This document shows positions 1 to 64,000 of a DNA stretch of 64,000 nt, piece by piece. Source of the DNA: Cenarchaeum sp. (GTDB lineage: Archaea; Thermoproteota; Nitrososphaeria; Nitrososphaerales; Nitrosopumilaceae); the NCBI GenBank assembly GCA_963692915.1, contig OY843584.1, forward strand, positions 160,001 through 224,000, in the 5' to 3' direction. Numbering within the stretch: position 1 is the stretch's first letter; each line of letters starts with the position of its first letter. The translations under genes and the position numbers were made by a program. The notes beneath the pieces were generated by a model. That model was not told where the DNA came from, searched no databases, and saw nothing but the letters and a program-made list of their open reading frames with translations.

Positions 1-689
1 ACGTGTATGATCCACTCGATGACTCGTGGTCGTCCGGCCCACACATGCCAACTGCGCGCGGGGCGCTCGCCGCCGCGTTTGTTGGCACGAGCCTGTATGC
101 GCTTGGCGGTGCGGCATACGGCAGGGCACTAGACACCGCCGAGGTGTATGACACGTCGACGGGATCGTGGGACACGATCGCGCCCATGCCAACTGCACGA
201 GACCATCTTGCGGCAGCCACACTTGACGCGCGTGTGCATGCGATCGGCGGGCGCAACATATCGCTCTCATCGAACACCGGCGCGCACGAGGCGTACAGTG
301 CGGCACTCGGAGCCTGGGAGGAGCTAGATGGCCTGCCCACTCCGCGCGGCGGGCTGGCCGCAGCGTCCATCGGCGGCAGCATATTTGTCATCGGCGGCGA
401 GCAGACGCTCGGGACGTTTGCGCACAACGAGCACTATGTCGCCGGCACCGGATGGGCAGCCGCCGAGGACATGCCGACTGCAAGGCACGGCCTCGGTGCG
501 GCGGCAGCCGGCGAGCGCATATACGTCATGGCCGGCGGCATAGAGCCCGGCGGGGGCGTGAGCGGCCTGGTCGAGTCGTACCGTGACCCCGTTCACGTGC
601 CCGAGTTTGGCGCAGTTGCGGCAACCATGGCCGTCGCGCTAGGGGCGGCCGCGGCCGCCGGCGCGCTCACTCGCCGAGCACCCCGATGA
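1..689 (+). CDS. Kelch-repeat beta-propeller surface protein with PEFG-CTERM anchor (5' end outside window)
   Basis: Repeated MPTAR...lyv.GG Kelch units; C-terminal VPEFG + hydrophobic helix + basic tail. Confidence 0.85.
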   Translation, partial: VYDPLDDSWSSGPHMPTARGALAAAFVGTSLYALGGAAYGRALDTAEVYDTSTGSWDTIAPMPTARDHLAAATLDARVHAIGGRNISLSSNTGAHEAYSAALGAWEELDGLPTPRGGLAAASIGGSIFVIGGEQTLGTFAHNEHYVAGTGWAAAEDMPTARHGLGAAAAGERIYVMAGGIEPGGGVSGLVESYRDPVHVPEFGAVAATMAVALGAAAAAGALTRRAPR

Positions 690-2199
690 CCTTTCCGGGA
701 ATGTCGCCTAGCCTGCTGACTGCAAGAACCCTCTCATAGCCGAGTCCGCGCAGGTTGGCCGCTATTGCAGTCGCGCGCACGACGTCAGGCCCCAGGCCCA
801 GCGCGCACATTCTCGTTCCGGCCGAGCGCGCCGCGATGACTGACTCGCGAACCGCGCCGGCGTTGGAGGGCTCGCCGTCAGTCATCGTGAGGAGCGTCTG
901 CGGCCGCTCGATCGCAATCACCCTTGCCATCGTCCCGTACACCTCGGCTAGCGGCGTTGACCCGTTGGCCTCGATCTGGGCCAAGCGCCTCGCGCAGGGA
1001 ACGTCCCACCTCTGCGCGGCGCGCTTTATCTCCCAGCACACGACTGACTTTGCTGACGTGCTAAACGCGTATACCGAAAAGCGCGCACGCAGCAGCGCGA
1101 GAACCTCGCAGAGGGCGAGTGCGGCCTTTTTGTACTCGGACTGCGAGGAGGCGATGCTCGAGGAGTGGTCCAGGAGCATCATCACATCTGCGTGAATCTC
1201 GCGCCGCTCATCGCGCACAAAGGCGCCTTGGGCCGAGCCTGACTCGATGTGCGCCTCGACGTCAAGCTCGTCGCCGCTTGAGGCGTGCGTCTCTGACCAG
1301 CGCGACTTCCAGTCGCGAAACCGCATCTTTAGGCGCGCGATGAGCTCGTGGTCATATATCGAGGACTCGTCGACATCGGTGAGCGGCGGCACGCACAGGC
1401 CGGCGAACACCTGCTCGCCGCCCCCGCCGGCGACTCCCCTGAGCGACTCGTACTCGCCGAGGATCGCCTCATCGGCAACTGCGGCGCGCGATGTCCCCTT
1501 TGGGATCCCCATGGCCCCCTCGACTCGCGTAATGGACCTCGGGATGTCATCCTCGCCTAGCGGCATGTCCGGCCTCGACCACGGGAACGCAATGGGCACG
1601 CTCGCTATGGGGTCAAGCTCGAGCTCGCGCAGTATGGCCGGCACTGCGGCCTCTAGGGCATCAGCATCGCCTCCGAGTGCGGCCTCGACTGCGCCTGAGC
1701 CGAGCTCGCCGGCCCTCACGGCAGCGTCGAGCTGCCTCTCGGATATGTCGCCCTTTGTGTCGCCGAACAAAAAGTTCTGCAAAAACGCCTCGGCTGTCCG
1801 TGGCCTGCCATAGACGGAGTTGAGGAGCGGCCTGTATAGCCACTGAAACGCGTGGTTGAATATGACCTCGCCGGCCATGCCGCGCCACTCGCGCAGTCCG
1901 GCGATCTCTGTGCGGCGGACCTCAAGGGCGTTGAGGACAAAGCCAAAGGCGTGGTCGCCGCTCATGTCGCGTCCGCCATGGCGCCTCCGCATCGCCGCGT
2001 GCCAGACGTTGGCCCGAACCTGCCTGTACCTGTCAAGGCCCGAGCCGGAGAGTGACTCCATCGGCGCGACGCGAATGGTCTTGCCCGCGCGCCACGGCGC
2101 CGGCAGGAATGACACGACGACGCGTCCGTCGCCAGACCAGCAGCGGGCCAGGAACGTGGCGATCTCGGCAGTCGCGCCGGATCCGAGCCCGTCGCGCAC
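667..2199 (-). CDS. VWA-domain protein (NorD/CobT-like partner of MoxR ATPase)
   Basis: MIDAS motif LLDHSSS, GSTPL, TDGEP; directly downstream of AAA+ gene. Confidence 0.8.
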   Translation of the reverse strand: MRDGLGSGATAEIATFLARCWSGDGRVVVSFLPAPWRAGKTIRVAPMESLSGSGLDRYRQVRANVWHAAMRRRHGGRDMSGDHAFGFVLNALEVRRTEIAGLREWRGMAGEVIFNHAFQWLYRPLLNSVYGRPRTAEAFLQNFLFGDTKGDISERQLDAAVRAGELGSGAVEAALGGDADALEAAVPAILRELELDPIASVPIAFPWSRPDMPLGEDDIPRSITRVEGAMGIPKGTSRAAVADEAILGEYESLRGVAGGGGEQVFAGLCVPPLTDVDESSIYDHELIARLKMRFRDWKSRWSETHASSGDELDVEAHIESGSAQGAFVRDERREIHADVMMLLDHSSSIASSQSEYKKAALALCEVLALLRARFSVYAFSTSAKSVVCWEIKRAAQRWDVPCARRLAQIEANGSTPLAEVYGTMARVIAIERPQTLLTMTDGEPSNAGAVRESVIAARSAGTRMCALGLGPDVVRATAIAANLRGLGYERVLAVSRLGDIPGKVIGVLGE

Positions 2200-3003
2200 C
2201 TACTGCCCCCCAAAGATCGACGTTATGATTCCTGCCACCTTTTTGTGCTCGATCTCGCCCCACTGCGCGTACACGTTGCCAAAGACGGTGCCGGCGGCCT
2301 CGCCGGCGGCCATGCCGGACTGCACGAGCCGGCCGTACGCTATGGTCTCGCGCAGGCTCGGCGCGTATGCGAGCTCTTCTACTGCGGCGGCTTCGCGAAG
2401 CGCGCCGGCGAGGCGAATTCCGGACCTGAGGTCGCCGTCATCACATCCGGACTCGCCGATGTGGCGCCTCGCGATTGCCTCCTCGGTCTCTGGCGGCGGG
2501 TACTCTAGCCTTATCCTGACCGGAAAGCGGCTCAAGAGCTGCGGCGGGAGCTCTTTTGTGCCGACATGTGAGAGCGGGTTTATCGTCGCGACTGCAAACC
2601 AGCCCTCGGCTGCCTTGACTGACTCGCCGGCTGACTCTTTTAGGACGAGCTCGCGCCGGTCGTCGAGTGCCTCATCAAGCCTGAGGAGGACGTCAGCCTC
2701 GGCTGCGTTGAGCTCGTCGAGGTACATGACACCGCCGCGCCTCATCGACCTCACGAGAACGCCCTCTGAAAATGCAACGTTGCCGCCCTCGAGAGTCTTT
2801 GATCCCACAAGGTGGCTCTCGCGCGTGCGCAGGCTAAAGTTGGCCGACTCGAGGGCCAGGCCGCGCGACTTTGCGAACTCGCGCACGAGCGTGGTCTTGC
2901 CGGTTCCCTTGGGCCCTATGACTAGCGCAAAGAGTCCGGCGTCGTGTGCGCGGCCGAGTGTCTCTAGTGAGCCGTTCCAGTCAAGGTATCCGGCCGTGGT
3001 CAT
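2200..3003 (-). CDS. MoxR/CbbQ/NirQ-family AAA+ ATPase
   Basis: Walker A GPKGTGKT, Walker B YLDELN, ATINP, LLSRF. Confidence 0.88.
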   Translation of the reverse strand: MTTAGYLDWNGSLETLGRAHDAGLFALVIGPKGTGKTTLVREFAKSRGLALESANFSLRTRESHLVGSKTLEGGNVAFSEGVLVRSMRRGGVMYLDELNAAEADVLLRLDEALDDRRELVLKESAGESVKAAEGWFAVATINPLSHVGTKELPPQLLSRFPVRIRLEYPPPETEEAIARRHIGESGCDDGDLRSGIRLAGALREAAAVEELAYAPSLRETIAYGRLVQSGMAAGEAAGTVFGNVYAQWGEIEHKKVAGIITSIFGGQ

Positions 3004-3190
3004 GTGCGCGGCGCGGGGAGGGATAGCCAATTAAACCTTGTATTGGGCCAAGCCGACACTGCAACGCTGAACCACGCCTGTCCGGACATTCAGATTCCGG
3101 GCAGTATAATGTGGGATCATGGAGCCTGCCTATGATCAGCATACCTGGGCATTTGTGAGCCGTGCAGCAGTGCGCACGAGACAGGCGCGA

Positions 3191-4645
3191 CTAGGTGTAC
3201 TTTGCCATGGCCATGCCGGCACCGTCGAGAATCTTGTGGAGGTGGCCCCTCCATGCGGCAAACCCGTCCGGACTGGACGGAAAGTCGCGATAGTGCGCAG
3301 TGAGGAGCTTGTTCTGCCCCGTCGTCGTGCGCAGGCCCGCGGCAAGCCTCCTGTTGAGCGCGCCACGGATGAGTATGCTGAGGCGGCCAACGCCACCAAA
3401 GTCCGGATGCTCGCCCTTTGATATGGCCTCGACGTCCATGTCGCCCAAAAAGTGCTTCATGCCATAGTTGATCTGCTCGTTGGTCAGCGTCTGGATGAAC
3501 CTGCGAAAGACCTCTAGGCCGGCAGTCTTGTACCCATACTCGTCAATGTACTCCTTGTTGTACTGCCACAGGCCGCCCTCGCCGGTGTCGCCTGACTCTA
3601 CTGCGGCGACTGCGCACTTGCCGGCGATCGTTCCGGCAATGAGGGCCGGCCCTATGCCACCGGCGTCAAGCGGCTTTGGCATCCACGCCGAGTCGCCAAC
3701 TAGCATATATCCGCCCGAGACGAGGCAGTCATTCTGTCTCCTCACTGAGACCTGAAAGTTTCCGGTCGCATTGTCCGCATCCACTGCGTCCTCGGACAGG
3801 CGCGCGTTCTTTATCGCGCGGTTGCGCGCGACATACTCGTCGATTAGTCCAGAGACCGCATCGCTCTTGCCGAGGCGCGCGTTGCGCTTTTCCAAAAGCG
3901 TCTTTTCAACACCGAGGCCAATGTTGACCTTGTCCTTGCCCTTTGGAAAGACCCACCCGTATCCGCCCGGTGCTATGTCCTGGTCGAGGTGTATTATGCA
4001 ATAGTCGGGATCAAACTCGGTCTTGTCCTCCTCGCCGCCATCAAAGTACATTATGTGGCGCCCCGTCGACTCTACGTCCTTCCTGTCGACCTTTCGCTCT
4101 ATCTTGTCGGTGTTGCGAACCTGGTTGCGCAGCATCGACGTCATGCCCGTGGTGTCAACTACGATCTTGGCGCTTTTCCTGTATGACTCGCCGGACTTTG
4201 CCCTGCCCTCGACGCCGCAGACGTTGTCCCCGTCATAGACGAGACCCGTGAGGTTTATCCCAAAGTCAAACTCGACGCCCATCTTGACTGCGCGCCGGTT
4301 CTGCTCTTGCGGGAGGAGCTGCCTGTTTAGCATGTATCCCTCGCCGTCAAACGGTATGGCAGTCTCGCGGTCCGGCGAGAAGGCCATGACGCCTTTCACG
4401 GTGTGCTCGATCTCCGGACTGGTCCATTTCACGCCCGTGCGCTCGCTCATATAGTCGATGGCCTCCTTGCTCACCGCATCGCCGCATATCCAGCCGCTCA
4501 CGCTCTTGCTGCCGGGCATCCTCTCGGGGCTGCGGTCCACGACTAGGACGCGCAGGCCCTGCGAGGAGTGCTTTGCGACCGAGTGCGCAACGACGGTGCC
4601 GGCGAGGCCGCCGCCGGCAATTATGACGTCATAGTCATGCTCCAT
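3191..4645 (-). CDS. Geranylgeranyl reductase-family FAD oxidoreductase
   Basis: GGGLAG dinucleotide fold, PGGYGWVFP, GDSA..PLDAGGI. Confidence 0.85.
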   Translation of the reverse strand: MEHDYDVIIAGGGLAGTVVAHSVAKHSSQGLRVLVVDRSPERMPGSKSVSGWICGDAVSKEAIDYMSERTGVKWTSPEIEHTVKGVMAFSPDRETAIPFDGEGYMLNRQLLPQEQNRRAVKMGVEFDFGINLTGLVYDGDNVCGVEGRAKSGESYRKSAKIVVDTTGMTSMLRNQVRNTDKIERKVDRKDVESTGRHIMYFDGGEEDKTEFDPDYCIIHLDQDIAPGGYGWVFPKGKDKVNIGLGVEKTLLEKRNARLGKSDAVSGLIDEYVARNRAIKNARLSEDAVDADNATGNFQVSVRRQNDCLVSGGYMLVGDSAWMPKPLDAGGIGPALIAGTIAGKCAVAAVESGDTGEGGLWQYNKEYIDEYGYKTAGLEVFRRFIQTLTNEQINYGMKHFLGDMDVEAISKGEHPDFGGVGRLSILIRGALNRRLAAGLRTTTGQNKLLTAHYRDFPSSPDGFAAWRGHLHKILDGAGMAMAKYT

Positions 4646-4703
4646 GGATCGCGCGCCGCCGCGTGATTCTATTTAAAACCATCTTGGGCCCCGCGATGTC
4701 GCG

Positions 4704-5153
4704 CTATTGCGGCGCGGCGAGGAGCTCGGCGAGGGACGACTCGACGTCTGCACGCCTGTCATCAGGCGCCCTTATGCGAACGACGACCTCGCCGCCGCGC
4801 GGCGCAAACTCGCCGGCAAGCGTTGCGCGCCCCGCAATGAGATCCTGCTTGTCAAGCCTGACGCTGATGGTTCCGTCATGCAGGCGCGCGCGAACCTCGG
4901 CTACGGCGTCTGCGCGTGACTTGCAGCCTAGCGCACCTCGAACAGCCCGCAGCGCAGTCTCGGCATCGCGCACCGTCGCGCCCAGGACGGTGATTGCGTT
5001 GCCAAAGTGGCCGCGCAGGACAGACCTTGCGGCGGGATCAGGGCTCGCCCCGAGCATGCGATCCAGTGCGGCAGTCACCACACCCTCGCTCTCTGTGGCA
5101 TGCAGTATCGCGCTAACGGATATGCCTGCGCGCCCTGAACCGGCCCGCGCCAT
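4704..5153 (-). CDS. DUF54-type RNA-binding protein
   Basis: HATES...GHFGNAI...RLDKQ motif; coupled to rps3ae. Confidence 0.7.
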   Translation of the reverse strand: MARAGSGRAGISVSAILHATESEGVVTAALDRMLGASPDPAARSVLRGHFGNAITVLGATVRDAETALRAVRGALGCKSRADAVAEVRARLHDGTISVRLDKQDLIAGRATLAGEFAPRGGEVVVRIRAPDDRRADVESSLAELLAAPQ

Positions 5154-5764
5154 CAGGCCTTTAGGAGCGTAATCTGCTCCTCGGCCGTCTTGATGAGCTT
5201 TACCTTTTCGAGCCCAACGTGCCTCACGCGCACAATCCTCTTGACTCCGGCCATTATCTCCGAGTTTATCGCGTTATAGCACGTTGCCTGGACAAACTGG
5301 TCTATGGTCATGCCGGGAATCTTTTTCTCGATGATCTCTCGCACGACGAGGCGGAGCGCGTGCTTTTTTGACGAGTTTAGCTGGTGCTGCGTGAGGACGA
5401 TGACCTTTATGCGGAACGTATAGCCGTCCTTCGTCGAGACGTCGGTGATAAAGTTGACCTTTGAGGAGCCCCTCCTGATGAGGCTGCGCAGGAACTCCTT
5501 TGCGTACTCGTACCCCCTGAATATCGTGCGGGCCTCCTCGCCGTCGACCTCGACGATCTTGAAGTAGAGCTTGTACTGGTGCTGGGACGCGTCGCCCTTT
5601 AGTATGTCATATAGCGTCGTCTCGACGACCCTGCCGCCGAGGCTGTCCTCGTCGGTGATCGGCACATAGGCTACTGGCTCGTTGCCAAACGAGTCTGGCG
5701 TGCGCACGGTGACCCACTTTTTCTCGCGCCACCGATCCTTTACTCTTCCCTTTTTGCGAGCCAA
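5153..5764 (-). CDS. rps3ae: 30S ribosomal protein S3Ae (eS1)
   Basis: KDRWREKKW, GRVVETTLYD, LRSLIRRGSSKV. Confidence 0.95.
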   Translation of the reverse strand: MARKKGRVKDRWREKKWVTVRTPDSFGNEPVAYVPITDEDSLGGRVVETTLYDILKGDASQHQYKLYFKIVEVDGEEARTIFRGYEYAKEFLRSLIRRGSSKVNFITDVSTKDGYTFRIKVIVLTQHQLNSSKKHALRLVVREIIEKKIPGMTIDQFVQATCYNAINSEIMAGVKRIVRVRHVGLEKVKLIKTAEEQITLLKA

Positions 5765-5814
5765 TTGTGGGCAGGCCTCCTGCGCCTTGTTATAAAGGCA
5801 TACGGGGCGCGTGG

Positions 5815-5926
5815 GTATGAGGTCAGCACCCTCTGCTCATTTGGCCAAATAGGCGTGATCCTGTCGATCTACTTGACACTTCGGCTCTTGTCTAGGCATG
5901 AACGTGCAGAAATGCTGACCTCATGC
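5815..5926 (+). repeat. ~112-bp dispersed element with terminal inverted repeats (MITE-like), copy 1
   Basis: GTATGAGGTCAGCA (5815-5828) / TGCTGACCTCATGC (5913-5926), 13/14 inverted match; internal similarity to copies at 29434, 31498, 44035, 62546, 63145. Confidence 0.75.
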
Positions 5927-6164
5927 GCGTGTGGCCTGCGGCCGTGCGCCATCCTCGAGCGCGAACCGCATGCCATGGACGGCATGACGGCCAGTCGCCG
6001 TACAGGGGCGGATCTTGACCAACTGGTTTTATAGGGACTGCTGGCTCGTTTGGGGCGATGAGCGGGGGTTATGGGGAGGTCGTTTGGCCTTCCGATCAGG
6101 CGGATTTGGGCCATTTTGGGGCAAAAAACCGGCCAAGAGTTATAAAGTACTTGTATGGTAGGGT

Positions 6165-6722
6165 GTGGTAATGAATGCATACGACGCAATACTGATGACG
6201 CTGCACGCCAACGACGAGCTGCTCGGCCCTGAGAGGGTCGGCGAGCGGCCAGTTGGGCGAACGGCAATGCAAAAGCTCATCTATTTTGAAACGCGCATCT
6301 TAAAGAGCGATATGTTCTTTAACGCCTACTATTATGGCCCGTTTAGCCCCGGCGTCTCTGAGGGTCTTGCGCGGCTAGGGGCGTTTGGATACGTGCGCGA
6401 GTACGTGCCGCCCTCGTCCTTCCTCGGGTATGAATACCACCTGACAAAGGACGGCAAGGAATTTGCCGCTGACCTGTCACAGAATGAGCCATATGCGAAG
6501 ATTAAGGATGTGGTAAAAACTTGTTCGGACTTTTGCGATCTCCGCCAGCTCGCACTGTCTTACGCGGCAAAGACGCACTTTCTTAGCAGCAAGCTCTACA
6601 AGAGCATGAACAAGTCAAACAACAACGACATTGCCGCATTGGGCAAAAATTTTGGTTGGGTGATAGATCCAAAAGATGTCCGTGATGGCAAAAAGCTGCT
6701 TCGGGCATTAAAACTTGACTAG
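6165..6722 (+). CDS. YwgA/DUF4065-like winged-helix protein (possible antitoxin or regulator)
   Basis: GRTAMQKLIYF...YYYGPFS motif; overlaps HD gene. Confidence 0.6.
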   Translation: MVMNAYDAILMTLHANDELLGPERVGERPVGRTAMQKLIYFETRILKSDMFFNAYYYGPFSPGVSEGLARLGAFGYVREYVPPSSFLGYEYHLTKDGKEFAADLSQNEPYAKIKDVVKTCSDFCDLRQLALSYAAKTHFLSSKLYKSMNKSNNNDIAALGKNFGWVIDPKDVRDGKKLLRALKLD

Positions 6723-7977
6723 CAATCCTGCAATAAGGCAGATACGTGATCCGCTCTATGGCATGATCGACATATCGCCAACCGAGAACGCCCTCATCAA
6801 CACGCAAACATTCCTGCGTCTTCACAGAATCAAGCAGCTCTCTCATGCCCATGTGGCATATCCGTCAGCTCTGCATACGCGATACGAACATTCGCTTGGA
6901 GCCATGCACATGGCAGGCACCATGTGCGAAAAACTCCACATCGAAAAAGAGAAAACGCAACTCGTGCGTCTTGCGGCGTTGCTGCATGATGTGGGACACG
7001 GCCCGTTTTCGCATCTTTTTGAATGTGTGCTGGAAGATGTCAATAACCTGGATGGATCTATCCACGAGCATATAACGAACATAATGATAAAAAATGATCC
7101 AGAAATTAAACAGATTTTGAGAAGTGATCGATTAAAAATTATTGAGCTTTTGCAATCGCTCAAGCCTAATGTCAGGAAAGACTGGCGTCTAATGTCTGAT
7201 ATTGTGTCTAGCAGTCTTGATGCGGACAAGATTGACTATCTTCAGCGTGATTCCTATCACCTGGGCGTCAACTATGGGAAATTTGACCTCGTGCGAGTAA
7301 TGAATACAATTTGCCCCACCCCGAACCAGGAGCGACTTGCTGTCCGCATCAAGGGTCTTCACGCTATGGAGGGCTATCGCCTAGCGCGCCATCTATTGAC
7401 AGCTCAGGTGTATGAACATCATGCCAGGCTTGCCGCAGACCAGATGTTCCTCCGTGCTCTCCATGAGGCCATTCACATAGAAAAAATACTGCCAGCAGAG
7501 CTCTTTCGAGTGTCCTCTAGATCATTCATGTCATTTTACAAGGCTCTTGATGACGACTCCATTGTAAACATGATAACTGCCGATTCTAGGTCCAAGGTGT
7601 CAAAAAAGATACTAGGTGATATTCGTGCTCGTCGTCTGCTCAAGAGGGTTTATGAATTAGATCCTGTTCTTCTAAAGGACAAATCTACCAAACGCATGAT
7701 GTTCTACTCCAAGGACAAGCTATCTACCGTGACCAATGATATCAGGAAGAAGATGCGGCTCAAAAAACATGAGCTGTTCGTGCACGAGTCATCCAACCTA
7801 TTCAAGCTGTATGGTGACCATGACATCCCATGCCTCGATAAAAATAATGACGTTCGCCACATGAACACTCTGTCGCCAATTCACGCAGATGAGGGAATTG
7901 TAATCCGTTATGTGTTTGGCCCCGAGAAAAAACGTGATCTTATCCGTGCAGAATTTGCGGCTCATAAATTCGTCTAG
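6715..7977 (+). CDS. HD-domain phosphohydrolase, SAMHD1/dNTP triphosphohydrolase-like (YwfO type)
   Basis: RLHRIKQL, HTRYEHSLG, LLHDVGHGPFSH, LDADKIDYLQRDS, VYEH. Confidence 0.88.
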   Translation: MTSNPAIRQIRDPLYGMIDISPTENALINTQTFLRLHRIKQLSHAHVAYPSALHTRYEHSLGAMHMAGTMCEKLHIEKEKTQLVRLAALLHDVGHGPFSHLFECVLEDVNNLDGSIHEHITNIMIKNDPEIKQILRSDRLKIIELLQSLKPNVRKDWRLMSDIVSSSLDADKIDYLQRDSYHLGVNYGKFDLVRVMNTICPTPNQERLAVRIKGLHAMEGYRLARHLLTAQVYEHHARLAADQMFLRALHEAIHIEKILPAELFRVSSRSFMSFYKALDDDSIVNMITADSRSKVSKKILGDIRARRLLKRVYELDPVLLKDKSTKRMMFYSKDKLSTVTNDIRKKMRLKKHELFVHESSNLFKLYGDHDIPCLDKNNDVRHMNTLSPIHADEGIVIRYVFGPEKKRDLIRAEFAAHKFV

Positions 7978-7990
7978 GCGACAAGACTCA

Positions 7991-9253
7991 TCACGTGGCT
8001 TTGGAGATCTCGTCCTTGCCGACATACTTGCGCAGCGGGGCAGGCACCGATATGCCCGAGTCTGTCCGGCAGTTCTCGACGATTGCGACAAGAACGCGCG
8101 TCGTGGCAACTAGCGTCGAGTTTAGCGTGTGGACATATTGCGTGTCCTCGTTGGTCTTGTCCCTAAAGCGCATCTTTAGCCGGCGCGCCTGGTAGTCTAG
8201 GCAGTTGGAGCACGAGACTGCCTCGCGGTACGCGCCCTGGCCGGCCATCCACGCCTCGATATCGTACGTCTTGGCCGAGACCTTGCCCATGTCGCCGCTT
8301 GAGAGCAGGACAGTGCGGTGCGGCAGGCCGAGCTCGCGGTAAAACTCCTCGGCGACGCCGAGCATCCTCTCGTGCTCGGCCCACGACTCCTCTGGCCTCG
8401 CAAACGCAAACTGCTCGACCTTGTCGAACTGGTGCACGCGAAATATTCCCTTTTGGTCGCGCCCGTGCGCGCCGGCTTCCTTTCTAAAGCACGCGCTCAC
8501 GCCGGCGTACCTGATGGGAAGCGATGCGCCCTCGAGTATCTCATCACGGTGCATTGCCGCCATTGCGTGCTCGGAGGTGCCGATCATGCACAGGTCCTGG
8601 CCCTCTATGGCGTATATCGAGTCCTCAAAGTCCTCGGCAATGACTGCGCCCTCCATCGAGTCGCGCTTTATCATGTATGGCGGCTGGATCGCAGTATAGC
8701 CGTGCGAGGACGCAAAGTCGATCGCAAAGGAGACTAGCGCGTGGTTTAGGAGGACCATGTCGCCCTTTAGATAGTAAAACCTGGCACCAGACACCTTTGC
8801 GGCCCTCTCAATGTCAACGAGGCCCATCTTTTCCATTATCGCGGCGTGGTCCCCCTCTGCGCGCCGTGGCTCGCCCCACGTTCGCAAGACGACATTGGCC
8901 GAGTCGTCCGGCCCGTCAGGCACAGACTCGTGAACCATGTTGGGCAGCGTCCTGGCAAGGCCCGCATACTTTTCATGCGCCTGCCGCTGCGCGCCCTCTA
9001 GTGTCTCTAGCCTTTCTGAGACGCCGCGCATCTCCTCGATCGGCTTTGCCGCGTCCCCGCCGCGTTTTTTTTCTGCGGCGACGGCGCGCCCGAGCTCGTT
9101 GCGGCGACGGCGCAGCTCGTCGGCCTCTGATGTTGCCTTGCGCCATGCGCCATCGGCGGCAACTAGCGCATCGAGATCATACTCGACGCTGCGCCTCCTT
9201 AGCATGTCTCGCACGTCATCGGGACGTTCGCGCACGATCCTGGGGTCTATCAT
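7991..9253 (-). CDS. serS: Serine--tRNA ligase
   Basis: N-terminal coiled coil, GTSE, FRKEAG, FRVHQFDKVE, SCSNCLDYQARRL. Confidence 0.97.
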   Translation of the reverse strand: MIDPRIVRERPDDVRDMLRRRSVEYDLDALVAADGAWRKATSEADELRRRRNELGRAVAAEKKRGGDAAKPIEEMRGVSERLETLEGAQRQAHEKYAGLARTLPNMVHESVPDGPDDSANVVLRTWGEPRRAEGDHAAIMEKMGLVDIERAAKVSGARFYYLKGDMVLLNHALVSFAIDFASSHGYTAIQPPYMIKRDSMEGAVIAEDFEDSIYAIEGQDLCMIGTSEHAMAAMHRDEILEGASLPIRYAGVSACFRKEAGAHGRDQKGIFRVHQFDKVEQFAFARPEESWAEHERMLGVAEEFYRELGLPHRTVLLSSGDMGKVSAKTYDIEAWMAGQGAYREAVSCSNCLDYQARRLKMRFRDKTNEDTQYVHTLNSTLVATTRVLVAIVENCRTDSGISVPAPLRKYVGKDEISKAT

Positions 9254-9492
9254 CCCTGCGTGGCCTCCAGCGCGGCCTGCGCGTGCGCGAGAACCTCGTC
9301 AACTGTCGCGACGAGACTCGGGATCGCCCCGCCGCCAACATCAATGCGCACGTCACTGCCGTCAATTGACATCTCCATCTCCTGACCCGGAGGAAAGGCG
9401 ACATTGTCTGGCGCAAGCGCGGCCATTACGGCCTCGGCGCCCTGCACCGACAGGTCAGTTATGCGAATCTGCACCCTGCACGCCGGAGACAT
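9250..9492 (-). CDS. pcc1: KEOPS complex subunit Pcc1
   Basis: ALAPDN motif, ~80 aa, conserved rps15-DHH-pcc1-serS order. Confidence 0.65.
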   Translation of the reverse strand: MSPACRVQIRITDLSVQGAEAVMAALAPDNVAFPPGQEMEMSIDGSDVRIDVGGGAIPSLVATVDEVLAHAQAALEATQG

Positions 9493-10867
9493 TTTTCTCG
9501 ATATAGTCAAGGAACCCTCCAAGGCTGCCCTTTGATATGCGCGCGCCGGCTGCTGCGGCGTGGCCACCGCCCATGCCCTCAAAGCGCTCGGCTGCTGCCC
9601 TCATCATCTCGCTCAGGTTGACATTGCCGCCATAGCCGCGCGCCTTGCGCGAGGAGACCTTTACGCGCCCGCCCTCGGCACCGGCCCGCAGGACTACTAT
9701 CTTGCCGGCGCTAGTCGGCGCGCCGGCGATCACAGATGATATCGTTCCGGTCATCGACTCGGCCACGACGCCCTCGGCGTCGACCATGACGCACGAGGCG
9801 CTCTCTGATGTCCTCCAGCGCTCACTCGATATGCGCTCCATGCAGCCGCGTATCGTCTGGCGGTACTCGGAGAGGGCCTCCTCGGCCTCGGCGACCATCT
9901 TTGTGCGGTCCCCCATGCAGAGGGCCATGCCGGTTCCGGCCTTGCCTATGCGCCCGCACGAGTTGAGCACGGTGGCAAACTCCCGCGCGTCGCGCAGGAG
10001 GCCCTTTGCGCCCTCGCCTGAGAGCGTGTACGCGCTGCCGACGAGCTCGGCCCTGATCGCCTCGGCGTCAGCACCCTGCGCGTGGGCCGCAATGCCGTCA
10101 ACCAGGCTGGACTTTTCATCCTCGGAGAGCTCGGAGGCCACGCGCCACCGTCCACCGTCCCTGGCCTCGATGCCGGCTGCCCTGATTAGCTCGGCGCACG
10201 CGTCATGGTTCCACGTCAGGCCCTCTATGAACGGCCTCGTCGTGAACGCAAGCGCGTCGGCTAGCGCGCGCGTCTCCCTGCCGGCAAGCAACAGGTCGGC
10301 GCGCACCTCGAGAAGCTTTAGCTCCTCGGCCTTTGCCGCTATCTCGGCGTTGCGCCCGACGAGTGTGCGCCCCTTGCCCTGATCCTGCCTGTCACCGAGT
10401 GCGGCGACGACGGCGACTGGCGAGAGGTCAACATTGCGGCTGTCAAGGGCCACTGCGGCAAGGTATGCCATGCCGCCTGAGCATATCTCGTCCCCGCCGT
10501 CGATGCCGTACTTCCACGAGTTTATGACGCGCTCGTTGTCAAGCTCGGCGTCACGAACCTGGTGGTGATCCAGGATGAACCAGTTCTCGCCGACTGCGGC
10601 GTCAAGCTCGGAGGCCATTGCGCCGCCGACATCCATGACGATGTGAAGCGCGTCAGGTGCGAGCTCCCTTGCGTGACTGGCGCCAAACTCCTTTACTGCC
10701 CTTGCGCCACACCGCGCACCTGCCCTTATTGCGGCCTTTGCTATTATGCCGCCGGCGGCGAGCCCGTCACAGTCCATGTGCGTCGTTATCGAGATTGGCC
10801 TGCCGTCCCTGGCGCACTCGGACACCCTGGACGAAAAGAGCGACAGTGACTCGGCTAGGCTGGCCAT
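9455..10867 (-). CDS. DHH/DHHA1 phosphoesterase (RecJ-like)
   Basis: HMDCDG, ILDHH, GDRQD, GGGHAAAAG. Confidence 0.9.
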   Translation of the reverse strand: MASLAESLSLFSSRVSECARDGRPISITTHMDCDGLAAGGIIAKAAIRAGARCGARAVKEFGASHARELAPDALHIVMDVGGAMASELDAAVGENWFILDHHQVRDAELDNERVINSWKYGIDGGDEICSGGMAYLAAVALDSRNVDLSPVAVVAALGDRQDQGKGRTLVGRNAEIAAKAEELKLLEVRADLLLAGRETRALADALAFTTRPFIEGLTWNHDACAELIRAAGIEARDGGRWRVASELSEDEKSSLVDGIAAHAQGADAEAIRAELVGSAYTLSGEGAKGLLRDAREFATVLNSCGRIGKAGTGMALCMGDRTKMVAEAEEALSEYRQTIRGCMERISSERWRTSESASCVMVDAEGVVAESMTGTISSVIAGAPTSAGKIVVLRAGAEGGRVKVSSRKARGYGGNVNLSEMMRAAAERFEGMGGGHAAAAGARISKGSLGGFLDYIEKNVSGVQGADSHN

Positions 10868-11310
10868 CACTCTAGCTGCGCAATGACGGACTTGTACTTC
10901 CACTTTTTTGGTATCCGCCCGATGCGCTTGTAGTATGTTGAGAGGCGGTGAACCTTTGCCTCTATGAGCTCCAGTGATCGCACGTTGCGCCTGTCGCCCT
11001 TGTGGACCTTTAGGTGCTTTTGGAGGCCGATCGCGGTCTTCACGATGCTTGCGAGATCCTCGGGCATCTCGGGCAGCATGTCATGGGCCGCGAGCGTCTC
11101 AGTCACGGTCCGGCCGGTGACTGGCTTTGCGAGCGGAATTGCGTGCTGGTCTCGCAGCCTCACGCCGATCTGGCTGGCCGTCATGCCGTCCTTTGCGTAC
11201 CTGACTATGGCCTCCTCGACCTCCTCCTTGTTGGCGTACTCGGGAGCCGTGGGATTGACGGGGCGAATCGAGTGGGCCTTGCCGTGGCGGTGCGAGTGTA
11301 TGCGTCCCAT
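10867..11310 (-). CDS. rps15: 30S ribosomal protein S15 (uS15)
   Basis: MGRIHSHRHGKAHS, SQIGVRLRDQH, HRLSTYYK. Confidence 0.96.
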   Translation of the reverse strand: MGRIHSHRHGKAHSIRPVNPTAPEYANKEEVEEAIVRYAKDGMTASQIGVRLRDQHAIPLAKPVTGRTVTETLAAHDMLPEMPEDLASIVKTAIGLQKHLKVHKGDRRNVRSLELIEAKVHRLSTYYKRIGRIPKKWKYKSVIAQLE

Positions 11311-11432
11311 GCAGGGGGGAGCGTCATATGGTTTGGAATTAAACGTTGCCTACCCCCTGTGGGCCCCTCACGCCTGCGTGCGAGCGCGTGAACCAGGATA
11401 AGATTAAATATAACATGGTGGAGCGTGCTGCC

Positions 11433-11762
11433 ATGAACAGGCACGTCATGGCGGGCGCCCTCGGCGCTATCGTGGCACTCGGATCGCTCGGTCTGGCCGT
11501 AGACGCATTTGCCCAGTACATGGGTAACACTGGCGGCGGCGGCGAGACTGGCAAGTATACTCTCGAGGAGGCACTGGCACTACAGGCCGCACGCGTGAAC
11601 TATGCCCAGGACAATCCTGGTTCCGGCTCTGGCACGCCGTATCTGAGCGCTGACAGCGTTGTCGGCGCTTCGATAATCTCGGCTGCCGTATTTGGCGGAA
11701 TCGCGGCGACCTTCTTCATTAGGGCACGTTCTGGCAAGTATGCTGCAATGGGCAGGGGCTAG
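11433..11762 (+). CDS. Thaumarchaeal membrane protein, probable AMO accessory subunit AmoZ
   Basis: Signal peptide (AFA-Q), short helical soluble part, C-terminal TM helix; lies between rps15 and amoX; TATA-like TTAAATATAA at 11404. Confidence 0.55.
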   Translation: MNRHVMAGALGAIVALGSLGLAVDAFAQYMGNTGGGGETGKYTLEEALALQAARVNYAQDNPGSGSGTPYLSADSVVGASIISAAVFGGIAATFFIRARSGKYAAMGRG

Positions 11763-11925
11763 ACTCCACCCATATCTCCCCTATTTTAGACGACTCTGAG
11801 CCTTGGCTGCGTGCGCACCCAGTGGGCACGCCTGGGGCGATCCACGGACTCCGGGCCGGTGTCGACTGCCCCCACGCCTGAGGCCGGGGAAATCTATATA
11901 ATGTAGCCCCCTGCCCGCTCTGCCA

Positions 11926-12195
11926 ATGATACCGATAGTGGGTACGGTTCTGAGCGTCCTGTCGGCGCTTACGGGTCAGCTAGGCCCCAACTACGATCCC
12001 CTGTTCTATGACGTCATGGTCTACATCTTTGGCACCATCATGTTCACGGTCTTCCTCCTTGGAGTGATCGCGTACTGGCTGCGTGTCCACGGTTGGGCAT
12101 ACAAGGACAACCGCGAAAGGTGGGTCGACGAGCTTGACAGGCACTTTGAAAAAGAGGGCATCGGCCTCATTCCAGACAACGGCAAGTACTGGTAA
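11926..12195 (+). CDS. Small membrane protein, candidate AMO accessory subunit AmoY
   Basis: One clear TM helix, TATA upstream, adjacent to AmoZ candidate; assignment rests on position only. Confidence 0.4.
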   Translation: MIPIVGTVLSVLSALTGQLGPNYDPLFYDVMVYIFGTIMFTVFLLGVIAYWLRVHGWAYKDNRERWVDELDRHFEKEGIGLIPDNGKYW

Positions 12196-12805
12196 GGCTA
12201 CCTCCTCTCTATTTTTGTCACTTGGCTGCGGATCGTGCGCACGTCGCACTCCGTGCTATGGGGCTTTTGCCGTGACTCCTTCCATGGCCTGCTGGCAGCA
12301 CCCCTGATCATGCTCTGCGTGACCATTGCCTCGCAGCATGGCGTGTGGGTGACGGCGCGCTTGCGGCCACCTGCTACAGGATCCTGTATGACTCGTGCAG
12401 TTGAGCGATGTATTACTGCATGCAACGGCGCATGATCTTACGTGGACTAATGCCAATTGGTTCACATCACAAAGTTGTGCATCATGAAAAGATTCCCTGC
12501 ATCACTGCCCGTGACGCCGCGCCGGGCGGCCAACACTGGACGACACAACACATGGCACGTGTCGCCATGCGACTGCGTTGATCCTTTGTTACTTGCCAGT
12601 GTCGTCAAACACGACGTGTTGCGCAACACACAATGATTCCTGCTGATCGGGATAATCATTGAACTGCCGATATCATCATGCATTATTCCAGTGCGCTAAA
12701 GGCGCAATGGTTTACTGTTTACTAGACAATTGCAAACCAATGCGCAACAACACTGCCAAATGCAATGTGCCTATGAACCATGTGCCGTGTGTCACTGACA
12801 GACTG

Positions 12806-13318
12806 TTACTCTCTATCTGGAGGCATAAAGTCGTGCTCTTCGGATATGTCATATGCCTTTGACCTAAACTCGGCGACATACGTCCTTCCATCCTCTATTG
12901 GGGTTCCGATAAACCTTGATGACTCTACGCCGTCAACGAGAATCCTCGAGTCAGACTCGAGCATGTCGCGCAGCGGAAACTCCCACACCCACAAAAAGTG
13001 CCCAATCTCAAACGGGTACGCCTCCTCCCATGACCCATAGATCGTCCCGTCAGACGTGAGCGTGTAGAGCGACCTCTGGCAGCCGCCCTCCTCAAACCCG
13101 ATGTTGGCCGGAATCTCGGCGCGCTTGCCGTCGACATAGAGCTCAAGGGATGCGCTAACGGTGTATGGCGTCACCCGCTCGTTTATGCAGATCTTTAGCG
13201 GATCATTAGCAGAGATCTGCGAGAGGACGAGGCTACTTCCGACGCCAACGGATATGCCAATGCCTGCGGTGATCATCAAGAATATGAGCGTCTTGCGCCG
13301 CTTTGTGGGATCGCCCAT
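12806..13318 (-). CDS. Thaumarchaeal membrane-anchored hypothetical protein
   Basis: Basic N-terminus + TM helix, IPANIG motif; amo neighbourhood. Confidence 0.65.
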   Translation of the reverse strand: MGDPTKRRKTLIFLMITAGIGISVGVGSSLVLSQISANDPLKICINERVTPYTVSASLELYVDGKRAEIPANIGFEEGGCQRSLYTLTSDGTIYGSWEEAYPFEIGHFLWVWEFPLRDMLESDSRILVDGVESSRFIGTPIEDGRTYVAEFRSKAYDISEEHDFMPPDRE

Positions 13319-13566
13319 TCCCGGCCAGAACATGGAATCCGCAGCACATGGCGTTTTACTTAAATCTGCTTGCCAAACGCCTCGCACGCGCGGCCTCCTG
13401 CCCTGCCTCGGGATTCCCAGAGTCCTGATCGCATGGTTCGGTTCTGCCCCGATCGGCCCCCTTGGCGCAGCGTCGACCCCGATGGACCCTGATGGCCAAT
13501 TCGTGCCTACGCGTATGCGCAGAATCAAGAAAGGCTTAAAAGGCTCTGATATTCGCGAGGGACACG

Positions 13567-13929
13567 ATGACTCTTCCAAAAGGGTTCGGCTCCGCCGGCG
13601 GCGGGGGTGCTGGTGCGGCAGATGTAGAGAAGATGATCGGCAGGCGTGTGGAGAACATGACTGGCATCATCACGATCTCCTACATTGCAGCCTGGCTCGC
13701 CACGTTCGGCGGCACTGCCGCGGGGTACTTTTACTACCCGTGGGCATATCCGACACCTAGCGGCCACTTTGCATTCATAGTGCTGACGATCGTAGAGGCC
13801 ATCGGCTACCTCTTCTCAGTGAAGGTGTGTGAAGAGGGCTCCTCGAAGAACAGCAATGGCATTATTGGTGCCACACTTGCGGCCACCGCGGTCGGAACGC
13901 TGCTCATATCGCTCTACGTCGGAAACTAG
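13567..13929 (+). CDS. amoX: Ammonia monooxygenase subunit X
   Basis: LPKGFG, GYFYYPWAYPTPSGH, hydrophobic helices; upstream of amoA. Confidence 0.88.
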   Translation: MTLPKGFGSAGGGGAGAADVEKMIGRRVENMTGIITISYIAAWLATFGGTAAGYFYYPWAYPTPSGHFAFIVLTIVEAIGYLFSVKVCEEGSSKNSNGIIGATLAATAVGTLLISLYVGN

Positions 13930-14028
13930 GCGGGTATACTGTCTACTATTTTTGCCATCTCGCAGCGTCGGCTGCGATCATGGCCTGCCGGCGTGTCCTG
14001 CGATCAGCGCAGATCGGCGCGCCTACGC

Positions 14029-15120
14029 TGTTTTATACGAAAAGTAGTAGACTCACTCATTCGAGTCCACCTCCATCCACCTCGGGTTCTCCGCCCGGAC
14101 CCGCCCGTCGGCCCTGCGCCTCCTGTAGGCCAGCAGGGGCGTCTCGCCGCCCTTGATGTCCAGGGCGAAGTGGAGGCGCCTCTCGTTGTAGTACGCGATG
14201 AACTCGGGGACCCCGCCAAAGTGGCCGATCTCCGTCTCGAGCGTCTGGAAGAACCTCTCGACCTTGCCGTTGGTCTGGGGGTGGCGGACGCGCGCCATGA
14301 GGTGCGCTATGTCGCGGTCCAGCAGCTCCCGCTCGAAGAGCGTCGGCGTCCAGCTGCGGCTCGGCGTGCCGCGCCGGCTTGCCGTGAACTGCGTGCCGTG
14401 GTCCGAGAGGATCTGCGCCGGCGCGCCAAACATCCTGATCGCCTTTCGCAGCGCAAGCACGGAGTTTTCCGACGTGGCCTCGGCGAACACGCCAAAGCCC
14501 GTGACGCACCGCGACGCGTCGTCGAGGAACACTATGAGGTGCGAGCCCGCAAGTGGCCCGTATTTCATTATGTGCCAGTCCACGTGCCACAGCGCGCCGG
14601 AGTGCGCGCGCTCGAACCTGACCCACTTTCGCCTGCGCGACTTCGCCCGCGACCTCGTGACGAGCCCCTCCGCCAGCATGATGCGGTACACCGACCAGTA
14701 CGTTATTTTTGAGTTGTTGCCGCGCAGCCCCTCGGCCACGCGCACGACGCCGGCCGGCCGGTCGGCGTGCTCGCCGAGGACCTCGGCCACCTCGCCGTCG
14801 GTGACGTCCCTGCGCGGCCTTCCCATCGGCCGCGGCTCCGGCGGCGCGCCGGTGCGCCGGCAGTGCGCGCGAAGCCTGTACGACCACGCCCTGGAGATCC
14901 CCAGCTCGCGCGCCACCTCCTCGGCGCTCCGCGTCGCCAGCGTCCTGGCCACGTACCGGAGCGCCCTGTCGTCAAGCCTCCTGACCGGCATGGCGCGCCG
15001 GCGGCGGAGCCCCCCAAACGTATGTTTCGGCAGCCTGCCGGATCCCGGGGCGCCCCCGGGGCTCCCGGATCTGCGCCCGGCAAGCATTCCTGCCCAGTCT
15101 ACTACTTTTCGTACAAGGCA
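14029..15120 (-). mobile_element. IS481-family insertion sequence, copy 1 (1092 bp), 15-bp target duplication
   Basis: 25-bp imperfect TIRs TGTTTTATACGAAAAGTAGTAGACT / AGTCTACTACTTTTCGTACAAGGCA; TCGGCGCGCCTACGC at 14014-14028 and 15121-15135. Confidence 0.95.
14053..14991 (-). CDS. IS481-family DDE (rve) transposase
   Basis: N-terminal HTH, WHVDW, DDASR, SDHGTQF, PQTNGKVERF, YNERRLH. Confidence 0.93.
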   Translation of the reverse strand: MPVRRLDDRALRYVARTLATRSAEEVARELGISRAWSYRLRAHCRRTGAPPEPRPMGRPRRDVTDGEVAEVLGEHADRPAGVVRVAEGLRGNNSKITYWSVYRIMLAEGLVTRSRAKSRRRKWVRFERAHSGALWHVDWHIMKYGPLAGSHLIVFLDDASRCVTGFGVFAEATSENSVLALRKAIRMFGAPAQILSDHGTQFTASRRGTPSRSWTPTLFERELLDRDIAHLMARVRHPQTNGKVERFFQTLETEIGHFGGVPEFIAYYNERRLHFALDIKGGETPLLAYRRRRADGRVRAENPRWMEVDSNE

Positions 15121-15140
15121 TCGGCGCGCCTACGCCTAAA

Positions 15141-15150
15141 ATTATATATA
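15141..15150 (+). promoter_or_regulatory. Archaeal TATA box of amoA
   Basis: ATTATATATA ~25-30 bp before amoA ATG. Confidence 0.65.
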
Positions 15151-15173
15151 CTAGCCTTCTGGCGAGGGGGGCA

Positions 15174-15824
15174 ATGGTCTGGCTAAGACGCTGTACGCAC
15201 TACCTCTTCATCGTGGTAGTTGCCGTAAACTCCACACTGCTGACAATCAACGCAGGAGACTATATCTTCTACACTGATTGGGCGTGGACGTCGTTCGTGG
15301 TATTCTCGATATCGCAGACGCTCATGCTCGTCGTCGGTGCGGCGTACTACCTGACATTCACTGGAGTGCCGGGAACTGCGACGTACTATGCGCTGATAAT
15401 GACAGTCTACACGTGGATAGCAAAGGGCGCATGGTTTGCCCTCGGCTACCCGTACGACTTCATCGTCACACCGGTATGGCTCCCATCTGCAATGCTGATG
15501 GACCTTGCATACTGGGCGACAAAGAAGAACAAGCACTCGCTGATTCTGTTTGGTGGTGTGTTGGCCGGCATGTCGTTGCCACTGTTCAACATGGTGAACC
15601 TGATAACGGTGGCCGACCCGCTGGAGACTGCGTTCAAGTACCCGCGACCCACACTTCCCCCCTACATGACACCAATAGAACCGCAGGTGGGCAAGTTCTA
15701 CAATAGCCCAGTCGCACTGGGCGCTGGAGCCGGGGCCGTGCTGTCCGTGACTATGGCCGCGTTGGGCTGCAAGCTCAACACGTGGACATATCGCTGGATG
15801 GCCGCCTGGTCGAAATGGGACTGA
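15174..15824 (+). CDS. amoA: Archaeal ammonia monooxygenase subunit A
   Basis: MVWLRRCTHY, AGDYIFYTDWAWTS, WMAAWSKWD; 216 aa. Confidence 0.99.
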   Translation: MVWLRRCTHYLFIVVVAVNSTLLTINAGDYIFYTDWAWTSFVVFSISQTLMLVVGAAYYLTFTGVPGTATYYALIMTVYTWIAKGAWFALGYPYDFIVTPVWLPSAMLMDLAYWATKKNKHSLILFGGVLAGMSLPLFNMVNLITVADPLETAFKYPRPTLPPYMTPIEPQVGKFYNSPVALGAGAGAVLSVTMAALGCKLNTWTYRWMAAWSKWD

Positions 15825-15837
15825 TACGCGTCATACC

Positions 15838-15857
15838 TCCTTTTTCATTTTGATTTC
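15838..15857 (+). terminator. Oligo-T archaeal terminator after amoA
   Basis: T-rich tract TTTTTCATTTTGATTT shortly after stop. Confidence 0.5.
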
Positions 15858-15949
15858 CTAGCGTGCCCTGCGCACGTGCTCAACAAATACTGCGCGCATG
15901 GTGATCTTTTATTGCCCCGCCATACCTTCAAAACGCGCCGAACCATTCT

Positions 15950-16804
15950 GTGTTGGCACAGCAGCACGCGTGTGAGGCGGCCGGACCCTTCGTAAAGTGG
16001 GCAGGCGGAAAGAGGCAGCTACTCGCCGAGCTGCGCGCCCGTGCACCGCACAAGTTTGGCATGTACTATGAGCCGTTCGTCGGCGGCGGCGCGCTTGCCT
16101 TTGAGATACTCTCGTCCCGTCCAGGCGCGCGCTGCTCGCTCTCTGACCTCAACTCTGATCTTGTCCTGGCGTATGTCACCGTGCGTGACCGCGTCGATGA
16201 CCTTGTCCGCTCACTCCGGCGCCATGCTGACGCGTACGTGCAGGATCCAAAGGCATACTATTACGCGACGCGCGCGGCGACTCCGCGCACGCAGGTGGAA
16301 AAGGCATCGCGCCTCTTGTTCCTCAACCGCACGTGCTTTAACGGCCTGTATAGGGTCAACTCTAGCGGCAAGTTCAATGTCCCGATGGGCGGATACGACA
16401 ACCCCAATATTGTCAACGAGGCTGCGCTGCGTGCCGCAAGCCGCACACTGGCCTCGGGCAACGTCTCGATCCAGTGCGCCGACTTTGGCGCGGTTCTACG
16501 CACGGCAAAACGCGGGGACTTTGTCTACTTTGATCCGCCATACCAGCCGGTGAGCCGCACGGCCGCATTCACAAGCTACACCAGCGCGTGCTTTGGGGAG
16601 CGCGACCTGGAGCGCCTCGCCGGTGCGTGCGAGGAGCTTGCCGACCGTGGGTGCCACGTGCTCGTCTCCAACTCGGACACAGGCGAGGTTCGATCCGTGT
16701 TTGGCCACGGATGGAGCGTCGATGAGATCGGCGCGTACCGCCGGATCAACTCGGATGGCGCGCGAAGGTCTGGCCACACGGAACTGCTGATCAGGAACTA
16801 TTGA
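15950..16804 (+). CDS. dam: Dam-type DNA adenine methyltransferase
   Basis: KWAGGK, EPFVGGG, FNGLYRVN, FDPPY. Confidence 0.9.
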   Translation: MLAQQHACEAAGPFVKWAGGKRQLLAELRARAPHKFGMYYEPFVGGGALAFEILSSRPGARCSLSDLNSDLVLAYVTVRDRVDDLVRSLRRHADAYVQDPKAYYYATRAATPRTQVEKASRLLFLNRTCFNGLYRVNSSGKFNVPMGGYDNPNIVNEAALRAASRTLASGNVSIQCADFGAVLRTAKRGDFVYFDPPYQPVSRTAAFTSYTSACFGERDLERLAGACEELADRGCHVLVSNSDTGEVRSVFGHGWSVDEIGAYRRINSDGARRSGHTELLIRNY

Positions 16805-16806
16805 AG

Positions 16807-16880
16807 AGCTCCGAGTGGGATCCGAACCCACGACCTTTACCTTACCAAGGTAACGCTCTACCAGGCTGAGCTATCGGAGC
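16807..16880 (-). tRNA. tRNA-Thr(GGT)
   Basis: Cloverleaf GCTCCGA/TCGGAGC, anticodon arm TTACC-TTGGTAA-GGTAA, T-loop GTTCG. Confidence 0.95.
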
Positions 16881-17037
16881 GCTCGAGCCCGCGCGCGCTG
16901 CAATCCTTATAATCCTTAGTCGACCACGCAAGGTCGGCCCTGATCGGGGGCTTGTGCCGCGTCGTGCGCAGACCGGCGCATGGCGGCCCGATGCCCCTAA
17001 AGTTTAATATATCTACAACCTAGCGCGTGCGCTAGAA

Positions 17038-19164
17038 ATGAACACGCGCGTCCGGCGCATCTTTGATGAGACGATACAGACCGACCACAAGGTGATAACC
17101 GAGGATGTCTCAAAGTCGATTCTGCGCTCATATGGCATCAAGGTTCCGCGCCACACGCTTGCGACCACACCCGAGGAGGCCGTGCGCGCCGCGCGCTCAA
17201 TCGGCTTCCCGCTCGTGATGAAGGTCGTCTCGCCGCAGATACTCCACAAGACTGACATTGGCGGGGTAAAGGTCGGCATCAGCAGCGCCGCTGAGGCCAA
17301 AAAGGCCTTTGGCGAGATGATGCGCAACGCGCGCCGCGTCAAGGGCGCCGAGATCAAGGGCATACTCCTCGAGCAGATGGCCGGCAAGGGCGTCGAGCTC
17401 ATAGTTGGCCTGCAGAACGACCCGCAGTTTGGCCCCGTTATCATGGTCGGCATGGGCGGCGTCATGACCGAGGTGATCAAGGACGTCGCGTTTCGTATGC
17501 TGCCAATCACGGCCAAGGACGTCAGGTCGATGATCTCGGAGCTAAAGGGCTCAAAGCTCCTGCAGGGATTTCGCGGCTCTGCGCGCGTTGACATGGCAAT
17601 GCTCACAAAGGCCCTCCTTGCAATAGGCCGCCTCGGAGTCGAGAACGCGTCGCACTTTGAGAGCATTGACTTTAACCCCGTCATCGTGCAGCCGCGCTCG
17701 TACTCGGTCGTCGACGCAAAGATAATCCTGCGCAAGAGCCCTGATCCTGATGCGATCTCGCGCGCCAGGCCCGACTCGTCGCACATGGAGACGTTCTTTA
17801 CGCCAAGGTCAATAGCGCTAGTCGGCGCGTCGGCCACAAAGGGCAAGATAGGCAACTCTGTACTTGACAGCCTCACGCGCCATGACTACAAGGGCAAGGT
17901 GTACCCGATCAACCCAAAAAAGGCGAGCATCCTCGGGACAAAGTGTTATCCGTCAATATCGGCAATACCTGGCAAGGTTGACCTAGTTGTGGTCTGCGTC
18001 GACCTGTCAGTGACGCCGCCGATACTCGAAGAGTGCGCCAAAAAGGGAATCCACAGCGTCGTTATCGTGTCTGGCGGCGGCAAGGAGCTCGGCGGCGAGC
18101 GGGCCGAGTACGAGGCCGAGATAAAGCGCCTCTCACAGGAGCACAAGATTCGCATAATAGGGCCCAACTGCATTGGCATGTTCAACGCCGCAAACAGGCT
18201 AGACTGCGCGTTTCAGGGGCAGGCGCGGATGGTTCGCGCGCGCCTGGGTCCGGTCGCTCTCCTCTCGCAGAGCGGGACGATGGGCATCAGCTTTCTGGAG
18301 ACTGCTGACACGTTTGGCCTCTCAAAGATGGTCAGCTATGGCAACAGGTCTGATGTTGATGAGGCTGACATGATATGGTACCTTGCCGATGACGCGCAGA
18401 CCAAGGTCATTGCGCTATATGTCGAGGGCTTTGGCGACGGGCGCAAGTTCATCGAGACTGCAAAGCGTGTCATGCGCGACAAGAAAAAGCCCGTCGTGAT
18501 CTGGAAGAGCGGGCGCACGGAGATGGGCGCAAAGCAGGCCGCCTCGCACACGGGCTCACTCGGCGGCTCCAATGCGATAATAATGGGCGCGCTGCGCCAG
18601 GCCGGAATCATATCAGTCGACAGCTATCAGGAGCTCGCCGCAGTCACAAAGGCCCTGGCGTGGCAGCCTGCGGCGGCCGGTGGTGCGGCTGCGCTCACGA
18701 GCAACGGTGCAGGCCCGATGATCGGCGCAATGGACCACTTTGAGCGCCTCGGCATATCTCTTGCCAAGATATCGCCGAGGAGCCTAAAGTCGATGGTTGC
18801 ACACTTTCCAAAGACGTATGTCATCGGCAAGGGCAACCCCGTGGACGTCACGGGCGGCGCGACGGCTGAGGACTATCAGTATGTCATAAAGACGTTCATG
18901 GCCGATCCGGCAGTGGACATTGTCATGCCGTGGTTTGTCTTCCAGGACGACCCGCTCGATGAGGTCATCATAAAATACCTCGCCGAGTTCTCCAGGAGGC
19001 GCAAAAAGCCGATCCTCGTGGGCGGCAACGGCGGCCCCTACACGGCGCGCGTCTCGGCGATGATAGAGGCCAACAAGATACCAGTCTATGATGACCTGCG
19101 CGACTGGGTTGCGGCCGCCTCGGCCCTGGCCCAGTGGGGCGCACGCGGGGGCCGCAAGAGATGA
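17038..19164 (+). CDS. ADP-forming acyl-CoA synthetase (probable 3-hydroxypropionyl-CoA synthetase, 3HP/4HB cycle)
   Basis: ATP-grasp HKTDIGGV, CoA-binding VGASA, GPNCIG, SHTGSL; next to crotonase as in Nitrosopumilus. Confidence 0.85.
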
Positions 19165-19198
19165 CATTTATGGCAGCATACGGGAGCCCTGGCACATA

Positions 19199-19960
19199 AT
19201 GGCGCTCGTAGAGCACTCGACATCCGAGTCTGTCTGCACGGTAAAGATCAACCGCCCCGACAAGCTCAACGCGATGAACATGGACGTCGCGCGCGAGCTC
19301 ATTCGCACGTTTGAGTCCCTTGCGCACGACGAGAAGGTTCGCGTTATAATCCTGACCGGTGAGGGTGACAGGGCCTTCTCGGCAGGCGCCGATATAGAGT
19401 ACATGTCGCGTATAACGCCTGACGAGTCAGTAGAGTACGCAAAGCTCGGGCAGCTCCTCACGCAGACAGTCGAGCTTGTCCCGCAGCCGACGATAGCGGC
19501 AGTCAACGGGTACGCGCTAGGCGGCGGATGCGAGCTAGCAATGTCATGCGACATACGCATTGCCGCCGAGACTGCAAAGCTCGGGCAGCCCGAGGTCACG
19601 ATAGGCATACCGCCGGGATGGGGCGGCACGCAGAGGCTCATGCGCATTGTCGGAATAGCAAAGGCAAAAGAGCTCGTCTACACGGGCAAGGCCGTAAAGG
19701 CCGAGGAGGCCCGCGAGATGGGCCTCGTCAACAGGGTCGTCCCGCTAGAGTCACTCTCCGAGGAGGCAAATTCAATGGCGCGCGCGATCGCGGCAAACTC
19801 GGATATGGGCGTGCGCATGTCAAAGGTGTCGATAAACACCGGCCGCAACGCCGACCTGGCAACCGGACTGAGCGTCGAGCTGCTCGCGTGGCGCAACTGC
19901 TTTACGCACGAGGACCGCAAGGAGCGCATGACGGCCTTTGTCAACAAGTCAAAACACTAG
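19199..19960 (+). CDS. Enoyl-CoA hydratase (3-hydroxypropionyl-CoA dehydratase/crotonyl-CoA hydratase)
   Basis: [32 protein letters not shown]. Confidence 0.9.
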
Positions 19961-19978
19961 GCGCGCGCCGCACCTGCC

Positions 19979-20524
19979 ATGGACCTTGGGCTTCTGAGGG
20001 CATCGCTCTCGACGCGCATTGGCGCTGATGTCGCATCCGGCAACCGCGCCCCCTCGGCGGTCCTCCTCACGTTTCACGGTCCGGGCGAGCCGTCTGTCAT
20101 CATGACTGTAAAGCCGCGGCACATGAGGCAGCACGCCGGCGAGGTCGCCTTTCCGGGCGGCAAGCGCGAGGAGGGCGACGCTGACCTCCTCGAGACTGCC
20201 CTGCGCGAGGCCCGCGAGGAGCTCGGCCTGGAGATCGGCAGGGACGAGATCATCGGCCAGATGGGTGCCGTCGAGACGCAGAGCACGGGATACGTCATTG
20301 CGCCCTTTGTCCACATCCTGGAGGACGCGCCAAGCCTTCACCCCAACGCCGAAGTCGACGAGGTCCTGCGCATTCCGCTCGGGCCGTTCCTGGCCACGCT
20401 CAGGACGTCAGGCCAGATGGGCCCCACGCTGACTCATGGACGCCACACGGTCTGGGGGGCGTCTGCGAGAATCCTCGCCGAGGTCTCCGACAGGCTGCGC
20501 CTCGCCGGCGGGAGCTTGGTTTAA
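19979..20524 (+). CDS. Nudix CoA pyrophosphatase
   Basis: HAGEVAFPGG...ETALREAREELG Nudix box, WGASA. Confidence 0.88.
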   Translation: MDLGLLRASLSTRIGADVASGNRAPSAVLLTFHGPGEPSVIMTVKPRHMRQHAGEVAFPGGKREEGDADLLETALREAREELGLEIGRDEIIGQMGAVETQSTGYVIAPFVHILEDAPSLHPNAEVDEVLRIPLGPFLATLRTSGQMGPTLTHGRHTVWGASARILAEVSDRLRLAGGSLV

Positions 20525-20552
20525 AAAGAGCCACAGCCGAGCCGCCGCCCTG

Positions 20553-20711
20553 ATGGCAGCGCGCAAGAGCTCGGCTCGCAAGATCCGCCTTATCAGAAAG
20601 GCAAAGCAGACATCACCCGTGCCCGCATGGGTGATACTGCGCACAAAGCGCGGGGTTCGAACAAACCCAAAGCGCCGCGCCTGGCGCCAGACGGACGTGG
20701 ATGTGGGCTAG
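20553..20711 (+). CDS. rpl39e: 50S ribosomal protein L39e
   Basis: PVPAWVILRT...NPKRRAWR. Confidence 0.92.
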   Translation: MAARKSSARKIRLIRKAKQTSPVPAWVILRTKRGVRTNPKRRAWRQTDVDVG

Positions 20712-20712
20712 G

Positions 20713-21291
20713 TTGGCCGACGATTCCGAGCGCGTCTACACGATACCATTGGGCAAGGTTCTCCTCTCGCCGGACAACCGCCGCGCGATGCGCGCAATCA
20801 ACATGATCCGCGAGTTTGCGCGCCGCCACATGAAGGTCCAGGAGATAAAGATAGACCAGTCGCTCTCGCATGAGATATGGGCCCGCGGGATAAAGAGCCC
20901 GCCTCGAAAGGTTCGCGTGCGCATGTCAAAGACCGAGGAGGGTCATGTCCTCGTCTCGCCGTACTCGCTTGGTGCCGGTCCGGATGACGGGGCAGGGGGC
21001 AAGGACGAAGCTGCGCCAAAGGACGAGAGTCCGGCCGTGGAGGATGCGCCCGGCGATGACGGCGCGCCAGATGCTGATACTGCAGATGCTGCTGACGTTG
21101 CAGTGGAGCCAAAGGGCGATGATGCCAAACCCGCCGATGCTCCTGATGTCGCAGCCGGGCCAAAGGGCGATGATGCCAAACCCGCCGATGCTCCTGCCGC
21201 CAAGCCAAAGGCTGCCGGTGGCAGCGCAAAGCCCGGTGCGGCCAAAAAGGCAAAGTCTTCAGCACCAGCTACAAAGAAAAAGTCAAAGTAA
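20713..21291 (+). CDS. rpl31e: 50S ribosomal protein L31e with acidic/Lys-rich low-complexity extension
   Basis: ERVYTIPL, IWARGIKSPPRKVRV. Confidence 0.92.
   Translation: MADDSERVYTIPLGKVLLSPDNRRAMRAINMIREFARRHMKVQEIKIDQSLSHEIWARGIKSPPRKVRVRMSKTEEGHVLVSPYSLGAGPDDGAGGKDEAAPKDESPAVEDAPGDDGAPDADTADAADVAVEPKGDDAKPADAPDVAAGPKGDDAKPADAPAAKPKAAGGSAKPGAAKKAKSSAPATKKKSK
21108..21196 (+). repeat. In-frame 38-bp direct repeat, 51-bp period (PKGDDAKPADAP x2)
   Basis: GCCAAAGGGCGATGATGCCAAACCCGCCGATGCTCCTG at 21108 and 21159. Confidence 0.9.
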
Positions 21292-21324
21292 CACTTGCAC
21301 GGCCTTGATGGCCGTGTGAAAGTC

Positions 21325-22263
21325 CTAGCGCTCTATCTGATCAACGTCGAGGCTGCACGGAACGCTAGACTCGGCCTCGTCCCAGTCAAGCGTCATGTCT
21401 GACGGTATTGCGCCGAGTGGATCATATGCGTCAAACTTTGATGCGCCGCGCAGCTCCGAGACTACGACTATGCCCTCCTCGCCCGTGCCAGTCGGCATGG
21501 CAGTGGCCTCGCCGCCTGTCATGCCCGAGACTGCCTCCACTGTCTCGGCGATTGCGCCAACGGGCACGTCATCGCCGGTGACGTGAATGAGCGAGCCGCC
21601 GATCGTGCCGTTCGCGGCCCCCTCGTGGATCATCTTTATGGCCTCGCGCAGCGACTCCTCGAGGGTGGCGCCCGCACTTGATGCGGCGACCATGCTGTCG
21701 CCGCCAGGGACGCTGCCCGCGCCGATCGAGCCGACGACGTGCATGATTGCCGCATTTGCCATCTCTATGCAACTGCGCGCGCCCAGGTTTGGGTTGCCCT
21801 CGAGCATTGCGTCATTGTCGACGATGATCGAGCAGTCGCTCGCCTCACGCAGCCTCTTTAGGGCGATTCCGGCGCCGAATATGCGATCTTGTTCATAGCC
21901 AAAAGGCATTATCGCAACCGAGATGACGCGCTTGCCGGCACTGGCCGCCGCTGCGGCCACCATGGGTGCGATTCCGGCCCCGGAGCGGCCCGCAAGGCCT
22001 GCCATTATGATTACTGTCCGGGCGTCCCCTGCGGCCTCTAGGACGCGCTCGGCCTCCCTGCGCGCTGCGGCGCGTATGACGTGGACCGTGGGATTGATGA
22101 CCGGTGCCGTGGAGACCTCTATGGAGGCCTCGCCGTGGAGGTCAGAGGCGACGTTGCTCACGAGAACGTGCCTGGCGCCTAGCCTCGAGGCGGCCTCCGG
22201 CGCTAGCCTCGAGCCTGCGCCGCCTGCCCCGACGATCATGATCGGTTCCAATACTGTGGTCAC
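21325..22263 (-). CDS. ftsZ: Divergent thaumarchaeal FtsZ/tubulin-family protein
   Basis: VGAGGAG, GLAGRSGAGIAP, MPFGYE, VDND. Confidence 0.75.
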   Translation of the reverse strand: MTTVLEPIMIVGAGGAGSRLAPEAASRLGARHVLVSNVASDLHGEASIEVSTAPVINPTVHVIRAAARREAERVLEAAGDARTVIIMAGLAGRSGAGIAPMVAAAAASAGKRVISVAIMPFGYEQDRIFGAGIALKRLREASDCSIIVDNDAMLEGNPNLGARSCIEMANAAIMHVVGSIGAGSVPGGDSMVAASSAGATLEESLREAIKMIHEGAANGTIGGSLIHVTGDDVPVGAIAETVEAVSGMTGGEATAMPTGTGEEGIVVVSELRGASKFDAYDPLGAIPSDMTLDWDEAESSVPCSLDVDQIER

Positions 22264-22337
22264 TGCATAGGGGGCTGCGCGGTTTGGATAAAAAAGCTTC
22301 CCGTGTAGCCTTAATCATACCTGCGATCTAAAGTTTT

Positions 22338-23612
22338 TTAGCTCATCGCCACGGCCAAGAGGCAGTGCGGCGTGGTGCCTGTCACCTCGGCCTCCAGGGT
22401 CTCGCCAGCCCGCGTGCTGCCGCACCCAGAGACGTCAAGCTGCCTGTATGCCCCGTTGCGGCCCACCATGCCCCGCTCGCCCCTGCCGGTGAGCCTGACC
22501 GGCCCCCTCCAGCCGACCCACGACTCGCCGGCCTCGCGCGCGAGCCTTGTGGCGAGGCCGTGTATCTCCCTGCTGCGCCGCTTGATGGCCCGCTCGTCGA
22601 CGCGCTCGAGGATGGCAGCCTCGGTGCCAGGCCTGGAGCTGTACCTTGAGAGGTTTACAATGTCGGGCCGCGTCTCCTCGAGGAGGCGCACGGTCTGCGC
22701 ATGGTCATCGTCAGTCTCGCCGGGATAGCCGACGATGATGTCAGTGGCCACGGTAAACCTCCCAAAGCGCCGCCTCATCACGTCGCACGCGTGCGCAAAT
22801 GTCTGTGCCGTGTGCCCGCGCCTCATCGCGCCGAGAACGGTGTCGCTTCCGCTCTGGACCGGCATGTGGAGGAATCGGTATATGCGCGCGTCGTCCTCCA
22901 TGGCGTCTGCGATGCCATCAAGCGTGCGACCCGCGTACATTGGGTTCATCATGCCGACGCGCACGCCATAGTCGCCCTCGACGCCGCTCACCGCGCGCAA
23001 TAGCTCCGGCAGGCTAGAGTCGATGTCATGCCCATAGCACCCGTTGTCAGTCGACGTCAGCCATATCTCGCGACACCCGTCGCGCACGTCTGCGCGGACC
23101 TGCCTGACGATATCCCCGACGCGATAGCTCTGGAGGCCGCCCTTTGCGAGCTTTGTCTGGCAGAACGAGCACTCGCTCATGCACCCGCTTGCAATCTCGA
23201 CTATTCCCACCAGCGGATCCAGGCGCCGCCTTGGCAGGCCGACCTTTGTGTCCGTCCCGTCGAGCGCAACGCGTCGCTCGCCCTCAAGTGCTGCACTTAC
23301 AAGCTCGCCGGCGCGCGATATTGATCCCGGCCCCATCATGCCGGCCTGCGGCGCAATCTTGCGCACGGTCTCTGGCTCGGCCTTTGCCATGCATCCAGCA
23401 ATGACTAGCGGCCTCGAGGAGAGGCGTCGCATTCGGTGGATCATGCGATTCGCCGTGGCGTCCTTTACCGAGCACGTGACGATGACACTGGCGTCGGCAT
23501 CGCCCTCGCCGTCAGCTATCGTGTGGCCCTCTGAGCGCAGGACGCCGGCTATCATCTCCGAGTCTGCCCTGCTCGCCGAGCACCCATACTCCTCGATGTG
23601 AACCCTCGCCGT
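22338..23612 (-). CDS. Threonylcarbamoyladenosine tRNA methylthiotransferase (MtaB-type radical SAM); start uncertain
   Basis: YGCSAS, CSVK, CMSECSFC radical SAM motif, PVQSGS, C-terminal TRAM-like domain. Confidence 0.88.
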   Translation of the reverse strand, partial: TARVHIEEYGCSASRADSEMIAGVLRSEGHTIADGEGDADASVIVTCSVKDATANRMIHRMRRLSSRPLVIAGCMAKAEPETVRKIAPQAGMMGPGSISRAGELVSAALEGERRVALDGTDTKVGLPRRRLDPLVGIVEIASGCMSECSFCQTKLAKGGLQSYRVGDIVRQVRADVRDGCREIWLTSTDNGCYGHDIDSSLPELLRAVSGVEGDYGVRVGMMNPMYAGRTLDGIADAMEDDARIYRFLHMPVQSGSDTVLGAMRRGHTAQTFAHACDVMRRRFGRFTVATDIIVGYPGETDDDHAQTVRLLEETRPDIVNLSRYSSRPGTEAAILERVDERAIKRRSREIHGLATRLAREAGESWVGWRGPVRLTGRGERGMVGRNGAYRQLDVSGCGSTRAGETLEAEVTGTTPHCLLAVAMS

Positions 23613-23619
23613 GGCCGCC

Positions 23620-24981
23620 TCACCTGAGCAGCGCGTCCATCTCGGCGCTCGTCGCAATCTTGCCGTCCACTGCAAGCTGCCTGATCGTCTTGCCAGTGGC
23701 GAGTGACTCCTTGAAGAGGGCCGCTGCCCTCTGGTAGCCTATCTTTGGCGCGAGGAGCGTGACGATGACGGGGCTGCCCTCTATGCGCCCGCGCATCTTG
23801 GCCCTGTCGGCACCTAGGCCGTCGATGAGGTTTGCTGCAAACTTTGGCCCAAAGCCGGCGAGCATGTCTAGTGAGTCAAGCGTGCGGTCGATCATGACGG
23901 GAAGCATGACGTTGAGCTCAAACTGGCCCGCAGACGCCGCTGCGGCGACTGCGGCATCGTTGCCCGATATTGCAATGCAGACCATGTTCATGCACTCGGC
24001 GAGTGACGGGTTTACCTTTCCGGGCATTATCGACGAGCCCGCATGGACCGCCGGTATAGAGAGCTCTGCAATTCCGGCGACAGGACCTGACGCCATGAGC
24101 CTAATGTCATTTGACACCCTGCCAAGCTCTACGGCGAGGCCGCGCAGCGCGCCGGAGAGCGACGCGATGGCCTGCCTGCTCTGGAGGCCATACTGCATGT
24201 CCGGCTCGGGGCGCAGTTTTAGCTGCGACACGCGCGCAAGCTCGGCGACTGCGGCACGCCTGTAGCCGCGCGGAGTGTTTGCGCCCGTGCCGACTGCCGT
24301 TCCGCCAAGCGCGACTGCCTCTAGTGGCCTGGACGCCGCCGCTATCGAGTCGCGCGCAGACTTTATCGCAGTCGCGTACGCGCCAAACTCGGCGCCAAGC
24401 GTGACGGGAAGCGCGTCCATCAGGTGCGTGCGCCCGAGCTTTTTGTGTGATGCGAATGCCCTGGCCCTCTTGCGCAGTGATGAGACTATGGCGTCGATCG
24501 CCGGAAGCGTGAACCTTGTGGCGCCGAGTGCGGCCACGTGCATTGCCGTTGGAAACGTGTCATTGCTTGACTGTGACATGTTGACATGGTCGTTTGGGTG
24601 GAGGTGCCCGTACTCGCCGCGCCTCTTGCCGAGCTTTTCGAGGGCGACGTTTGCGATGACCTCGTTTGTGTTCATGTTGAGCGCCGTGCCGGCGCCCGAG
24701 TTTATCGCATCAACTGCAAAGTCCCCCATGTGCTCACCGCCGAGTATCGCGTCGCACGCCCTGGTTATCGCGCGGCCAGTGGACTTTGGGAGGGCTCCGA
24801 CGCGCATGTTGGCCACTGCTGCTGACCTCTTTGTCATCACGAACGCCCTGATGAGGCCGTCATGTGACCTCCTTCCGGTTACCGTATACTGGGCGATCGC
24901 CCTGGCCGTGAACGGCCCATAGTACGCCGAATATGGCACCTTTACGTAGCCGAGCGAGTCCGTGTCGGTTCGCGTCTTCAT
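23620..24981 (-). CDS. fumC: Class II fumarate hydratase / aspartate ammonia-lyase
   Basis: GSSIMPGKVNP, HPNDHVNMSQSSND. Confidence 0.88.
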   Translation of the reverse strand: MKTRTDTDSLGYVKVPYSAYYGPFTARAIAQYTVTGRRSHDGLIRAFVMTKRSAAVANMRVGALPKSTGRAITRACDAILGGEHMGDFAVDAINSGAGTALNMNTNEVIANVALEKLGKRRGEYGHLHPNDHVNMSQSSNDTFPTAMHVAALGATRFTLPAIDAIVSSLRKRARAFASHKKLGRTHLMDALPVTLGAEFGAYATAIKSARDSIAAASRPLEAVALGGTAVGTGANTPRGYRRAAVAELARVSQLKLRPEPDMQYGLQSRQAIASLSGALRGLAVELGRVSNDIRLMASGPVAGIAELSIPAVHAGSSIMPGKVNPSLAECMNMVCIAISGNDAAVAAAASAGQFELNVMLPVMIDRTLDSLDMLAGFGPKFAANLIDGLGADRAKMRGRIEGSPVIVTLLAPKIGYQRAAALFKESLATGKTIRQLAVDGKIATSAEMDALLR

Positions 24982-25303
24982 GCCGCACCGCTACCCCGTG
25001 TCCCGTTAATCACTCTTTGCGGCTCCGCGCCTCCCACCTGCGGCGTGTCAGATCGACCCGTGGGGATTATGGCCTGCAGTCGGCGCGCTAGGGTGCGGCG
25101 CGCAGGCTGTGCGCGACGGTGGCGTGCCGCCGTGCCGGTCTGTGCCGCGTGTGCCAGGATGAACGTCATGGCCAACTCTATGTCCAGTGAGCTTTCGAAC
25201 GGGTCGCCAGCGGCGCCTGCCTCGCCAGCCGTCCCCATGCGCGCCCACCTGACTGCCCAAAACCCTTGATCCCCTTATATATGGGCCAAATAGAGGCGTG
25301 GCA

Positions 25304-26686
25304 ATGAACACAAGACAACTACGCACGCTACTCCCCGTGGCCGCAGTCGCGGCAGTGGGGATGACGCTGCTAGGAAGCTCCTACACGCAGACACAGATAT
25401 CGGGCATGACGCTAGACACGTCGGCACTCGACATTGACGCCATACAGCAGATCCACGACATGGGTGGCCTCAGGCTAGTCATGCCGGAGGCATTCGCACA
25501 GATGGACTGTGGCAACCTTGACACATCAGGGCGCGACATAGTCAACCTAGACCTGATCGGCGAGAGCGTAATGCTGCCGATCATGGGTCACACCGCAGAG
25601 AACCCAAAGACATTCCATGCAATGACCTTTAACGGCCAGGTGCCAGCACCGACGCTGAGGGTCACGCAGGGCGATGTTGTGAGGATGACGCTGACGATTC
25701 CGGACGGTGAACATACGCCGCACGGCAACGACATGCACGCCTCACAGATATCGGCAACAAACTTCGATGCGGTAAACCCAGGCGAGTCAGCAACGTACTG
25801 CTACATAGCACACGTTCCAGGCGTCTTCAAGTACCACTGCTCGGGCGTTAACGTCGCGGCTATGGACCAGCACGTCCTCTCGGGCATGTATGGCATAGCC
25901 ATCGTCGACCCGCTCGACGGCTACAAGAGGCTCATGGTCGAAAAGACGGCAGTAGAGAACGGAGAGGTCGTAAAGGACAGGATGTTCTATCCGCCTGACG
26001 CACTCGAGTTCCAGCTGCAGTACAACCAGCTCTACCTGACTGACTCTGGCACATATGACAGCACGGCAATGTTCAAGCACCAAAACACGCAGACAGTCGT
26101 CAACGGAATGCAGTTCGGATACGTCCCCAACGAGACGCACAACACCCTAGTCAAAGATGATCCCAAAAAGAACATCTTTGTGGCACAGCCATGGAACTCC
26201 GAAGACCTCGCACAGTACCAGTCGCAGCTCCTCTTCGTGGAGACCGACCAGCATGTGAGATTCTTTGTGGAGAACCAGGGCAACGAGCCGGTGTTCTTCC
26301 ACATTGTCGGCGAGATCCTAGACAGGGTCACGCAGGGCAACAGAGTCCAGTCCGGACCTACCGAGACGTGGCTCCTTGGAGGATCGCAGAACATGATCGT
26401 CGACGTCGTCTTTGACGAACCGGGCGTATACGTCGCAGTCAACCATGACTATGCGGCGATATTCTCTGGTGCGGCGACGATCATAGTGGCCGGAGACCCC
26501 TTTGGCCTGGTCGAAAAGCACGACCTGCCAGATGCAGTGTCCAAGTCATACGCGTATGCGCTAGGAAACCCGAGTGACGCAGTCCCTCCGATGGGAGATC
26601 AGAGCATGGAGCACCCAATGGTGAACCTGCACGGCCTCTACACCGACGAGCGGGCCGCAGAGCTCAGCACACAGCTCGGCCTATAG
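25304..26686 (+). CDS. nirK: Copper-containing nitrite reductase, thaumarchaeal type
   Basis: TFNGQVPAP, HGNDMH, YHCSG..HVLSGM, FHIVGE, VNHDYA. Confidence 0.9.
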   Translation: MNTRQLRTLLPVAAVAAVGMTLLGSSYTQTQISGMTLDTSALDIDAIQQIHDMGGLRLVMPEAFAQMDCGNLDTSGRDIVNLDLIGESVMLPIMGHTAENPKTFHAMTFNGQVPAPTLRVTQGDVVRMTLTIPDGEHTPHGNDMHASQISATNFDAVNPGESATYCYIAHVPGVFKYHCSGVNVAAMDQHVLSGMYGIAIVDPLDGYKRLMVEKTAVENGEVVKDRMFYPPDALEFQLQYNQLYLTDSGTYDSTAMFKHQNTQTVVNGMQFGYVPNETHNTLVKDDPKKNIFVAQPWNSEDLAQYQSQLLFVETDQHVRFFVENQGNEPVFFHIVGEILDRVTQGNRVQSGPTETWLLGGSQNMIVDVVFDEPGVYVAVNHDYAAIFSGAATIIVAGDPFGLVEKHDLPDAVSKSYAYALGNPSDAVPPMGDQSMEHPMVNLHGLYTDERAAELSTQLGL

Positions 26687-26756
26687 CCAACAGCACACTA
26701 TCTTCATTTTTCATCTCCCAAATCGTTATAACCCGTGCGCACGCCCCTCGGCCACG

Positions 26757-27686
26757 TTGGCCGCAAACTCTGCACTGATATGCGACAAGGTTGACCCCAT
26801 ACTCAACAAGATACTCTCCGATAACGGGATTGAGGTAACCTACGAGCCTGAAATCACGCCTGAGGCACTCCTAGGCGCAGTATCTGAGTGCACGATAATC
26901 GTCGTGCGCAGCCGCACAAAGGTGACCTCTGAGGTGATCGAGCGCGCAAAGTCGTGCAAGATCGTCGCGCGCGTCGGCGTCGGCCTAGACAATATCGACA
27001 CCGAGGCGTGCAAGGCGCGCGACATACGCGTCCTCAACGCAGTCGAGGGCGCGATGAACGCCGTCGCCGAGCTCGTCCTGGCCCTCATGCTCTCGATGGC
27101 GCGCCAGATACCGCGCGCCGATGCTGCCCTGCGCGAGGGGCGCTGGCTCAAAAAGGAGCTCGTGGGCAGCGAGCTGCGCGGCAAGTACCTCGGGATCGTC
27201 GGCATGGGCAACATTGGCAAGCGCCTCGCGCGCCTCGCGCGCTCGCTAAACATGAACATAATCGGCTATGACGTCGTGCCCATCGACGCCGAGCTCTCGC
27301 GCGAGGTTGGGCTAATGAAGGCCGACCTTGACACGCTGTTCCAGAGCTCCGACTATGTCTCGCTCCACGTGCCCCTCCTCGACTCCACGAAAAACCTCGT
27401 CGATGCGCGACGCCTTGCGATGATGAAGCCGACTGCACGCCTCATCAACACGTCGCGTGGGGGAATCGTTGATGAGGATGCGCTATATGACGCAGTCTCC
27501 TCAGGCAAGCTTGCCGGCGCGGCCCTTGACGTCTTTGATGTAGAGCCGGCCACGTCTAGCCGGCTCAGGGAGCTCGAGCAGGTGGTCCTCACGCCGCACA
27601 TGGGCGCGCAGACGGCCGAGGCCCAGGGACTTGCGGCCAACGTCATTGGCGAAAAGATAGTGCAGGCAGTGCGCGGCGTCATCTAG
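26757..27686 (+). CDS. D-3-phosphoglycerate dehydrogenase-family D-2-hydroxyacid dehydrogenase
   Basis: RVGVGLDNID, GMGNIG, INTSRG, TPHMG. Confidence 0.88.
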   Translation: MAANSALICDKVDPILNKILSDNGIEVTYEPEITPEALLGAVSECTIIVVRSRTKVTSEVIERAKSCKIVARVGVGLDNIDTEACKARDIRVLNAVEGAMNAVAELVLALMLSMARQIPRADAALREGRWLKKELVGSELRGKYLGIVGMGNIGKRLARLARSLNMNIIGYDVVPIDAELSREVGLMKADLDTLFQSSDYVSLHVPLLDSTKNLVDARRLAMMKPTARLINTSRGGIVDEDALYDAVSSGKLAGAALDVFDVEPATSSRLRELEQVVLTPHMGAQTAEAQGLAANVIGEKIVQAVRGVI

Positions 27687-28443
27687 CGCGGCGCGCAATT
27701 CGCGCAGCGGCGGCCCCGCCGCCGATTCCATTGTCAATGTTCACCGTTGCGAGTCCCGGCGAGCAGCTCTGCAGCATGGATGCCAGCGCGGCGGCCCCGC
27801 GGCCGGCGTGGCCGTACCCGACTGACGTCGGGATGCCGATGACGGGTATGTCAACTAGCGAGGAGACGACTGTGGCGAGGGCTCCCTCCATTCCGGCCAC
27901 GACAATGATCGCCCCGACGTCGCCTTGAACCATTCGCTCCACTGCCGGAAACACCCTTCCGAGGGCCGCAATCCCGACGTCATACTCGGTTGCGCACTTG
28001 CAGTCCATGGCCTCGCACATGAGGCGGGCCTCCTCGGCGACGCCAATGTCTGACGTGCCGGCGGCCATTATGCCGACGCGCCCTAGTGTGCGCCGCCGGC
28101 GCCCCTTTTTGGCCAGCACGGCAGTCGAGCGGCGCGCAAGCGTGACGCTTGCGCCCAGTGACCTGAGGTGGGCAGCCAGCGCGCCCCTCTCCCTTGCGCG
28201 AACCCTCGAGACTAGCGCGACGCCCGAGCTCTTGAGGAGCCTTGATGCTATTGCCCTAGTCTCGGCTGCAGTCTTTGTCGAGGCTAGGACGACCTCGGGT
28301 GCGCCGGTTCGATCGCGCCTTGATGTGTCCACGCGCGCAAATCCGCCGACGCGCTCTATGGAGTTGAGCGAGATTAGCGTTCGCGCGCGCCGCGCGCCAA
28401 TGCGCCCTGACTGCAGCGACTCTAGTATCTCGTTGAGCTCCAT
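27679..28443 (-). CDS. larB: Nickel-pincer cofactor biosynthesis protein LarB
   Basis: AGTSD, DVGIA, AGMEGAL, PTSVGYG, VNIDNG. Confidence 0.9.
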   Translation of the reverse strand: MELNEILESLQSGRIGARRARTLISLNSIERVGGFARVDTSRRDRTGAPEVVLASTKTAAETRAIASRLLKSSGVALVSRVRARERGALAAHLRSLGASVTLARRSTAVLAKKGRRRRTLGRVGIMAAGTSDIGVAEEARLMCEAMDCKCATEYDVGIAALGRVFPAVERMVQGDVGAIIVVAGMEGALATVVSSLVDIPVIGIPTSVGYGHAGRGAAALASMLQSCSPGLATVNIDNGIGGGAAAARIARRAR

Positions 28444-28474
28444 CACGCGCATTCTGCTGTGTGCGGATAAATAC

Positions 28475-29383
28475 CTAGATGCCTGCTATGGCCGCCTTTA
28501 CGCTAGCTGCTGCCGCATCAAGGACACCGCGCTCGGCCTCGTTTAGGTCGAGCTCGACTATGCTCTCGACACCGTTGCGGCCTATGATGGCCGGCACGCC
28601 AAGCGCAATCCCAGAGTGGCCATACTCGCCCTCGAGGGGAGTAGAGACCGGTATGAGCTGCTTTTTGTCGCGCACGATCGACTCGATGAGCGCGGCTATG
28701 GCGTTTCCTGGGGCGTGAACAGTCGCGCCCTTTAGGGATATGACCTTGGCGGCGACCTTTTTTGTCGACTCTACAATCTCGTCTAGCTTTTCGCGCGGGA
28801 GCATGTCAGTCAGCGGTATTCCGGAGACTGAGGAATGGCGGACGAGGGGCAGCATGTTCACGCCGTGCTCGCCGATGACTAGTCCCCTTATCGAGTCGCG
28901 CGACTTGCCAGTTGCCCCGTGTATGAACTCCCTAAAGCGCGACAGGTCAAGCATCCCGCCCATGCCCACGATGCGGCTCCTCTCAAAGCCTGACTCCTTG
29001 TGGGCCACGTGAACCATGGGATCAAGCGGGTTTGTCACCGGTATTATGATCGAGTCTGGCGCGTGCCTTTTCGTCTCGGTCACGACGCTTGTGACGACCT
29101 TTGAGTTTATCTTTAGGAGGTCCATGCGCGTCATGCCGGGCTTGCGACCTGCGCCGGCCACGACGACCACAATGTCCGAACCGGCCATCTCGGCATAGTC
29201 GTTGGAGCCGCGGACATTGACGTCGATTCCCAGCTCGGCGAGTGCATGGCTCGTGTCCATCGCCTCGCCCTGCGGGAGGCCTTCTGCAATGTCGAGGAGG
29301 AGTATCTCGGTGTCTAGCCTGCGCAGCGCGCTAAAGAGGGCAGCGTCGCCGCCGACCTTGCCAGAGCCCACAATCGTGATCAT
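28475..29383 (-). CDS. mdh: Malate dehydrogenase (LDH-like)
   Basis: [24 protein letters not shown]. Confidence 0.93.
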
Positions 29384-29433
29384 CTGTGCGCAGGGGCTCT
29401 GCGCTGCGTAATTAAACCTAGTGTGGTCTTTGG

Positions 29434-29527
29434 GTATGGAATCTGCACCCGTGTCTGCTCATGCTTGGGCAGGCACCGCAGCGGCAAGTGGATCGGCAGG
29501 CTCGGCGCCTATTTGAGCAGGCGGACA
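29434..29527 (-). repeat. Dispersed ~112-bp element, copy 2 (reverse orientation, one end truncated)
   Basis: Reverse complement TCCGCCTGCTCAAATAGGCGCCGAGCCTGCCGATCCACTTG...AAGCATGAGC aligns to copies 1 and 5; TIR-like GTATGGAATCTGCACC at 29434. Confidence 0.7.
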
Positions 29528-29531
29528 TTGC

Positions 29532-30131
29532 CTAGAGTGAGAATTCTCGATATTCTTGTGCCTGCGCGCTCCATGTTCCGAGCAGAGACCCCGCAATGTC
29601 ATCATACACCCTGGGCACGCGCTCTTGGTTGATTATGAACCAGTTGTGCGCCTCCTCGATCATCTCCTCGCGCGTGAGCGTCCTGCCCCCTGCGCGCATC
29701 TTGTCCTCAATATAGCACAGCGTCGAGGCGATCTCGAGCCACTCGACGTCATCGATGCGCTCGCGCGCGAGCTCAACAAACTCTTCTCTGCGGCTCCATT
29801 CCTGCGCGGGCTCTGAGTGCAGGTCCTTGAGCCCCCAGATGTCGACCTCGAACCCAAACGCGTGGGGGCTAGTCATGCTCCAGTCATAGACGTACCTCTC
29901 CAGGTTGGGGCAGTCGAGCCTATGCTTTGCAAAGTAGACGAGTATGTTCAGGGCCAGGGACACGGCGTTGCTCTTCCAGCTCTGATACATGTCGCACGGG
30001 ATGACGCCGGCGTCACAGAGGACATGAAGTATGGGAACCGGGGATCCGGGGACGATCATGCCCCCGTTGGGGAGCGACTCGGTCGGCACCATCCTGTGCC
30101 CCTCGGCATTGACGTATCCCTGATCCTGCAT
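29532..30131 (-). CDS. Hypothetical protein, divergent YwgA-like; paralog A
   Basis: Near-identical to 30873-31448; LALNILVYFA...YDW, WLEIASTLCY. Confidence 0.65.
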   Translation of the reverse strand: MQDQGYVNAEGHRMVPTESLPNGGMIVPGSPVPILHVLCDAGVIPCDMYQSWKSNAVSLALNILVYFAKHRLDCPNLERYVYDWSMTSPHAFGFEVDIWGLKDLHSEPAQEWSRREEFVELARERIDDVEWLEIASTLCYIEDKMRAGGRTLTREEMIEEAHNWFIINQERVPRVYDDIAGSLLGTWSAQAQEYREFSL

Positions 30132-30285
30132 CGGACAGGAAACGGCCACTGGAGCTTATAATCCTATCCTGAGATACCGCTTTAACCACGAATGTGCACG
30201 GGCAGCCGTCTCCCAAAGACTGACTACCTGATCGTGGAGTATTCGGGATTGGTCGCCATCTCTGCCACATGGCACAATATCTGGG

Positions 30286-30876
30286 CTATGCGCGCGCTAG
30301 ATCCTCGCGCACGTTCTTGCCCCGTGTCTCTCTGATGTACTTGGATATTTTCATTGCAGACCCTTGAATCCACTGGATATCGGAGATATGGACGGTGTCT
30401 TTTTGCAGGTTGCTTATCATTTGATCGACTATACCGAGCGGCTGTGTCCTGAAGCTGCGCTCCACCCTGGCGCTGACCACTGCGCTCTTTATGCTATAGA
30501 CGTGCATTATGAACATCACCCTGTGGTGATCTGGAACAGTTGCCCTTTGTGGTTCTATAGACGACTTGAAGAGTGCCTTTATGGTACGCTGGCACATCTT
30601 GTGCAGGATTGATAGTGACTGGAGCACAGAGTCAGTCTCCTCGCCATACCGAAACCTCTCTGCCTGTTGGGTTGTCGTGTAGCTGAACACGCCTAGCACG
30701 TATGCATAGTATCCGCATATGACGGCCACCCCTAGCGCCATCAGGGACGTTAGCAGCGAAATGGCGCCATAGGCGCTTCCTGTTGCGATCAAGGTGCTCC
30801 AATAGATCGCCACTAGCCCGCCGCCTATGACTCCGGCAGGAAGCATTCCCAGGGTGAGAATTCTTGATATTCTCAT
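30286..30876 (-). CDS. Hypothetical membrane protein (2 N-terminal TM helices)
   Basis: 196-aa ORF coupled by ATGA overlap to upstream gene; visibly lower GC. Confidence 0.6.
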   Translation of the reverse strand: MRISRILTLGMLPAGVIGGGLVAIYWSTLIATGSAYGAISLLTSLMALGVAVICGYYAYVLGVFSYTTTQQAERFRYGEETDSVLQSLSILHKMCQRTIKALFKSSIEPQRATVPDHHRVMFIMHVYSIKSAVVSARVERSFRTQPLGIVDQMISNLQKDTVHISDIQWIQGSAMKISKYIRETRGKNVREDLARA

Positions 30877-31448
30877 GGCTGCGCACCACCCGTTCCGAGA
30901 AGCGACCCCGCAATGTCGTCATACACCTTGGGCACGCGCTCTTGGTTGATTATGAACCAGCCGCGCGCCTCCTCGATCATCTCCTCGCGCGTGAGCGTCC
31001 TGGACTCTGCGCGCATCTCGTCCTCAATGTAGCACAGCGTCGAGGCGATCTCGAGCCACTCGACGTCATCGATGCGCTCGCGCGCGAGCCTGACAAACTC
31101 TTCGCTCCTGTCCCACTCTTGCGCGGGCTCTGAGTGCAGGTCCTTAAGCCCCCAGATGTCAACCTCGAACCCAAACGCGTGCGGGCTGGTCATGCCCCAG
31201 TCATAGACATACCTCTCCAGGTTGGGGCAGCCAAGCCTGTGCTTTGCAAAGTAGACGAGTATGTTCAGGGCCAGGCGCGTGGAGTTGCTCTTCCAGCTCT
31301 GATACATGTCGCACGGGATGACGCTGGCATCGCAGAGGACGTGGAGTATGGGAACCGGGGATCCGGGGACGATCACGCCCCCGTTGGGGATCGACTCAGT
31401 CGGCACCATCCTGTACCCCTCGGCATTGACGTGTCCCTGATCCTGCAT
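30873..31448 (-). CDS. Hypothetical protein, divergent YwgA-like; paralog B
   Basis: Paralog of 29532-30131; TATA-like TTATAA upstream. Confidence 0.65.
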   Translation of the reverse strand: MQDQGHVNAEGYRMVPTESIPNGGVIVPGSPVPILHVLCDASVIPCDMYQSWKSNSTRLALNILVYFAKHRLGCPNLERYVYDWGMTSPHAFGFEVDIWGLKDLHSEPAQEWDRSEEFVRLARERIDDVEWLEIASTLCYIEDEMRAESRTLTREEMIEEARGWFIINQERVPKVYDDIAGSLLGTGGAQP

Positions 31449-31497
31449 CGGACAGGAAGCGGCTCCCGGAGCTTATAATCCTACCCTGAGATCCTGC

Positions 31498-31556
31498 GTA
31501 TGGGGCAGGCACCACTGACCATTCGGCCAGATGGGCATTGATCCTGCCGGTGCGCC
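31498..31556 (+). repeat. Dispersed element, copy 3 (left half only, adjoining IS481 target site)
   Basis: GTATGGGGCAGGCACC...ATTCGGCCAGATGGGCATTGATCCTGCCGGT aligns to the family. Confidence 0.55.
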
Positions 31557-31576
31557 AGCATTATCGTCGGCCACGC

Positions 31577-32668
31577 TGTTTTATACGAAAAGTAGTAGAC
31601 TCACTCATTCGAGTCCACCTCCATCCACCTCGGGTTCTCCGCCCGGACCCGCCCGTCGGCCCTGCGCCTCCTGTAGGCCAGCAGGGGCGTCTCGCCGCCC
31701 TTGATGTCCAGGGCGAAGTGGAGGCGCCTCTCGTTGTAGTACGCGATGAACTCGGGGACCCCGCCAAAGTGGCCGATCTCCGTCTCGAGCGTCTGGAAGA
31801 ACCTCTCGACCTTGCCGTTGGTCTGGGGGTGGCGGACGCGCGCCATGAGGTGCGCTATGTCGCGGTCCAGCAGCTCCCGCTCGAAGAGCGTCGGCGTCCA
31901 GCTGCGGCTCGGCGTGCCGCGCCGGCTTGCCGTGAACTGCGTGCCGTGGTCCGAGAGGATCTGCGCCGGCGCGCCAAACATCCTGATCGCCTTTCGCAGC
32001 GCAAGCACGGAGTTTTCCGACGTGGCCTCGGCGAACACGCCAAAGCCCGTGACGCACCGCGACGCGTCGTCGAGGAACACTATGAGGTGCGAGCCCGCAA
32101 GTGGCCCGTATTTCATTATGTGCCAGTCCACGTGCCACAGCGCGCCGGAGTGCGCGCGCTCGAACCTGACCCACTTTCGCCTGCGCGACTTCGCCCGCGA
32201 CCTCGTGACGAGCCCCTCCGCCAGCATGATGCGGTACACCGACCAGTACGTTATTTTTGAGTTGTTGCCGCGCAGCCCCTCGGCCACGCGCACGACGCCG
32301 GCCGGCCGGTCGGCGTGCTCGCCGAGGACCTCGGCCACCTCGCCGTCGGTGACGTCCCTGCGCGGCCTTCCCATCGGCCGCGGCTCCGGCGGCGCGCCGG
32401 TGCGCCGGCAGTGCGCGCGAAGCCTGTACGACCACGCCCTGGAGATCCCCAGCTCGCGCGCCACCTCCTCGGCGCTCCGCGTCGCCAGCGTCCTGGCCAC
32501 GTACCGGAGCGCCCTGTCGTCAAGCCTCCTGACCGGCATGGCGCGCCGGCGGCGGAGCCCCCCAAACGTATGTTTCGGCAGCCTGCCGGATCCCGGGGCG
32601 CCCCCGGGGCTCCCGGATCTGCGCCCGGCAAGCATTCCTGCCCAGTCTACTACTTTTCGTACAAGGCA
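31577..32668 (-). mobile_element. IS481-family insertion sequence, copy 2 (1092 bp), 16-bp target duplication
   Basis: Same TIRs and identical ORF translations as copy 1; TTATCGTCGGCCACGC at 31561-31576 and 32669-32684. Confidence 0.95.
31601..32539 (-). CDS. IS481-family DDE transposase
   Basis: Translation identical to 14053-14991. Confidence 0.93.
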   Translation of the reverse strand: MPVRRLDDRALRYVARTLATRSAEEVARELGISRAWSYRLRAHCRRTGAPPEPRPMGRPRRDVTDGEVAEVLGEHADRPAGVVRVAEGLRGNNSKITYWSVYRIMLAEGLVTRSRAKSRRRKWVRFERAHSGALWHVDWHIMKYGPLAGSHLIVFLDDASRCVTGFGVFAEATSENSVLALRKAIRMFGAPAQILSDHGTQFTASRRGTPSRSWTPTLFERELLDRDIAHLMARVRHPQTNGKVERFFQTLETEIGHFGGVPEFIAYYNERRLHFALDIKGGETPLLAYRRRRADGRVRAENPRWMEVDSNE

Positions 32669-32724
32669 TTATCGTCGGCCACGCCCACAACAATTTATAT
32701 CATTTTTGTCGCGCACGGCCAGCC

Positions 32725-33939
32725 ATGGCGCTAGTCATAGACGCACAGGTTGCCGGAATATCCGGAGACATGCTCCTGTGCTCGCTGGTTCACATGGGGG
32801 CCGACCCCGCAAGGATAGAGTCTGCGCTCATGCGTGCGGCCTCTGGCCTTCAGGGCGAGGAGGTCAAGGGCATCTCCTTTGAGCGCGTGAGGCGCCATGG
32901 GCTCGAGGCGACTGCGCTGCGCGTTGACTCGTCTGGCGCGCCACACTCGCGCGCCGCCTCGGAGCTCGCAGCGCACATTGCGTCCTCGGCCGCATCATGC
33001 AAGATATCCGGACACGCCGCCTCGTTTGCCTCGCAGAGCGTCCAGACTCTCATCGCCGCCGAGTCGGCAGTTCACGGCGTTGGCGCATCGTCGGTTCACC
33101 TCCACGAGGCCGCCGGAGTCGACACGCTCATTGACATACTCGGCACGGCAATTGCGCTCGATGACCTCGGCATCCTCTCCGAGCGCATAACATGCACTCC
33201 CGTGGCAGTCGGCGGGGGACTCTTAGAGTTCTCCCACGGCGTCGCGTCCAACCCCGCCGGCGCGATACTTGAGATATTCCGCCGGCGCGGCATTGAGATC
33301 CGCGGCGGGCCGGCTGACGTGGAGCTCACGACGCCGACTGGCGCTAGCATGCTAGTCAACCTCGCCTCCTCGTGCGAGCGGTTCTACCCACCGCTCTCGC
33401 CGACTGGCATCGGATATGGCGCCGGCAGCGCCGAGCATGACGCGTTTGCAAACGTTCTCAAGGTCGTGCGCGGCACCGAGTCTGCCGCGCTTGCAGCCGA
33501 CACGGTCCGCGTGCTTGAGACCAACCTCGATGACGTCACCGGCGAGCTCCTCGGCCACGTCATCGACGAGCTCATGCGCAAGGGTGCGCATGACGTAACT
33601 GTCTCGCCGGCGGTCACAAAAAAGGGGCGGCCCGCAAGCTTGCTGACTGCAATATGCGACGCGCGCTCGTATGATGACGTGCTGCGCGCGCTAGTCGAGG
33701 AGACCGGAACGCTCGGCGTGCGCGTGCGCGACTCGAACAGGGTTATCGCAAGGAGGGACTCGGCGACTGTCAGGGTCACCGTTGAGGGCAGGCAGTTCGA
33801 TGTGCGCCACAAGGCAGCGCGCGGGGGCATTCCAAAGGTGGAGCACGACGACGTGGCCCGCGTGGCCTCTGAGCTCGGCATGCCGCTGAGGAGAGCCCGC
33901 CGCCTCCTCGATGATGCCGTCTCGGGAGGCCGGCAATGA
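32725..33939 (+). CDS. larC: Nickel insertion protein LarC
   Basis: AGISGDM, VHLHEA, ELTTPTGA, ETNLDD, KKGRP, ETGTLGVR. Confidence 0.92.
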   Translation: MALVIDAQVAGISGDMLLCSLVHMGADPARIESALMRAASGLQGEEVKGISFERVRRHGLEATALRVDSSGAPHSRAASELAAHIASSAASCKISGHAASFASQSVQTLIAAESAVHGVGASSVHLHEAAGVDTLIDILGTAIALDDLGILSERITCTPVAVGGGLLEFSHGVASNPAGAILEIFRRRGIEIRGGPADVELTTPTGASMLVNLASSCERFYPPLSPTGIGYGAGSAEHDAFANVLKVVRGTESAALAADTVRVLETNLDDVTGELLGHVIDELMRKGAHDVTVSPAVTKKGRPASLLTAICDARSYDDVLRALVEETGTLGVRVRDSNRVIARRDSATVRVTVEGRQFDVRHKAARGGIPKVEHDDVARVASELGMPLRRARRLLDDAVSGGRQ

Positions 33940-34733
33940 CGCGCATCGCCGCGCTGCGATCGTGGTTTGAGGGCCATGACTGCCCGCTAGTGGCGCTCTC
34001 CGGCGGCGTCGACAGCGCGCTAGTCGCGCACGCGGCCCACTCGGTGACGCCCCGCGCAATCGCGTTCACGGCCGACTATCAGGCACTGCCGCGCGAGGAT
34101 CTCGAGGCGGCGCGCAAGACGTGCGATGAGATTGGCATCGAGCACATGGTCGTGCAGTACGACGAGCTCCTCAACGAGTCCTATGCGACAAACACGCCTG
34201 ACCGCTGCTTTCACTGCCGCACAGAGCTCGGCGAGCGCCTAGTCGAGGCCGCTCGGCGCGTCACTGCCGATGTCATAGTCGACGGGACGCATCTCGATGA
34301 CATGGGCGACTATCGTCCCGGCCTTGAGGCCATGCGCGCTGCCGGCGTGCGCAGCCCGCTCGCCGAGTCTGGACTCACAAAGGACGACGTGCGCGAGTGC
34401 GCGCGCGCCGTCGGGCTCTCGGCATGCGACAGGCCGGCCAACTCGTGCCTCGCCTCGCGAATACCGTGGGGCCGGCGCGTCACCGCCAAAAGGCTCGCGC
34501 GCATAGAGCTTGCCGAGAGGATTGTGCGCCAGGCCACGGGCATTGGCATCGTGCGCGTTCGCGACACGGGTGATGAGACTGCGCGCATCGAGGTTCCGCA
34601 CGACAGCATCGGTGAGCTGCGGCGCTCGATGGACTCGCAGATATCGCCGCGCCTGCGCACACTGGGGTACCTCGAGGTGAGCGTGAGCGAGCGCGGATAC
34701 TCGCAGGGCGGGGCAAACGCGGGGGCGCAATGA
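33936..34733 (+). CDS. larE: ATP-dependent sulfur transferase LarE
   Basis: SGGVDS PP-loop, RCFHCR, DYRPG, SCLASRIP. Confidence 0.92.
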   Translation: MTRIAALRSWFEGHDCPLVALSGGVDSALVAHAAHSVTPRAIAFTADYQALPREDLEAARKTCDEIGIEHMVVQYDELLNESYATNTPDRCFHCRTELGERLVEAARRVTADVIVDGTHLDDMGDYRPGLEAMRAAGVRSPLAESGLTKDDVRECARAVGLSACDRPANSCLASRIPWGRRVTAKRLARIELAERIVRQATGIGIVRVRDTGDETARIEVPHDSIGELRRSMDSQISPRLRTLGYLEVSVSERGYSQGGANAGAQ

Positions 34734-35887
34734 TCTACCTCGACAATGCCGCATCGACGCCGATCCACGAGATCGTCCTTGAGGCGATGATGCCGCACCT
34801 GAGCGCCGGCTATGGCAACCCGTCATCGATCCACCGCAGCGGGCGCGATGCGGCGCGCGCAATCACTGCGGCGCGCGCACAGGTCGCGGCCCTCATAGGC
34901 GCAGCACCGCACGAGATCATATTCACGTCGGGCGGGACCGAGTCCAACAATATGGCGATACTCGGCCTCGCGCGCGCGCAGCCGCACTCGCATGTGATAA
35001 CGACGCAGATCGAGCACGAGGCGGTTCTTGAGCCGTGCGCGCTCCTCGAGTCAGAAGGCCATGATGTCACGCGCGTGCGTGCCGGCCATGACGGGATCGT
35101 CGATCCGGCCGACGTTGCGTCTGCGATGACCGAGCGCACGTCACTCGTGTCAGTCATGGCGGCCAACAACGAGGTCGGCACGGTTCAGGACATCGCCTCG
35201 ATCGCCTCTGCGTGCGCGCGCCATGGCGTGCCGCTCCACACCGACGCGATCCAGGCCGTCGGCAAGATCCCTGTAAATGTCGCCACGCTCGGCGTCTCGC
35301 TCCTCTCGCTCTCGTCGCACAAGATCAACGGCCCAAAGGGTGCTGGCGCCCTCTATGTGCGCGACGGACTGCGCCCGTCGCCGATCGTGCGCGGCGGCGG
35401 GCAGGAGCGCGGCGTGCGCTCTGGAACCGAGAACGTCGCGGCGATCGTCGGCATGGGTGCGGCATGCGGGCTCGCCTCAAGTCAGATGGGCGATGACGCC
35501 GCGCGCGTGGCTGCCATGCGCGACGCGCTAGTCGCCGGCGTCAGGGCGAGAATACCGCACTCGTCGCTCAACGGCGATGCCGCAAGGCGCCTGCCGGGCA
35601 ACGCGCACTTTGCGTTCCTCGGCATCCAGGGAGAGGACCTGATCATAAAGCTCGACGAGTGCGGCGTCGCAGCATCTACTGGCTCGGCGTGCTCGATACA
35701 CACGCAAAAAGAGTCGCATGTCCTGCGCGCAATGGGCATGGGCAAGGAGTCCATCGACGGCTCGTTGCGCATGACTGTCGGCCCGCAGAACACGCAGGCC
35801 GAGATCGACTCGGCCATAGACGCCCTCGAGTCATGCGTCGCGGATCTCCGCCGTGTCTCGCCGTTCAGGCAAAAGTACGGGTTTTAG
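34730..35887 (+). CDS. iscS: Cysteine desulfurase (IscS/NifS type)
   Basis: YLDNAAST, TSGGTE, SSHKINGPKG, STGSAC. Confidence 0.92.
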   Translation: MIYLDNAASTPIHEIVLEAMMPHLSAGYGNPSSIHRSGRDAARAITAARAQVAALIGAAPHEIIFTSGGTESNNMAILGLARAQPHSHVITTQIEHEAVLEPCALLESEGHDVTRVRAGHDGIVDPADVASAMTERTSLVSVMAANNEVGTVQDIASIASACARHGVPLHTDAIQAVGKIPVNVATLGVSLLSLSSHKINGPKGAGALYVRDGLRPSPIVRGGGQERGVRSGTENVAAIVGMGAACGLASSQMGDDAARVAAMRDALVAGVRARIPHSSLNGDAARRLPGNAHFAFLGIQGEDLIIKLDECGVAASTGSACSIHTQKESHVLRAMGMGKESIDGSLRMTVGPQNTQAEIDSAIDALESCVADLRRVSPFRQKYGF

Positions 35888-36708
35888 GCTCGTGCAAAGC
35901 GTGCCGATGCGACTGTTGCTGCGGCAACTGCGACTACGAGCACGGCCATGGCCACTGCGCCAAACTCGGGTATCACGCACGTTCCGATGACCTCTATTCT
36001 CCTCTCACCCTCAAAAAAGTCCACGCTGAACGTGTTGGCCGACTCGCCGCGCTCAATGGTGTATCCGGCCGACTCGTCGACCTGCCTTCCGTCGACCAGG
36101 ACGATAAAGCCCTCGTCGCTGCCCTCGCATCCGGACGACCTTGCATCAAAGTATGACCTGCTAGCCGTGAACGATATGCTCCCGTCAGACATTGGGTTGA
36201 CATAGACTGTGAGGCCCAGTGCCTCGCGACTGATCGCCATGTCGGTGACAGTCCCGCCAGATATCGTGTACGCTATGCTGCCATCCTCGCCGTCGCCAAT
36301 ATCTACTATGGACGTGCCCTCGACAGTCTCCAAACTGTCCGTGACGGGCTCGAGGCTCAGCTCAAATGACTGCCGTGCCGTGACGCCCTCCTTGTATGAC
36401 GCCTGTACGCTGTACTCGCCCTCCTCCCAGACGTCGCCATCGGTGTTGATTATTGTCGCAAACGACCCGTCGCGCGAGACGTCGAGCTGGTCGGCTGCCA
36501 CGAAGTTGCTGCCCCGCTTTACCTGGAGCGTCACGGGTATGTCGCCCACGCGCGGCTCGACGGTGCCTGATATGACGATCTTGTCCCCACGCTCATAGAC
36601 AGAATCTAGCTCGACTACGGTGATAGTTTGGGCTGCTGCCGGAACGGCCATCGAGACGACTGCGATTGCGACTATGATTGCGAGATTTCTCACGCCGGCC
36701 ATGGCCAT
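35884..36708 (-). CDS. PEFG-CTERM surface protein
   Basis: Signal peptide; C-terminal IPEFG + TM helix. Confidence 0.85.
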   Translation of the reverse strand: MAMAGVRNLAIIVAIAVVSMAVPAAAQTITVVELDSVYERGDKIVISGTVEPRVGDIPVTLQVKRGSNFVAADQLDVSRDGSFATIINTDGDVWEEGEYSVQASYKEGVTARQSFELSLEPVTDSLETVEGTSIVDIGDGEDGSIAYTISGGTVTDMAISREALGLTVYVNPMSDGSISFTASRSYFDARSSGCEGSDEGFIVLVDGRQVDESAGYTIERGESANTFSVDFFEGERRIEVIGTCVIPEFGAVAMAVLVVAVAAATVASARFARA

Positions 36709-36720
36709 GCGCGCAACGTC

Positions 36721-37587
36721 CTAGTATTTTGGCATTATGCCGATGCGGCCTCTACTTGAGGCTACAACCACGGCGATCACTGCCAAAACGAGAACCATAG
36801 CGGTGAGGGCGCCAAACTCGGGCACGACGCATGCGCCGATGATCTCCACACTGCTAGCGCCCGCAAAGAGGCTTACTGTGAGGCTGTCGCCAACTGCACT
36901 AGTGTCATCCCACTCTTGGCCGTCGACTAGGACGATATAGCTTGTGTCACCACACGCCATCCTGTTGGGGAATACCGTCAGCGAGCCTGGCTCTGTTGCG
37001 TCAACGTTGAGCAGCAATGCAGTCCCGCCACCCTCGCCGGCATACATTGCCGACGCGCCAGTCACGATCCCGCCGCTCATCGTGTACCTTACACAGTCGG
37101 CTCCGACGCTGAGCTCGCCTGCGGCGCACTCTTGTGACATTGCCTCGGGCTCCATTACGGACTCGTCCCTGACGGGGTTTGTTATTCCGCTTCCTGTGAG
37201 GTCGACATGGGCCTTGTTGCTTGCGCCCTGGCCGACGCCGTACTGGACCTTTATCGTGTAGCGGCCGTCATAGTTCCACAGGATGCCGCCGGTGTTGATC
37301 GTAGTCGCGTACGTGTTCGTCTCGGGCTCGACGTCTATCTGCTGGAGGTTGACACGGTTTCCCTGTGGGCTGATGACGACTAGCGTGACGGGCGTTCCGG
37401 GCTTGTATGTCTTTACTGCCCCGCTGACCTCTATGGTCGAGCTGTGGGTGTACTCTTGGGCGTCGGTACTGATGGTGATTGGTATGATTGCTGGCTCGAG
37501 GATGCCGCTCTGGGCCTGGACAGGATGCGCGCCGATAAGCGAGGCGGCCGCCACTGCCATGACGATGTATGCGGCTCTGCGATCCAT
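36721..37587 (-). CDS. PEFG-CTERM surface protein
   Basis: Signal peptide; C-terminal VPEFG + TM helix; similar to neighbour. Confidence 0.85.
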   Translation of the reverse strand: MDRRAAYIVMAVAAASLIGAHPVQAQSGILEPAIIPITISTDAQEYTHSSTIEVSGAVKTYKPGTPVTLVVISPQGNRVNLQQIDVEPETNTYATTINTGGILWNYDGRYTIKVQYGVGQGASNKAHVDLTGSGITNPVRDESVMEPEAMSQECAAGELSVGADCVRYTMSGGIVTGASAMYAGEGGGTALLLNVDATEPGSLTVFPNRMACGDTSYIVLVDGQEWDDTSAVGDSLTVSLFAGASSVEIIGACVVPEFGALTAMVLVLAVIAVVVASSRGRIGIMPKY

Positions 37588-37725
37588 CAGGGCAAGCGCC
37601 CACCTGTGGCTATTTATGTATATTTGATTGAGGTGGATTGCGCACACTCGATATGGCCCTGTGATCCGGCGCGCAGACTCCCCTGCGCCAATGGGCGCTA
37701 GTCGAGCCAAAAAGTTAGAGTGTGG

Positions 37726-38301
37726 TCAGATTACCTGCCACGGGCGCGTTGCGAACGTTATCACATAGCCCACGCCGATGATTATCGACTGGTATGCGAT
37801 GTTCGTGTACGGTATGGCCTTTATGATGTGCTCGCCGTCTACTATGACAGTCTGCCCCGGCCCGAGCCCCGGACCCACACTGGCCACGTTGAGCTGCGTG
37901 TGTACGTGGTATGCACCTGGCTCGAGTGCCATTGCGCATATCTCGTACGGCAGTATCTCGTTGCCTGCAAGGTCAAAGACGTTGCCCGGAGGATCCCTTG
38001 AGAGGATCTCCCACCTGTTGCCAGCGTTCGTCGACTCTGCGAATATGGATATCCAGCCACGCAGATCCCTCTCTACGAGGCTGACGAGCTGCCCGCTAAG
38101 GCACAGTGTCTCGCCAGTCGTGAGGGACTGCCTGGTGAACTCCTCGTTGTCTATCTCCACAAAGCGGCTCTGGAGCTGCGCCTGCACGCCATGCGCTTCT
38201 GCGGATGGCAGGGCAAACTCAACCCAGTCAAAGCCAGCCGTGCCAAGCGCTAGTATTGCGCCTAGCCCGACGACGATTGCCTTGTTGCTGTTTGCGTTCA
38301 C
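37726..38301 (-). CDS. amoB: Archaeal ammonia monooxygenase subunit B
   Basis: AEAHGVQAQLQSRF, STNAGNRWE, YHVHTQLNV, TFATRPWQVI; GTG start with TATA upstream. Confidence 0.96.
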   Translation of the reverse strand: MNANSNKAIVVGLGAILALGTAGFDWVEFALPSAEAHGVQAQLQSRFVEIDNEEFTRQSLTTGETLCLSGQLVSLVERDLRGWISIFAESTNAGNRWEILSRDPPGNVFDLAGNEILPYEICAMALEPGAYHVHTQLNVASVGPGLGPGQTVIVDGEHIIKAIPYTNIAYQSIIIGVGYVITFATRPWQVI

Positions 38302-38326
38302 GGTGCCCCGCGGCCATCGGGGCGCG

Positions 38327-38866
38327 TTATATAGTTTTCCGGCTCTCAGGCCGCTCCTCACGCCTGAGGGATCCCTCACTGACCCCCTGATCGCAGTCCT
38401 CAGGAGCCCAGCGCCTAGTTTGGGCGCCAAACCGGTACCTGAGGGGGCCTCCGGTTCTCCGGCCGGCGAGGTGGTGCGGCATCGTCTCGACGACATTGTC
38501 GATCTTTTCGAGCGAGTTGTCAAAGAGGCCCCTGTCAGCCGAGTCGACGACAAAGGAGACGGCCGGCTCACCGCCAAAGTCGAGGTTGACTATGAGCGAG
38601 CCGGCTCCGCCGCCGCGCCTCCTCTTCATCTCCCTGAGGAGGGCCTTGAGCCTCTCCCACCTCTTGAACCCAAACCACGCAAAGAACTCGTCGCCAAACT
38701 CGACGGGAAGCGCGATGCGCATACGGCTCGTCTCATCGCCGGCCGGCCCGTCGAGCTCGGACTCGGAGAGCTCAAAGACTGCGCCCAGGCACTCGTGGGC
38801 GACTTCGACCTCCCAGGGCGAGATGCCGTAAAACTCGACGATTGCAGTGAGGCTGCCGCCTGCCAT
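38327..38866 (-). CDS. Conserved thaumarchaeal hypothetical protein
   Basis: YGISPWEVEV, FFAWFGFKRWERLKALLREMKRRRG. Confidence 0.6.
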   Translation of the reverse strand: MAGGSLTAIVEFYGISPWEVEVAHECLGAVFELSESELDGPAGDETSRMRIALPVEFGDEFFAWFGFKRWERLKALLREMKRRRGGGAGSLIVNLDFGGEPAVSFVVDSADRGLFDNSLEKIDNVVETMPHHLAGRRTGGPLRYRFGAQTRRWAPEDCDQGVSEGSLRREERPESRKTI

Positions 38867-38912
38867 CACGCGTCGCACACACGGTGTTTTGTAAAAACCC
38901 TTTGCCGGCCCG

Positions 38913-39875
38913 CTAGGCGCGCAGCGCGTCTAGCATCGCCGTGACGTCAGTTATCGCCCGCCCGCCGGATTCGACTGCCTGCAGGGCTGGCGGGTTTTCT
39001 GCATAGTTGTGTATCTGGTCGCGTATGCGCCCGCTGTATGGCGTGACAGTCTCGTTGCGGTAAAAGACTCCCGTAGGTATGCGCTCGCCCCACTCTAGTG
39101 ACCTTGCGAGGGCCTGGCTGAGCTTTGCGTTGAGCTCGGCGGCGTCGGCAAAGTGGACTATGGGGTCATAGTCGGTGTCCTCTAGCCTGTATATGCGCGA
39201 GTGGCGCTCCCCGCCGTCGCCCTCTAGCCCCTCGCCGGCAAACCAGTCGCGCGTGTTGATGTCATTGTATGTCGGGCATGGCGAGAGGACATCGACGAAC
39301 GCAAGGCCCTCGTGGCTTATTGCGGCCTTTATGATCTCCTTTAGGTGCGCAACGTCATACGAGTATGCGCGCGCGACGAACGTAAAGCCGCTAGTCACGG
39401 CAAGGCCGACGGGGTTTACGTTATAGTTTACGTTTGGCGCGGCAAGTGACTTTGTCTTTGTTCCAAGCTTTAGAGTTGGCGATGCCTGGCCCTTTGTGAG
39501 CCCATAGACGCCATTGTCAAATATGATGTACGCCATGTTGACGTTTCTCCTCCCGGCGGCGACAAAGTGGCCTGCGCCGATGCCGAGGCCGTCGCCGTCA
39601 CCGCCGACTGCGACTATTCTCATGTTTGGGTTTGCGAGCGCTGCGCCCTGCGCAAAGGGCAGGACGCGGCCGTGGAGCGTGTGGATGCCGCTGACGTTGA
39701 CAAAGTGCGCAGTCTTGCCCGAGCAGCCTATTCCGGAGAATATCGCCGCCTCGTGGCGCGCAATGTCCATCTCGGCCAGGGCCATCTGCACGGCATTGAG
39801 TATGCCAAAGTCGCCGCATCCGGGGCACCAGTCGTTGTGGACGTCAGTCTTGTAGTCAGCGAGCCTAGGCGCCAT
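38913..39875 (-). CDS. 2-oxoacid:ferredoxin oxidoreductase beta subunit
   Basis: WCPGCG, SGIGCS, GGDGD, YGLTKGQ. Confidence 0.95.
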   Translation of the reverse strand: MAPRLADYKTDVHNDWCPGCGDFGILNAVQMALAEMDIARHEAAIFSGIGCSGKTAHFVNVSGIHTLHGRVLPFAQGAALANPNMRIVAVGGDGDGLGIGAGHFVAAGRRNVNMAYIIFDNGVYGLTKGQASPTLKLGTKTKSLAAPNVNYNVNPVGLAVTSGFTFVARAYSYDVAHLKEIIKAAISHEGLAFVDVLSPCPTYNDINTRDWFAGEGLEGDGGERHSRIYRLEDTDYDPIVHFADAAELNAKLSQALARSLEWGERIPTGVFYRNETVTPYSGRIRDQIHNYAENPPALQAVESGGRAITDVTAMLDALRA

Positions 39876-41787
39876 AGTCTAGAACCTCCCTTTTTGATGC
39901 CGTGCCGCCGGCAACCCTGCGAAGCGCGCCGGCGACCTCTGTGCTCGTCATCGCGCGTCCCGTGTACTTTAGCACATAGTGATCCGGCTCGCGCCCCATG
40001 TTCTGCCGGAACAGCGCGCCAAGCTGCGCCGTATAGTTTGACTCAATGTCCACTATTGTCGTTGCGCCCTCGAGGAGGTGCCTCACATAGTCGGCCGGAA
40101 ACGGGTGGAGCATCTTTACCTGCACAAACCTGATGCGCGGCCCGCCGCCGGCCTGAACCTCGGCTATCGCGTCAAGTATTGGCCCCTTCGTCGAGCCCCA
40201 CCCAATAACTGCAATGTCGCCATCGCCGTGCAGGACCGCCTGCTCGCCGTCAGGTATGGCGCGCAGCGCGAGGCTCTCCCTAGAGAGCCTCTTGCGCATC
40301 ATCTCTGAGCGCATGACGGGGTCCTCGGTTATGTGGCCCACCTCGTCATGCTCATCACCCGTGCACCAAAACTCGCCGTTCTCGACGCCAAGGCGCGCGC
40401 GCTCTGACACGCCGTCCCCGCCGAGGGCAAACCTGCGATAGTCCCCCTCCATCTTGCCCGTGACAAGCTTGCCGCGGTCTATGGATATCCTGCCGGCATC
40501 AAAGCGCGCACACGTCAGGACGGTGCTTGCCAGGTACTTGTCCATCATGTGTATGACGGGAACCTGGTAAACGTCCGCATAGTTAAAGCAGCGCGCCGTG
40601 TCGTAAAAGCTCTCCTCGACGTCGCCAGACGCATACACGATCCTCGGAAACTCGCCGTGGCCCGCATGGACCGCAAAGAGGAGGTCGTCCTGGCCGTGGC
40701 GCGTCGGCAGTCCGGTCGCCGGACCGCTCCGCTGGTAGAGCGTGATGACTAGGGGAACCTCGTTGATTCCTGCCCAGCCGAGGCACTCGGCCATTAGCGA
40801 AAAGCCGGGTCCGGACGTGCATGTCGAGGATCGCGTGCCGGCGATCGCGCTTCCTATGGCCATGCCTATGGCGCTCAGCTCGTCCTCGCACTGGACCACG
40901 AGCGTCGAGCCGGGCCTGTGCCCGCTGACCTCAAGTGAAGGGTGGGACTCGAGGTAGACGCTCTCATCGGAGGCCGGCGTTATCGGATAGTACGACTGGA
41001 AGCGGCACCCTGCGGCGATCTTGCCGATCGCCGTGCCGTGATATCCCTGCGCGAGAATCGTGCCCTCAGGCGTTGCGCCACACGGTCCGAGGACGGCGCG
41101 CGCGCCGCCGAACTCGGCATCAGCTGACGCGTATGCGCGAGACGCTGCCATCTCGTTGAGCTCGGCTATTGCCGGCTTTGCGGCAAACGCGTGCCGCACG
41201 GCCTCGCGCGTGCGCTCCTCGGGAACGCCGAGGGCCTTCATAGAGAGGGTCGCGCCGATGACGTTGAACATGCGCGTCATGCCGCGCAGCTTTGGGTTGC
41301 CTGCCGACTCGGCAAGTGACGCCAGTATTGACCGGAACGAGACTGCATGCGCTGCGACTCCGGCCTCGCGCGCCGCGCTGACTGCGCCCTCGACTCCGGC
41401 AGCACGGCCTGCGCCCTCGAGTGCGGCCTGCGCGCGCGCCGCATAGTGCTCATCCATCGTGCGAACGTCGTCGATCGACGCCTTTTCCATCGCCGAGTCG
41501 TAGATTATCGTGCCGCCGTCCCGAATGTCCGTATAGTGGCGCAGGAGCGTCTCGGCGTCATATGCGACCATGATATCCGCACCGCTGACATTGGAGTGTA
41601 TCTCCTCACTAGAGACCCTGACGACAAAATAGCTGTGCTCGCCCTTTATGTTGGAATAGAACTCGCGCTTGCCAAACACGTGATACCCCATCGACGCGCA
41701 CGCGCCGGCAAATATTCCGGCTGCTGACTCTACGCCGCTCCCCTGCGGGCCGCCGACTAGCCATGACACGTCAACCCTGTCTCCCAT
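39865..41787 (-). CDS. 2-oxoacid:ferredoxin oxidoreductase alpha subunit
   Basis: GGPQGSGV, YYPITPAS, TSGPG, QRSGPATG. Confidence 0.95.
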   Translation of the reverse strand: MGDRVDVSWLVGGPQGSGVESAAGIFAGACASMGYHVFGKREFYSNIKGEHSYFVVRVSSEEIHSNVSGADIMVAYDAETLLRHYTDIRDGGTIIYDSAMEKASIDDVRTMDEHYAARAQAALEGAGRAAGVEGAVSAAREAGVAAHAVSFRSILASLAESAGNPKLRGMTRMFNVIGATLSMKALGVPEERTREAVRHAFAAKPAIAELNEMAASRAYASADAEFGGARAVLGPCGATPEGTILAQGYHGTAIGKIAAGCRFQSYYPITPASDESVYLESHPSLEVSGHRPGSTLVVQCEDELSAIGMAIGSAIAGTRSSTCTSGPGFSLMAECLGWAGINEVPLVITLYQRSGPATGLPTRHGQDDLLFAVHAGHGEFPRIVYASGDVEESFYDTARCFNYADVYQVPVIHMMDKYLASTVLTCARFDAGRISIDRGKLVTGKMEGDYRRFALGGDGVSERARLGVENGEFWCTGDEHDEVGHITEDPVMRSEMMRKRLSRESLALRAIPDGEQAVLHGDGDIAVIGWGSTKGPILDAIAEVQAGGGPRIRFVQVKMLHPFPADYVRHLLEGATTIVDIESNYTAQLGALFRQNMGREPDHYVLKYTGRAMTSTEVAGALRRVAGGTASKREVLDYGA

Positions 41788-41789
41788 GC

Positions 41790-41927
41790 CTAGCCGCCTC
41801 CAGTCGCCGAGTCAAAGAGCGCACACTCGCACGCGTCACGCTCGCCGCAAAACTCGCAGACGCACTTGCACGCGCTGAGCAGCTCCCCGCACGTGACGCA
41901 GCACGCATAGTCGTCCTTTTCTGCCAT
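41790..41927 (-). CDS. Small cysteine-rich metal-binding protein
   Basis: 45 aa with 9 Cys; TATA-like TTTTATA upstream; heads the OFOR operon. Confidence 0.65.
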   Translation of the reverse strand: MAEKDDYACCVTCGELLSACKCVCEFCGERDACECALFDSATGGG

Positions 41928-42352
41928 CGCCGCGCGCGCGTGGGGCACGTTTGTATAAAAGTGCTTGAGTTGTGTGTTGGGCATATGCCGCGCATCTGAC
42001 CCTATGAGTTGTAGATAGATTCGATATGCAGCATGGCAAGCATTATCTGCCTCATGTGGGCTACACTTACACCCCGCTCCTATCGTGGCATATCCGCACA
42101 CTGGAGATTTTGATGGCCGAGACCATGAATTGTTTATTTGTTCACACCAAACACCAGAAATAATCTCTATCTATATAGCTACATACTCCGCCCCCAATGC
42201 CGATCATGTAAATCATATACAACGTATGCGTGAAGCCAATGTGAGATTACATGTGTAGGTTGTTCACAACACTTGATGTCACTAACAGGACATAATAATC
42301 TAAGTTTAGTTTTGACGTTGCACACATAAATTCTCATCTTCAAACTGATATT

Positions 42353-43838
42353 TTACCTGATCTTCAACTCACGCAGGCGCGTAATTAGATACTCCATGGT
42401 CTTTTTTCCTTTTATTCTATTACAGCTGCTACACAACAACTGTAAATTTTCGTCATCATCGACCCCGCCTCTAGCTTTTGGTATTATGTGATCCACATCC
42501 ATGAGTCTGATCTCTGTCCATTTTTTGCAACCCTTGCATACTCCCTCTTGTCTACCATACAGGATACACTTAATGTCCCTAGAGCGTTTACCTACTCGTG
42601 TTGGAATATCTGTTCGGTGTATGATCTTATCAATGTATTTGGAAATGCCTATTTCTCGCTCCATTCTAATTTTCATCAAATCAGCTGCCTTTGATGACTT
42701 ATCAATTCCGATCCAGTTTCGTTTTAATTTTTCTGCAGCTGCACATGCTGTAGCACATCCACAAAAAGGATCAAGTACCAAATTGTCTGTGTCGGATGAT
42801 GCCTTTATTATGCATCAATAGTTCTAATGGTTTCTGTGTGGGATATCCAAGATCTTCGTTCCCTTTGACATTTCCAATATCTGCCCATATGTCGCCCATA
42901 TTTTCACCTTTGTATGAATCGAAATAAATCTTTCTTGTTAATTTTCGTTTAGAGATGGTTTTTTTAATAGTTTTCCCATTCGCTAATTTTTTCGTTATCT
43001 TTTTTTCAATTAAATCAATTGAAAAATTTCCCTTCTGGTATTCTTCTTCTAATCTGTCTTTAGACAGTCTCCAACCTGTCGGGTAGGGATTTTTAAATCC
43101 TCGCCATTCATAACACAAATTTGGTCTAGCGCCTTGCGATCGTGAACGAAATATGTGGGCTGAGTTGTCTTTCCAACGCCTACCATCTGAATCGACATTT
43201 GGGAATTCCTCTCTAATTTTTTCTTCCGTATCTAGATTGACTGTTATTTTTGGAATATTGAAAATAGACTTCCGAGAATTCTTTGCATAAAACAAAATGA
43301 CATCATGATTAGAGCCTAATTTTCTTGGTTTGTGTTGACTACCCTTGTTTCCTGTTGTTCGTTTCCAAACTATCTCATTTTTAAAATTTGTGCGTTTGAA
43401 TACGGCATCTAAAACACTTTTCAGATAATGGCTTATAGTTGGATCACAATGCAAGTAAATTGAACCGCTGTCTTTTAAAATTCTGCGCATTTCCAGTATT
43501 CTGACTGCCATGTAAATTAAATATGCTTTGACGCTTTTTCCTCCAACTATGCCAGATGATTTTAGTACTTCGTATAATCCTGCATTGTCGTGCTGAATCT
43601 CGCCCCACCATGCCTCATCAATATCCTTTAATGTCCAAACATCTGTAAATTCAGCACCTGTTGATTCTGTGCCTAATGGTGCCGCATAGTCATGATCTGA
43701 TTTAAACGGTGGATCGAGGTATATTAAATCAAACAATTCGTCGGGTAATCCTCGCATTATGTCTAGATTATCGCCGGTAAAAATGGTTCGATTTTTTAGG
43801 CTATTGCCCCCCCCCCCAACTAGATTACTGTTCTTCAA
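42353..43838 (-). pseudogene. Beta-class N4/N6 DNA methyltransferase fused to C-terminal HNH endonuclease, split by a frameshift near 42812
   Basis: LIYLDPPF and YPTQKPLELL in one frame; IIKASS..VLDPFCGCAT and DHIIP...CSSCNRIK in another; AT-rich; G11 tract at 43807-43817. Confidence 0.85.
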
Positions 43839-44034
43839 TTGTCACAAAGGCCCCCTCGATACTGTGAAATGTCTTGTTGCAAGACTGGCGCAAATAAAAT
43901 TTAGGTTCTAAAATATGTAAAAAATTCATATTTGTGTTTTTATTGCTAATCAAATGCAGTGACCCGTGTACTTTGCCCATCTGTGTGGCACTCAGTCTCT
44001 ATATCTTGCTATATTAACATACTCTGTCTTATTA

Positions 44035-44146
44035 GCATGAGTTCGGCACTTCTCTGTTTATTGGGCCAAACGGGTGTGATCCTGTCGATATACTTACCTC
44101 GGCATGTCTGTCTGAGCACGAACGAGATGTGGTGCCACGCTCACAT
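44035..44146 (+). repeat. Dispersed ~112-bp element, copy 4
   Basis: GCATGAGTTCGGCACT...GGCCAAACGGGTGTGATCCTGTCGAT...GTCTGAGCACGAACG...GGTGCC; same length as copies 1 and 6. Confidence 0.75.
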
Positions 44147-44452
44147 CATGCCGGCCTCGTGCATCGCCGTCGCATAGTCGCACTCGGCTCCCATGCGAAG
44201 GTACGGGATGAGGCGATAGTGTATCGAGTAGAGGTTGCCCTCGCGGAACAGGACGCCCTTTTGGGCAAGCGAGGCCAGGCCACGAGCTGCCATGTGGACC
44301 TCGGCCCCGCTGCACTCCTCTGCCCGCCTCTTTTGGTACTGGGCCAGCGTAAAGGACGGCTCGCCGAGCTCGAGTATGAGGGGCCATATGACGCGGGTCC
44401 ACACGAGCCTCCGCCGCTCGGTCGCCAGCGCGTACTTGCCCTTGCCACTCAT
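44141..44452 (-). CDS. Conserved thaumarchaeal hypothetical protein (winged-helix-like)
   Basis: RRLVWTRVIWPLILE, YSIHYRLIPY. Confidence 0.6.
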   Translation of the reverse strand: MSGKGKYALATERRRLVWTRVIWPLILELGEPSFTLAQYQKRRAEECSGAEVHMAARGLASLAQKGVLFREGNLYSIHYRLIPYLRMGAECDYATAMHEAGMM

Positions 44453-44483
44453 GCCATTAGCGTTATAATGTCCGCTACTATAT

Positions 44484-45206
44484 TTGGTTCACGTGTCCTC
44501 GCAGGAGGAGGTGCGCGAGTCCCTCGACGCCCTCATCAAGATGGGGTGGGAGGTCGACCCCGCCATACGAGACCTCACGCTAGGTCGGGCGACTGCAGTC
44601 TCTGACCGGACCGTGAGGGTCGGCTCGGTGACGTACCACATACCATATCTCGAGTCAGTCTCGCGCCACGTCCTCTGGAAGTGCCACTGGCCTGACTGCA
44701 CCAACTGCTGCGAGCGCCAGGGCCGCCTCCCGCTCACGTCTGATGACCTCATCACGATAGGGAGCGGCATGAAGTACGCGCGCGTCTCCGAGTTTGTCGC
44801 AGCCGAGACGATCATCAGCACGTGGGGCGCGCAGGGCCAGTCGGGCTCCTCCTCGGCGACCATGACTAGCATCAACCTAAAGCGGTCTGCCGGCGAGACG
44901 GCCGCGCAGGACGGCACGCGCATACCGTGCCGCTTCCTCGGCAGTGATAGCGCATGCACGCTCCATCCGGGGCGGCCCGGCGTGTGCTACCTCTATCCGT
45001 TTACGACATGGCTAGAGAGCAACCATGGCGTGCCGCAGGTTCACGCGACATTCCAGTTCACGGGGGACTGTCCGGGATTCTACCTTGCCGAGTCCATTGA
45101 TGACATGCGCGCCACGCTTGAAGAGTATGCCGGGATCATCCACGGGTACAACATGGCATACGCGCGCACGCAGCGCGAGGGCTATGCGTCCTCGGCGATG
45201 GACTAG
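44484..45206 (+). CDS. YkgJ-family cysteine-cluster protein
   Basis: CHWPDCTNCC, CRFL...CTLHPGRPGVCYLYPF, CPG. Confidence 0.8.
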   Translation: MVHVSSQEEVRESLDALIKMGWEVDPAIRDLTLGRATAVSDRTVRVGSVTYHIPYLESVSRHVLWKCHWPDCTNCCERQGRLPLTSDDLITIGSGMKYARVSEFVAAETIISTWGAQGQSGSSSATMTSINLKRSAGETAAQDGTRIPCRFLGSDSACTLHPGRPGVCYLYPFTTWLESNHGVPQVHATFQFTGDCPGFYLAESIDDMRATLEEYAGIIHGYNMAYARTQREGYASSAMD

Positions 45207-46213
45207 GCGCGTGCGACCTTTATGAGGTTGCGCATCTCTATGTCCATTCCAAACCGCGCCTCGTTTTTCTTCATATAGCGGTATATCGAGAGCATATCAA
45301 GTCCCTGCCTTAGCATGCTAAACCTGCCCATTAGCTTTGCGTGTACAAACCTGAACACCTTTGCGTACACCTCAAAGTGCTCGCGAACCTCGCGCTCGTA
45401 TGCTGCCACGTTGCCAATGTTCCTGGTAAATATGTCCGCGCAGACCATGCTCGGTATTATGCCCTCGCCGAGCAGCGGGAACACCGTGCCGATCGACTCG
45501 CCAACGCCGACAACCTTGCCGTCGCTGTACGGCATGCACATGTTCGGAGTCGCCAGCCTTATTGGACGGCCGACAGTCTTTGTTATCTTGCCGCCGTGCC
45601 TCTTCATAAACTCGCCTGTCTCCCTGACGTGCGCCTTTTGATAGTCGCCGGCCCCAATGTGCGCCGAGTTCTTTCCTAGCGGAAAGTACCAGAAATACCC
45701 TGACATCCCGCGAAACGGCCTAATGTAAAAGTCATCAAAGGGCACGCCGTTCTCGTACTCGACCTTGTGCTCGTATGTCGGCAGGTAAAAGTCGTTCTTG
45801 ATCTTTGGGAGGTATGACCTGTGAAACCCCGTGCAGTCGACTATAACGTCAAAGTCGCGCTCTAGGTCGCTGCGCGCCGGCGCGGCCCCGTAGCGTATCT
45901 CGCAGCCGTCGACGAGGTCGCGTATGAGGCCGATCTTGTCATACGTGCACAGCCCGTCGAGGCCTATGTGGAACTTTTCCTGGCCGTCGACCTCGACGTG
46001 CATCCTCCTTCCGTCATGCGTGACATACTTTGCAAAGTCCACGCCCGAGAGCGCGCAGAGCTCCTCCATCTTTGGCCTGCACGTGCCCCACGCGCATATC
46101 GAGTCATGCCTGTCTGCGTGCATGCGCTCAAAGCCGACGACCTCGTGCTCGCGCTTTAGCCTTGAGGCAAGATAGCTTCCCGCAACGCCAATGCCGGCTA
46201 TTGCGACCCTCAT
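45203..46213 (-). CDS. NAD(P)/FAD-dependent oxidoreductase (GGR-like)
   Basis: IAGIGVAG, GYFWYFP, GESIGTVFPLLGEGI. Confidence 0.8.
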   Translation of the reverse strand: MRVAIAGIGVAGSYLASRLKREHEVVGFERMHADRHDSICAWGTCRPKMEELCALSGVDFAKYVTHDGRRMHVEVDGQEKFHIGLDGLCTYDKIGLIRDLVDGCEIRYGAAPARSDLERDFDVIVDCTGFHRSYLPKIKNDFYLPTYEHKVEYENGVPFDDFYIRPFRGMSGYFWYFPLGKNSAHIGAGDYQKAHVRETGEFMKRHGGKITKTVGRPIRLATPNMCMPYSDGKVVGVGESIGTVFPLLGEGIIPSMVCADIFTRNIGNVAAYEREVREHFEVYAKVFRFVHAKLMGRFSMLRQGLDMLSIYRYMKKNEARFGMDIEMRNLIKVARA

Positions 46214-46298
46214 GGGAGGGGCACGCCGGACTCCTTGTAATAACCTGTGCGCTGCTGCACGCCTAGAGATATTAAGGGGTTTTCGCGCCTCGTGCGCA

Positions 46299-46748
46299 AT
46301 GCGCTCACACGTGCTGCAGGAGAGGCAATGGACACGCATGTGGCGGGAGAACTCGCCTGACCTGCGTGAGCGCGTCGTAAAGTGGCGCCGCGAGAACGCA
46401 GTCACTAGGATCGAGCGGCCCACGCGCCTGCAGAGGGCACGGCGCCTCGGGTACCGCGCAAAGCAGGGAATCGCCGTGGTTCGCATGCGCGTGGGAACCG
46501 GCGGCATGCGCAGGCAGCGCCCGCGCGGCGGCCGTAGGCCAAAGCACCTCGGCGTGACGAGGATAAAGGGCGATGACAGCCTAAAGACAGTGGCGCAGAG
46601 GCGCGTCCTGGAGCGCTTTCCAAACATGCTTCTCCTCGGATCGTACTTTGTCTACCGTGACGGCATACACTGCTGGTATGAGGTCATACTCGTGGATCCC
46701 GAGCACCCGAGAATATCTGGCGATCGCGAGCTCGCCGACCGCATATAG
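46299..46748 (+). CDS. rpl15e: 50S ribosomal protein L15e
   Basis: ARRLGYRAKQG, GRRPKHLG, YEVILVDP. Confidence 0.95.
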   Translation: MRSHVLQERQWTRMWRENSPDLRERVVKWRRENAVTRIERPTRLQRARRLGYRAKQGIAVVRMRVGTGGMRRQRPRGGRRPKHLGVTRIKGDDSLKTVAQRRVLERFPNMLLLGSYFVYRDGIHCWYEVILVDPEHPRISGDRELADRI

Positions 46749-46924
46749 CGCAGCGCGCGCCTCTCGTGGGGTGCCGGCATGCCCTCATTGATCTGGACCA
46801 TTGCCATTCCCGCTTGCCATGCATGGCGCAAGTCTGCTCTGCGTGCCTTTACGGGCCGCACGCGCGCCTAGCTAGAGCTAAAAAACCGACTGCTATTTAA
46901 CGCGCCGCGTCCTGCGACGATCGC

Positions 46925-47926
46925 ATGACCACGAGAATGGTGATTGCCGCCGTCGCCACGGTGGCCGCACTGGGTCTAGCCGTTGCGCTGTATGCGGCAG
47001 CCGGCACGGAGGAGGCAGTGCGCGTGGCCTTTCTTCCCAGTGTGAGCCATGCCATACCGATCGTGGGCACGGAGCGCGCAACGTTTGCAGCCGCGCTGGA
47101 TCCGCTGCGCGTGGAGGCGCGCGTGCTTGAGAGCGGCACGCAGGCCGTACAGTCGCTACTGTCCGGAAACCTCGAGCTCGCATATGTGGGACCAGGCCCG
47201 GCAGTCAACGCGTTTGTGCGCTCCTCGGACGGAAATGTCGTGATCCTCTCGGGTGCGGCAAGCGGTGGCGTGAGCCTCGTCGCGCGCGCCGGCTCGGGCA
47301 TATCGGGCATTGCGGATCTCGACGGCATGCGCGTTGCGGTCCCGCAGGTGGCCAACTCGCAGGACGTCTCGCTGCGCCACCACCTCGCAGGGGCAGGCCT
47401 GGTTCCGGCTGACCGCGGCGGAACGGTGCAGGTGATCGCAGTCGCCGGTCCGGAGATGGTCACACTAGTATCGCGCGAGTTTATCGATGCCGCATGGGTC
47501 GCCGAGCCGTGGGCAACGCTCATCGTAGAGTCAGCCGGCGCAGTCAGGGTTCTTGAGGAGTCTTCCCTCTGGCCAGAGTCGCGATTCTCTTCAGTCGTCC
47601 TCGTCGCGCGCGCCGACTATGTGCGCGAGATGCCCGAGGCCGTCTCGTCGTGGATTCAGGCGCACGAGGAGACGGCCATGTGGATCGCCGCCAACCCCGA
47701 GCCCGCGCGTGAGGCGTACGCGTCATTTGCCGAGGGCGAGGCTCTCGCGGCGCTGCCGGCCGGCGTTCTTGAGGAGTCGTTCTCACGCGTAGAGATCACC
47801 ACAGACGCCCTCGAGCCGTCGATAGCCGAGTTCGCCGAGCGTGCCGCCGCGCTCGGGTATCTCGGCCGCTCGCCGCCAGAGATCAGTGGGATATTTTACG
47901 GGGGCGCCGCAGCGCAGGGCGGCTAG
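46925..47926 (+). CDS. ABC transporter substrate-binding protein (sulfonate/nitrate family)
   Basis: N-terminal anchor, AYVGPGP, NSQD, WVAEPW. Confidence 0.85.
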   Translation: MTTRMVIAAVATVAALGLAVALYAAAGTEEAVRVAFLPSVSHAIPIVGTERATFAAALDPLRVEARVLESGTQAVQSLLSGNLELAYVGPGPAVNAFVRSSDGNVVILSGAASGGVSLVARAGSGISGIADLDGMRVAVPQVANSQDVSLRHHLAGAGLVPADRGGTVQVIAVAGPEMVTLVSREFIDAAWVAEPWATLIVESAGAVRVLEESSLWPESRFSSVVLVARADYVREMPEAVSSWIQAHEETAMWIAANPEPAREAYASFAEGEALAALPAGVLEESFSRVEITTDALEPSIAEFAERAAALGYLGRSPPEISGIFYGGAAAQGG

Positions 47927-47932
47927 GGAGAG

Positions 47933-48709
47933 ATGGCAAAGCTAGAGTCTCGTGGAATCACAAAGTCCTTTGGCGGGGGCGGGGGGTACACGCTGCGCGC
48001 ACTCGGGGGAATCGACCTGTCCGTCGAGGCCGGAGAGTTTGTCTGCCTCGTCGGCCCGTCTGGATGCGGCAAGTCGACGTTCCTGAGGATCGTCGCCGGA
48101 CTCGACACGCCGGACTCTGGTGAGGTCATATTTGACGGGAGGCCAGTCGACGGGACCGGTCCGGAGCGCATCATGGTGTTCCAGGAGGGTGCGCTGTTCC
48201 CGTGGCTGAGCGTTGCTGACAATGTGTCATTTGGCCTCAGCGTCAACGGCGTGCCGGCCGCCGAGCGGGCCGAGATATCGGCGCGCTACCTCGAGATGAT
48301 GCAGCTAGGCCAGTTCTCCTCCTACTATCCGCACCAGCTCTCAACTGGCATGAAGCAGCGTGTTGCGATCGCGCGCGCGCTTGCGATGGATCCTGACGTC
48401 CTCTTGATGGACGAGCCGTTTGCCGCACTAGACACGCAGACGCGATACACGCTCATCGGCGAGATGCAGGAGATATGGCAGCGAACCAAAAAGACGATAC
48501 TCTTTGTGACGCACAATGTCGCCGAGTCGGCCGCACTCGCCTCGCGCGTCGTGGTGTTTGGCAACAGGCCATCGCGCATCAGGGCAGAGTTTCGCATAGA
48601 CCATCCGCGGCCGCGCCACGCCGAGGACGGTAGCCTCGCCTCGATACAGCGCGAGATACTCGCCGCGCTGCGCCCCGAGGTCACAAGGCAGGAGGGCCTA
48701 AATGGATAG
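47933..48709 (+). CDS. ABC transporter ATP-binding protein
   Basis: GPSGCGKST, LSTGMKQR, MDEPF. Confidence 0.93.
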   Translation: MAKLESRGITKSFGGGGGYTLRALGGIDLSVEAGEFVCLVGPSGCGKSTFLRIVAGLDTPDSGEVIFDGRPVDGTGPERIMVFQEGALFPWLSVADNVSFGLSVNGVPAAERAEISARYLEMMQLGQFSSYYPHQLSTGMKQRVAIARALAMDPDVLLMDEPFAALDTQTRYTLIGEMQEIWQRTKKTILFVTHNVAESAALASRVVVFGNRPSRIRAEFRIDHPRPRHAEDGSLASIQREILAALRPEVTRQEGLNG

Positions 48710-49460
48710 GCGCGCTGCGGCGCGCCGCGCTGCGTTCTATGCGGCCATTGTCATATCATGGCAGGCCGCCTCGTCTGCCGGAGTCCTGCCGCCTGACCTG
48801 CTGCCGTCTCCCTGGGAGGTCGCCGAGGATATTGCGCACGGCATTGCAGATGCGAGCCTGCTAGTTGGGATCGCCACGACGCTCTGGCGCCTCATAGTCG
48901 GCCTTGCCATCGCGATCGGCGCCGGCGTCCTCCTCGGCGTCGCCATGGCGAGGATCAGCCTAATCAACGAGACTATCGGCTCACTCGTCCTTGGCCTGCA
49001 GTCAATACCGTCCATAGCGTGGGTTCCCGTCGCGCTCATATGGTTTGGCGTGAGCGATGCGGGAATAGTGTTTGTGACTGCAGTCGGCGCAGTCTTTGCC
49101 GTGACTACTAGCATATACTCTAGCGTGCGCAACATACACCCGCACTATGTCGAGGCGGCCCGAAACATGGGCGCGCGCGGGACGCAGCTAGTCACGCGCG
49201 TCCTCCTGCCGGCCGCGTTCCCGCACATGCTCTCGGGCTTCAAGCAGGGGTGGGCATTTGCGTGGCGCGGAGTCGTCGGCGCCGAGATGCTCTTTTCGTT
49301 TCTTGGCCTGGGATTTTTGCTCAACGTCGGGCGCCACACAGTCGACATTTCACAAGTCGTCGCGGTCCTGGTCGTTATAATGGCCATGGGCATGGCCCTC
49401 GACGTTGCCCTCTTTCGCCGCCTCGAGGATCGCGTCATGGGCCGCTGGGGGCTGCGCTAG
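48702..49460 (+). CDS. ABC transporter permease
   Basis: TM helices, EAARNMGA EAA loop. Confidence 0.9.
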   Translation: MDRRAAARRAAFYAAIVISWQAASSAGVLPPDLLPSPWEVAEDIAHGIADASLLVGIATTLWRLIVGLAIAIGAGVLLGVAMARISLINETIGSLVLGLQSIPSIAWVPVALIWFGVSDAGIVFVTAVGAVFAVTTSIYSSVRNIHPHYVEAARNMGARGTQLVTRVLLPAAFPHMLSGFKQGWAFAWRGVVGAEMLFSFLGLGFLLNVGRHTVDISQVVAVLVVIMAMGMALDVALFRRLEDRVMGRWGLR

Positions 49461-50413
49461 TGACAAAGCAGGCCTTTGCTGACGCGCTGCGCGAACGGAT
49501 ACTCGTCCTCGATGGCGCAATGGGCACGGAGATACAGCGCCTCGAGCCGACAGCCGAGGACTTTCCTGGCGGCCATGACGGGTTCAACGATGGCCTAGTC
49601 GCAAGCCGGCCTGACTGGATACGACGCATACACCGCTCGTACCTCGAGGCCGGAGCCGACTGCGTCGAGACTGACACGTTTGGCTCCAACAGGATAAAGC
49701 TTGCCGAGTACGGGATGGGCGACCGGACAGTCGAGCAGAACCGCCAGGCCGCCGAGCTCGCAGCCGCCGAGGCTGCCGCAGCACCACCGCCGACGCGCTA
49801 TGTCATCGGAACCATGGGGCCTACCGGATACCTGCCGAGCTCATCAGACGCCGACCTTGGCCAGATGCCCCTAGACGAGATACGCGAGGCCTTTGCGCTC
49901 CAGGCCGAGGGCCTAGTGTCTGGCGGCGTTGATGCCATACTGATAGAGACGAGCCAGGACATACTAGAGGTAAAGCTCGCCATACTTGGCGCAAGGGACG
50001 GCATGGCAAAAGTGCGGCGCGACGTGCCCATCATCGCAAACGTGACGCTTGACCGCTACGGCAAGATGCTACTTGGCACAGGGGTGCAGGCCGCATACAC
50101 GACGGTGTGCGACATGGGCATAGACGTCTTTGGCCTCAACTGCTCGACCGGACCTGAGGAGATGGAGCCTAGCGTGCGATGGCTTGACGAGAACGCCGCA
50201 CATCCAGTCCTTGTGGTCCCAAACGCCGGCATGCCCGAGAACGCCGATGGCGTGGCGATATACCGGATGGGAGCCGAAGAGATGGCCAACCGCCTCGCCT
50301 CCTTTGTGGACACGTACTCGCGCGTGCGCATCATCGGCGGGTGTTGCGGGACGAGGCCGGCGCACATATCGCGTCTGCGCGCCGCCGTTGACGAGCGCGC
50401 CAAACACTCTTAA
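49460..50413 (+). CDS. Homocysteine S-methyltransferase domain (split methionine synthase)
   Basis: LDGAMGT, GLNCSTGP, PNAG, IGGCCGT. Confidence 0.9.
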   Translation: MTKQAFADALRERILVLDGAMGTEIQRLEPTAEDFPGGHDGFNDGLVASRPDWIRRIHRSYLEAGADCVETDTFGSNRIKLAEYGMGDRTVEQNRQAAELAAAEAAAAPPPTRYVIGTMGPTGYLPSSSDADLGQMPLDEIREAFALQAEGLVSGGVDAILIETSQDILEVKLAILGARDGMAKVRRDVPIIANVTLDRYGKMLLGTGVQAAYTTVCDMGIDVFGLNCSTGPEEMEPSVRWLDENAAHPVLVVPNAGMPENADGVAIYRMGAEEMANRLASFVDTYSRVRIIGGCCGTRPAHISRLRAAVDERAKHS

Positions 50414-50444
50414 GCCAAACTCGGCAAGGCGCGATCCTAGAGAG

Positions 50445-51194
50445 TTGCTTCCGCTGCGTGATGAGAATCCACACCCTCCGGGATTCAAGCCAAAGGTGAC
50501 AATATTCCTAATCATCGCCAACGTTGTGGTGTTCTTCTTCGAGGTGGCGATCACCGGACAGTTCTGGGAGTTTGGCAACAATGCGGCTGCGCGCATGTTC
50601 TACGAGTGGGGCGCCGTGCCGGCGTGCGTCACGGGCACGGCTAGCATAGTCTCCTCGTGCCCCGAGATGCCATACTTTTCAATGCTGAGCTCGACGTTCA
50701 TGCATGGCGGCCTCATGCACCTTGGCGGCAACATGCTATTTCTGTGGATATTTGGCGACAATATCGAGCTAAAGTTCGGGCGTGGGGCATTTTTGGCAAT
50801 ATACCTCGCATGGGGCATACTCGCCGGCCTTGCGCATATCGCAATAGACCCCGACAGCATGATTCCGGCAGTTGGCGCCTCTGGCGCAATATCAGGCGTG
50901 CTCGGCGCGTACCTTGTCCTGTTTCCGAGGGCAAAGATAATGACATTCATGATGCTCGGCTTTTTTTGGCGCATGATGCACATCGAGGCAAAGTGGTTTC
51001 TGCCCTTTTGGCTCGTCTTTCAGAACCTCCTGCCGTTCTTTGTCAGCGGGTTTGGCATAGCGGGCGGGGGCGTGGCGTACATGGCCCACATTGGCGGCTT
51101 TGTCGCCGGAGTCGCCGTCGCGTATGCGTACAAGAGAACGCACCGCTCTGACTATATGTACGGGAGGCGGTACGGGTATGGGCAAGAGGGCTAG
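50445..51194 (+). CDS. Rhomboid intramembrane serine protease
   Basis: FMHGG..HLGGNM, GASGAISG, AHIGGF. Confidence 0.92.
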   Translation: MLPLRDENPHPPGFKPKVTIFLIIANVVVFFFEVAITGQFWEFGNNAAARMFYEWGAVPACVTGTASIVSSCPEMPYFSMLSSTFMHGGLMHLGGNMLFLWIFGDNIELKFGRGAFLAIYLAWGILAGLAHIAIDPDSMIPAVGASGAISGVLGAYLVLFPRAKIMTFMMLGFFWRMMHIEAKWFLPFWLVFQNLLPFFVSGFGIAGGGVAYMAHIGGFVAGVAVAYAYKRTHRSDYMYGRRYGYGQEG

Positions 51195-51249
51195 CGCGCC
51201 GGCCTCGCACATGCCCCGTGCGCATTTGCGCATTCATGCGCGTCGTGCA

Positions 51250-51450
51250 CTATTGCCCCTGGCCAGACATGAGGAGCCTGCGGCTGCTGCGCCATATCTT
51301 TGGTCCCCACTCCCAAACCAAATAGCCAATGGACGAATACCCAAATGCGGCAAATGCAGTAACGAAAAACTCTCTCCATATGTTGTCCATGGGGAGAAGG
51401 AAAGGCCACGACAACCAGTATAGGATTTCAGAAATGTCCATGTCGTACAT
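51250..51450 (-). CDS. Possible small Trp-rich membrane protein
   Basis: 66-aa hydrophobic ORF in a lower-GC patch; no recognised family. Confidence 0.3.
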   Translation of the reverse strand: MYDMDISEILYWLSWPFLLPMDNIWREFFVTAFAAFGYSSIGYLVWEWGPKIWRSSRRLLMSGQGQ

Positions 51451-51870
51451 CTCGCGTCAGCTCGTCTGGGATCACCTGGATGCCATGGCGGCCTTTGTGA
51501 CCATGGTCACTCGACTCGGTCATCTTTTGGCCGCGAGACCAAAAATGATGGCTGCCATAGCGACTAGTCCGATCACAATGCCGATGGTGCCTGTCTCTGC
51601 CACTATTATAGGAGTCTTCAACGGACATGGAGTCATTGGGCTGTGCGGATGGCTTTACAAAGTTGGACAACGCCATTATTGGTTTCCTGCCGAGCAGTCT
51701 TTTCGGCGCGCTCGGCTGGAATGTTCCGGTTGTGGTCATGAGGACACCAGGGAACGCAACACGTGGCATGAGCATATTGGCGTGGATGGCCACACGAGCG
51801 CAGATCGCATTATTCATCAAGACGGCAAAACGCACATTGCTATATCATTGTTGGCGCCGATCTCAGGTGC

Positions 51871-51920
51871 TGCCTTGCACGAAAAGTAGACTGGGCAGGA
51901 ATGCCTGCAGGGCGCAGATC
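51871..51920 (+). mobile_element. Degenerate left-end remnant of the IS481 element
   Basis: TGCCTTGCACGAAAAGTAGACTGGGCAGGAATGCCTGCAGGGCGCAGATC vs IS end TGCCTTGTACGAAAAGTAGTAGACTGGGCAGGAATGCTTGCCGGGCGCAGATC. Confidence 0.85.
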
Positions 51921-52049
51921 AGGAACCGCGCTAAACGACGAACACATGCGCCCCCAAGACTCCCCCGGCGGGCCGTTGGCACCTGCGCATGATCGGCTGC
52001 CGGCCCGCGCCGACTCGGTTAAATTGGGCCACATGTGGCGCGCAGGACA

Positions 52050-52226
52050 ATGCCCCTCATAACCGTCTCAATGTACCCTGGGCGCAGCGCCGAGCAAAAG
52101 GAAAAGTTTGCCGCCGCCGTGACCGAGTCTGCCAAGAGCATCCTCGGCGCCGGCGAGTCGCACGTCATAGTGGTCTTTGAGGAGAACGAGCGCGAGAACT
52201 GGTACCAGGCCGGACGGCGCCTCTAG
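52050..52226 (+). CDS. 4-oxalocrotonate tautomerase-family protein
   Basis: N-terminal Pro, GRSAEQK, ENWYQAG; 58 aa. Confidence 0.88.
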   Translation: MPLITVSMYPGRSAEQKEKFAAAVTESAKSILGAGESHVIVVFEENERENWYQAGRRL

Positions 52227-52267
52227 GGCACGATGCCTTATTTGGGGCGCGCCGGAGGCTGCAGGCC

Positions 52268-53062
52268 ATGACGCGCGTGGGAGTCGTGCAAATGCGCGCC
52301 TCAACTGACAAGGCGGCCAACCTGGAGGGCATACTAGATGCCATCTCGCGTGCCGCCTCGATGCGCTGCGCGCTAGTGGCGTTTCCCGAGTACATGATGT
52401 TCTATGTGGGCGCGCGCACGCCGCGCGAGGTTGCCAATGACGCCGAGGGGCTTGACGGCGACTTTGTCAAGTCGATATCGCGCGTGGCGCGCGAGCGCCA
52501 AATCCATGTCATTGGGACGATATACGAAAAGAGCCGGCTCGCCAACCGCGTGCATGACACGGCGTTTCATGTCGACTCGGCAGGTCGCCTTGCCGCAGCA
52601 TACCAAAAGGCGCACCTCTATGACGCGCTGGGAACCAAAGAGTCGCGCATACTCTTGCGCGGCGACCGCTTTGCGCGACCACAGCCCACGCCGGCAGGCA
52701 GGACCGGGATGCTGATCTGCTATGACCTGCGCTTCCCCGAGGCATCGCGCCGCCTCGCCCTGGACGGCTCGGACATGATAGTCGCGCCATCAGCCTGGGT
52801 TCGCGGGCCGGGAAAGGAGTCGCAATGGGTTGCGCTAAACCGCGCGCGCGCAATAGAGAACGGCTGCTATGTCATTGCGCCCGCACACGTCGGAAACGCC
52901 TACTGCGGGAGGAGCCTTGCCGTCGATCCCTCCGGAAAGGTTCTCCTTGACATGAAAAAGCGACGCGGAATATCCACAGTTGACGTCTCTGCTGCAGTGG
53001 TGCGCCGCGTGCGCCGGGCGATGCCGCTACTTGCGAGCCGACGAACCGACATGTACCGCTAG
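52268..53062 (+). CDS. Carbon-nitrogen hydrolase (Nit/amidase family)
   Basis: FPE, YQKAHLYD, ICYDLRFPE, RAIEN. Confidence 0.9.
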   Translation: MTRVGVVQMRASTDKAANLEGILDAISRAASMRCALVAFPEYMMFYVGARTPREVANDAEGLDGDFVKSISRVARERQIHVIGTIYEKSRLANRVHDTAFHVDSAGRLAAAYQKAHLYDALGTKESRILLRGDRFARPQPTPAGRTGMLICYDLRFPEASRRLALDGSDMIVAPSAWVRGPGKESQWVALNRARAIENGCYVIAPAHVGNAYCGRSLAVDPSGKVLLDMKKRRGISTVDVSAAVVRRVRRAMPLLASRRTDMYR

Positions 53063-53517
53063 GGACTTGCGCGCGCGGGGCACTCGTGGTTTGTGCACAT
53101 TCTGGTCCACTTTGCGGTTCGCGTATAGCGGTATATCGCCATGGGCCATGCGCACTCGGGGCACGCCTGCTTTAGGGCGCGCAGGCGCGCCCTCTGCGGC
53201 AGCGGCGAGGACGCGTCGCACCCGTTGAGATAGTTTGAGCACCCGATGAACCTCTTGCGCGTCCTGCGCGAGCGAACTAGCATGAGCATGCCTGTCCGGC
53301 ACGAGGGGCACCTGACTAGCCCGCTGCGCGGCGAGCGGGTTCCCAGGATCGTATAGATGCGTGCACGGGTCGACCATGCGAGGTAGCCTCCAGGGTCGAG
53401 ATACTCGTCGAGCTCTGCCCTGAGCAGGCGCACGTCGCGCGCGCCGCTAGAGGCCGTATGGCTTCCGGCAGGGCGCATCGCCACCACGCGCGCCGATTCT
53501 GATGCCCGTCTTGCCAT
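53059..53517 (-). CDS. Topoisomerase-type C4 zinc-finger protein
   Basis: CPSC...FIGCSNY..C...CPEC...CTNHEC. Confidence 0.75.
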   Translation of the reverse strand: MARRASESARVVAMRPAGSHTASSGARDVRLLRAELDEYLDPGGYLAWSTRARIYTILGTRSPRSGLVRCPSCRTGMLMLVRSRRTRKRFIGCSNYLNGCDASSPLPQRARLRALKQACPECAWPMAIYRYTRTAKWTRMCTNHECPARASP

Positions 53518-53569
53518 CACCGCCATGTCGGTCACGCGTTTTTATAGGGGCCACAAGTCATCTTTCTTT

Positions 53570-54724
53570 GTGGAAAAGGTGTGTGTGCTGGGAGCCGGCA
53601 GCACGCGATATGGCAAGCTCGACGAAAGCCTCGTGGAGATGATAGTTGACTCGTCGGCCGGCGCCATGGACGATGCGGGAATTGAGCCGCGCGAGATTGG
53701 CGCTGCCTACATATCCAACGTCTTTGGCATAGCCGACAAGCAGGTTCACCTCGGGCCAGTTATTATGAGCCGCCTTGGAATACCCGAACGCCCATCGCTG
53801 TCCATAGAGTCAGCATGCGGGAGCGGCTCAGTCTCGTTCCGCGAGGCATACGCCAACGTGGCAGCGGGGTTCTATGACGCGGTTCTCGTGACTGGCGCAG
53901 AAAAGGTCACGCACACGGGTACGGCGTGGACCACGACCTACTTTGCCTACTGTTCGGACTTTTTCTACGAGGGCAGCGCCGGCGCGTCGTTTCCTGGACT
54001 CTTTGCGTCTATGGCCCGCGCGTACATGTCCGAATATGGGGCGACTGAGGAGGACTTTGCGCGCGTCGCAGTCAAGAACCACGACAACGGAATCCTGAAC
54101 CCAAAGGCCCACCTGCGCAAAAAGATAAGCGTCGATGACGTTCTGGGCTCAGCAGTGGTCGCAAGCCCGCTAAAGCTGTATGACTGCTGCCCGTTCTCTG
54201 ATGGCGCAAGCTCTGTCATACTCTGCAGCGAAAAGTTTGCAAGGGATCATGGTGGCAAGTACGTCGAGGTCGCCGGCTCTGGCCGTGGGGGCTCGCCGGC
54301 TGCCCTGCAGGACAGGGGACACATGACGACGATCGACAGCACGCGCATAGCGTCAGAGGCGGCCTACAAGATGGCCGGAGTGACGCCCTCTGACATTGAC
54401 TTTGCGGAGGTTCATGACTGCTTTACGATAGCCGAGGTCGTCAACAGCGAGGATCTCGGATTTTTTGAAAAGGGCAAGGGCGTAGAGGCCGCACGCGATG
54501 GCAAGACGGCACGCAACGGCGAGATCCCACTAAACCCGTCTGGAGGCCTAAAGTCAAAGGGGCACCCAATCGGTGCCACTGGCGTGGGCCAGGTCGTCGA
54601 GGCATACGAGCAGCTTACCGGCGCTGCCGGAGAGCGCACGGTTTCTGGAGCCGAGATTGGCCTGACACACAACTTTGGCGCAACAGGTGCAAGCTGCGCG
54701 GTTCACATATTTCGGAGCGTATGA
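53570..54724 (+). CDS. Acetyl-CoA acetyltransferase (thiolase)
   Basis: ESACGSG, EVHDCF, NPSGGLKSKGHPIGATG. Confidence 0.92.
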   Translation: MEKVCVLGAGSTRYGKLDESLVEMIVDSSAGAMDDAGIEPREIGAAYISNVFGIADKQVHLGPVIMSRLGIPERPSLSIESACGSGSVSFREAYANVAAGFYDAVLVTGAEKVTHTGTAWTTTYFAYCSDFFYEGSAGASFPGLFASMARAYMSEYGATEEDFARVAVKNHDNGILNPKAHLRKKISVDDVLGSAVVASPLKLYDCCPFSDGASSVILCSEKFARDHGGKYVEVAGSGRGGSPAALQDRGHMTTIDSTRIASEAAYKMAGVTPSDIDFAEVHDCFTIAEVVNSEDLGFFEKGKGVEAARDGKTARNGEIPLNPSGGLKSKGHPIGATGVGQVVEAYEQLTGAAGERTVSGAEIGLTHNFGATGASCAVHIFRSV

Positions 54725-55092
54725 TCATGTCAACTAGGGAAGAGTTTGCAAGCAGCGCAAAATCAGGCAAGGTTCTTGCGTCAAAGTGTCCCAAGTGCGG
54801 CACGCTCCACCTCGCAATGTCGTTGTTCTGCTCAAAGTGCGGCGCTCGCGGGCTAGTGCCCGAAGAGGTTGATGGGCATGGGACAGTTGTGACATACACC
54901 ATAATCACCGTCGCCCCTGACGGATTTGAGGCTCATACGCCATACGCGTGGGTTGTCATGGCCATCGAAGGCACGAAACTGCGCGTCTCGGGGTTTATGG
55001 CTGCCATAGCCACGCCGGCAGACCTTCCGGTGGGGACGCGCGTGAAGATCGTTGGCCATGACGAGCGTGGCATTCTCATAGAGCGCAGCTAG
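54721..55092 (+). CDS. DUF35 Zn-ribbon/OB-fold thiolase partner
   Basis: CPKC..CSKC, PYAWVV OB fold; coupled to thiolase. Confidence 0.85.
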   Translation: MIMSTREEFASSAKSGKVLASKCPKCGTLHLAMSLFCSKCGARGLVPEEVDGHGTVVTYTIITVAPDGFEAHTPYAWVVMAIEGTKLRVSGFMAAIATPADLPVGTRVKIVGHDERGILIERS

Positions 55093-55163
55093 AAACAATT
55101 TACGCGCATACGCAACAAATTGCGATCCCACGGTTAATTACTTGCCACGTGTCGTGCCTGCCC

Positions 55164-55331
55164 ATGTCAGTGGACATTGTCTGCGGCGAGTGTGGCAAGC
55201 TCATACACAGGACGAGCATGCTAAAGCCCGTCAAGGAGGTTGTGACCAAAGAAATGGAAACTTGCGACCGGTGCGGCAGCATGCTCTCCACTAGCGAGTT
55301 CTCTGTTGACGCCCGCGAAATTGGCGAGTGA
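55164..55331 (+). CDS. Small zinc-ribbon protein
   Basis: CGECG...CDRCG; 55 aa. Confidence 0.6.
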   Translation: MSVDIVCGECGKLIHRTSMLKPVKEVVTKEMETCDRCGSMLSTSEFSVDAREIGE

Positions 55332-55628
55332 GCGCACGCGTGGGCGTCAGCGCACCCGTGCCCCACACACGGTTCCGTCATGGCCTGGGCGTGGGCGGCA
55401 CCACCGTGGAGATCGGCGTGCCTGACTCTGCTCTGTTCGGGATATGGTAGATTCCTGCTGCCCAGGGTCTCCCTGGCGCCTGCGCGTGTGACAGGGAACC
55501 ACAGTGTGGTCATGGCGCAAAACGCCGCCTGGCATGGGTGAGTCAGGCCCGGCGATGCGCGCATGCGACACGGGAGGGCGGCGGCTCCCCATGGGCGCAG
55601 CTGAAAAACCTGCAGGTCGGTGTGGCGT

Positions 55629-55681
55629 CACATGCGATCTAGATCGCATGTGGTGCGATGATCCTGCGATCTAGATCGCAG
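55629..55681. promoter_or_regulatory. Two perfect palindromes (core TGCGATCTAGATCGCA), candidate tandem operator
   Basis: 24-bp CACATGCGATCTAGATCGCATGTG (55629-55652) and 18-bp CTGCGATCTAGATCGCAG (55664-55681); centres 32 bp apart. Confidence 0.55.
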
Positions 55682-55883
55682 CGATGCCTCCTCGGGTCAG
55701 ATACGTGGCCGCACTAGGCCATTTCCATGCCATAAACATTCCACGTTAATGCAAAATATGGCGCAAACTCTGAAAAATGTGGTTAACAGTGTCCAAATTG
55801 TGCCGACGCTGATCGGTGGATGCTAAAAACTGCGATCACGAGAGCGCTCCGGGCACACTGCACAAGTTTTATCTACAAGCCTT

Positions 55884-57983
55884 ATGCCTGCGGTGCGCAT
55901 GGCCATGGAGGAACCAAATGAGCCGCGCCGTGACGGCCTAGAGCGATCTACATCGCGCAGGGTTCGCATGATATTTTCGGTCATGGCTAGCCCAAATCGC
56001 ATAGACATCCTCCGAATACTCAACTCAAAGGGGCCGCTCACCTACTCGGAGCTAAAGTCGCTAGCCGGATTCAAGTCAAAAAAGGAGAGCGGCAAGTTCG
56101 CCTACCACCTGCGCAAGCTCCTCAAGCAGGCACTCGTGACGCTCAACAAGTCCGAGAAGCGCTATACCATAACCAACCTTGGCAAGCTCGTCCTGAGCCT
56201 TGCCCGCCAGATCGAGGAGCGCTCGATCATCGAGAGCGGCAAGATGTACGTGCGCACGTCGCACGAGTCCATCGAAGAGTTCAAGCCCTACAAGATAACG
56301 CAGTCGCTGACCCGCGAGGGTGGCCTCCCGCCAGAGCTTGCCCAAAAGATCACCGAGGAGGTAGAGAACCGCATCTACAAGTACCAGACGACATACCTGA
56401 CCGGCTCGCTCATACGCGAGATGGTCAACTCTGTCCTCCTAGAGCACGGCAATGAAGAGTACCGCAACAAGCTCGCGCGACTTGGTCTGCCCGTCTATGA
56501 CATAAACGAGATGCTCTCTAACGTGGTCAACGAAGACAATGGAGTCGAGGGTCTACTGTTCCGCACGGGTCAGGAAGTCTTCGCCGAACACCTCCTCACT
56601 AACATGCTCTCAAAGGATGTTGCTGACTCGCACCTTTCCGGTGACCTGCACATAACAAACCCCGGCGTCTGGTCAATGCTGCCTGACACGATATTTGTCA
56701 ACATCAAGGATCTCCTCGACGAGGGCATCGACTTGGGTGGCAAGCTTCCTGATGCGGCACGGCCAGGCGCGCCAAAGTCCGCCGAGGATTTGGGCGCGCT
56801 CCTATCAGTCGCGATATCGCTCCTCTCGCGCGAGGCCTCGCAGGAGCTTGTCATTGACGGCCTTGTGCCCATGATGACTAGGCACTCAAAGGAGGGCGTC
56901 GACCTTGAGAGGAGAATAGCTGACGCGCTAGTGACGTCATCTGTTGCGCCAAAGTACAACTCGCATCCAACGCTCGTCACAATTCGCGTTCCGCTAGGGC
57001 ATGACACAAAGACCGTCTCGACGATCCTTGCGGCATACCTGCGCTATGCGCGCCTCACACCAACGCCACGCGTTGGGATACTAATCGACAACTCGCGTGG
57101 CAAGGTGTCTGACGTGTCAGATGCAGTCTCTGAGATTGTCGCACTGGGCGGCCACGTTGCATTTTCAAAGGGTCTATCCTCGTGGGGCGGCATTGCAGTC
57201 GCGCCACACGAGACCAACGGGTCGCTCTCTGTCCACCTCGCCTCCGTCTCGCTAAACCTCCCGCGCCTCGCCCTAGAGTCAAACAAGGACGAGGTGTACT
57301 TTCGTGCGCGGCTTGCGCTGATAATGACACCTGTTCTCGAGTCCATGGCTCACCGTAAAAAGGCCATCTCTGACCTGACTAGGCGCGGTCTCAACCCGAT
57401 TCTGGCACGAAACACGCAATACATGCAAAAAATCTCCTTTTCGCTCGACGTGAACATCATAGGCCTGCGCGAGGCCGTCACTGACATACTCCAGTGCGGT
57501 GATCGCAGCGAAGCCGTCATGCAAAAGGTTCTCGAGACTACCCTTGACATCGCCTCCAAAAAGGGCAAGGAGACCGGAGATGACGTGCGCGTGAGCATGA
57601 TCGACAGCGACGCGAAGGCTCGCTTTGCGTCACTCGACGGCGCAAAGTACGGCAAGAACTCGCTCCTGAGCCTGCTCAACTCCGAGTCATACTCTGCAGG
57701 CGTCTCAGTCGCGGCAGCCGACCTGCCGGATCTAAAACCCAAGAGCGCCTCTGTCCTCGAGGCCGCACGCATGTCCGCAGCACTGGGGGGAAGCCTCCTC
57801 GTTTCAGTCAACCTGCCAGAGGGCTCCGAGCCGGCTGCGATCAAGTCGGCCGTCGAGTCGGCCGCCGGTCTCTATGGCGCGTTCCGCCCGTCGATGAGGG
57901 TGCGCACGTGCGGCGAGTGCGGCCACAAGGGCGTCGCGGCGGGATCAAAGTGCCCCAAGTGCAAGTCGCCCTGCGTCGTCTAG
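55884..57983 (+). CDS. ArsR-type HTH + ATP-cone + NrdD-like (class III RNR fold) protein lacking the glycyl-radical motif
   Basis: SPNRIDIL..AYHLRKL HTH; ATP-cone FKPYKI..IREMVN..L; DSHLSGDLHI, SLNLPRLA; ends at CxxC..CPKC. Confidence 0.75.
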   Translation: MPAVRMAMEEPNEPRRDGLERSTSRRVRMIFSVMASPNRIDILRILNSKGPLTYSELKSLAGFKSKKESGKFAYHLRKLLKQALVTLNKSEKRYTITNLGKLVLSLARQIEERSIIESGKMYVRTSHESIEEFKPYKITQSLTREGGLPPELAQKITEEVENRIYKYQTTYLTGSLIREMVNSVLLEHGNEEYRNKLARLGLPVYDINEMLSNVVNEDNGVEGLLFRTGQEVFAEHLLTNMLSKDVADSHLSGDLHITNPGVWSMLPDTIFVNIKDLLDEGIDLGGKLPDAARPGAPKSAEDLGALLSVAISLLSREASQELVIDGLVPMMTRHSKEGVDLERRIADALVTSSVAPKYNSHPTLVTIRVPLGHDTKTVSTILAAYLRYARLTPTPRVGILIDNSRGKVSDVSDAVSEIVALGGHVAFSKGLSSWGGIAVAPHETNGSLSVHLASVSLNLPRLALESNKDEVYFRARLALIMTPVLESMAHRKKAISDLTRRGLNPILARNTQYMQKISFSLDVNIIGLREAVTDILQCGDRSEAVMQKVLETTLDIASKKGKETGDDVRVSMIDSDAKARFASLDGAKYGKNSLLSLLNSESYSAGVSVAAADLPDLKPKSASVLEAARMSAALGGSLLVSVNLPEGSEPAAIKSAVESAAGLYGAFRPSMRVRTCGECGHKGVAAGSKCPKCKSPCVV

Positions 57984-58189
57984 GGCATCATCACAGGAGC
58001 TCCGATGCGCATTGGTGCGGATGTCGCACATGGAATTGCCATATTCGGCACTATTTTACCCCTTATCGAATGAATCCGTCATTTTTATCCGAATGCCGCA
58101 GGTCAATTTTCTCTCTAGTCCCGGTTGGTCCATGATCACAAGATAATCTTATAACCCGAGGGGTTTGACGCCCTGCCGGTCAGCTCATT

Positions 58190-60832
58190 TTGGACACAAC
58201 CCAGACCCAAACCCCGATCGAAGCGATCAGAAAACGCAACGGGGAGACGGCCACCTTTGATCGCACAAAGATCACCAACGCAATAGACAAGGCGTTCGCC
58301 GCAGTTGGCCGCAGCGATCCAGATGAGGCCGAGCGCCTGACTGAGAAGGTCATCAAAAAGCTCTACGTGCAGGGCTTCTCGGTCGCAAAACCTAGCGTGG
58401 AGGACATCCAGGACATGGTCGAGTCGACGCTCATCGAGAACGAGCACAGCACGGTGGCCAAGGCGTTCATACTGTACAGGCACGAGCGCCGCAAGGTTCG
58501 CGACGAAAAGATGCGCGTCCTCAACACAACATCACTGGATCCCGTGTCCTCGGACTTTGATGTCAACTCGCTAAGGGTTCTTGCGTCACGATACCTGCTG
58601 CGCAACAACCGCAGCGAGATAACCGAGTCGCCCTCGCAGATGTTCAGGCGCGTCGCCGTGCTCGTGAGCGTAGCCGATGTCTTGCATGACCCACGAATCT
58701 TTGAGCGCGACGGCAGGCACACGCAGAGCGTGGACGAGGCAGAGTCGTACATATCAAAGCTTGACAGCTTTGACCAAAAATTCCGCATAGGCGAGGATTA
58801 TCTCAACAAGTGGCACTTTAGGGCGCTCATAAAACACTATATCGCGCTTGCGCGCACGGGCTCGATGAAGATAGGCTTCAAGGATCTCCTGACGATGCTC
58901 GCGAGCAAAAAGTTCGACTCGTGCGCATCAAAGATTGACGAGTACTATGAGCTCATGGTGTCGCAGGACTTTTTGCCAAACTCTCCGACCATGATGAACG
59001 CCGGATGCAGACTCGGCCAGCTCTCAGCATGCTTTGTGCTTGACATGCCCGACAACATGGAGGGGATCATGAAGTCGACGGCTGATGCGGCACTCATATT
59101 CCAGTCCGGCGGCGGTGTCGGCATCAACTATTCGCGCCTTAGACAGGAGGGCGACATTGTCGCATCGACGTCCGGCGTGGCATCAGGCCCCGTCTCTTTC
59201 ATGAACATCATAAACACGGTGACCGAGGTGGTAAAGCAGGGTGGAAAGCGCAGGGGCGCCAACATGGGCATAATGGAGTCGTGGCATCCGGACGTTGAAA
59301 AGTTCGTGACAAACAAGACAAAGCCCGGCGTCCTTGAGAACTTTAACGTGAGCGTCGGGATTTGGGCCGACTTTTGGAAGGCCCTCGTGGGTGGCGGCGA
59401 CTCAAAGTATGTCCTGCGCAGTCCCCGTGACAGGTCTCCTGTGGGGGAGATCAGCGCGCAGCACCTCCTAGACTCGATCGCACAGTCAGCATGGAAGAGC
59501 GCCGAGCCGGGCCTCATATTCTTTGATCAGATAAACAAGCACAACGTCTTTGCCAAGGCCCGCGGCGAGCCGCTAAGGGCGACAAACCCGTGCGGTGAGC
59601 AGAGCCTCTACCCGTACGAGTCATGCAACCTCGGCTCGATAAACCTCGCCAACCTTGTCAAGCGTCGTGCTGACGGCGAGTATGACTTTGACTGGCAGCG
59701 CTACGAGGAGGCCATCCGCAAGACGACAAGGTTCCTCGACCACATCATCGACGTCAACCTCTACCCGATCACCGAGATCGACAAGGCCTCAAAGGACTCG
59801 CGCCGCATCGGCCTCGGTGTCATGGGCGTCGCAGACCTCCTCTACAAGCTGCGCATACCATACAACTCAAAGGAGGGCTATGACATGCAGTCAAAGCTAG
59901 CCGAGGCCCTGACGTACTATTCGATGGAGGAGAGTGTCGCGATAGCAAAGTCGCTTGGAGCATTCCCGCTGTGCTCAAAGACCGAGTATGCCGAAGGCAA
60001 GATACCTGTCGCCGCATACTATGAAAAGCCAAAGGAGCTCCACACGTACGACTGGGATGCGCTCATCGAAAAGATAAAGGTTCATGGCATACGCAACGTG
60101 CTCACGACGACTGTGGCGCCGACGGGCACGCTCTCGATGATAGCACAGTGCTCCAACGGCATGGAGCCAATGTTTGCGCTCGTCTTTGAAAAGCGCGTCA
60201 CAGTCGGCAAGTTCCTCTACGCAAACAAGGTTCTCGAGGGAGTCTTGCGCGAGAACGGCATGTACTCTGATGAGACGCTCGCGGCCGTGGCGTCCAACTA
60301 TGGCTCGATGCGCGGTCTTGACTCGGTTCCCGAGTGGATGCAGAACGTGTTTGTGACCGCAATGGACATACACTGGTCTGACCATCTCCTCGCGCAGGCC
60401 GTCTGGCAGCAGTGGATAGGCAACGCGATCGCAAAGACGATAAACATGCCGTATGACGTGACCGTGGATGACGTAAAGGCCGCGTACCTCCTGGCGCACG
60501 AGCTCGGCCTAAAGGGCATCACGATATACCGTGACGGCTCGCGCCACACGCAGGTTCTCCACATGACTGACGAGGGCGCCGAGAAAAAGTTCGACGTGCG
60601 CCCAAGCGAGTTTGTCACCGAGTTCGTCTCTGCGAACATAAAGAACGCGTACGTGCGCGAGCAGGTCGACAAGGCACTAGAGCTGCGCGCACCCTCCGAG
60701 CGCGCCCTCGAGACGGCTCCAACAGAGGTGCCCGAGGAGTCGCTCTGCCCGACGTGCAAGAACACGCTCGTCTTTGCCGAGGGCTGCAACATCTGCATAG
60801 AGTGCGGCTTTAGCGGCTGCACGTCCGGCTAG
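58190..60832 (+). CDS. nrdJ: Adenosylcobalamin-dependent (class II) ribonucleotide reductase with ATP cone
   Basis: PNSPT, QLSACF, GGKRRGANM, TNPCGEQ, CNLGS, APTGT, LKGITIYRDGSR. Confidence 0.95.
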   Translation: MDTTQTQTPIEAIRKRNGETATFDRTKITNAIDKAFAAVGRSDPDEAERLTEKVIKKLYVQGFSVAKPSVEDIQDMVESTLIENEHSTVAKAFILYRHERRKVRDEKMRVLNTTSLDPVSSDFDVNSLRVLASRYLLRNNRSEITESPSQMFRRVAVLVSVADVLHDPRIFERDGRHTQSVDEAESYISKLDSFDQKFRIGEDYLNKWHFRALIKHYIALARTGSMKIGFKDLLTMLASKKFDSCASKIDEYYELMVSQDFLPNSPTMMNAGCRLGQLSACFVLDMPDNMEGIMKSTADAALIFQSGGGVGINYSRLRQEGDIVASTSGVASGPVSFMNIINTVTEVVKQGGKRRGANMGIMESWHPDVEKFVTNKTKPGVLENFNVSVGIWADFWKALVGGGDSKYVLRSPRDRSPVGEISAQHLLDSIAQSAWKSAEPGLIFFDQINKHNVFAKARGEPLRATNPCGEQSLYPYESCNLGSINLANLVKRRADGEYDFDWQRYEEAIRKTTRFLDHIIDVNLYPITEIDKASKDSRRIGLGVMGVADLLYKLRIPYNSKEGYDMQSKLAEALTYYSMEESVAIAKSLGAFPLCSKTEYAEGKIPVAAYYEKPKELHTYDWDALIEKIKVHGIRNVLTTTVAPTGTLSMIAQCSNGMEPMFALVFEKRVTVGKFLYANKVLEGVLRENGMYSDETLAAVASNYGSMRGLDSVPEWMQNVFVTAMDIHWSDHLLAQAVWQQWIGNAIAKTINMPYDVTVDDVKAAYLLAHELGLKGITIYRDGSRHTQVLHMTDEGAEKKFDVRPSEFVTEFVSANIKNAYVREQVDKALELRAPSERALETAPTEVPEESLCPTCKNTLVFAEGCNICIECGFSGCTSG

Positions 60833-60895
60833 GCCGCGCGTGGCCCACACCCAATCGCAGCGTTTTTACAAGTATGCTGATCGCCCCGTGCGCAC

Positions 60896-62014
60896 ATGAG
60901 GACAGCCACGCTCGTCGTCGCCCTTGCAGTCTCGGCGGCCACGCTTGCGGCAGGAATTGCGTTCATCCTGGCTCCAGGCATGTCCACAGACGACGAGCCT
61001 ATCGCCGGCCAGGGCACGCCAGCAGACATGGCGCTGCCGGACAACTTTGGCGTCATCGTCAACACGCCGGGTCGCGAGGCGAGCATACTGGAGCTCAACT
61101 CGCTCTATGCCAAGGTCGCCGGCCTGGGAGCCACGCGCAGCAACGTGTACGTGTTCTGGAACGCCCTTGAGCCCTCGCCGCGCGAGTACGCCTGGGCCCA
61201 GACGGATGCGATCATGACGATGCACGAAAGGCACGACCTTGCGGCGACACTCTTCTTTTCGCTAGTCAACGGGCGCACGCTCGGGCCGCTGCCCGACTGG
61301 ATGGGGCACCCGACGCTTGATGCCATACCGCCCGATGACGTCTCATCGGCGATCGGCGCAATCCTTGCGAGATATCCGAGAATCGACACCGTCGTCATGG
61401 CCGGCGAGGCTGACTCGCACTTTGAGCGGTATCCGGGCATGCTCGATGCGTACAATGACCTCTTTGAGGATGTTCGCGACGACCTTGCCGCCGAGCACCC
61501 CGACGTCATGGTGGGAAACGCCATCTCCCTTGACCGCATCATCAACCGCGGCAATGAGCGGATCGTCTCGGATCTTGCAGCGGGGGACTTTGTCGCCTTT
61601 ACGTACCGGCCGCTAAACCTGCTCAACGAGGTCTCGCGCACGCCACAGGATGCCATCGGCGACATGGAGACGATGCTTCGCATCACCGGCGGCCAGCGCG
61701 TCGCGCTGCTTGAGGCTGGATGGAGCTCGTCTGCGGACATTGGCGGGGATCCCGCAAGCCAGGCCGAGTTTGCCGTCGCGCTCTCCGAGCTCGCATCTTC
61801 AGAGCCCCGCCTCGAGTTCGTCACGTGGTACCGGCTCCATGACAGGCCAGACGGGTCGTGCACAGTCGGCCCGCTCGATGATGACACCTCGCTGCTGAGC
61901 ACCGACGGGGGCACGTACGCCGCATCAGGCCTTGGGAGCTATATCTGCGGCGCCGGCCTCCTTGACGTTGATGGTGCGCCAAAGCCGGCATGGGGCGCAC
62001 TTGGCGGCCGCTGA
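60896..62014 (+). CDS. Membrane-anchored glycoside-hydrolase-like TIM-barrel protein
   Basis: N-terminal TM; WNALEP, LLEAGWSS, GLLDVDGAPKPAW. Confidence 0.6.
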   Translation: MRTATLVVALAVSAATLAAGIAFILAPGMSTDDEPIAGQGTPADMALPDNFGVIVNTPGREASILELNSLYAKVAGLGATRSNVYVFWNALEPSPREYAWAQTDAIMTMHERHDLAATLFFSLVNGRTLGPLPDWMGHPTLDAIPPDDVSSAIGAILARYPRIDTVVMAGEADSHFERYPGMLDAYNDLFEDVRDDLAAEHPDVMVGNAISLDRIINRGNERIVSDLAAGDFVAFTYRPLNLLNEVSRTPQDAIGDMETMLRITGGQRVALLEAGWSSSADIGGDPASQAEFAVALSELASSEPRLEFVTWYRLHDRPDGSCTVGPLDDDTSLLSTDGGTYAASGLGSYICGAGLLDVDGAPKPAWGALGGR

Positions 62015-62146
62015 GGCGCAGGCGGACATGCTGTTCTGCCGTGACATACTGCGGCCATGACCTCAGGGCTGATCCTGCCCTGGCACGTCCGGGATTGCGC
62101 ATGGGGAAAAAACAGTTAATTGCTGCGCGCCTGCGCCTGCGCCTGC

Positions 62147-62219
62147 GCGGTCATAGTATAGCCTGGTAGTACGCTGGCCTTCCAAGCCCGTCACCCGGGT
62201 TCGAATCCCGGTGACCGCA
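62147..62219 (+). tRNA. tRNA-Gly(TCC)
   Basis: GCGGTCA/TGACCGC acceptor stem, loop CTTCCAA, GGTTCGAATCC. Confidence 0.93.
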
Positions 62220-62261
62220 CCCACAACACTTAACGCACCCCCAGCGTGCGCACACACCCTG

Positions 62262-62654
62262 ATGCGCCAGAACCGAAAGGCAGTCGCCCTTGAGAGGATG
62301 CGCACGCTCGTGGCCAATGCGTCGGCAAACCTGCGCGCCGAGCCTGCCCTGGCCGAGCGGCAGGCGGCCCTGGCATGGAGGATATGCACGCACACGCGGA
62401 CGCGCATGCCATACGAGCTTCGCATGGCGTTCTGCCGCAAGTGCAAGAGCTTTGTGGGGTATGGCCAGCGCGTGCGCATACGCGTCGGCAACGGCGAGGT
62501 TCGCCTGACCTGCGGCCTCTGCGGGCACGTGCGCCGCAAGGTGCTGCATGGGGTCAGCACCCCTGGCTCCGCCTGCTCAAATGGGCGCGATCCCGCCGAT
62601 CCATCTGGCACAAGGGCGCCAGACGGGACAGCGGGCCTGCCGCGCCCTGGATAG
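62262..62654 (+). CDS. rnp4: RNase P protein component 4 (Rpp21) with repeat-derived C-terminal extension
   Basis: ALERMRTL, FCRKC, RVRI, TCGLCG..RR. Confidence 0.85.
   Translation: MRQNRKAVALERMRTLVANASANLRAEPALAERQAALAWRICTHTRTRMPYELRMAFCRKCKSFVGYGQRVRIRVGNGEVRLTCGLCGHVRRKVLHGVSTPGSACSNGRDPADPSGTRAPDGTAGLPRPG
62546..62615 (+). repeat. Dispersed element, copy 5 (inside the 3' end of rnp4; right end degenerate)
   Basis: GCATGGGGTCAGCACCCC...TCCGCCTGCTCAAATGGGCGCGATCCCGCCGATCCA; TCCGCCTGCTCAAAT identical to copy 2. Confidence 0.7.
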
Positions 62655-62856
62655 AGCCGCCACGCGCACGTTCCTGGCAGATGGCCGGCCATGTGGTCAT
62701 GCCGTCACGTCTGGTGCCTGCAGTGAAACGGTGTGCAGTCGATCCGCCACGGCGCCGGGGACACCCGCTGGCCACTCCGGGCACATGTCATTGTCAATCC
62801 CAACATCAGGAGGATACACAACTACAATGGAGACCGGGCGGGTCATTCACATCCCA

Positions 62857-63093
62857 TCAAAACTCCACCCTTACACTTATGTTGCTGACGTCCCTGCCCG
62901 CCAGCTCGATGAGCTCGTCCATGCGTGCCACGGCGTCGTCGGCGGAGGCAACCTCGCGCTCCCCGATATGGTGATATGCCGCATACGGCGAGGCGTCGCT
63001 CACCTTGCAGTCGTGCATCAGGGTCTTTATGCGCGCACACGCCTCCTTGTCGTCCTCGTTGCGGCATAAAACGCGAAACCATGCCTTTGCCAT
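62857..63093 (-). CDS. Small hypothetical protein
   Basis: 78-aa ORF with protein-like composition and AT-rich box upstream. Confidence 0.45.
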   Translation of the reverse strand: MAKAWFRVLCRNEDDKEACARIKTLMHDCKVSDASPYAAYHHIGEREVASADDAVARMDELIELAGRDVSNISVRVEF

Positions 63094-63144
63094 GACACAC
63101 CGGCTAGCATGCACGTGATATATTACTGATTAGGCGGATCCCGC

Positions 63145-63256
63145 GTATGAGATCAGCATCCTGCTGCCCACTTGATCTAGGCGCGATCCTGCCGGTCTGC
63201 CTCTGCCGAGTCAGCGCCTGTCTAGGCACGAACGAGCCGTGGTGCTGAGCTCGTAC
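63145..63256 (+). repeat. Dispersed ~112-bp element, copy 6
   Basis: GTATGAGATCAGCATC / GGTGCTGAGCTCGTAC inverted ends (13/16); internal TAGGCGCGATCCTGCC and TGTCTAGGCACGAACG. Confidence 0.75.
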
Positions 63257-63304
63257 AGGACACTGCCTCATTGATTTATAACCCGCCGCGCGCGCGCAGC
63301 CCCG

Positions 63305-63763
63305 TTGGCAAAAGCGTATGACGTTCCGGCAGACAGGCTTATCGCACGCCTCGCCTCTGACCTGAGGGCAGAGGGCGTGAGCGCGCCAAAGTGGACACCG
63401 TTCGTAAAGACCGGAGTTCACGCCGACAGGCCGCCGCACGAGCGCGACTGGTGGCACACGCGCTGCGCCTCGCTCCTCCGCAAGATATACCTCAACGGCC
63501 CGATAGGCGTGGGCAGGCTCTGCGCAAAGTATGGCGGCGCGTCTCGCTCCTCGCACGGCTATGGCTCGGCGTACCACCGTGACGCCAGCGGGGCGATCAT
63601 ACGCGGCGCGATCCATGCCCTCGAGTCCCTCGGGTACGTCGAGCGCCACTCGACTGGCGGGCGCATAATATCTAGCGCGGGGATGAAAAAGATCGACGGC
63701 GTCGCCACGGAGATCCTCAAGGAGATGGCCGTCGACGAGCCGACCCTAGGGCTGTACAGATAG
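63305..63763 (+). CDS. rps19e: 30S ribosomal protein S19e
   Basis: FVKTG, DWWHTRCASLLRKIY, ASGAIIR. Confidence 0.95.
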   Translation: MAKAYDVPADRLIARLASDLRAEGVSAPKWTPFVKTGVHADRPPHERDWWHTRCASLLRKIYLNGPIGVGRLCAKYGGASRSSHGYGSAYHRDASGAIIRGAIHALESLGYVERHSTGGRIISSAGMKKIDGVATEILKEMAVDEPTLGLYR

Positions 63764-63770
63764 GCCGGCA

Positions 63771-64000
63771 ATGAGCCAAAACCCGTATCCTGATGACGTC
63801 GCAGGCAACCCTGCGGGAGACGCTGTGGGCAACGCCGAGACCATCGCGCAAAAGGACGCCGCACTCCGCATGATACTCGATCCTGACGCGCGCTCGAGGC
63901 TCTCCAACATACGCATGGTCCGCCCCGAGCTCGCCGCCGGAGTCGAGAACTATCTGCTCGGCCTCGCCTCGCAGGGCCGTGCGCCCTCGCAGATAACTGA
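63771..64000 (+). CDS. PDCD5/DUF122 DNA-binding protein (runs off window)
   Basis: Manual translation ILDPDARSRLSNIRMVRPELA..VENYL; usual rps19e neighbour. Confidence 0.85.
   Translation, partial: MSQNPYPDDVAGNPAGDAVGNAETIAQKDAALRMILDPDARSRLSNIRMVRPELAAGVENYLLGLASQGRAPSQIT

Follow-up and report, generated by a model that had tools for sequence, protein, structure and literature searches.

Six related sequences lie scattered over a 64,000-nucleotide stretch of a Cenarchaeum sp. genome (the whole of it is called the window here), and they raise two questions: what kind of element they are, and why they are found beside promoters and at the edges of accessory islands. The preliminary description had left the choice among a MITE, a REP/attC-like recombination site that recruits cassettes, and a structured ncRNA family. 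From our analysis, these 112-bp repeats are very probably MITEs, related to an IS66-family insertion sequence (IS) with a single ORF but themselves non-autonomous, and nearly always they lie about 19 bp upstream of a TATA box.

All six sequences were recovered at their described places by profiles made from genome copies, with E values from 5e-4 to 6e-31. The first profile was seeded with four copies, copy 2 among them, and matched 37 places in the genome at E<1e-3 (nhmmer). The second was built from 19 genome copies, its seed taking in copies 1, 4 and 6, and gave 41 non-overlapping family matches in the 1.64-Mb genome at E<0.01, 21 of them near full-length. Copies 3 and 5 stood in neither seed, and their recovery is therefore independent. 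A genome scan for further copies had been proposed, and to the 41 found here can be added at least 35 BLAST matches to the family in a second genome of the same genus (G001); the family signal is far above chance. Copies 1, 4 and 6, which had been described as exactly 112 bp, do have this length once extended to the model ends, and the inverted ends and shared internal blocks are real in the alignments. Copies 2, 3 and 5 are truncated fragments and not variants of some shorter element. The MITEs are 111-114 bp long and contain no ORF, and the consensus terminal inverted repeat is 15-16 bp, GTATGAGGTCAGCAC(C), giving the ends GTATGAGGTCAGCAC / GTGCTGACCTCATAC, perfect in several copies. With a mean column identity of 78%, the family is old but recently active.

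The search for a partner transposase with matching ends led to two intact IS66-family elements elsewhere in the genome (Table 1). Each holds one ORF of at least 300 aa, and the encoded transposases (476 and 481 aa) match Pfam DDE_Tnp_IS66 (PF03050; E about 6e-37 and 4e-37) and NCBIfam transpos_IS66 (NF033517; 224 and 216 bits, the cut-off being 180) and carry the zf-IS66 domain as well. The two copies are 89% identical to each other and account for every DDE_Tnp_IS66 match in the whole genome. The MITE has in common with the IS its positions 1-60 (51/60 identical) and its last 17 bp (17/17), the left-end stretch present in the MITE being about the first 60-73 bp. For the MITE centre (about positions 62-96) neither extant IS offers a clear match, which indicates that the direct parent was a related variant and not one of these two copies.

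The IS66 family is recognised by an 8-bp target duplication and ends beginning GTA, and its canonical form carries the accessory ORFs tnpA/tnpB. The partner resembles the family in its DDE_Tnp_IS66 and zf-IS66 domains, 8-bp duplication, GTA ends and size of about 1.5 kb, but unlike the canonical three-ORF form it has no tnpA/tnpB accessory ORFs, which is consistent with the single-ORF subgroup (ISBst12-like) to which it presumably belongs. Close relatives of its transposase (at least 71% identity) fall into no more than three protein clusters; below these, the nearest named relative (42% identity) carries a source annotation that assigns it to a sponge's Cenarchaeum symbiont, and other named IS66 transposases reach at most 32%.

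We then compared the flanks of the 23 complete elements (21 MITEs and the two IS). The 8-bp target duplications matched at 8/8 positions in seven elements, 7/8 in two and 6/8 in one; the null rate for an 8/8 match is 3e-5, and the binomial probability of 7/23 is 5e-27. The other 13 elements, copies 4 and 6 included (1/8 each), showed no recognisable duplication (at most 5/8 matches), a result that fits age or rearrangement, and a search for reciprocal flank exchange between elements found none. It is true, as had been observed, that within the window a possible target duplication exists at copy 1 alone, GCGCGTGG (5807-5814) and GCGTGTGG (5927-5934) agreeing at 7/8 positions; genome-wide, perfect 8-bp duplications are common. 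Copy 1 is a young insertion, and its site is empty in G001, where the 8-mer occurs as a single copy and the two flank alignments overlap by 8 bp. One metagenome contig also links 5810 to 5931, skipping 120 (112+8), although weakly, with a short side of 26. Conversely, a G001-specific copy at 1688898 has a perfect duplication, and its site is empty in the present genome at about 1402264-1402270. An IS66-family partner with the same ends, the 8-bp duplications and these reciprocal empty sites bear out the MITE reading. We infer from the common ends and the equal duplication length that the DDE transposase encoded by the IS would bind the MITE ends in trans; its 8-bp staggered cut of the target would give rise to the 8-bp direct duplications.

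Table 1. Features of the window and partner elements elsewhere in the genome (coordinates marked "genome").
Feature	Position	Strand	Detail
Copy 1, full-length 112-bp MITE	5815..5926	+	profile 5815-5925, model 1-112, E 6e-31
TATA-like box ttataaa, S3Ae gene	5790..5796	-	18 bp from left end of copy 1
Copy 2, 3' fragment of MITE	29434..29530	-	model about 18/29-112; 19-copy profile 29435-29519, model 29-112, E 7e-13; 4-copy profile reached 29435-29530
Copy 3, 5' fragment of MITE	31498..31559	+	model 1-63, E 5e-4
Copy 4, full-length diverged MITE	44035..44146	+	profile 44035-44145, model 1-112, E 4e-21
Copy 5, 5' fragment of MITE	62546..62630	+	profile 62547-62630, model 2-85, E 4e-9
Copy 6, full-length 112-bp MITE	63145..63256	+	profile 63145-63255, model 1-112, E 9e-22
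TATA-like box (+ strand: atatatta) of ORF 62857-63093 (-)	63118..63125	-	20 bp from left end of copy 6
TATA-like box tttataa of S19e gene	63275..63281	+	about 18-19 bp from right end of copy 6
IS481-like element, 1092 bp, rve transposase 344 aa	31577..32668	-	18-bp target duplication
Second IS481-like copy	14029..15120	-	upstream of amoA (15174-15824); target duplication of 16 bp
Strain-variable segment of low GC (38.7%) carrying N6_N4 methylase and HNH ORFs and most of copy 4	42002..44135		G001 comparison
Intact IS66-family element, 1529 bp	genome 405121-406649		perfect inverted repeats; target duplication ctcatgcg
Intact IS66-family element, 1544 bp	genome 508130-509673		perfect inverted repeats; target duplication tatgggca

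What had not been expected is the position of the elements. Two copies had been said to lie upstream of ribosomal-protein promoters, and both do so, at about 18-19 bp from TATA-like boxes. Copy 1 adjoins the S3Ae gene (ORF 5153..5764; Ribosomal_S3Ae domain match 1e-52), whose TTG start (5764) and TATA-like box are 25 bp apart, and it is 50 bp from this start and 238 bp from the start on its other side. Copy 6 is flanked by divergent promoters on its two sides, the starts lying at 51 and 48 bp, the nearer being that of the S19e gene (63305-63763; Ribosomal_S19e match 3e-43). Among the fragments, the intact end of copy 2 is faced by the start of a malate/lactate dehydrogenase gene 50 bp off, and the intact end of copy 3 lies 49 bp from the start of ORF 30873-31448 (-). 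Copy 5 is within the 3' tail of an RNase P Rpr2/Rpp21 ORF (62211-62654), the Pfam domain of which stops earlier, at residue 105.

For the whole genome, the TATA proxy was a plain all-A/T hexamer and gene starts came from our own crude calls (1388 genes, 82.5% coding). The first such hexamer stood at an offset of 17-22 bp on at least one side of 18 of the 23 complete elements (16/21 when a paralogous trio is counted once), for which the null is 9.7%; in six of the 23, a box stood at this distance on either side. Out of 39 measured hexamer offsets 24 were at 17-22 bp, and the chance of 24/24 falling there and not at 23-53 bp is about 1e-14 to 1e-16. Gene starts repeat the pattern: of 40 boundaries that face a start codon, 13 lie 46-51 bp away from it (null 2.2%). 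In both genomes, this one with 61 boundaries and G001 with 48 (some of them orthologous and hence not all independent), the A/T profile was highest at offsets 20-25, where it reached 70-82%. The genome-wide A/T maximum is at -31 to -25 from start codons, and the boxes adjoining the elements are therefore promoters of mostly leaderless genes. Insertion or survival is nearly confined to one narrow site, the 8-bp target lying about 11-12 bp upstream of the archaeal TATA box, just upstream of BRE. With the target there, some 48-51 bp separate the element end from the start codon of the leaderless gene downstream, and either end may face the promoter. The pattern is suggestive of an insertion hotspot set by the host in the stretch adjoining BRE/TATA on its upstream side.

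An unrelated transposon occupies the same place. The ends of the repeats had been judged unlike the inverted repeats of the IS481-like element, and the comparison agrees; that element is outside the MITE family and holds the same promoter distance as the MITE. One copy in the window is 17 bp beyond copy 3 and is absent at the G001 site, and the copy upstream of amoA is missing from its G001 site and from some metagenome contigs (the joint 14012 to 15120, skipping 1107, occurs in runs X1 and X5). Staggered cuts of 8 bp and of 15-18 bp alike have their target centre about 14-16 bp upstream of TATA. Among 10 IS481-like copies, 3 have duplications that include the first 4-5 bp of an IS66-type end, and by this trace the IS481-like element appears to have re-used sites already occupied by the IS66-type element. 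A 2.5-kb element with other inverted repeats also lies at a promoter-proximal place. We propose tentatively, at somewhat less than even chances, that in this genome and G001 the stretch upstream of BRE/TATA is a host-determined hotspot for unrelated DDE transposons, likeliest through DNA that is bent or exposed by TBP/TFB or free of histones. Its users would be the IS66-type IS with the MITE, the IS481-like element and perhaps one more, of which there is a single case.

Could the promoter position reflect survival only, with random insertion tolerated just outside BRE/TATA and no choice of target? The genome is compact, and some divergent spacers are so short that only the middle is free (51/48 bp around copy 6; 33 and 49 bp to the two starts at genome copy 526558); the IS481-like element at the same position is also what host constraint would predict. 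Against this, where no box was nearer than 17 bp, 17/17 observed cases had one at 17-22 bp compared with 11.3% of random intergenic positions, and no offset at all fell at 23-53 bp, although positions in that range are about threefold more frequent in the null than those at 17-22, even for spacers of at most 200 bp. The fixed distance is also kept in long spacers (copy 1; 48 and 151 bp to the two starts at genome copy 117024; 48 and 91 bp at 1470334), and young copies with perfect duplications follow the rule. Survival alone is therefore an unlikely explanation, and we infer that the pattern reflects a choice of target. Purifying selection in a compact genome does contribute to the promoter pattern, a contribution that genomes alone cannot fully separate from target choice.

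Somewhat less likely again is that the copies are kept as upstream regulatory modules, their palindromes being putative protein-binding sites at a functional distance. Such a role would suit the fixed distance to BRE/TATA, the perfect palindromes within the element (ATTTGGCCAAAT and GATC..GATC) and the three paralogous genes whose duplication took in the element, which lies 36 bp upstream of where the start was called. But the promoter may be faced by either element end, so that no internal site is at a fixed distance; different fragments occupy the same position (the 3' part in copy 2, the 5' part in copy 3), the unrelated IS481-like element keeps the same distance, and insertions are polymorphic between close genomes, the empty promoter being intact.

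The association with islands remains to be placed beside the target choice set out above. Copies had been described as bordering foreign DNA, and enrichment at synteny breakpoints had been proposed as a check. Of the 11 structural differences that separate the window from G001, 4 touch a family copy, compared with about 0.2-0.5 expected by length, and one 2.68-kb segment found only in G001 is bounded by family copies. These observations would favour REP/attC-like single-strand recombination sites that recruit cassettes, and the association with islands is in part real. Copy 4 is indeed the right border of a variable segment: G001 has 1278 unrelated bases (48% GC) in its place, and homology restarts 11 bp inside the right end of the copy. 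Copy 6 is a pile-up site, present in G001 with 1.1 kb inserted at about element position 35 and with other insertions. The other copies that the description named differ from it. Copies 2 and 3 and the genes between them are common to G001 at 96% identity, copy 3 being truncated there too, and this region is therefore no strain-variable island; at the empty site of copy 1, G001 has the divergent HD-gene segment at the same position, and copy 1 thus inserted after, and beside, a pre-existing segment. Copy 5 is also present in G001. The segment borders vary, falling inside copies 4 and 6 as above and elsewhere outside the element. Y1 (RAYT/IS200-type) transposase (PF01797) had no match in the genome (99.86% complete), whereas 6 of 14 control genomes matched, and the elements have 8-bp duplications typical of DDE transposition and a DDE partner, while REP/RAYT elements lack a duplication. 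Recruitment of cassettes by the repeat is accordingly very improbable. The island association is better explained by the shared insertion hotspot upstream of promoters, because two unrelated elements, the IS481-like and the 2.5-kb element, insert at the same promoter-proximal places.

Hardly credible at all is a structured ncRNA family whose long terminal stem and inner hairpins are kept for RNA function: a long hairpin is possible (stem plus three inner hairpins, with 85.9% of cells paired) and transcription is conceivable with so many copies adjoining promoters, but shuffles pair equally well (mean 85.9%; 249/500 as high), the covariation score is at shuffle level (0.135 vs 0.136; 284/500 as high), pairs changed on both sides number 7 vs 7.7, RNAalifold gives -8.09 kcal/mol and leaves the terminal stem out of the fold, Rfam at gathering thresholds finds two tRNAs only in the window and no repeat, copies point either way with respect to the neighbouring promoter, and target duplications with empty sites speak for mobility at the DNA level. 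The G-U compatible end mismatches and the compensatory pair in copy 4, once taken as hints of RNA pairing, are no more than chance by the same shuffles, mismatch cells showing no strand preference (98 G-U, 98 A-C).

As a MITE family, the repeats are an ordinary finding. IS-derived MITEs that arose by internal deletion include the SM elements of Sulfolobus and the Correia elements of Neisseria, and the present family is like them in being small, without ORF, with an inverted repeat identical to that of a resident IS and the duplication length of that IS, and in its many dispersed, mostly intergenic copies that are polymorphic between close genomes. Unlike usual MITEs, the partner here is of the IS66 family, the host is an ammonia-oxidising archaeon, and the position relative to TATA is very narrow; in the library of papers searched, we found no description of an IS66-partnered MITE family in an ammonia-oxidising archaeon. 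The family is useful for annotation, since it accounts for some 40 intergenic repeats, for several differences between strains and for the altered tail of one gene.

The positional rule has its nearest likenesses elsewhere. IS231A-type elements have a structural preference for targets flanked by bendable A/T tracts, and the present elements are similar in their short target without strong consensus and in A/T-rich DNA at a fixed distance (on both sides in 6/23); here, however, the A/T tracts are functional TATA boxes in a genome of 59% GC, and two unrelated transposases share the position. Ty3 integrates at Pol III start sites through TFIIIB and Tf1 at Pol II promoters, their integrases being tethered by host factors. 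Like these, the archaeal elements lie at a fixed short distance from a site of TBP/TFB (TFIIB/Brf)-type machinery, independently of target sequence and with the gene undisrupted; unlike these LTR retrotransposons, they are prokaryotic-type DDE transposons placed upstream of BRE/TATA. Archaea share TBP/TFB-type initiation with eukaryotes, and the hotspot, if true, would be an archaeal counterpart of eukaryotic promoter-tethered integration. If transposons here are indeed steered to this fixed position, they would pinpoint the promoters of an uncultivated organism to the base pair, the gathering of strain-specific DNA in divergent promoter spacers would be explained, and the archaea would offer a testable case of integration guided by the initiation complex or by chromatin.

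The six repeats that a preliminary description had placed in the window (c1 to c6, starting at 5815, 29434, 31498, 44035, 62546 and 63145) are present and align over a common core. The three long copies, c1, c4 and c6, are full-length (112 bp) and have the inverted ends claimed for them, c2 is a 3' fragment, and c3 and c5 are 5' fragments. Across the genome (1,644,826 bp, 59.4% GC, with the window at 160001-224000), a profile made from four copies gave 37 matches at E<1e-3, and a profile made from 19 near-full copies gave 41 non-overlapping matches at E<0.01, supplying the further copies that a genome scan was expected to reveal. Both profiles were seeded without c3 and c5, yet these were recovered independently (E 5e-4 and 4e-9). 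From our genome-wide search with the 15-bp end, allowing up to 3 mismatches, two pairs of perfect 15-bp ends about 1.5 kb apart were found. The two intact IS66-family elements with these ends, which carry a transposase with matching ends of the sort that had been sought, encode a single ORF each (476 aa and 481 aa) with Pfam domains DDE_Tnp_IS66 (6e-37 and 4e-37) and zf-IS66, and reach 224 and 216 bits against the NCBIfam IS66 equivalog (cut-off 180). These ORFs are the only DDE_Tnp_IS66 matches in the genome, in which truncated IS66-type copies are also present. The MITE has in common with the IS its positions 1-60 (51/60 identical) and its last 17 bp; for the ~35 bp in its middle, neither IS copy offers a clear equivalent, which implies that the direct parent was a related variant.

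Coordinates of the elements, discontinuities and ORFs discussed in the text
Feature	Location	Length	Details
IS66-family element	genome 405121-406649	1529 bp	perfect 8-bp direct repeat each side
IS66-family element	genome 508130-509673	1544 bp	perfect 8-bp direct repeat each side
IS481-like element	window 14029-15120, directly upstream of amoA	1092 bp	rve transposase, 344 aa
IS481-like element	window 31577-32668	1092 bp	rve transposase, 344 aa
IS481-like copy	genome 676173-677264		duplication takes in first 4-5 bp of adjacent IS66-type end
IS481-like copy	genome 507027-508118		duplication takes in first 4-5 bp of adjacent IS66-type end
IS481-like copy	genome 1418378-1419469		duplication takes in first 4-5 bp of adjacent IS66-type end
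Discontinuity at family	G001 186096-188777, opposite window 25024-25255	2.68 kb	G001-only segment with MITE copies, oriented inversely, at its borders
Discontinuity at family			methylase/HNH segment, 38.7% GC, with its end 11 bp inside c4
Discontinuity at family			insertion within c6 orthologue of G001
Discontinuity at family	beside c6	2.5 kb	element
Element in G001	227732-230264 (loci L016/L014), beside c6 orthologue	2.5 kb	67% GC, 666-aa ORF; the element of the preceding row
Dam-type methyltransferase ORF	window 15950-16804		MethyltransfD12, 1e-53
Dam-type methyltransferase ORF	locus L003, 8432-8971		Dam, 3e-9

Among 23 two-ended elements (21 MITE and 2 IS), the flanking octamers are identical at 8/8 positions in seven, at 7/8 in two and at 6/8 in one (8/8 at random positions, 3e-5; binomial, 5e-27). 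A target duplication is absent in 13 of the 23, and a search for recombination between copies, in which the flanking 8-mers of 14 copies lacking a duplication were compared with one another, gave matches among the three paralogous left flanks only. The family is carried by G001, a comparison genome of the same genus (2.0 Mb, 99% complete), and is absent from the other 39 relatives searched. The empty sites proposed as a check were found in both directions. The c1 locus in G001 is a precise empty site: the flanks align at 97% and 90% identity and overlap by 8 bp, without the element between them; in the reverse case, one of the G001 copies, flanked by a perfect duplication, corresponds to an empty site in the own genome. 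One metagenome contig also joins 5810 to 5931, skipping 120 nucleotides (112+8), with a short side of 26 letters that makes it weak evidence. Taken together, the partner IS with the same ends, the 8-bp duplications and the empty sites identify the repeats as a MITE of an IS66-family element, one of the options originally proposed. Every testable feature of a MITE was observed, as were those of IS66 in the partner except accessory ORFs, which the single-ORF IS66 subgroup also lacks. Relatives of the transposase at ≥71% identity form three clusters only, and the next named relative is at 42% identity; the source annotation is Cenarchaeum symbiont of a sponge. The archaeal AmoA encoded at window 15174-15824 indicates that the organism is an ammonia oxidiser. 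Full-text literature searches gave no description of this MITE family, and the passages of PMC13343696 and PMC6563490 matched by term searches do not mention IS66-derived MITEs.

A structured RNA had been among the proposals, and several end mismatches had been described as G-U compatible and c4 as carrying a compensatory pair. Pairs were counted across 33 aligned sequences drawn from the two genomes, with a structure of a 17-pair terminal stem and three inner hairpins. The paired fraction was 85.9% against 85.9% in shuffles (249/500 as high), the covariation score 0.135 against 0.136, and pairs changed on both sides numbered 7 against 7.7 expected. G-U and A-C mismatches were equally frequent (98 each; 43 and 54 in the terminal stem alone), and RNAalifold (-8.09 kcal/mol) did not choose the terminal stem. 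The G-U compatibility and the compensatory pair are within chance. These results indicate that each of the two arms has been decaying on its own, the behaviour expected of a DNA repeat, and they give no support to a structured RNA. An Rfam scan of the window detected two tRNAs only, the same two given by ARAGORN. As for a REP-like site, the Y1 transposase sought is not encoded in the genome, which argues against a REP-type system.

Several further observations concern the surroundings of the MITE copies. The copies are clustered (median spacing 18.5 kb vs 27.5 kb simulated, P 0.018), and their strands are unevenly distributed: 14 plus against 1 minus at 200-900 kb, and 10 plus against 16 minus in the rest of the genome (Fisher 8e-4, with bins chosen after looking). 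The cumulative GC skew, which has its extremes at 0.63 and 1.42 Mb, gives no clear fit to this distribution. An Rpr2/Rpp21 RNase P ORF (window 62211-62654) extends into fragment c5, an arrangement also found in G001, such that transposon-derived sequence encodes about its last 36 codons, past the end of the Pfam domain (residue 105). In locus L003 (genome 1368000-1378000), three paralogous 275-aa genes, for which no Pfam family was found, each have a MITE (at 1369576, 1373530 and 1376324) that is separated from the called start downstream by 36 bp, and the left flanks of the three are nearly identical; gene, promoter and MITE were duplicated as one unit. The MITE interior holds GATC palindromes, and Dam-type N6-adenine methyltransferase ORFs lie near stretches rich in mobile elements.

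We then related the elements to gene starts obtained from self-trained gene calls. The start codon is 46-51 bp away for 13 of the 40 element boundaries facing a gene start (null 2.2%). Outwards from the element, the flank has a purine/A-rich stretch and then a TATA-like box beginning 17-21 bp from the end, with the start codon 22-27 bp beyond the box. A/T content across the genome is highest at -31 to -25 relative to start codons, which implies that these boxes are promoters of mostly leaderless genes. Taking the offset as the distance from the element end to the first all-A/T hexamer, 18/23 complete elements have an offset of 17-22 on at least one side (null 9.7%) and 6/23 on both sides (null 0.2-0.3%), and positions without a nearer box have it in 17/17 cases (null 11.3%). 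Of 39 measured offsets, 24 lie within 17-22, and the range 23-53 is empty; at random intergenic positions, 23-53 is about three times commoner than 17-22, even in spacers of ≤200 bp. The promoter can be faced by either element end, and both genomes show a maximum of the A/T profile at offsets 20-25, the G001 set being partly orthologous. In the window, the S3Ae box is 18 bp from c1, c6 has the box of a small ORF on one side and that of S19e on the other, and c2 and c3 are 50 and 49 bp from gene starts.

The copies had also been described as bordering accessory islands. The window is collinear with G001 at 93-99% identity with 14 discontinuities, three of which correspond to c1 and the two IS481-like copies, each found in one of the genomes only; a family copy is touched by four of the other 11, against 0.2-0.5 expected by length. 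These four lie at c4, at c6 (two of them) and at the 2.68-kb segment. By contrast, c2 and c3 are kept in G001 with the intervening genes, and the divergent HD-gene segment, which starts 358 bp from c1, is found in G001 without the MITE. Within the 64-kb window compared with G001, the island association is real but partial, and it can be attributed to the shared use of promoter-proximal places by several elements. The HD-domain segment (window 6285-8006) is only ~72% identical to G001, with flanks at 90-97%; it is a highly diverged allele whose position is conserved. The 2.68-kb segment sits between two divergent promoters, where the own genome has 232 unrelated bases. The 2.5-kb G001 element, with perfect 17-bp inverted repeats of a different kind and an 8-bp duplication, is 4 bp away from c6 and has the S19e box 6 bp downstream; its inverted repeat has 3 ends only in the own genome, too few for a test. 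An IS66- or IS481-like identity of the 1.1-kb and 2.5-kb G001 insertions at c6 was rejected, with no BLAST matches.

The unrelated IS481-like element, whose transposase has IS481 as its best NCBIfam match (167 bits, below the cut-off of 224), served as a control. Of its ~10 full copies genome-wide, 9/10 have unusually long duplications of 15-18 bp, and in 10/10 one of the two sides carries an A/T box at offset 16-25. G001 lacks the copy upstream of amoA, as do some metagenome contigs, in which 14012 is joined to 15120; the contigs are better evidence here than for c1. Three duplications include part of an adjacent IS66-type end, which indicates a later insertion of the IS481-like element, into the interval separating that end from the TATA box. 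One promoter-proximal site has here been re-used in a nested and ordered way, and past the nested copies the original boxes are at offset 18 (IS66 at 508130) and 20 (MITE at 1419481). Whether the cut is of 8 bp or of 15-18 bp, the box follows ~14-16 bp downstream of the target centre. Survival under selection also contributes to the promoter-proximal position, and the causes are not separable from genomes alone. The element itself belongs to the already known class of MITEs; novelty lies rather in the proposed insertion rule, and full-text literature searches gave no account of promoter-anchored insertion in archaea. A position common to unrelated transposases points to a feature of the host and is less likely a property of one enzyme; this feature may be promoter DNA that is free of histones, or DNA whose shape is set by TBP/TFB.
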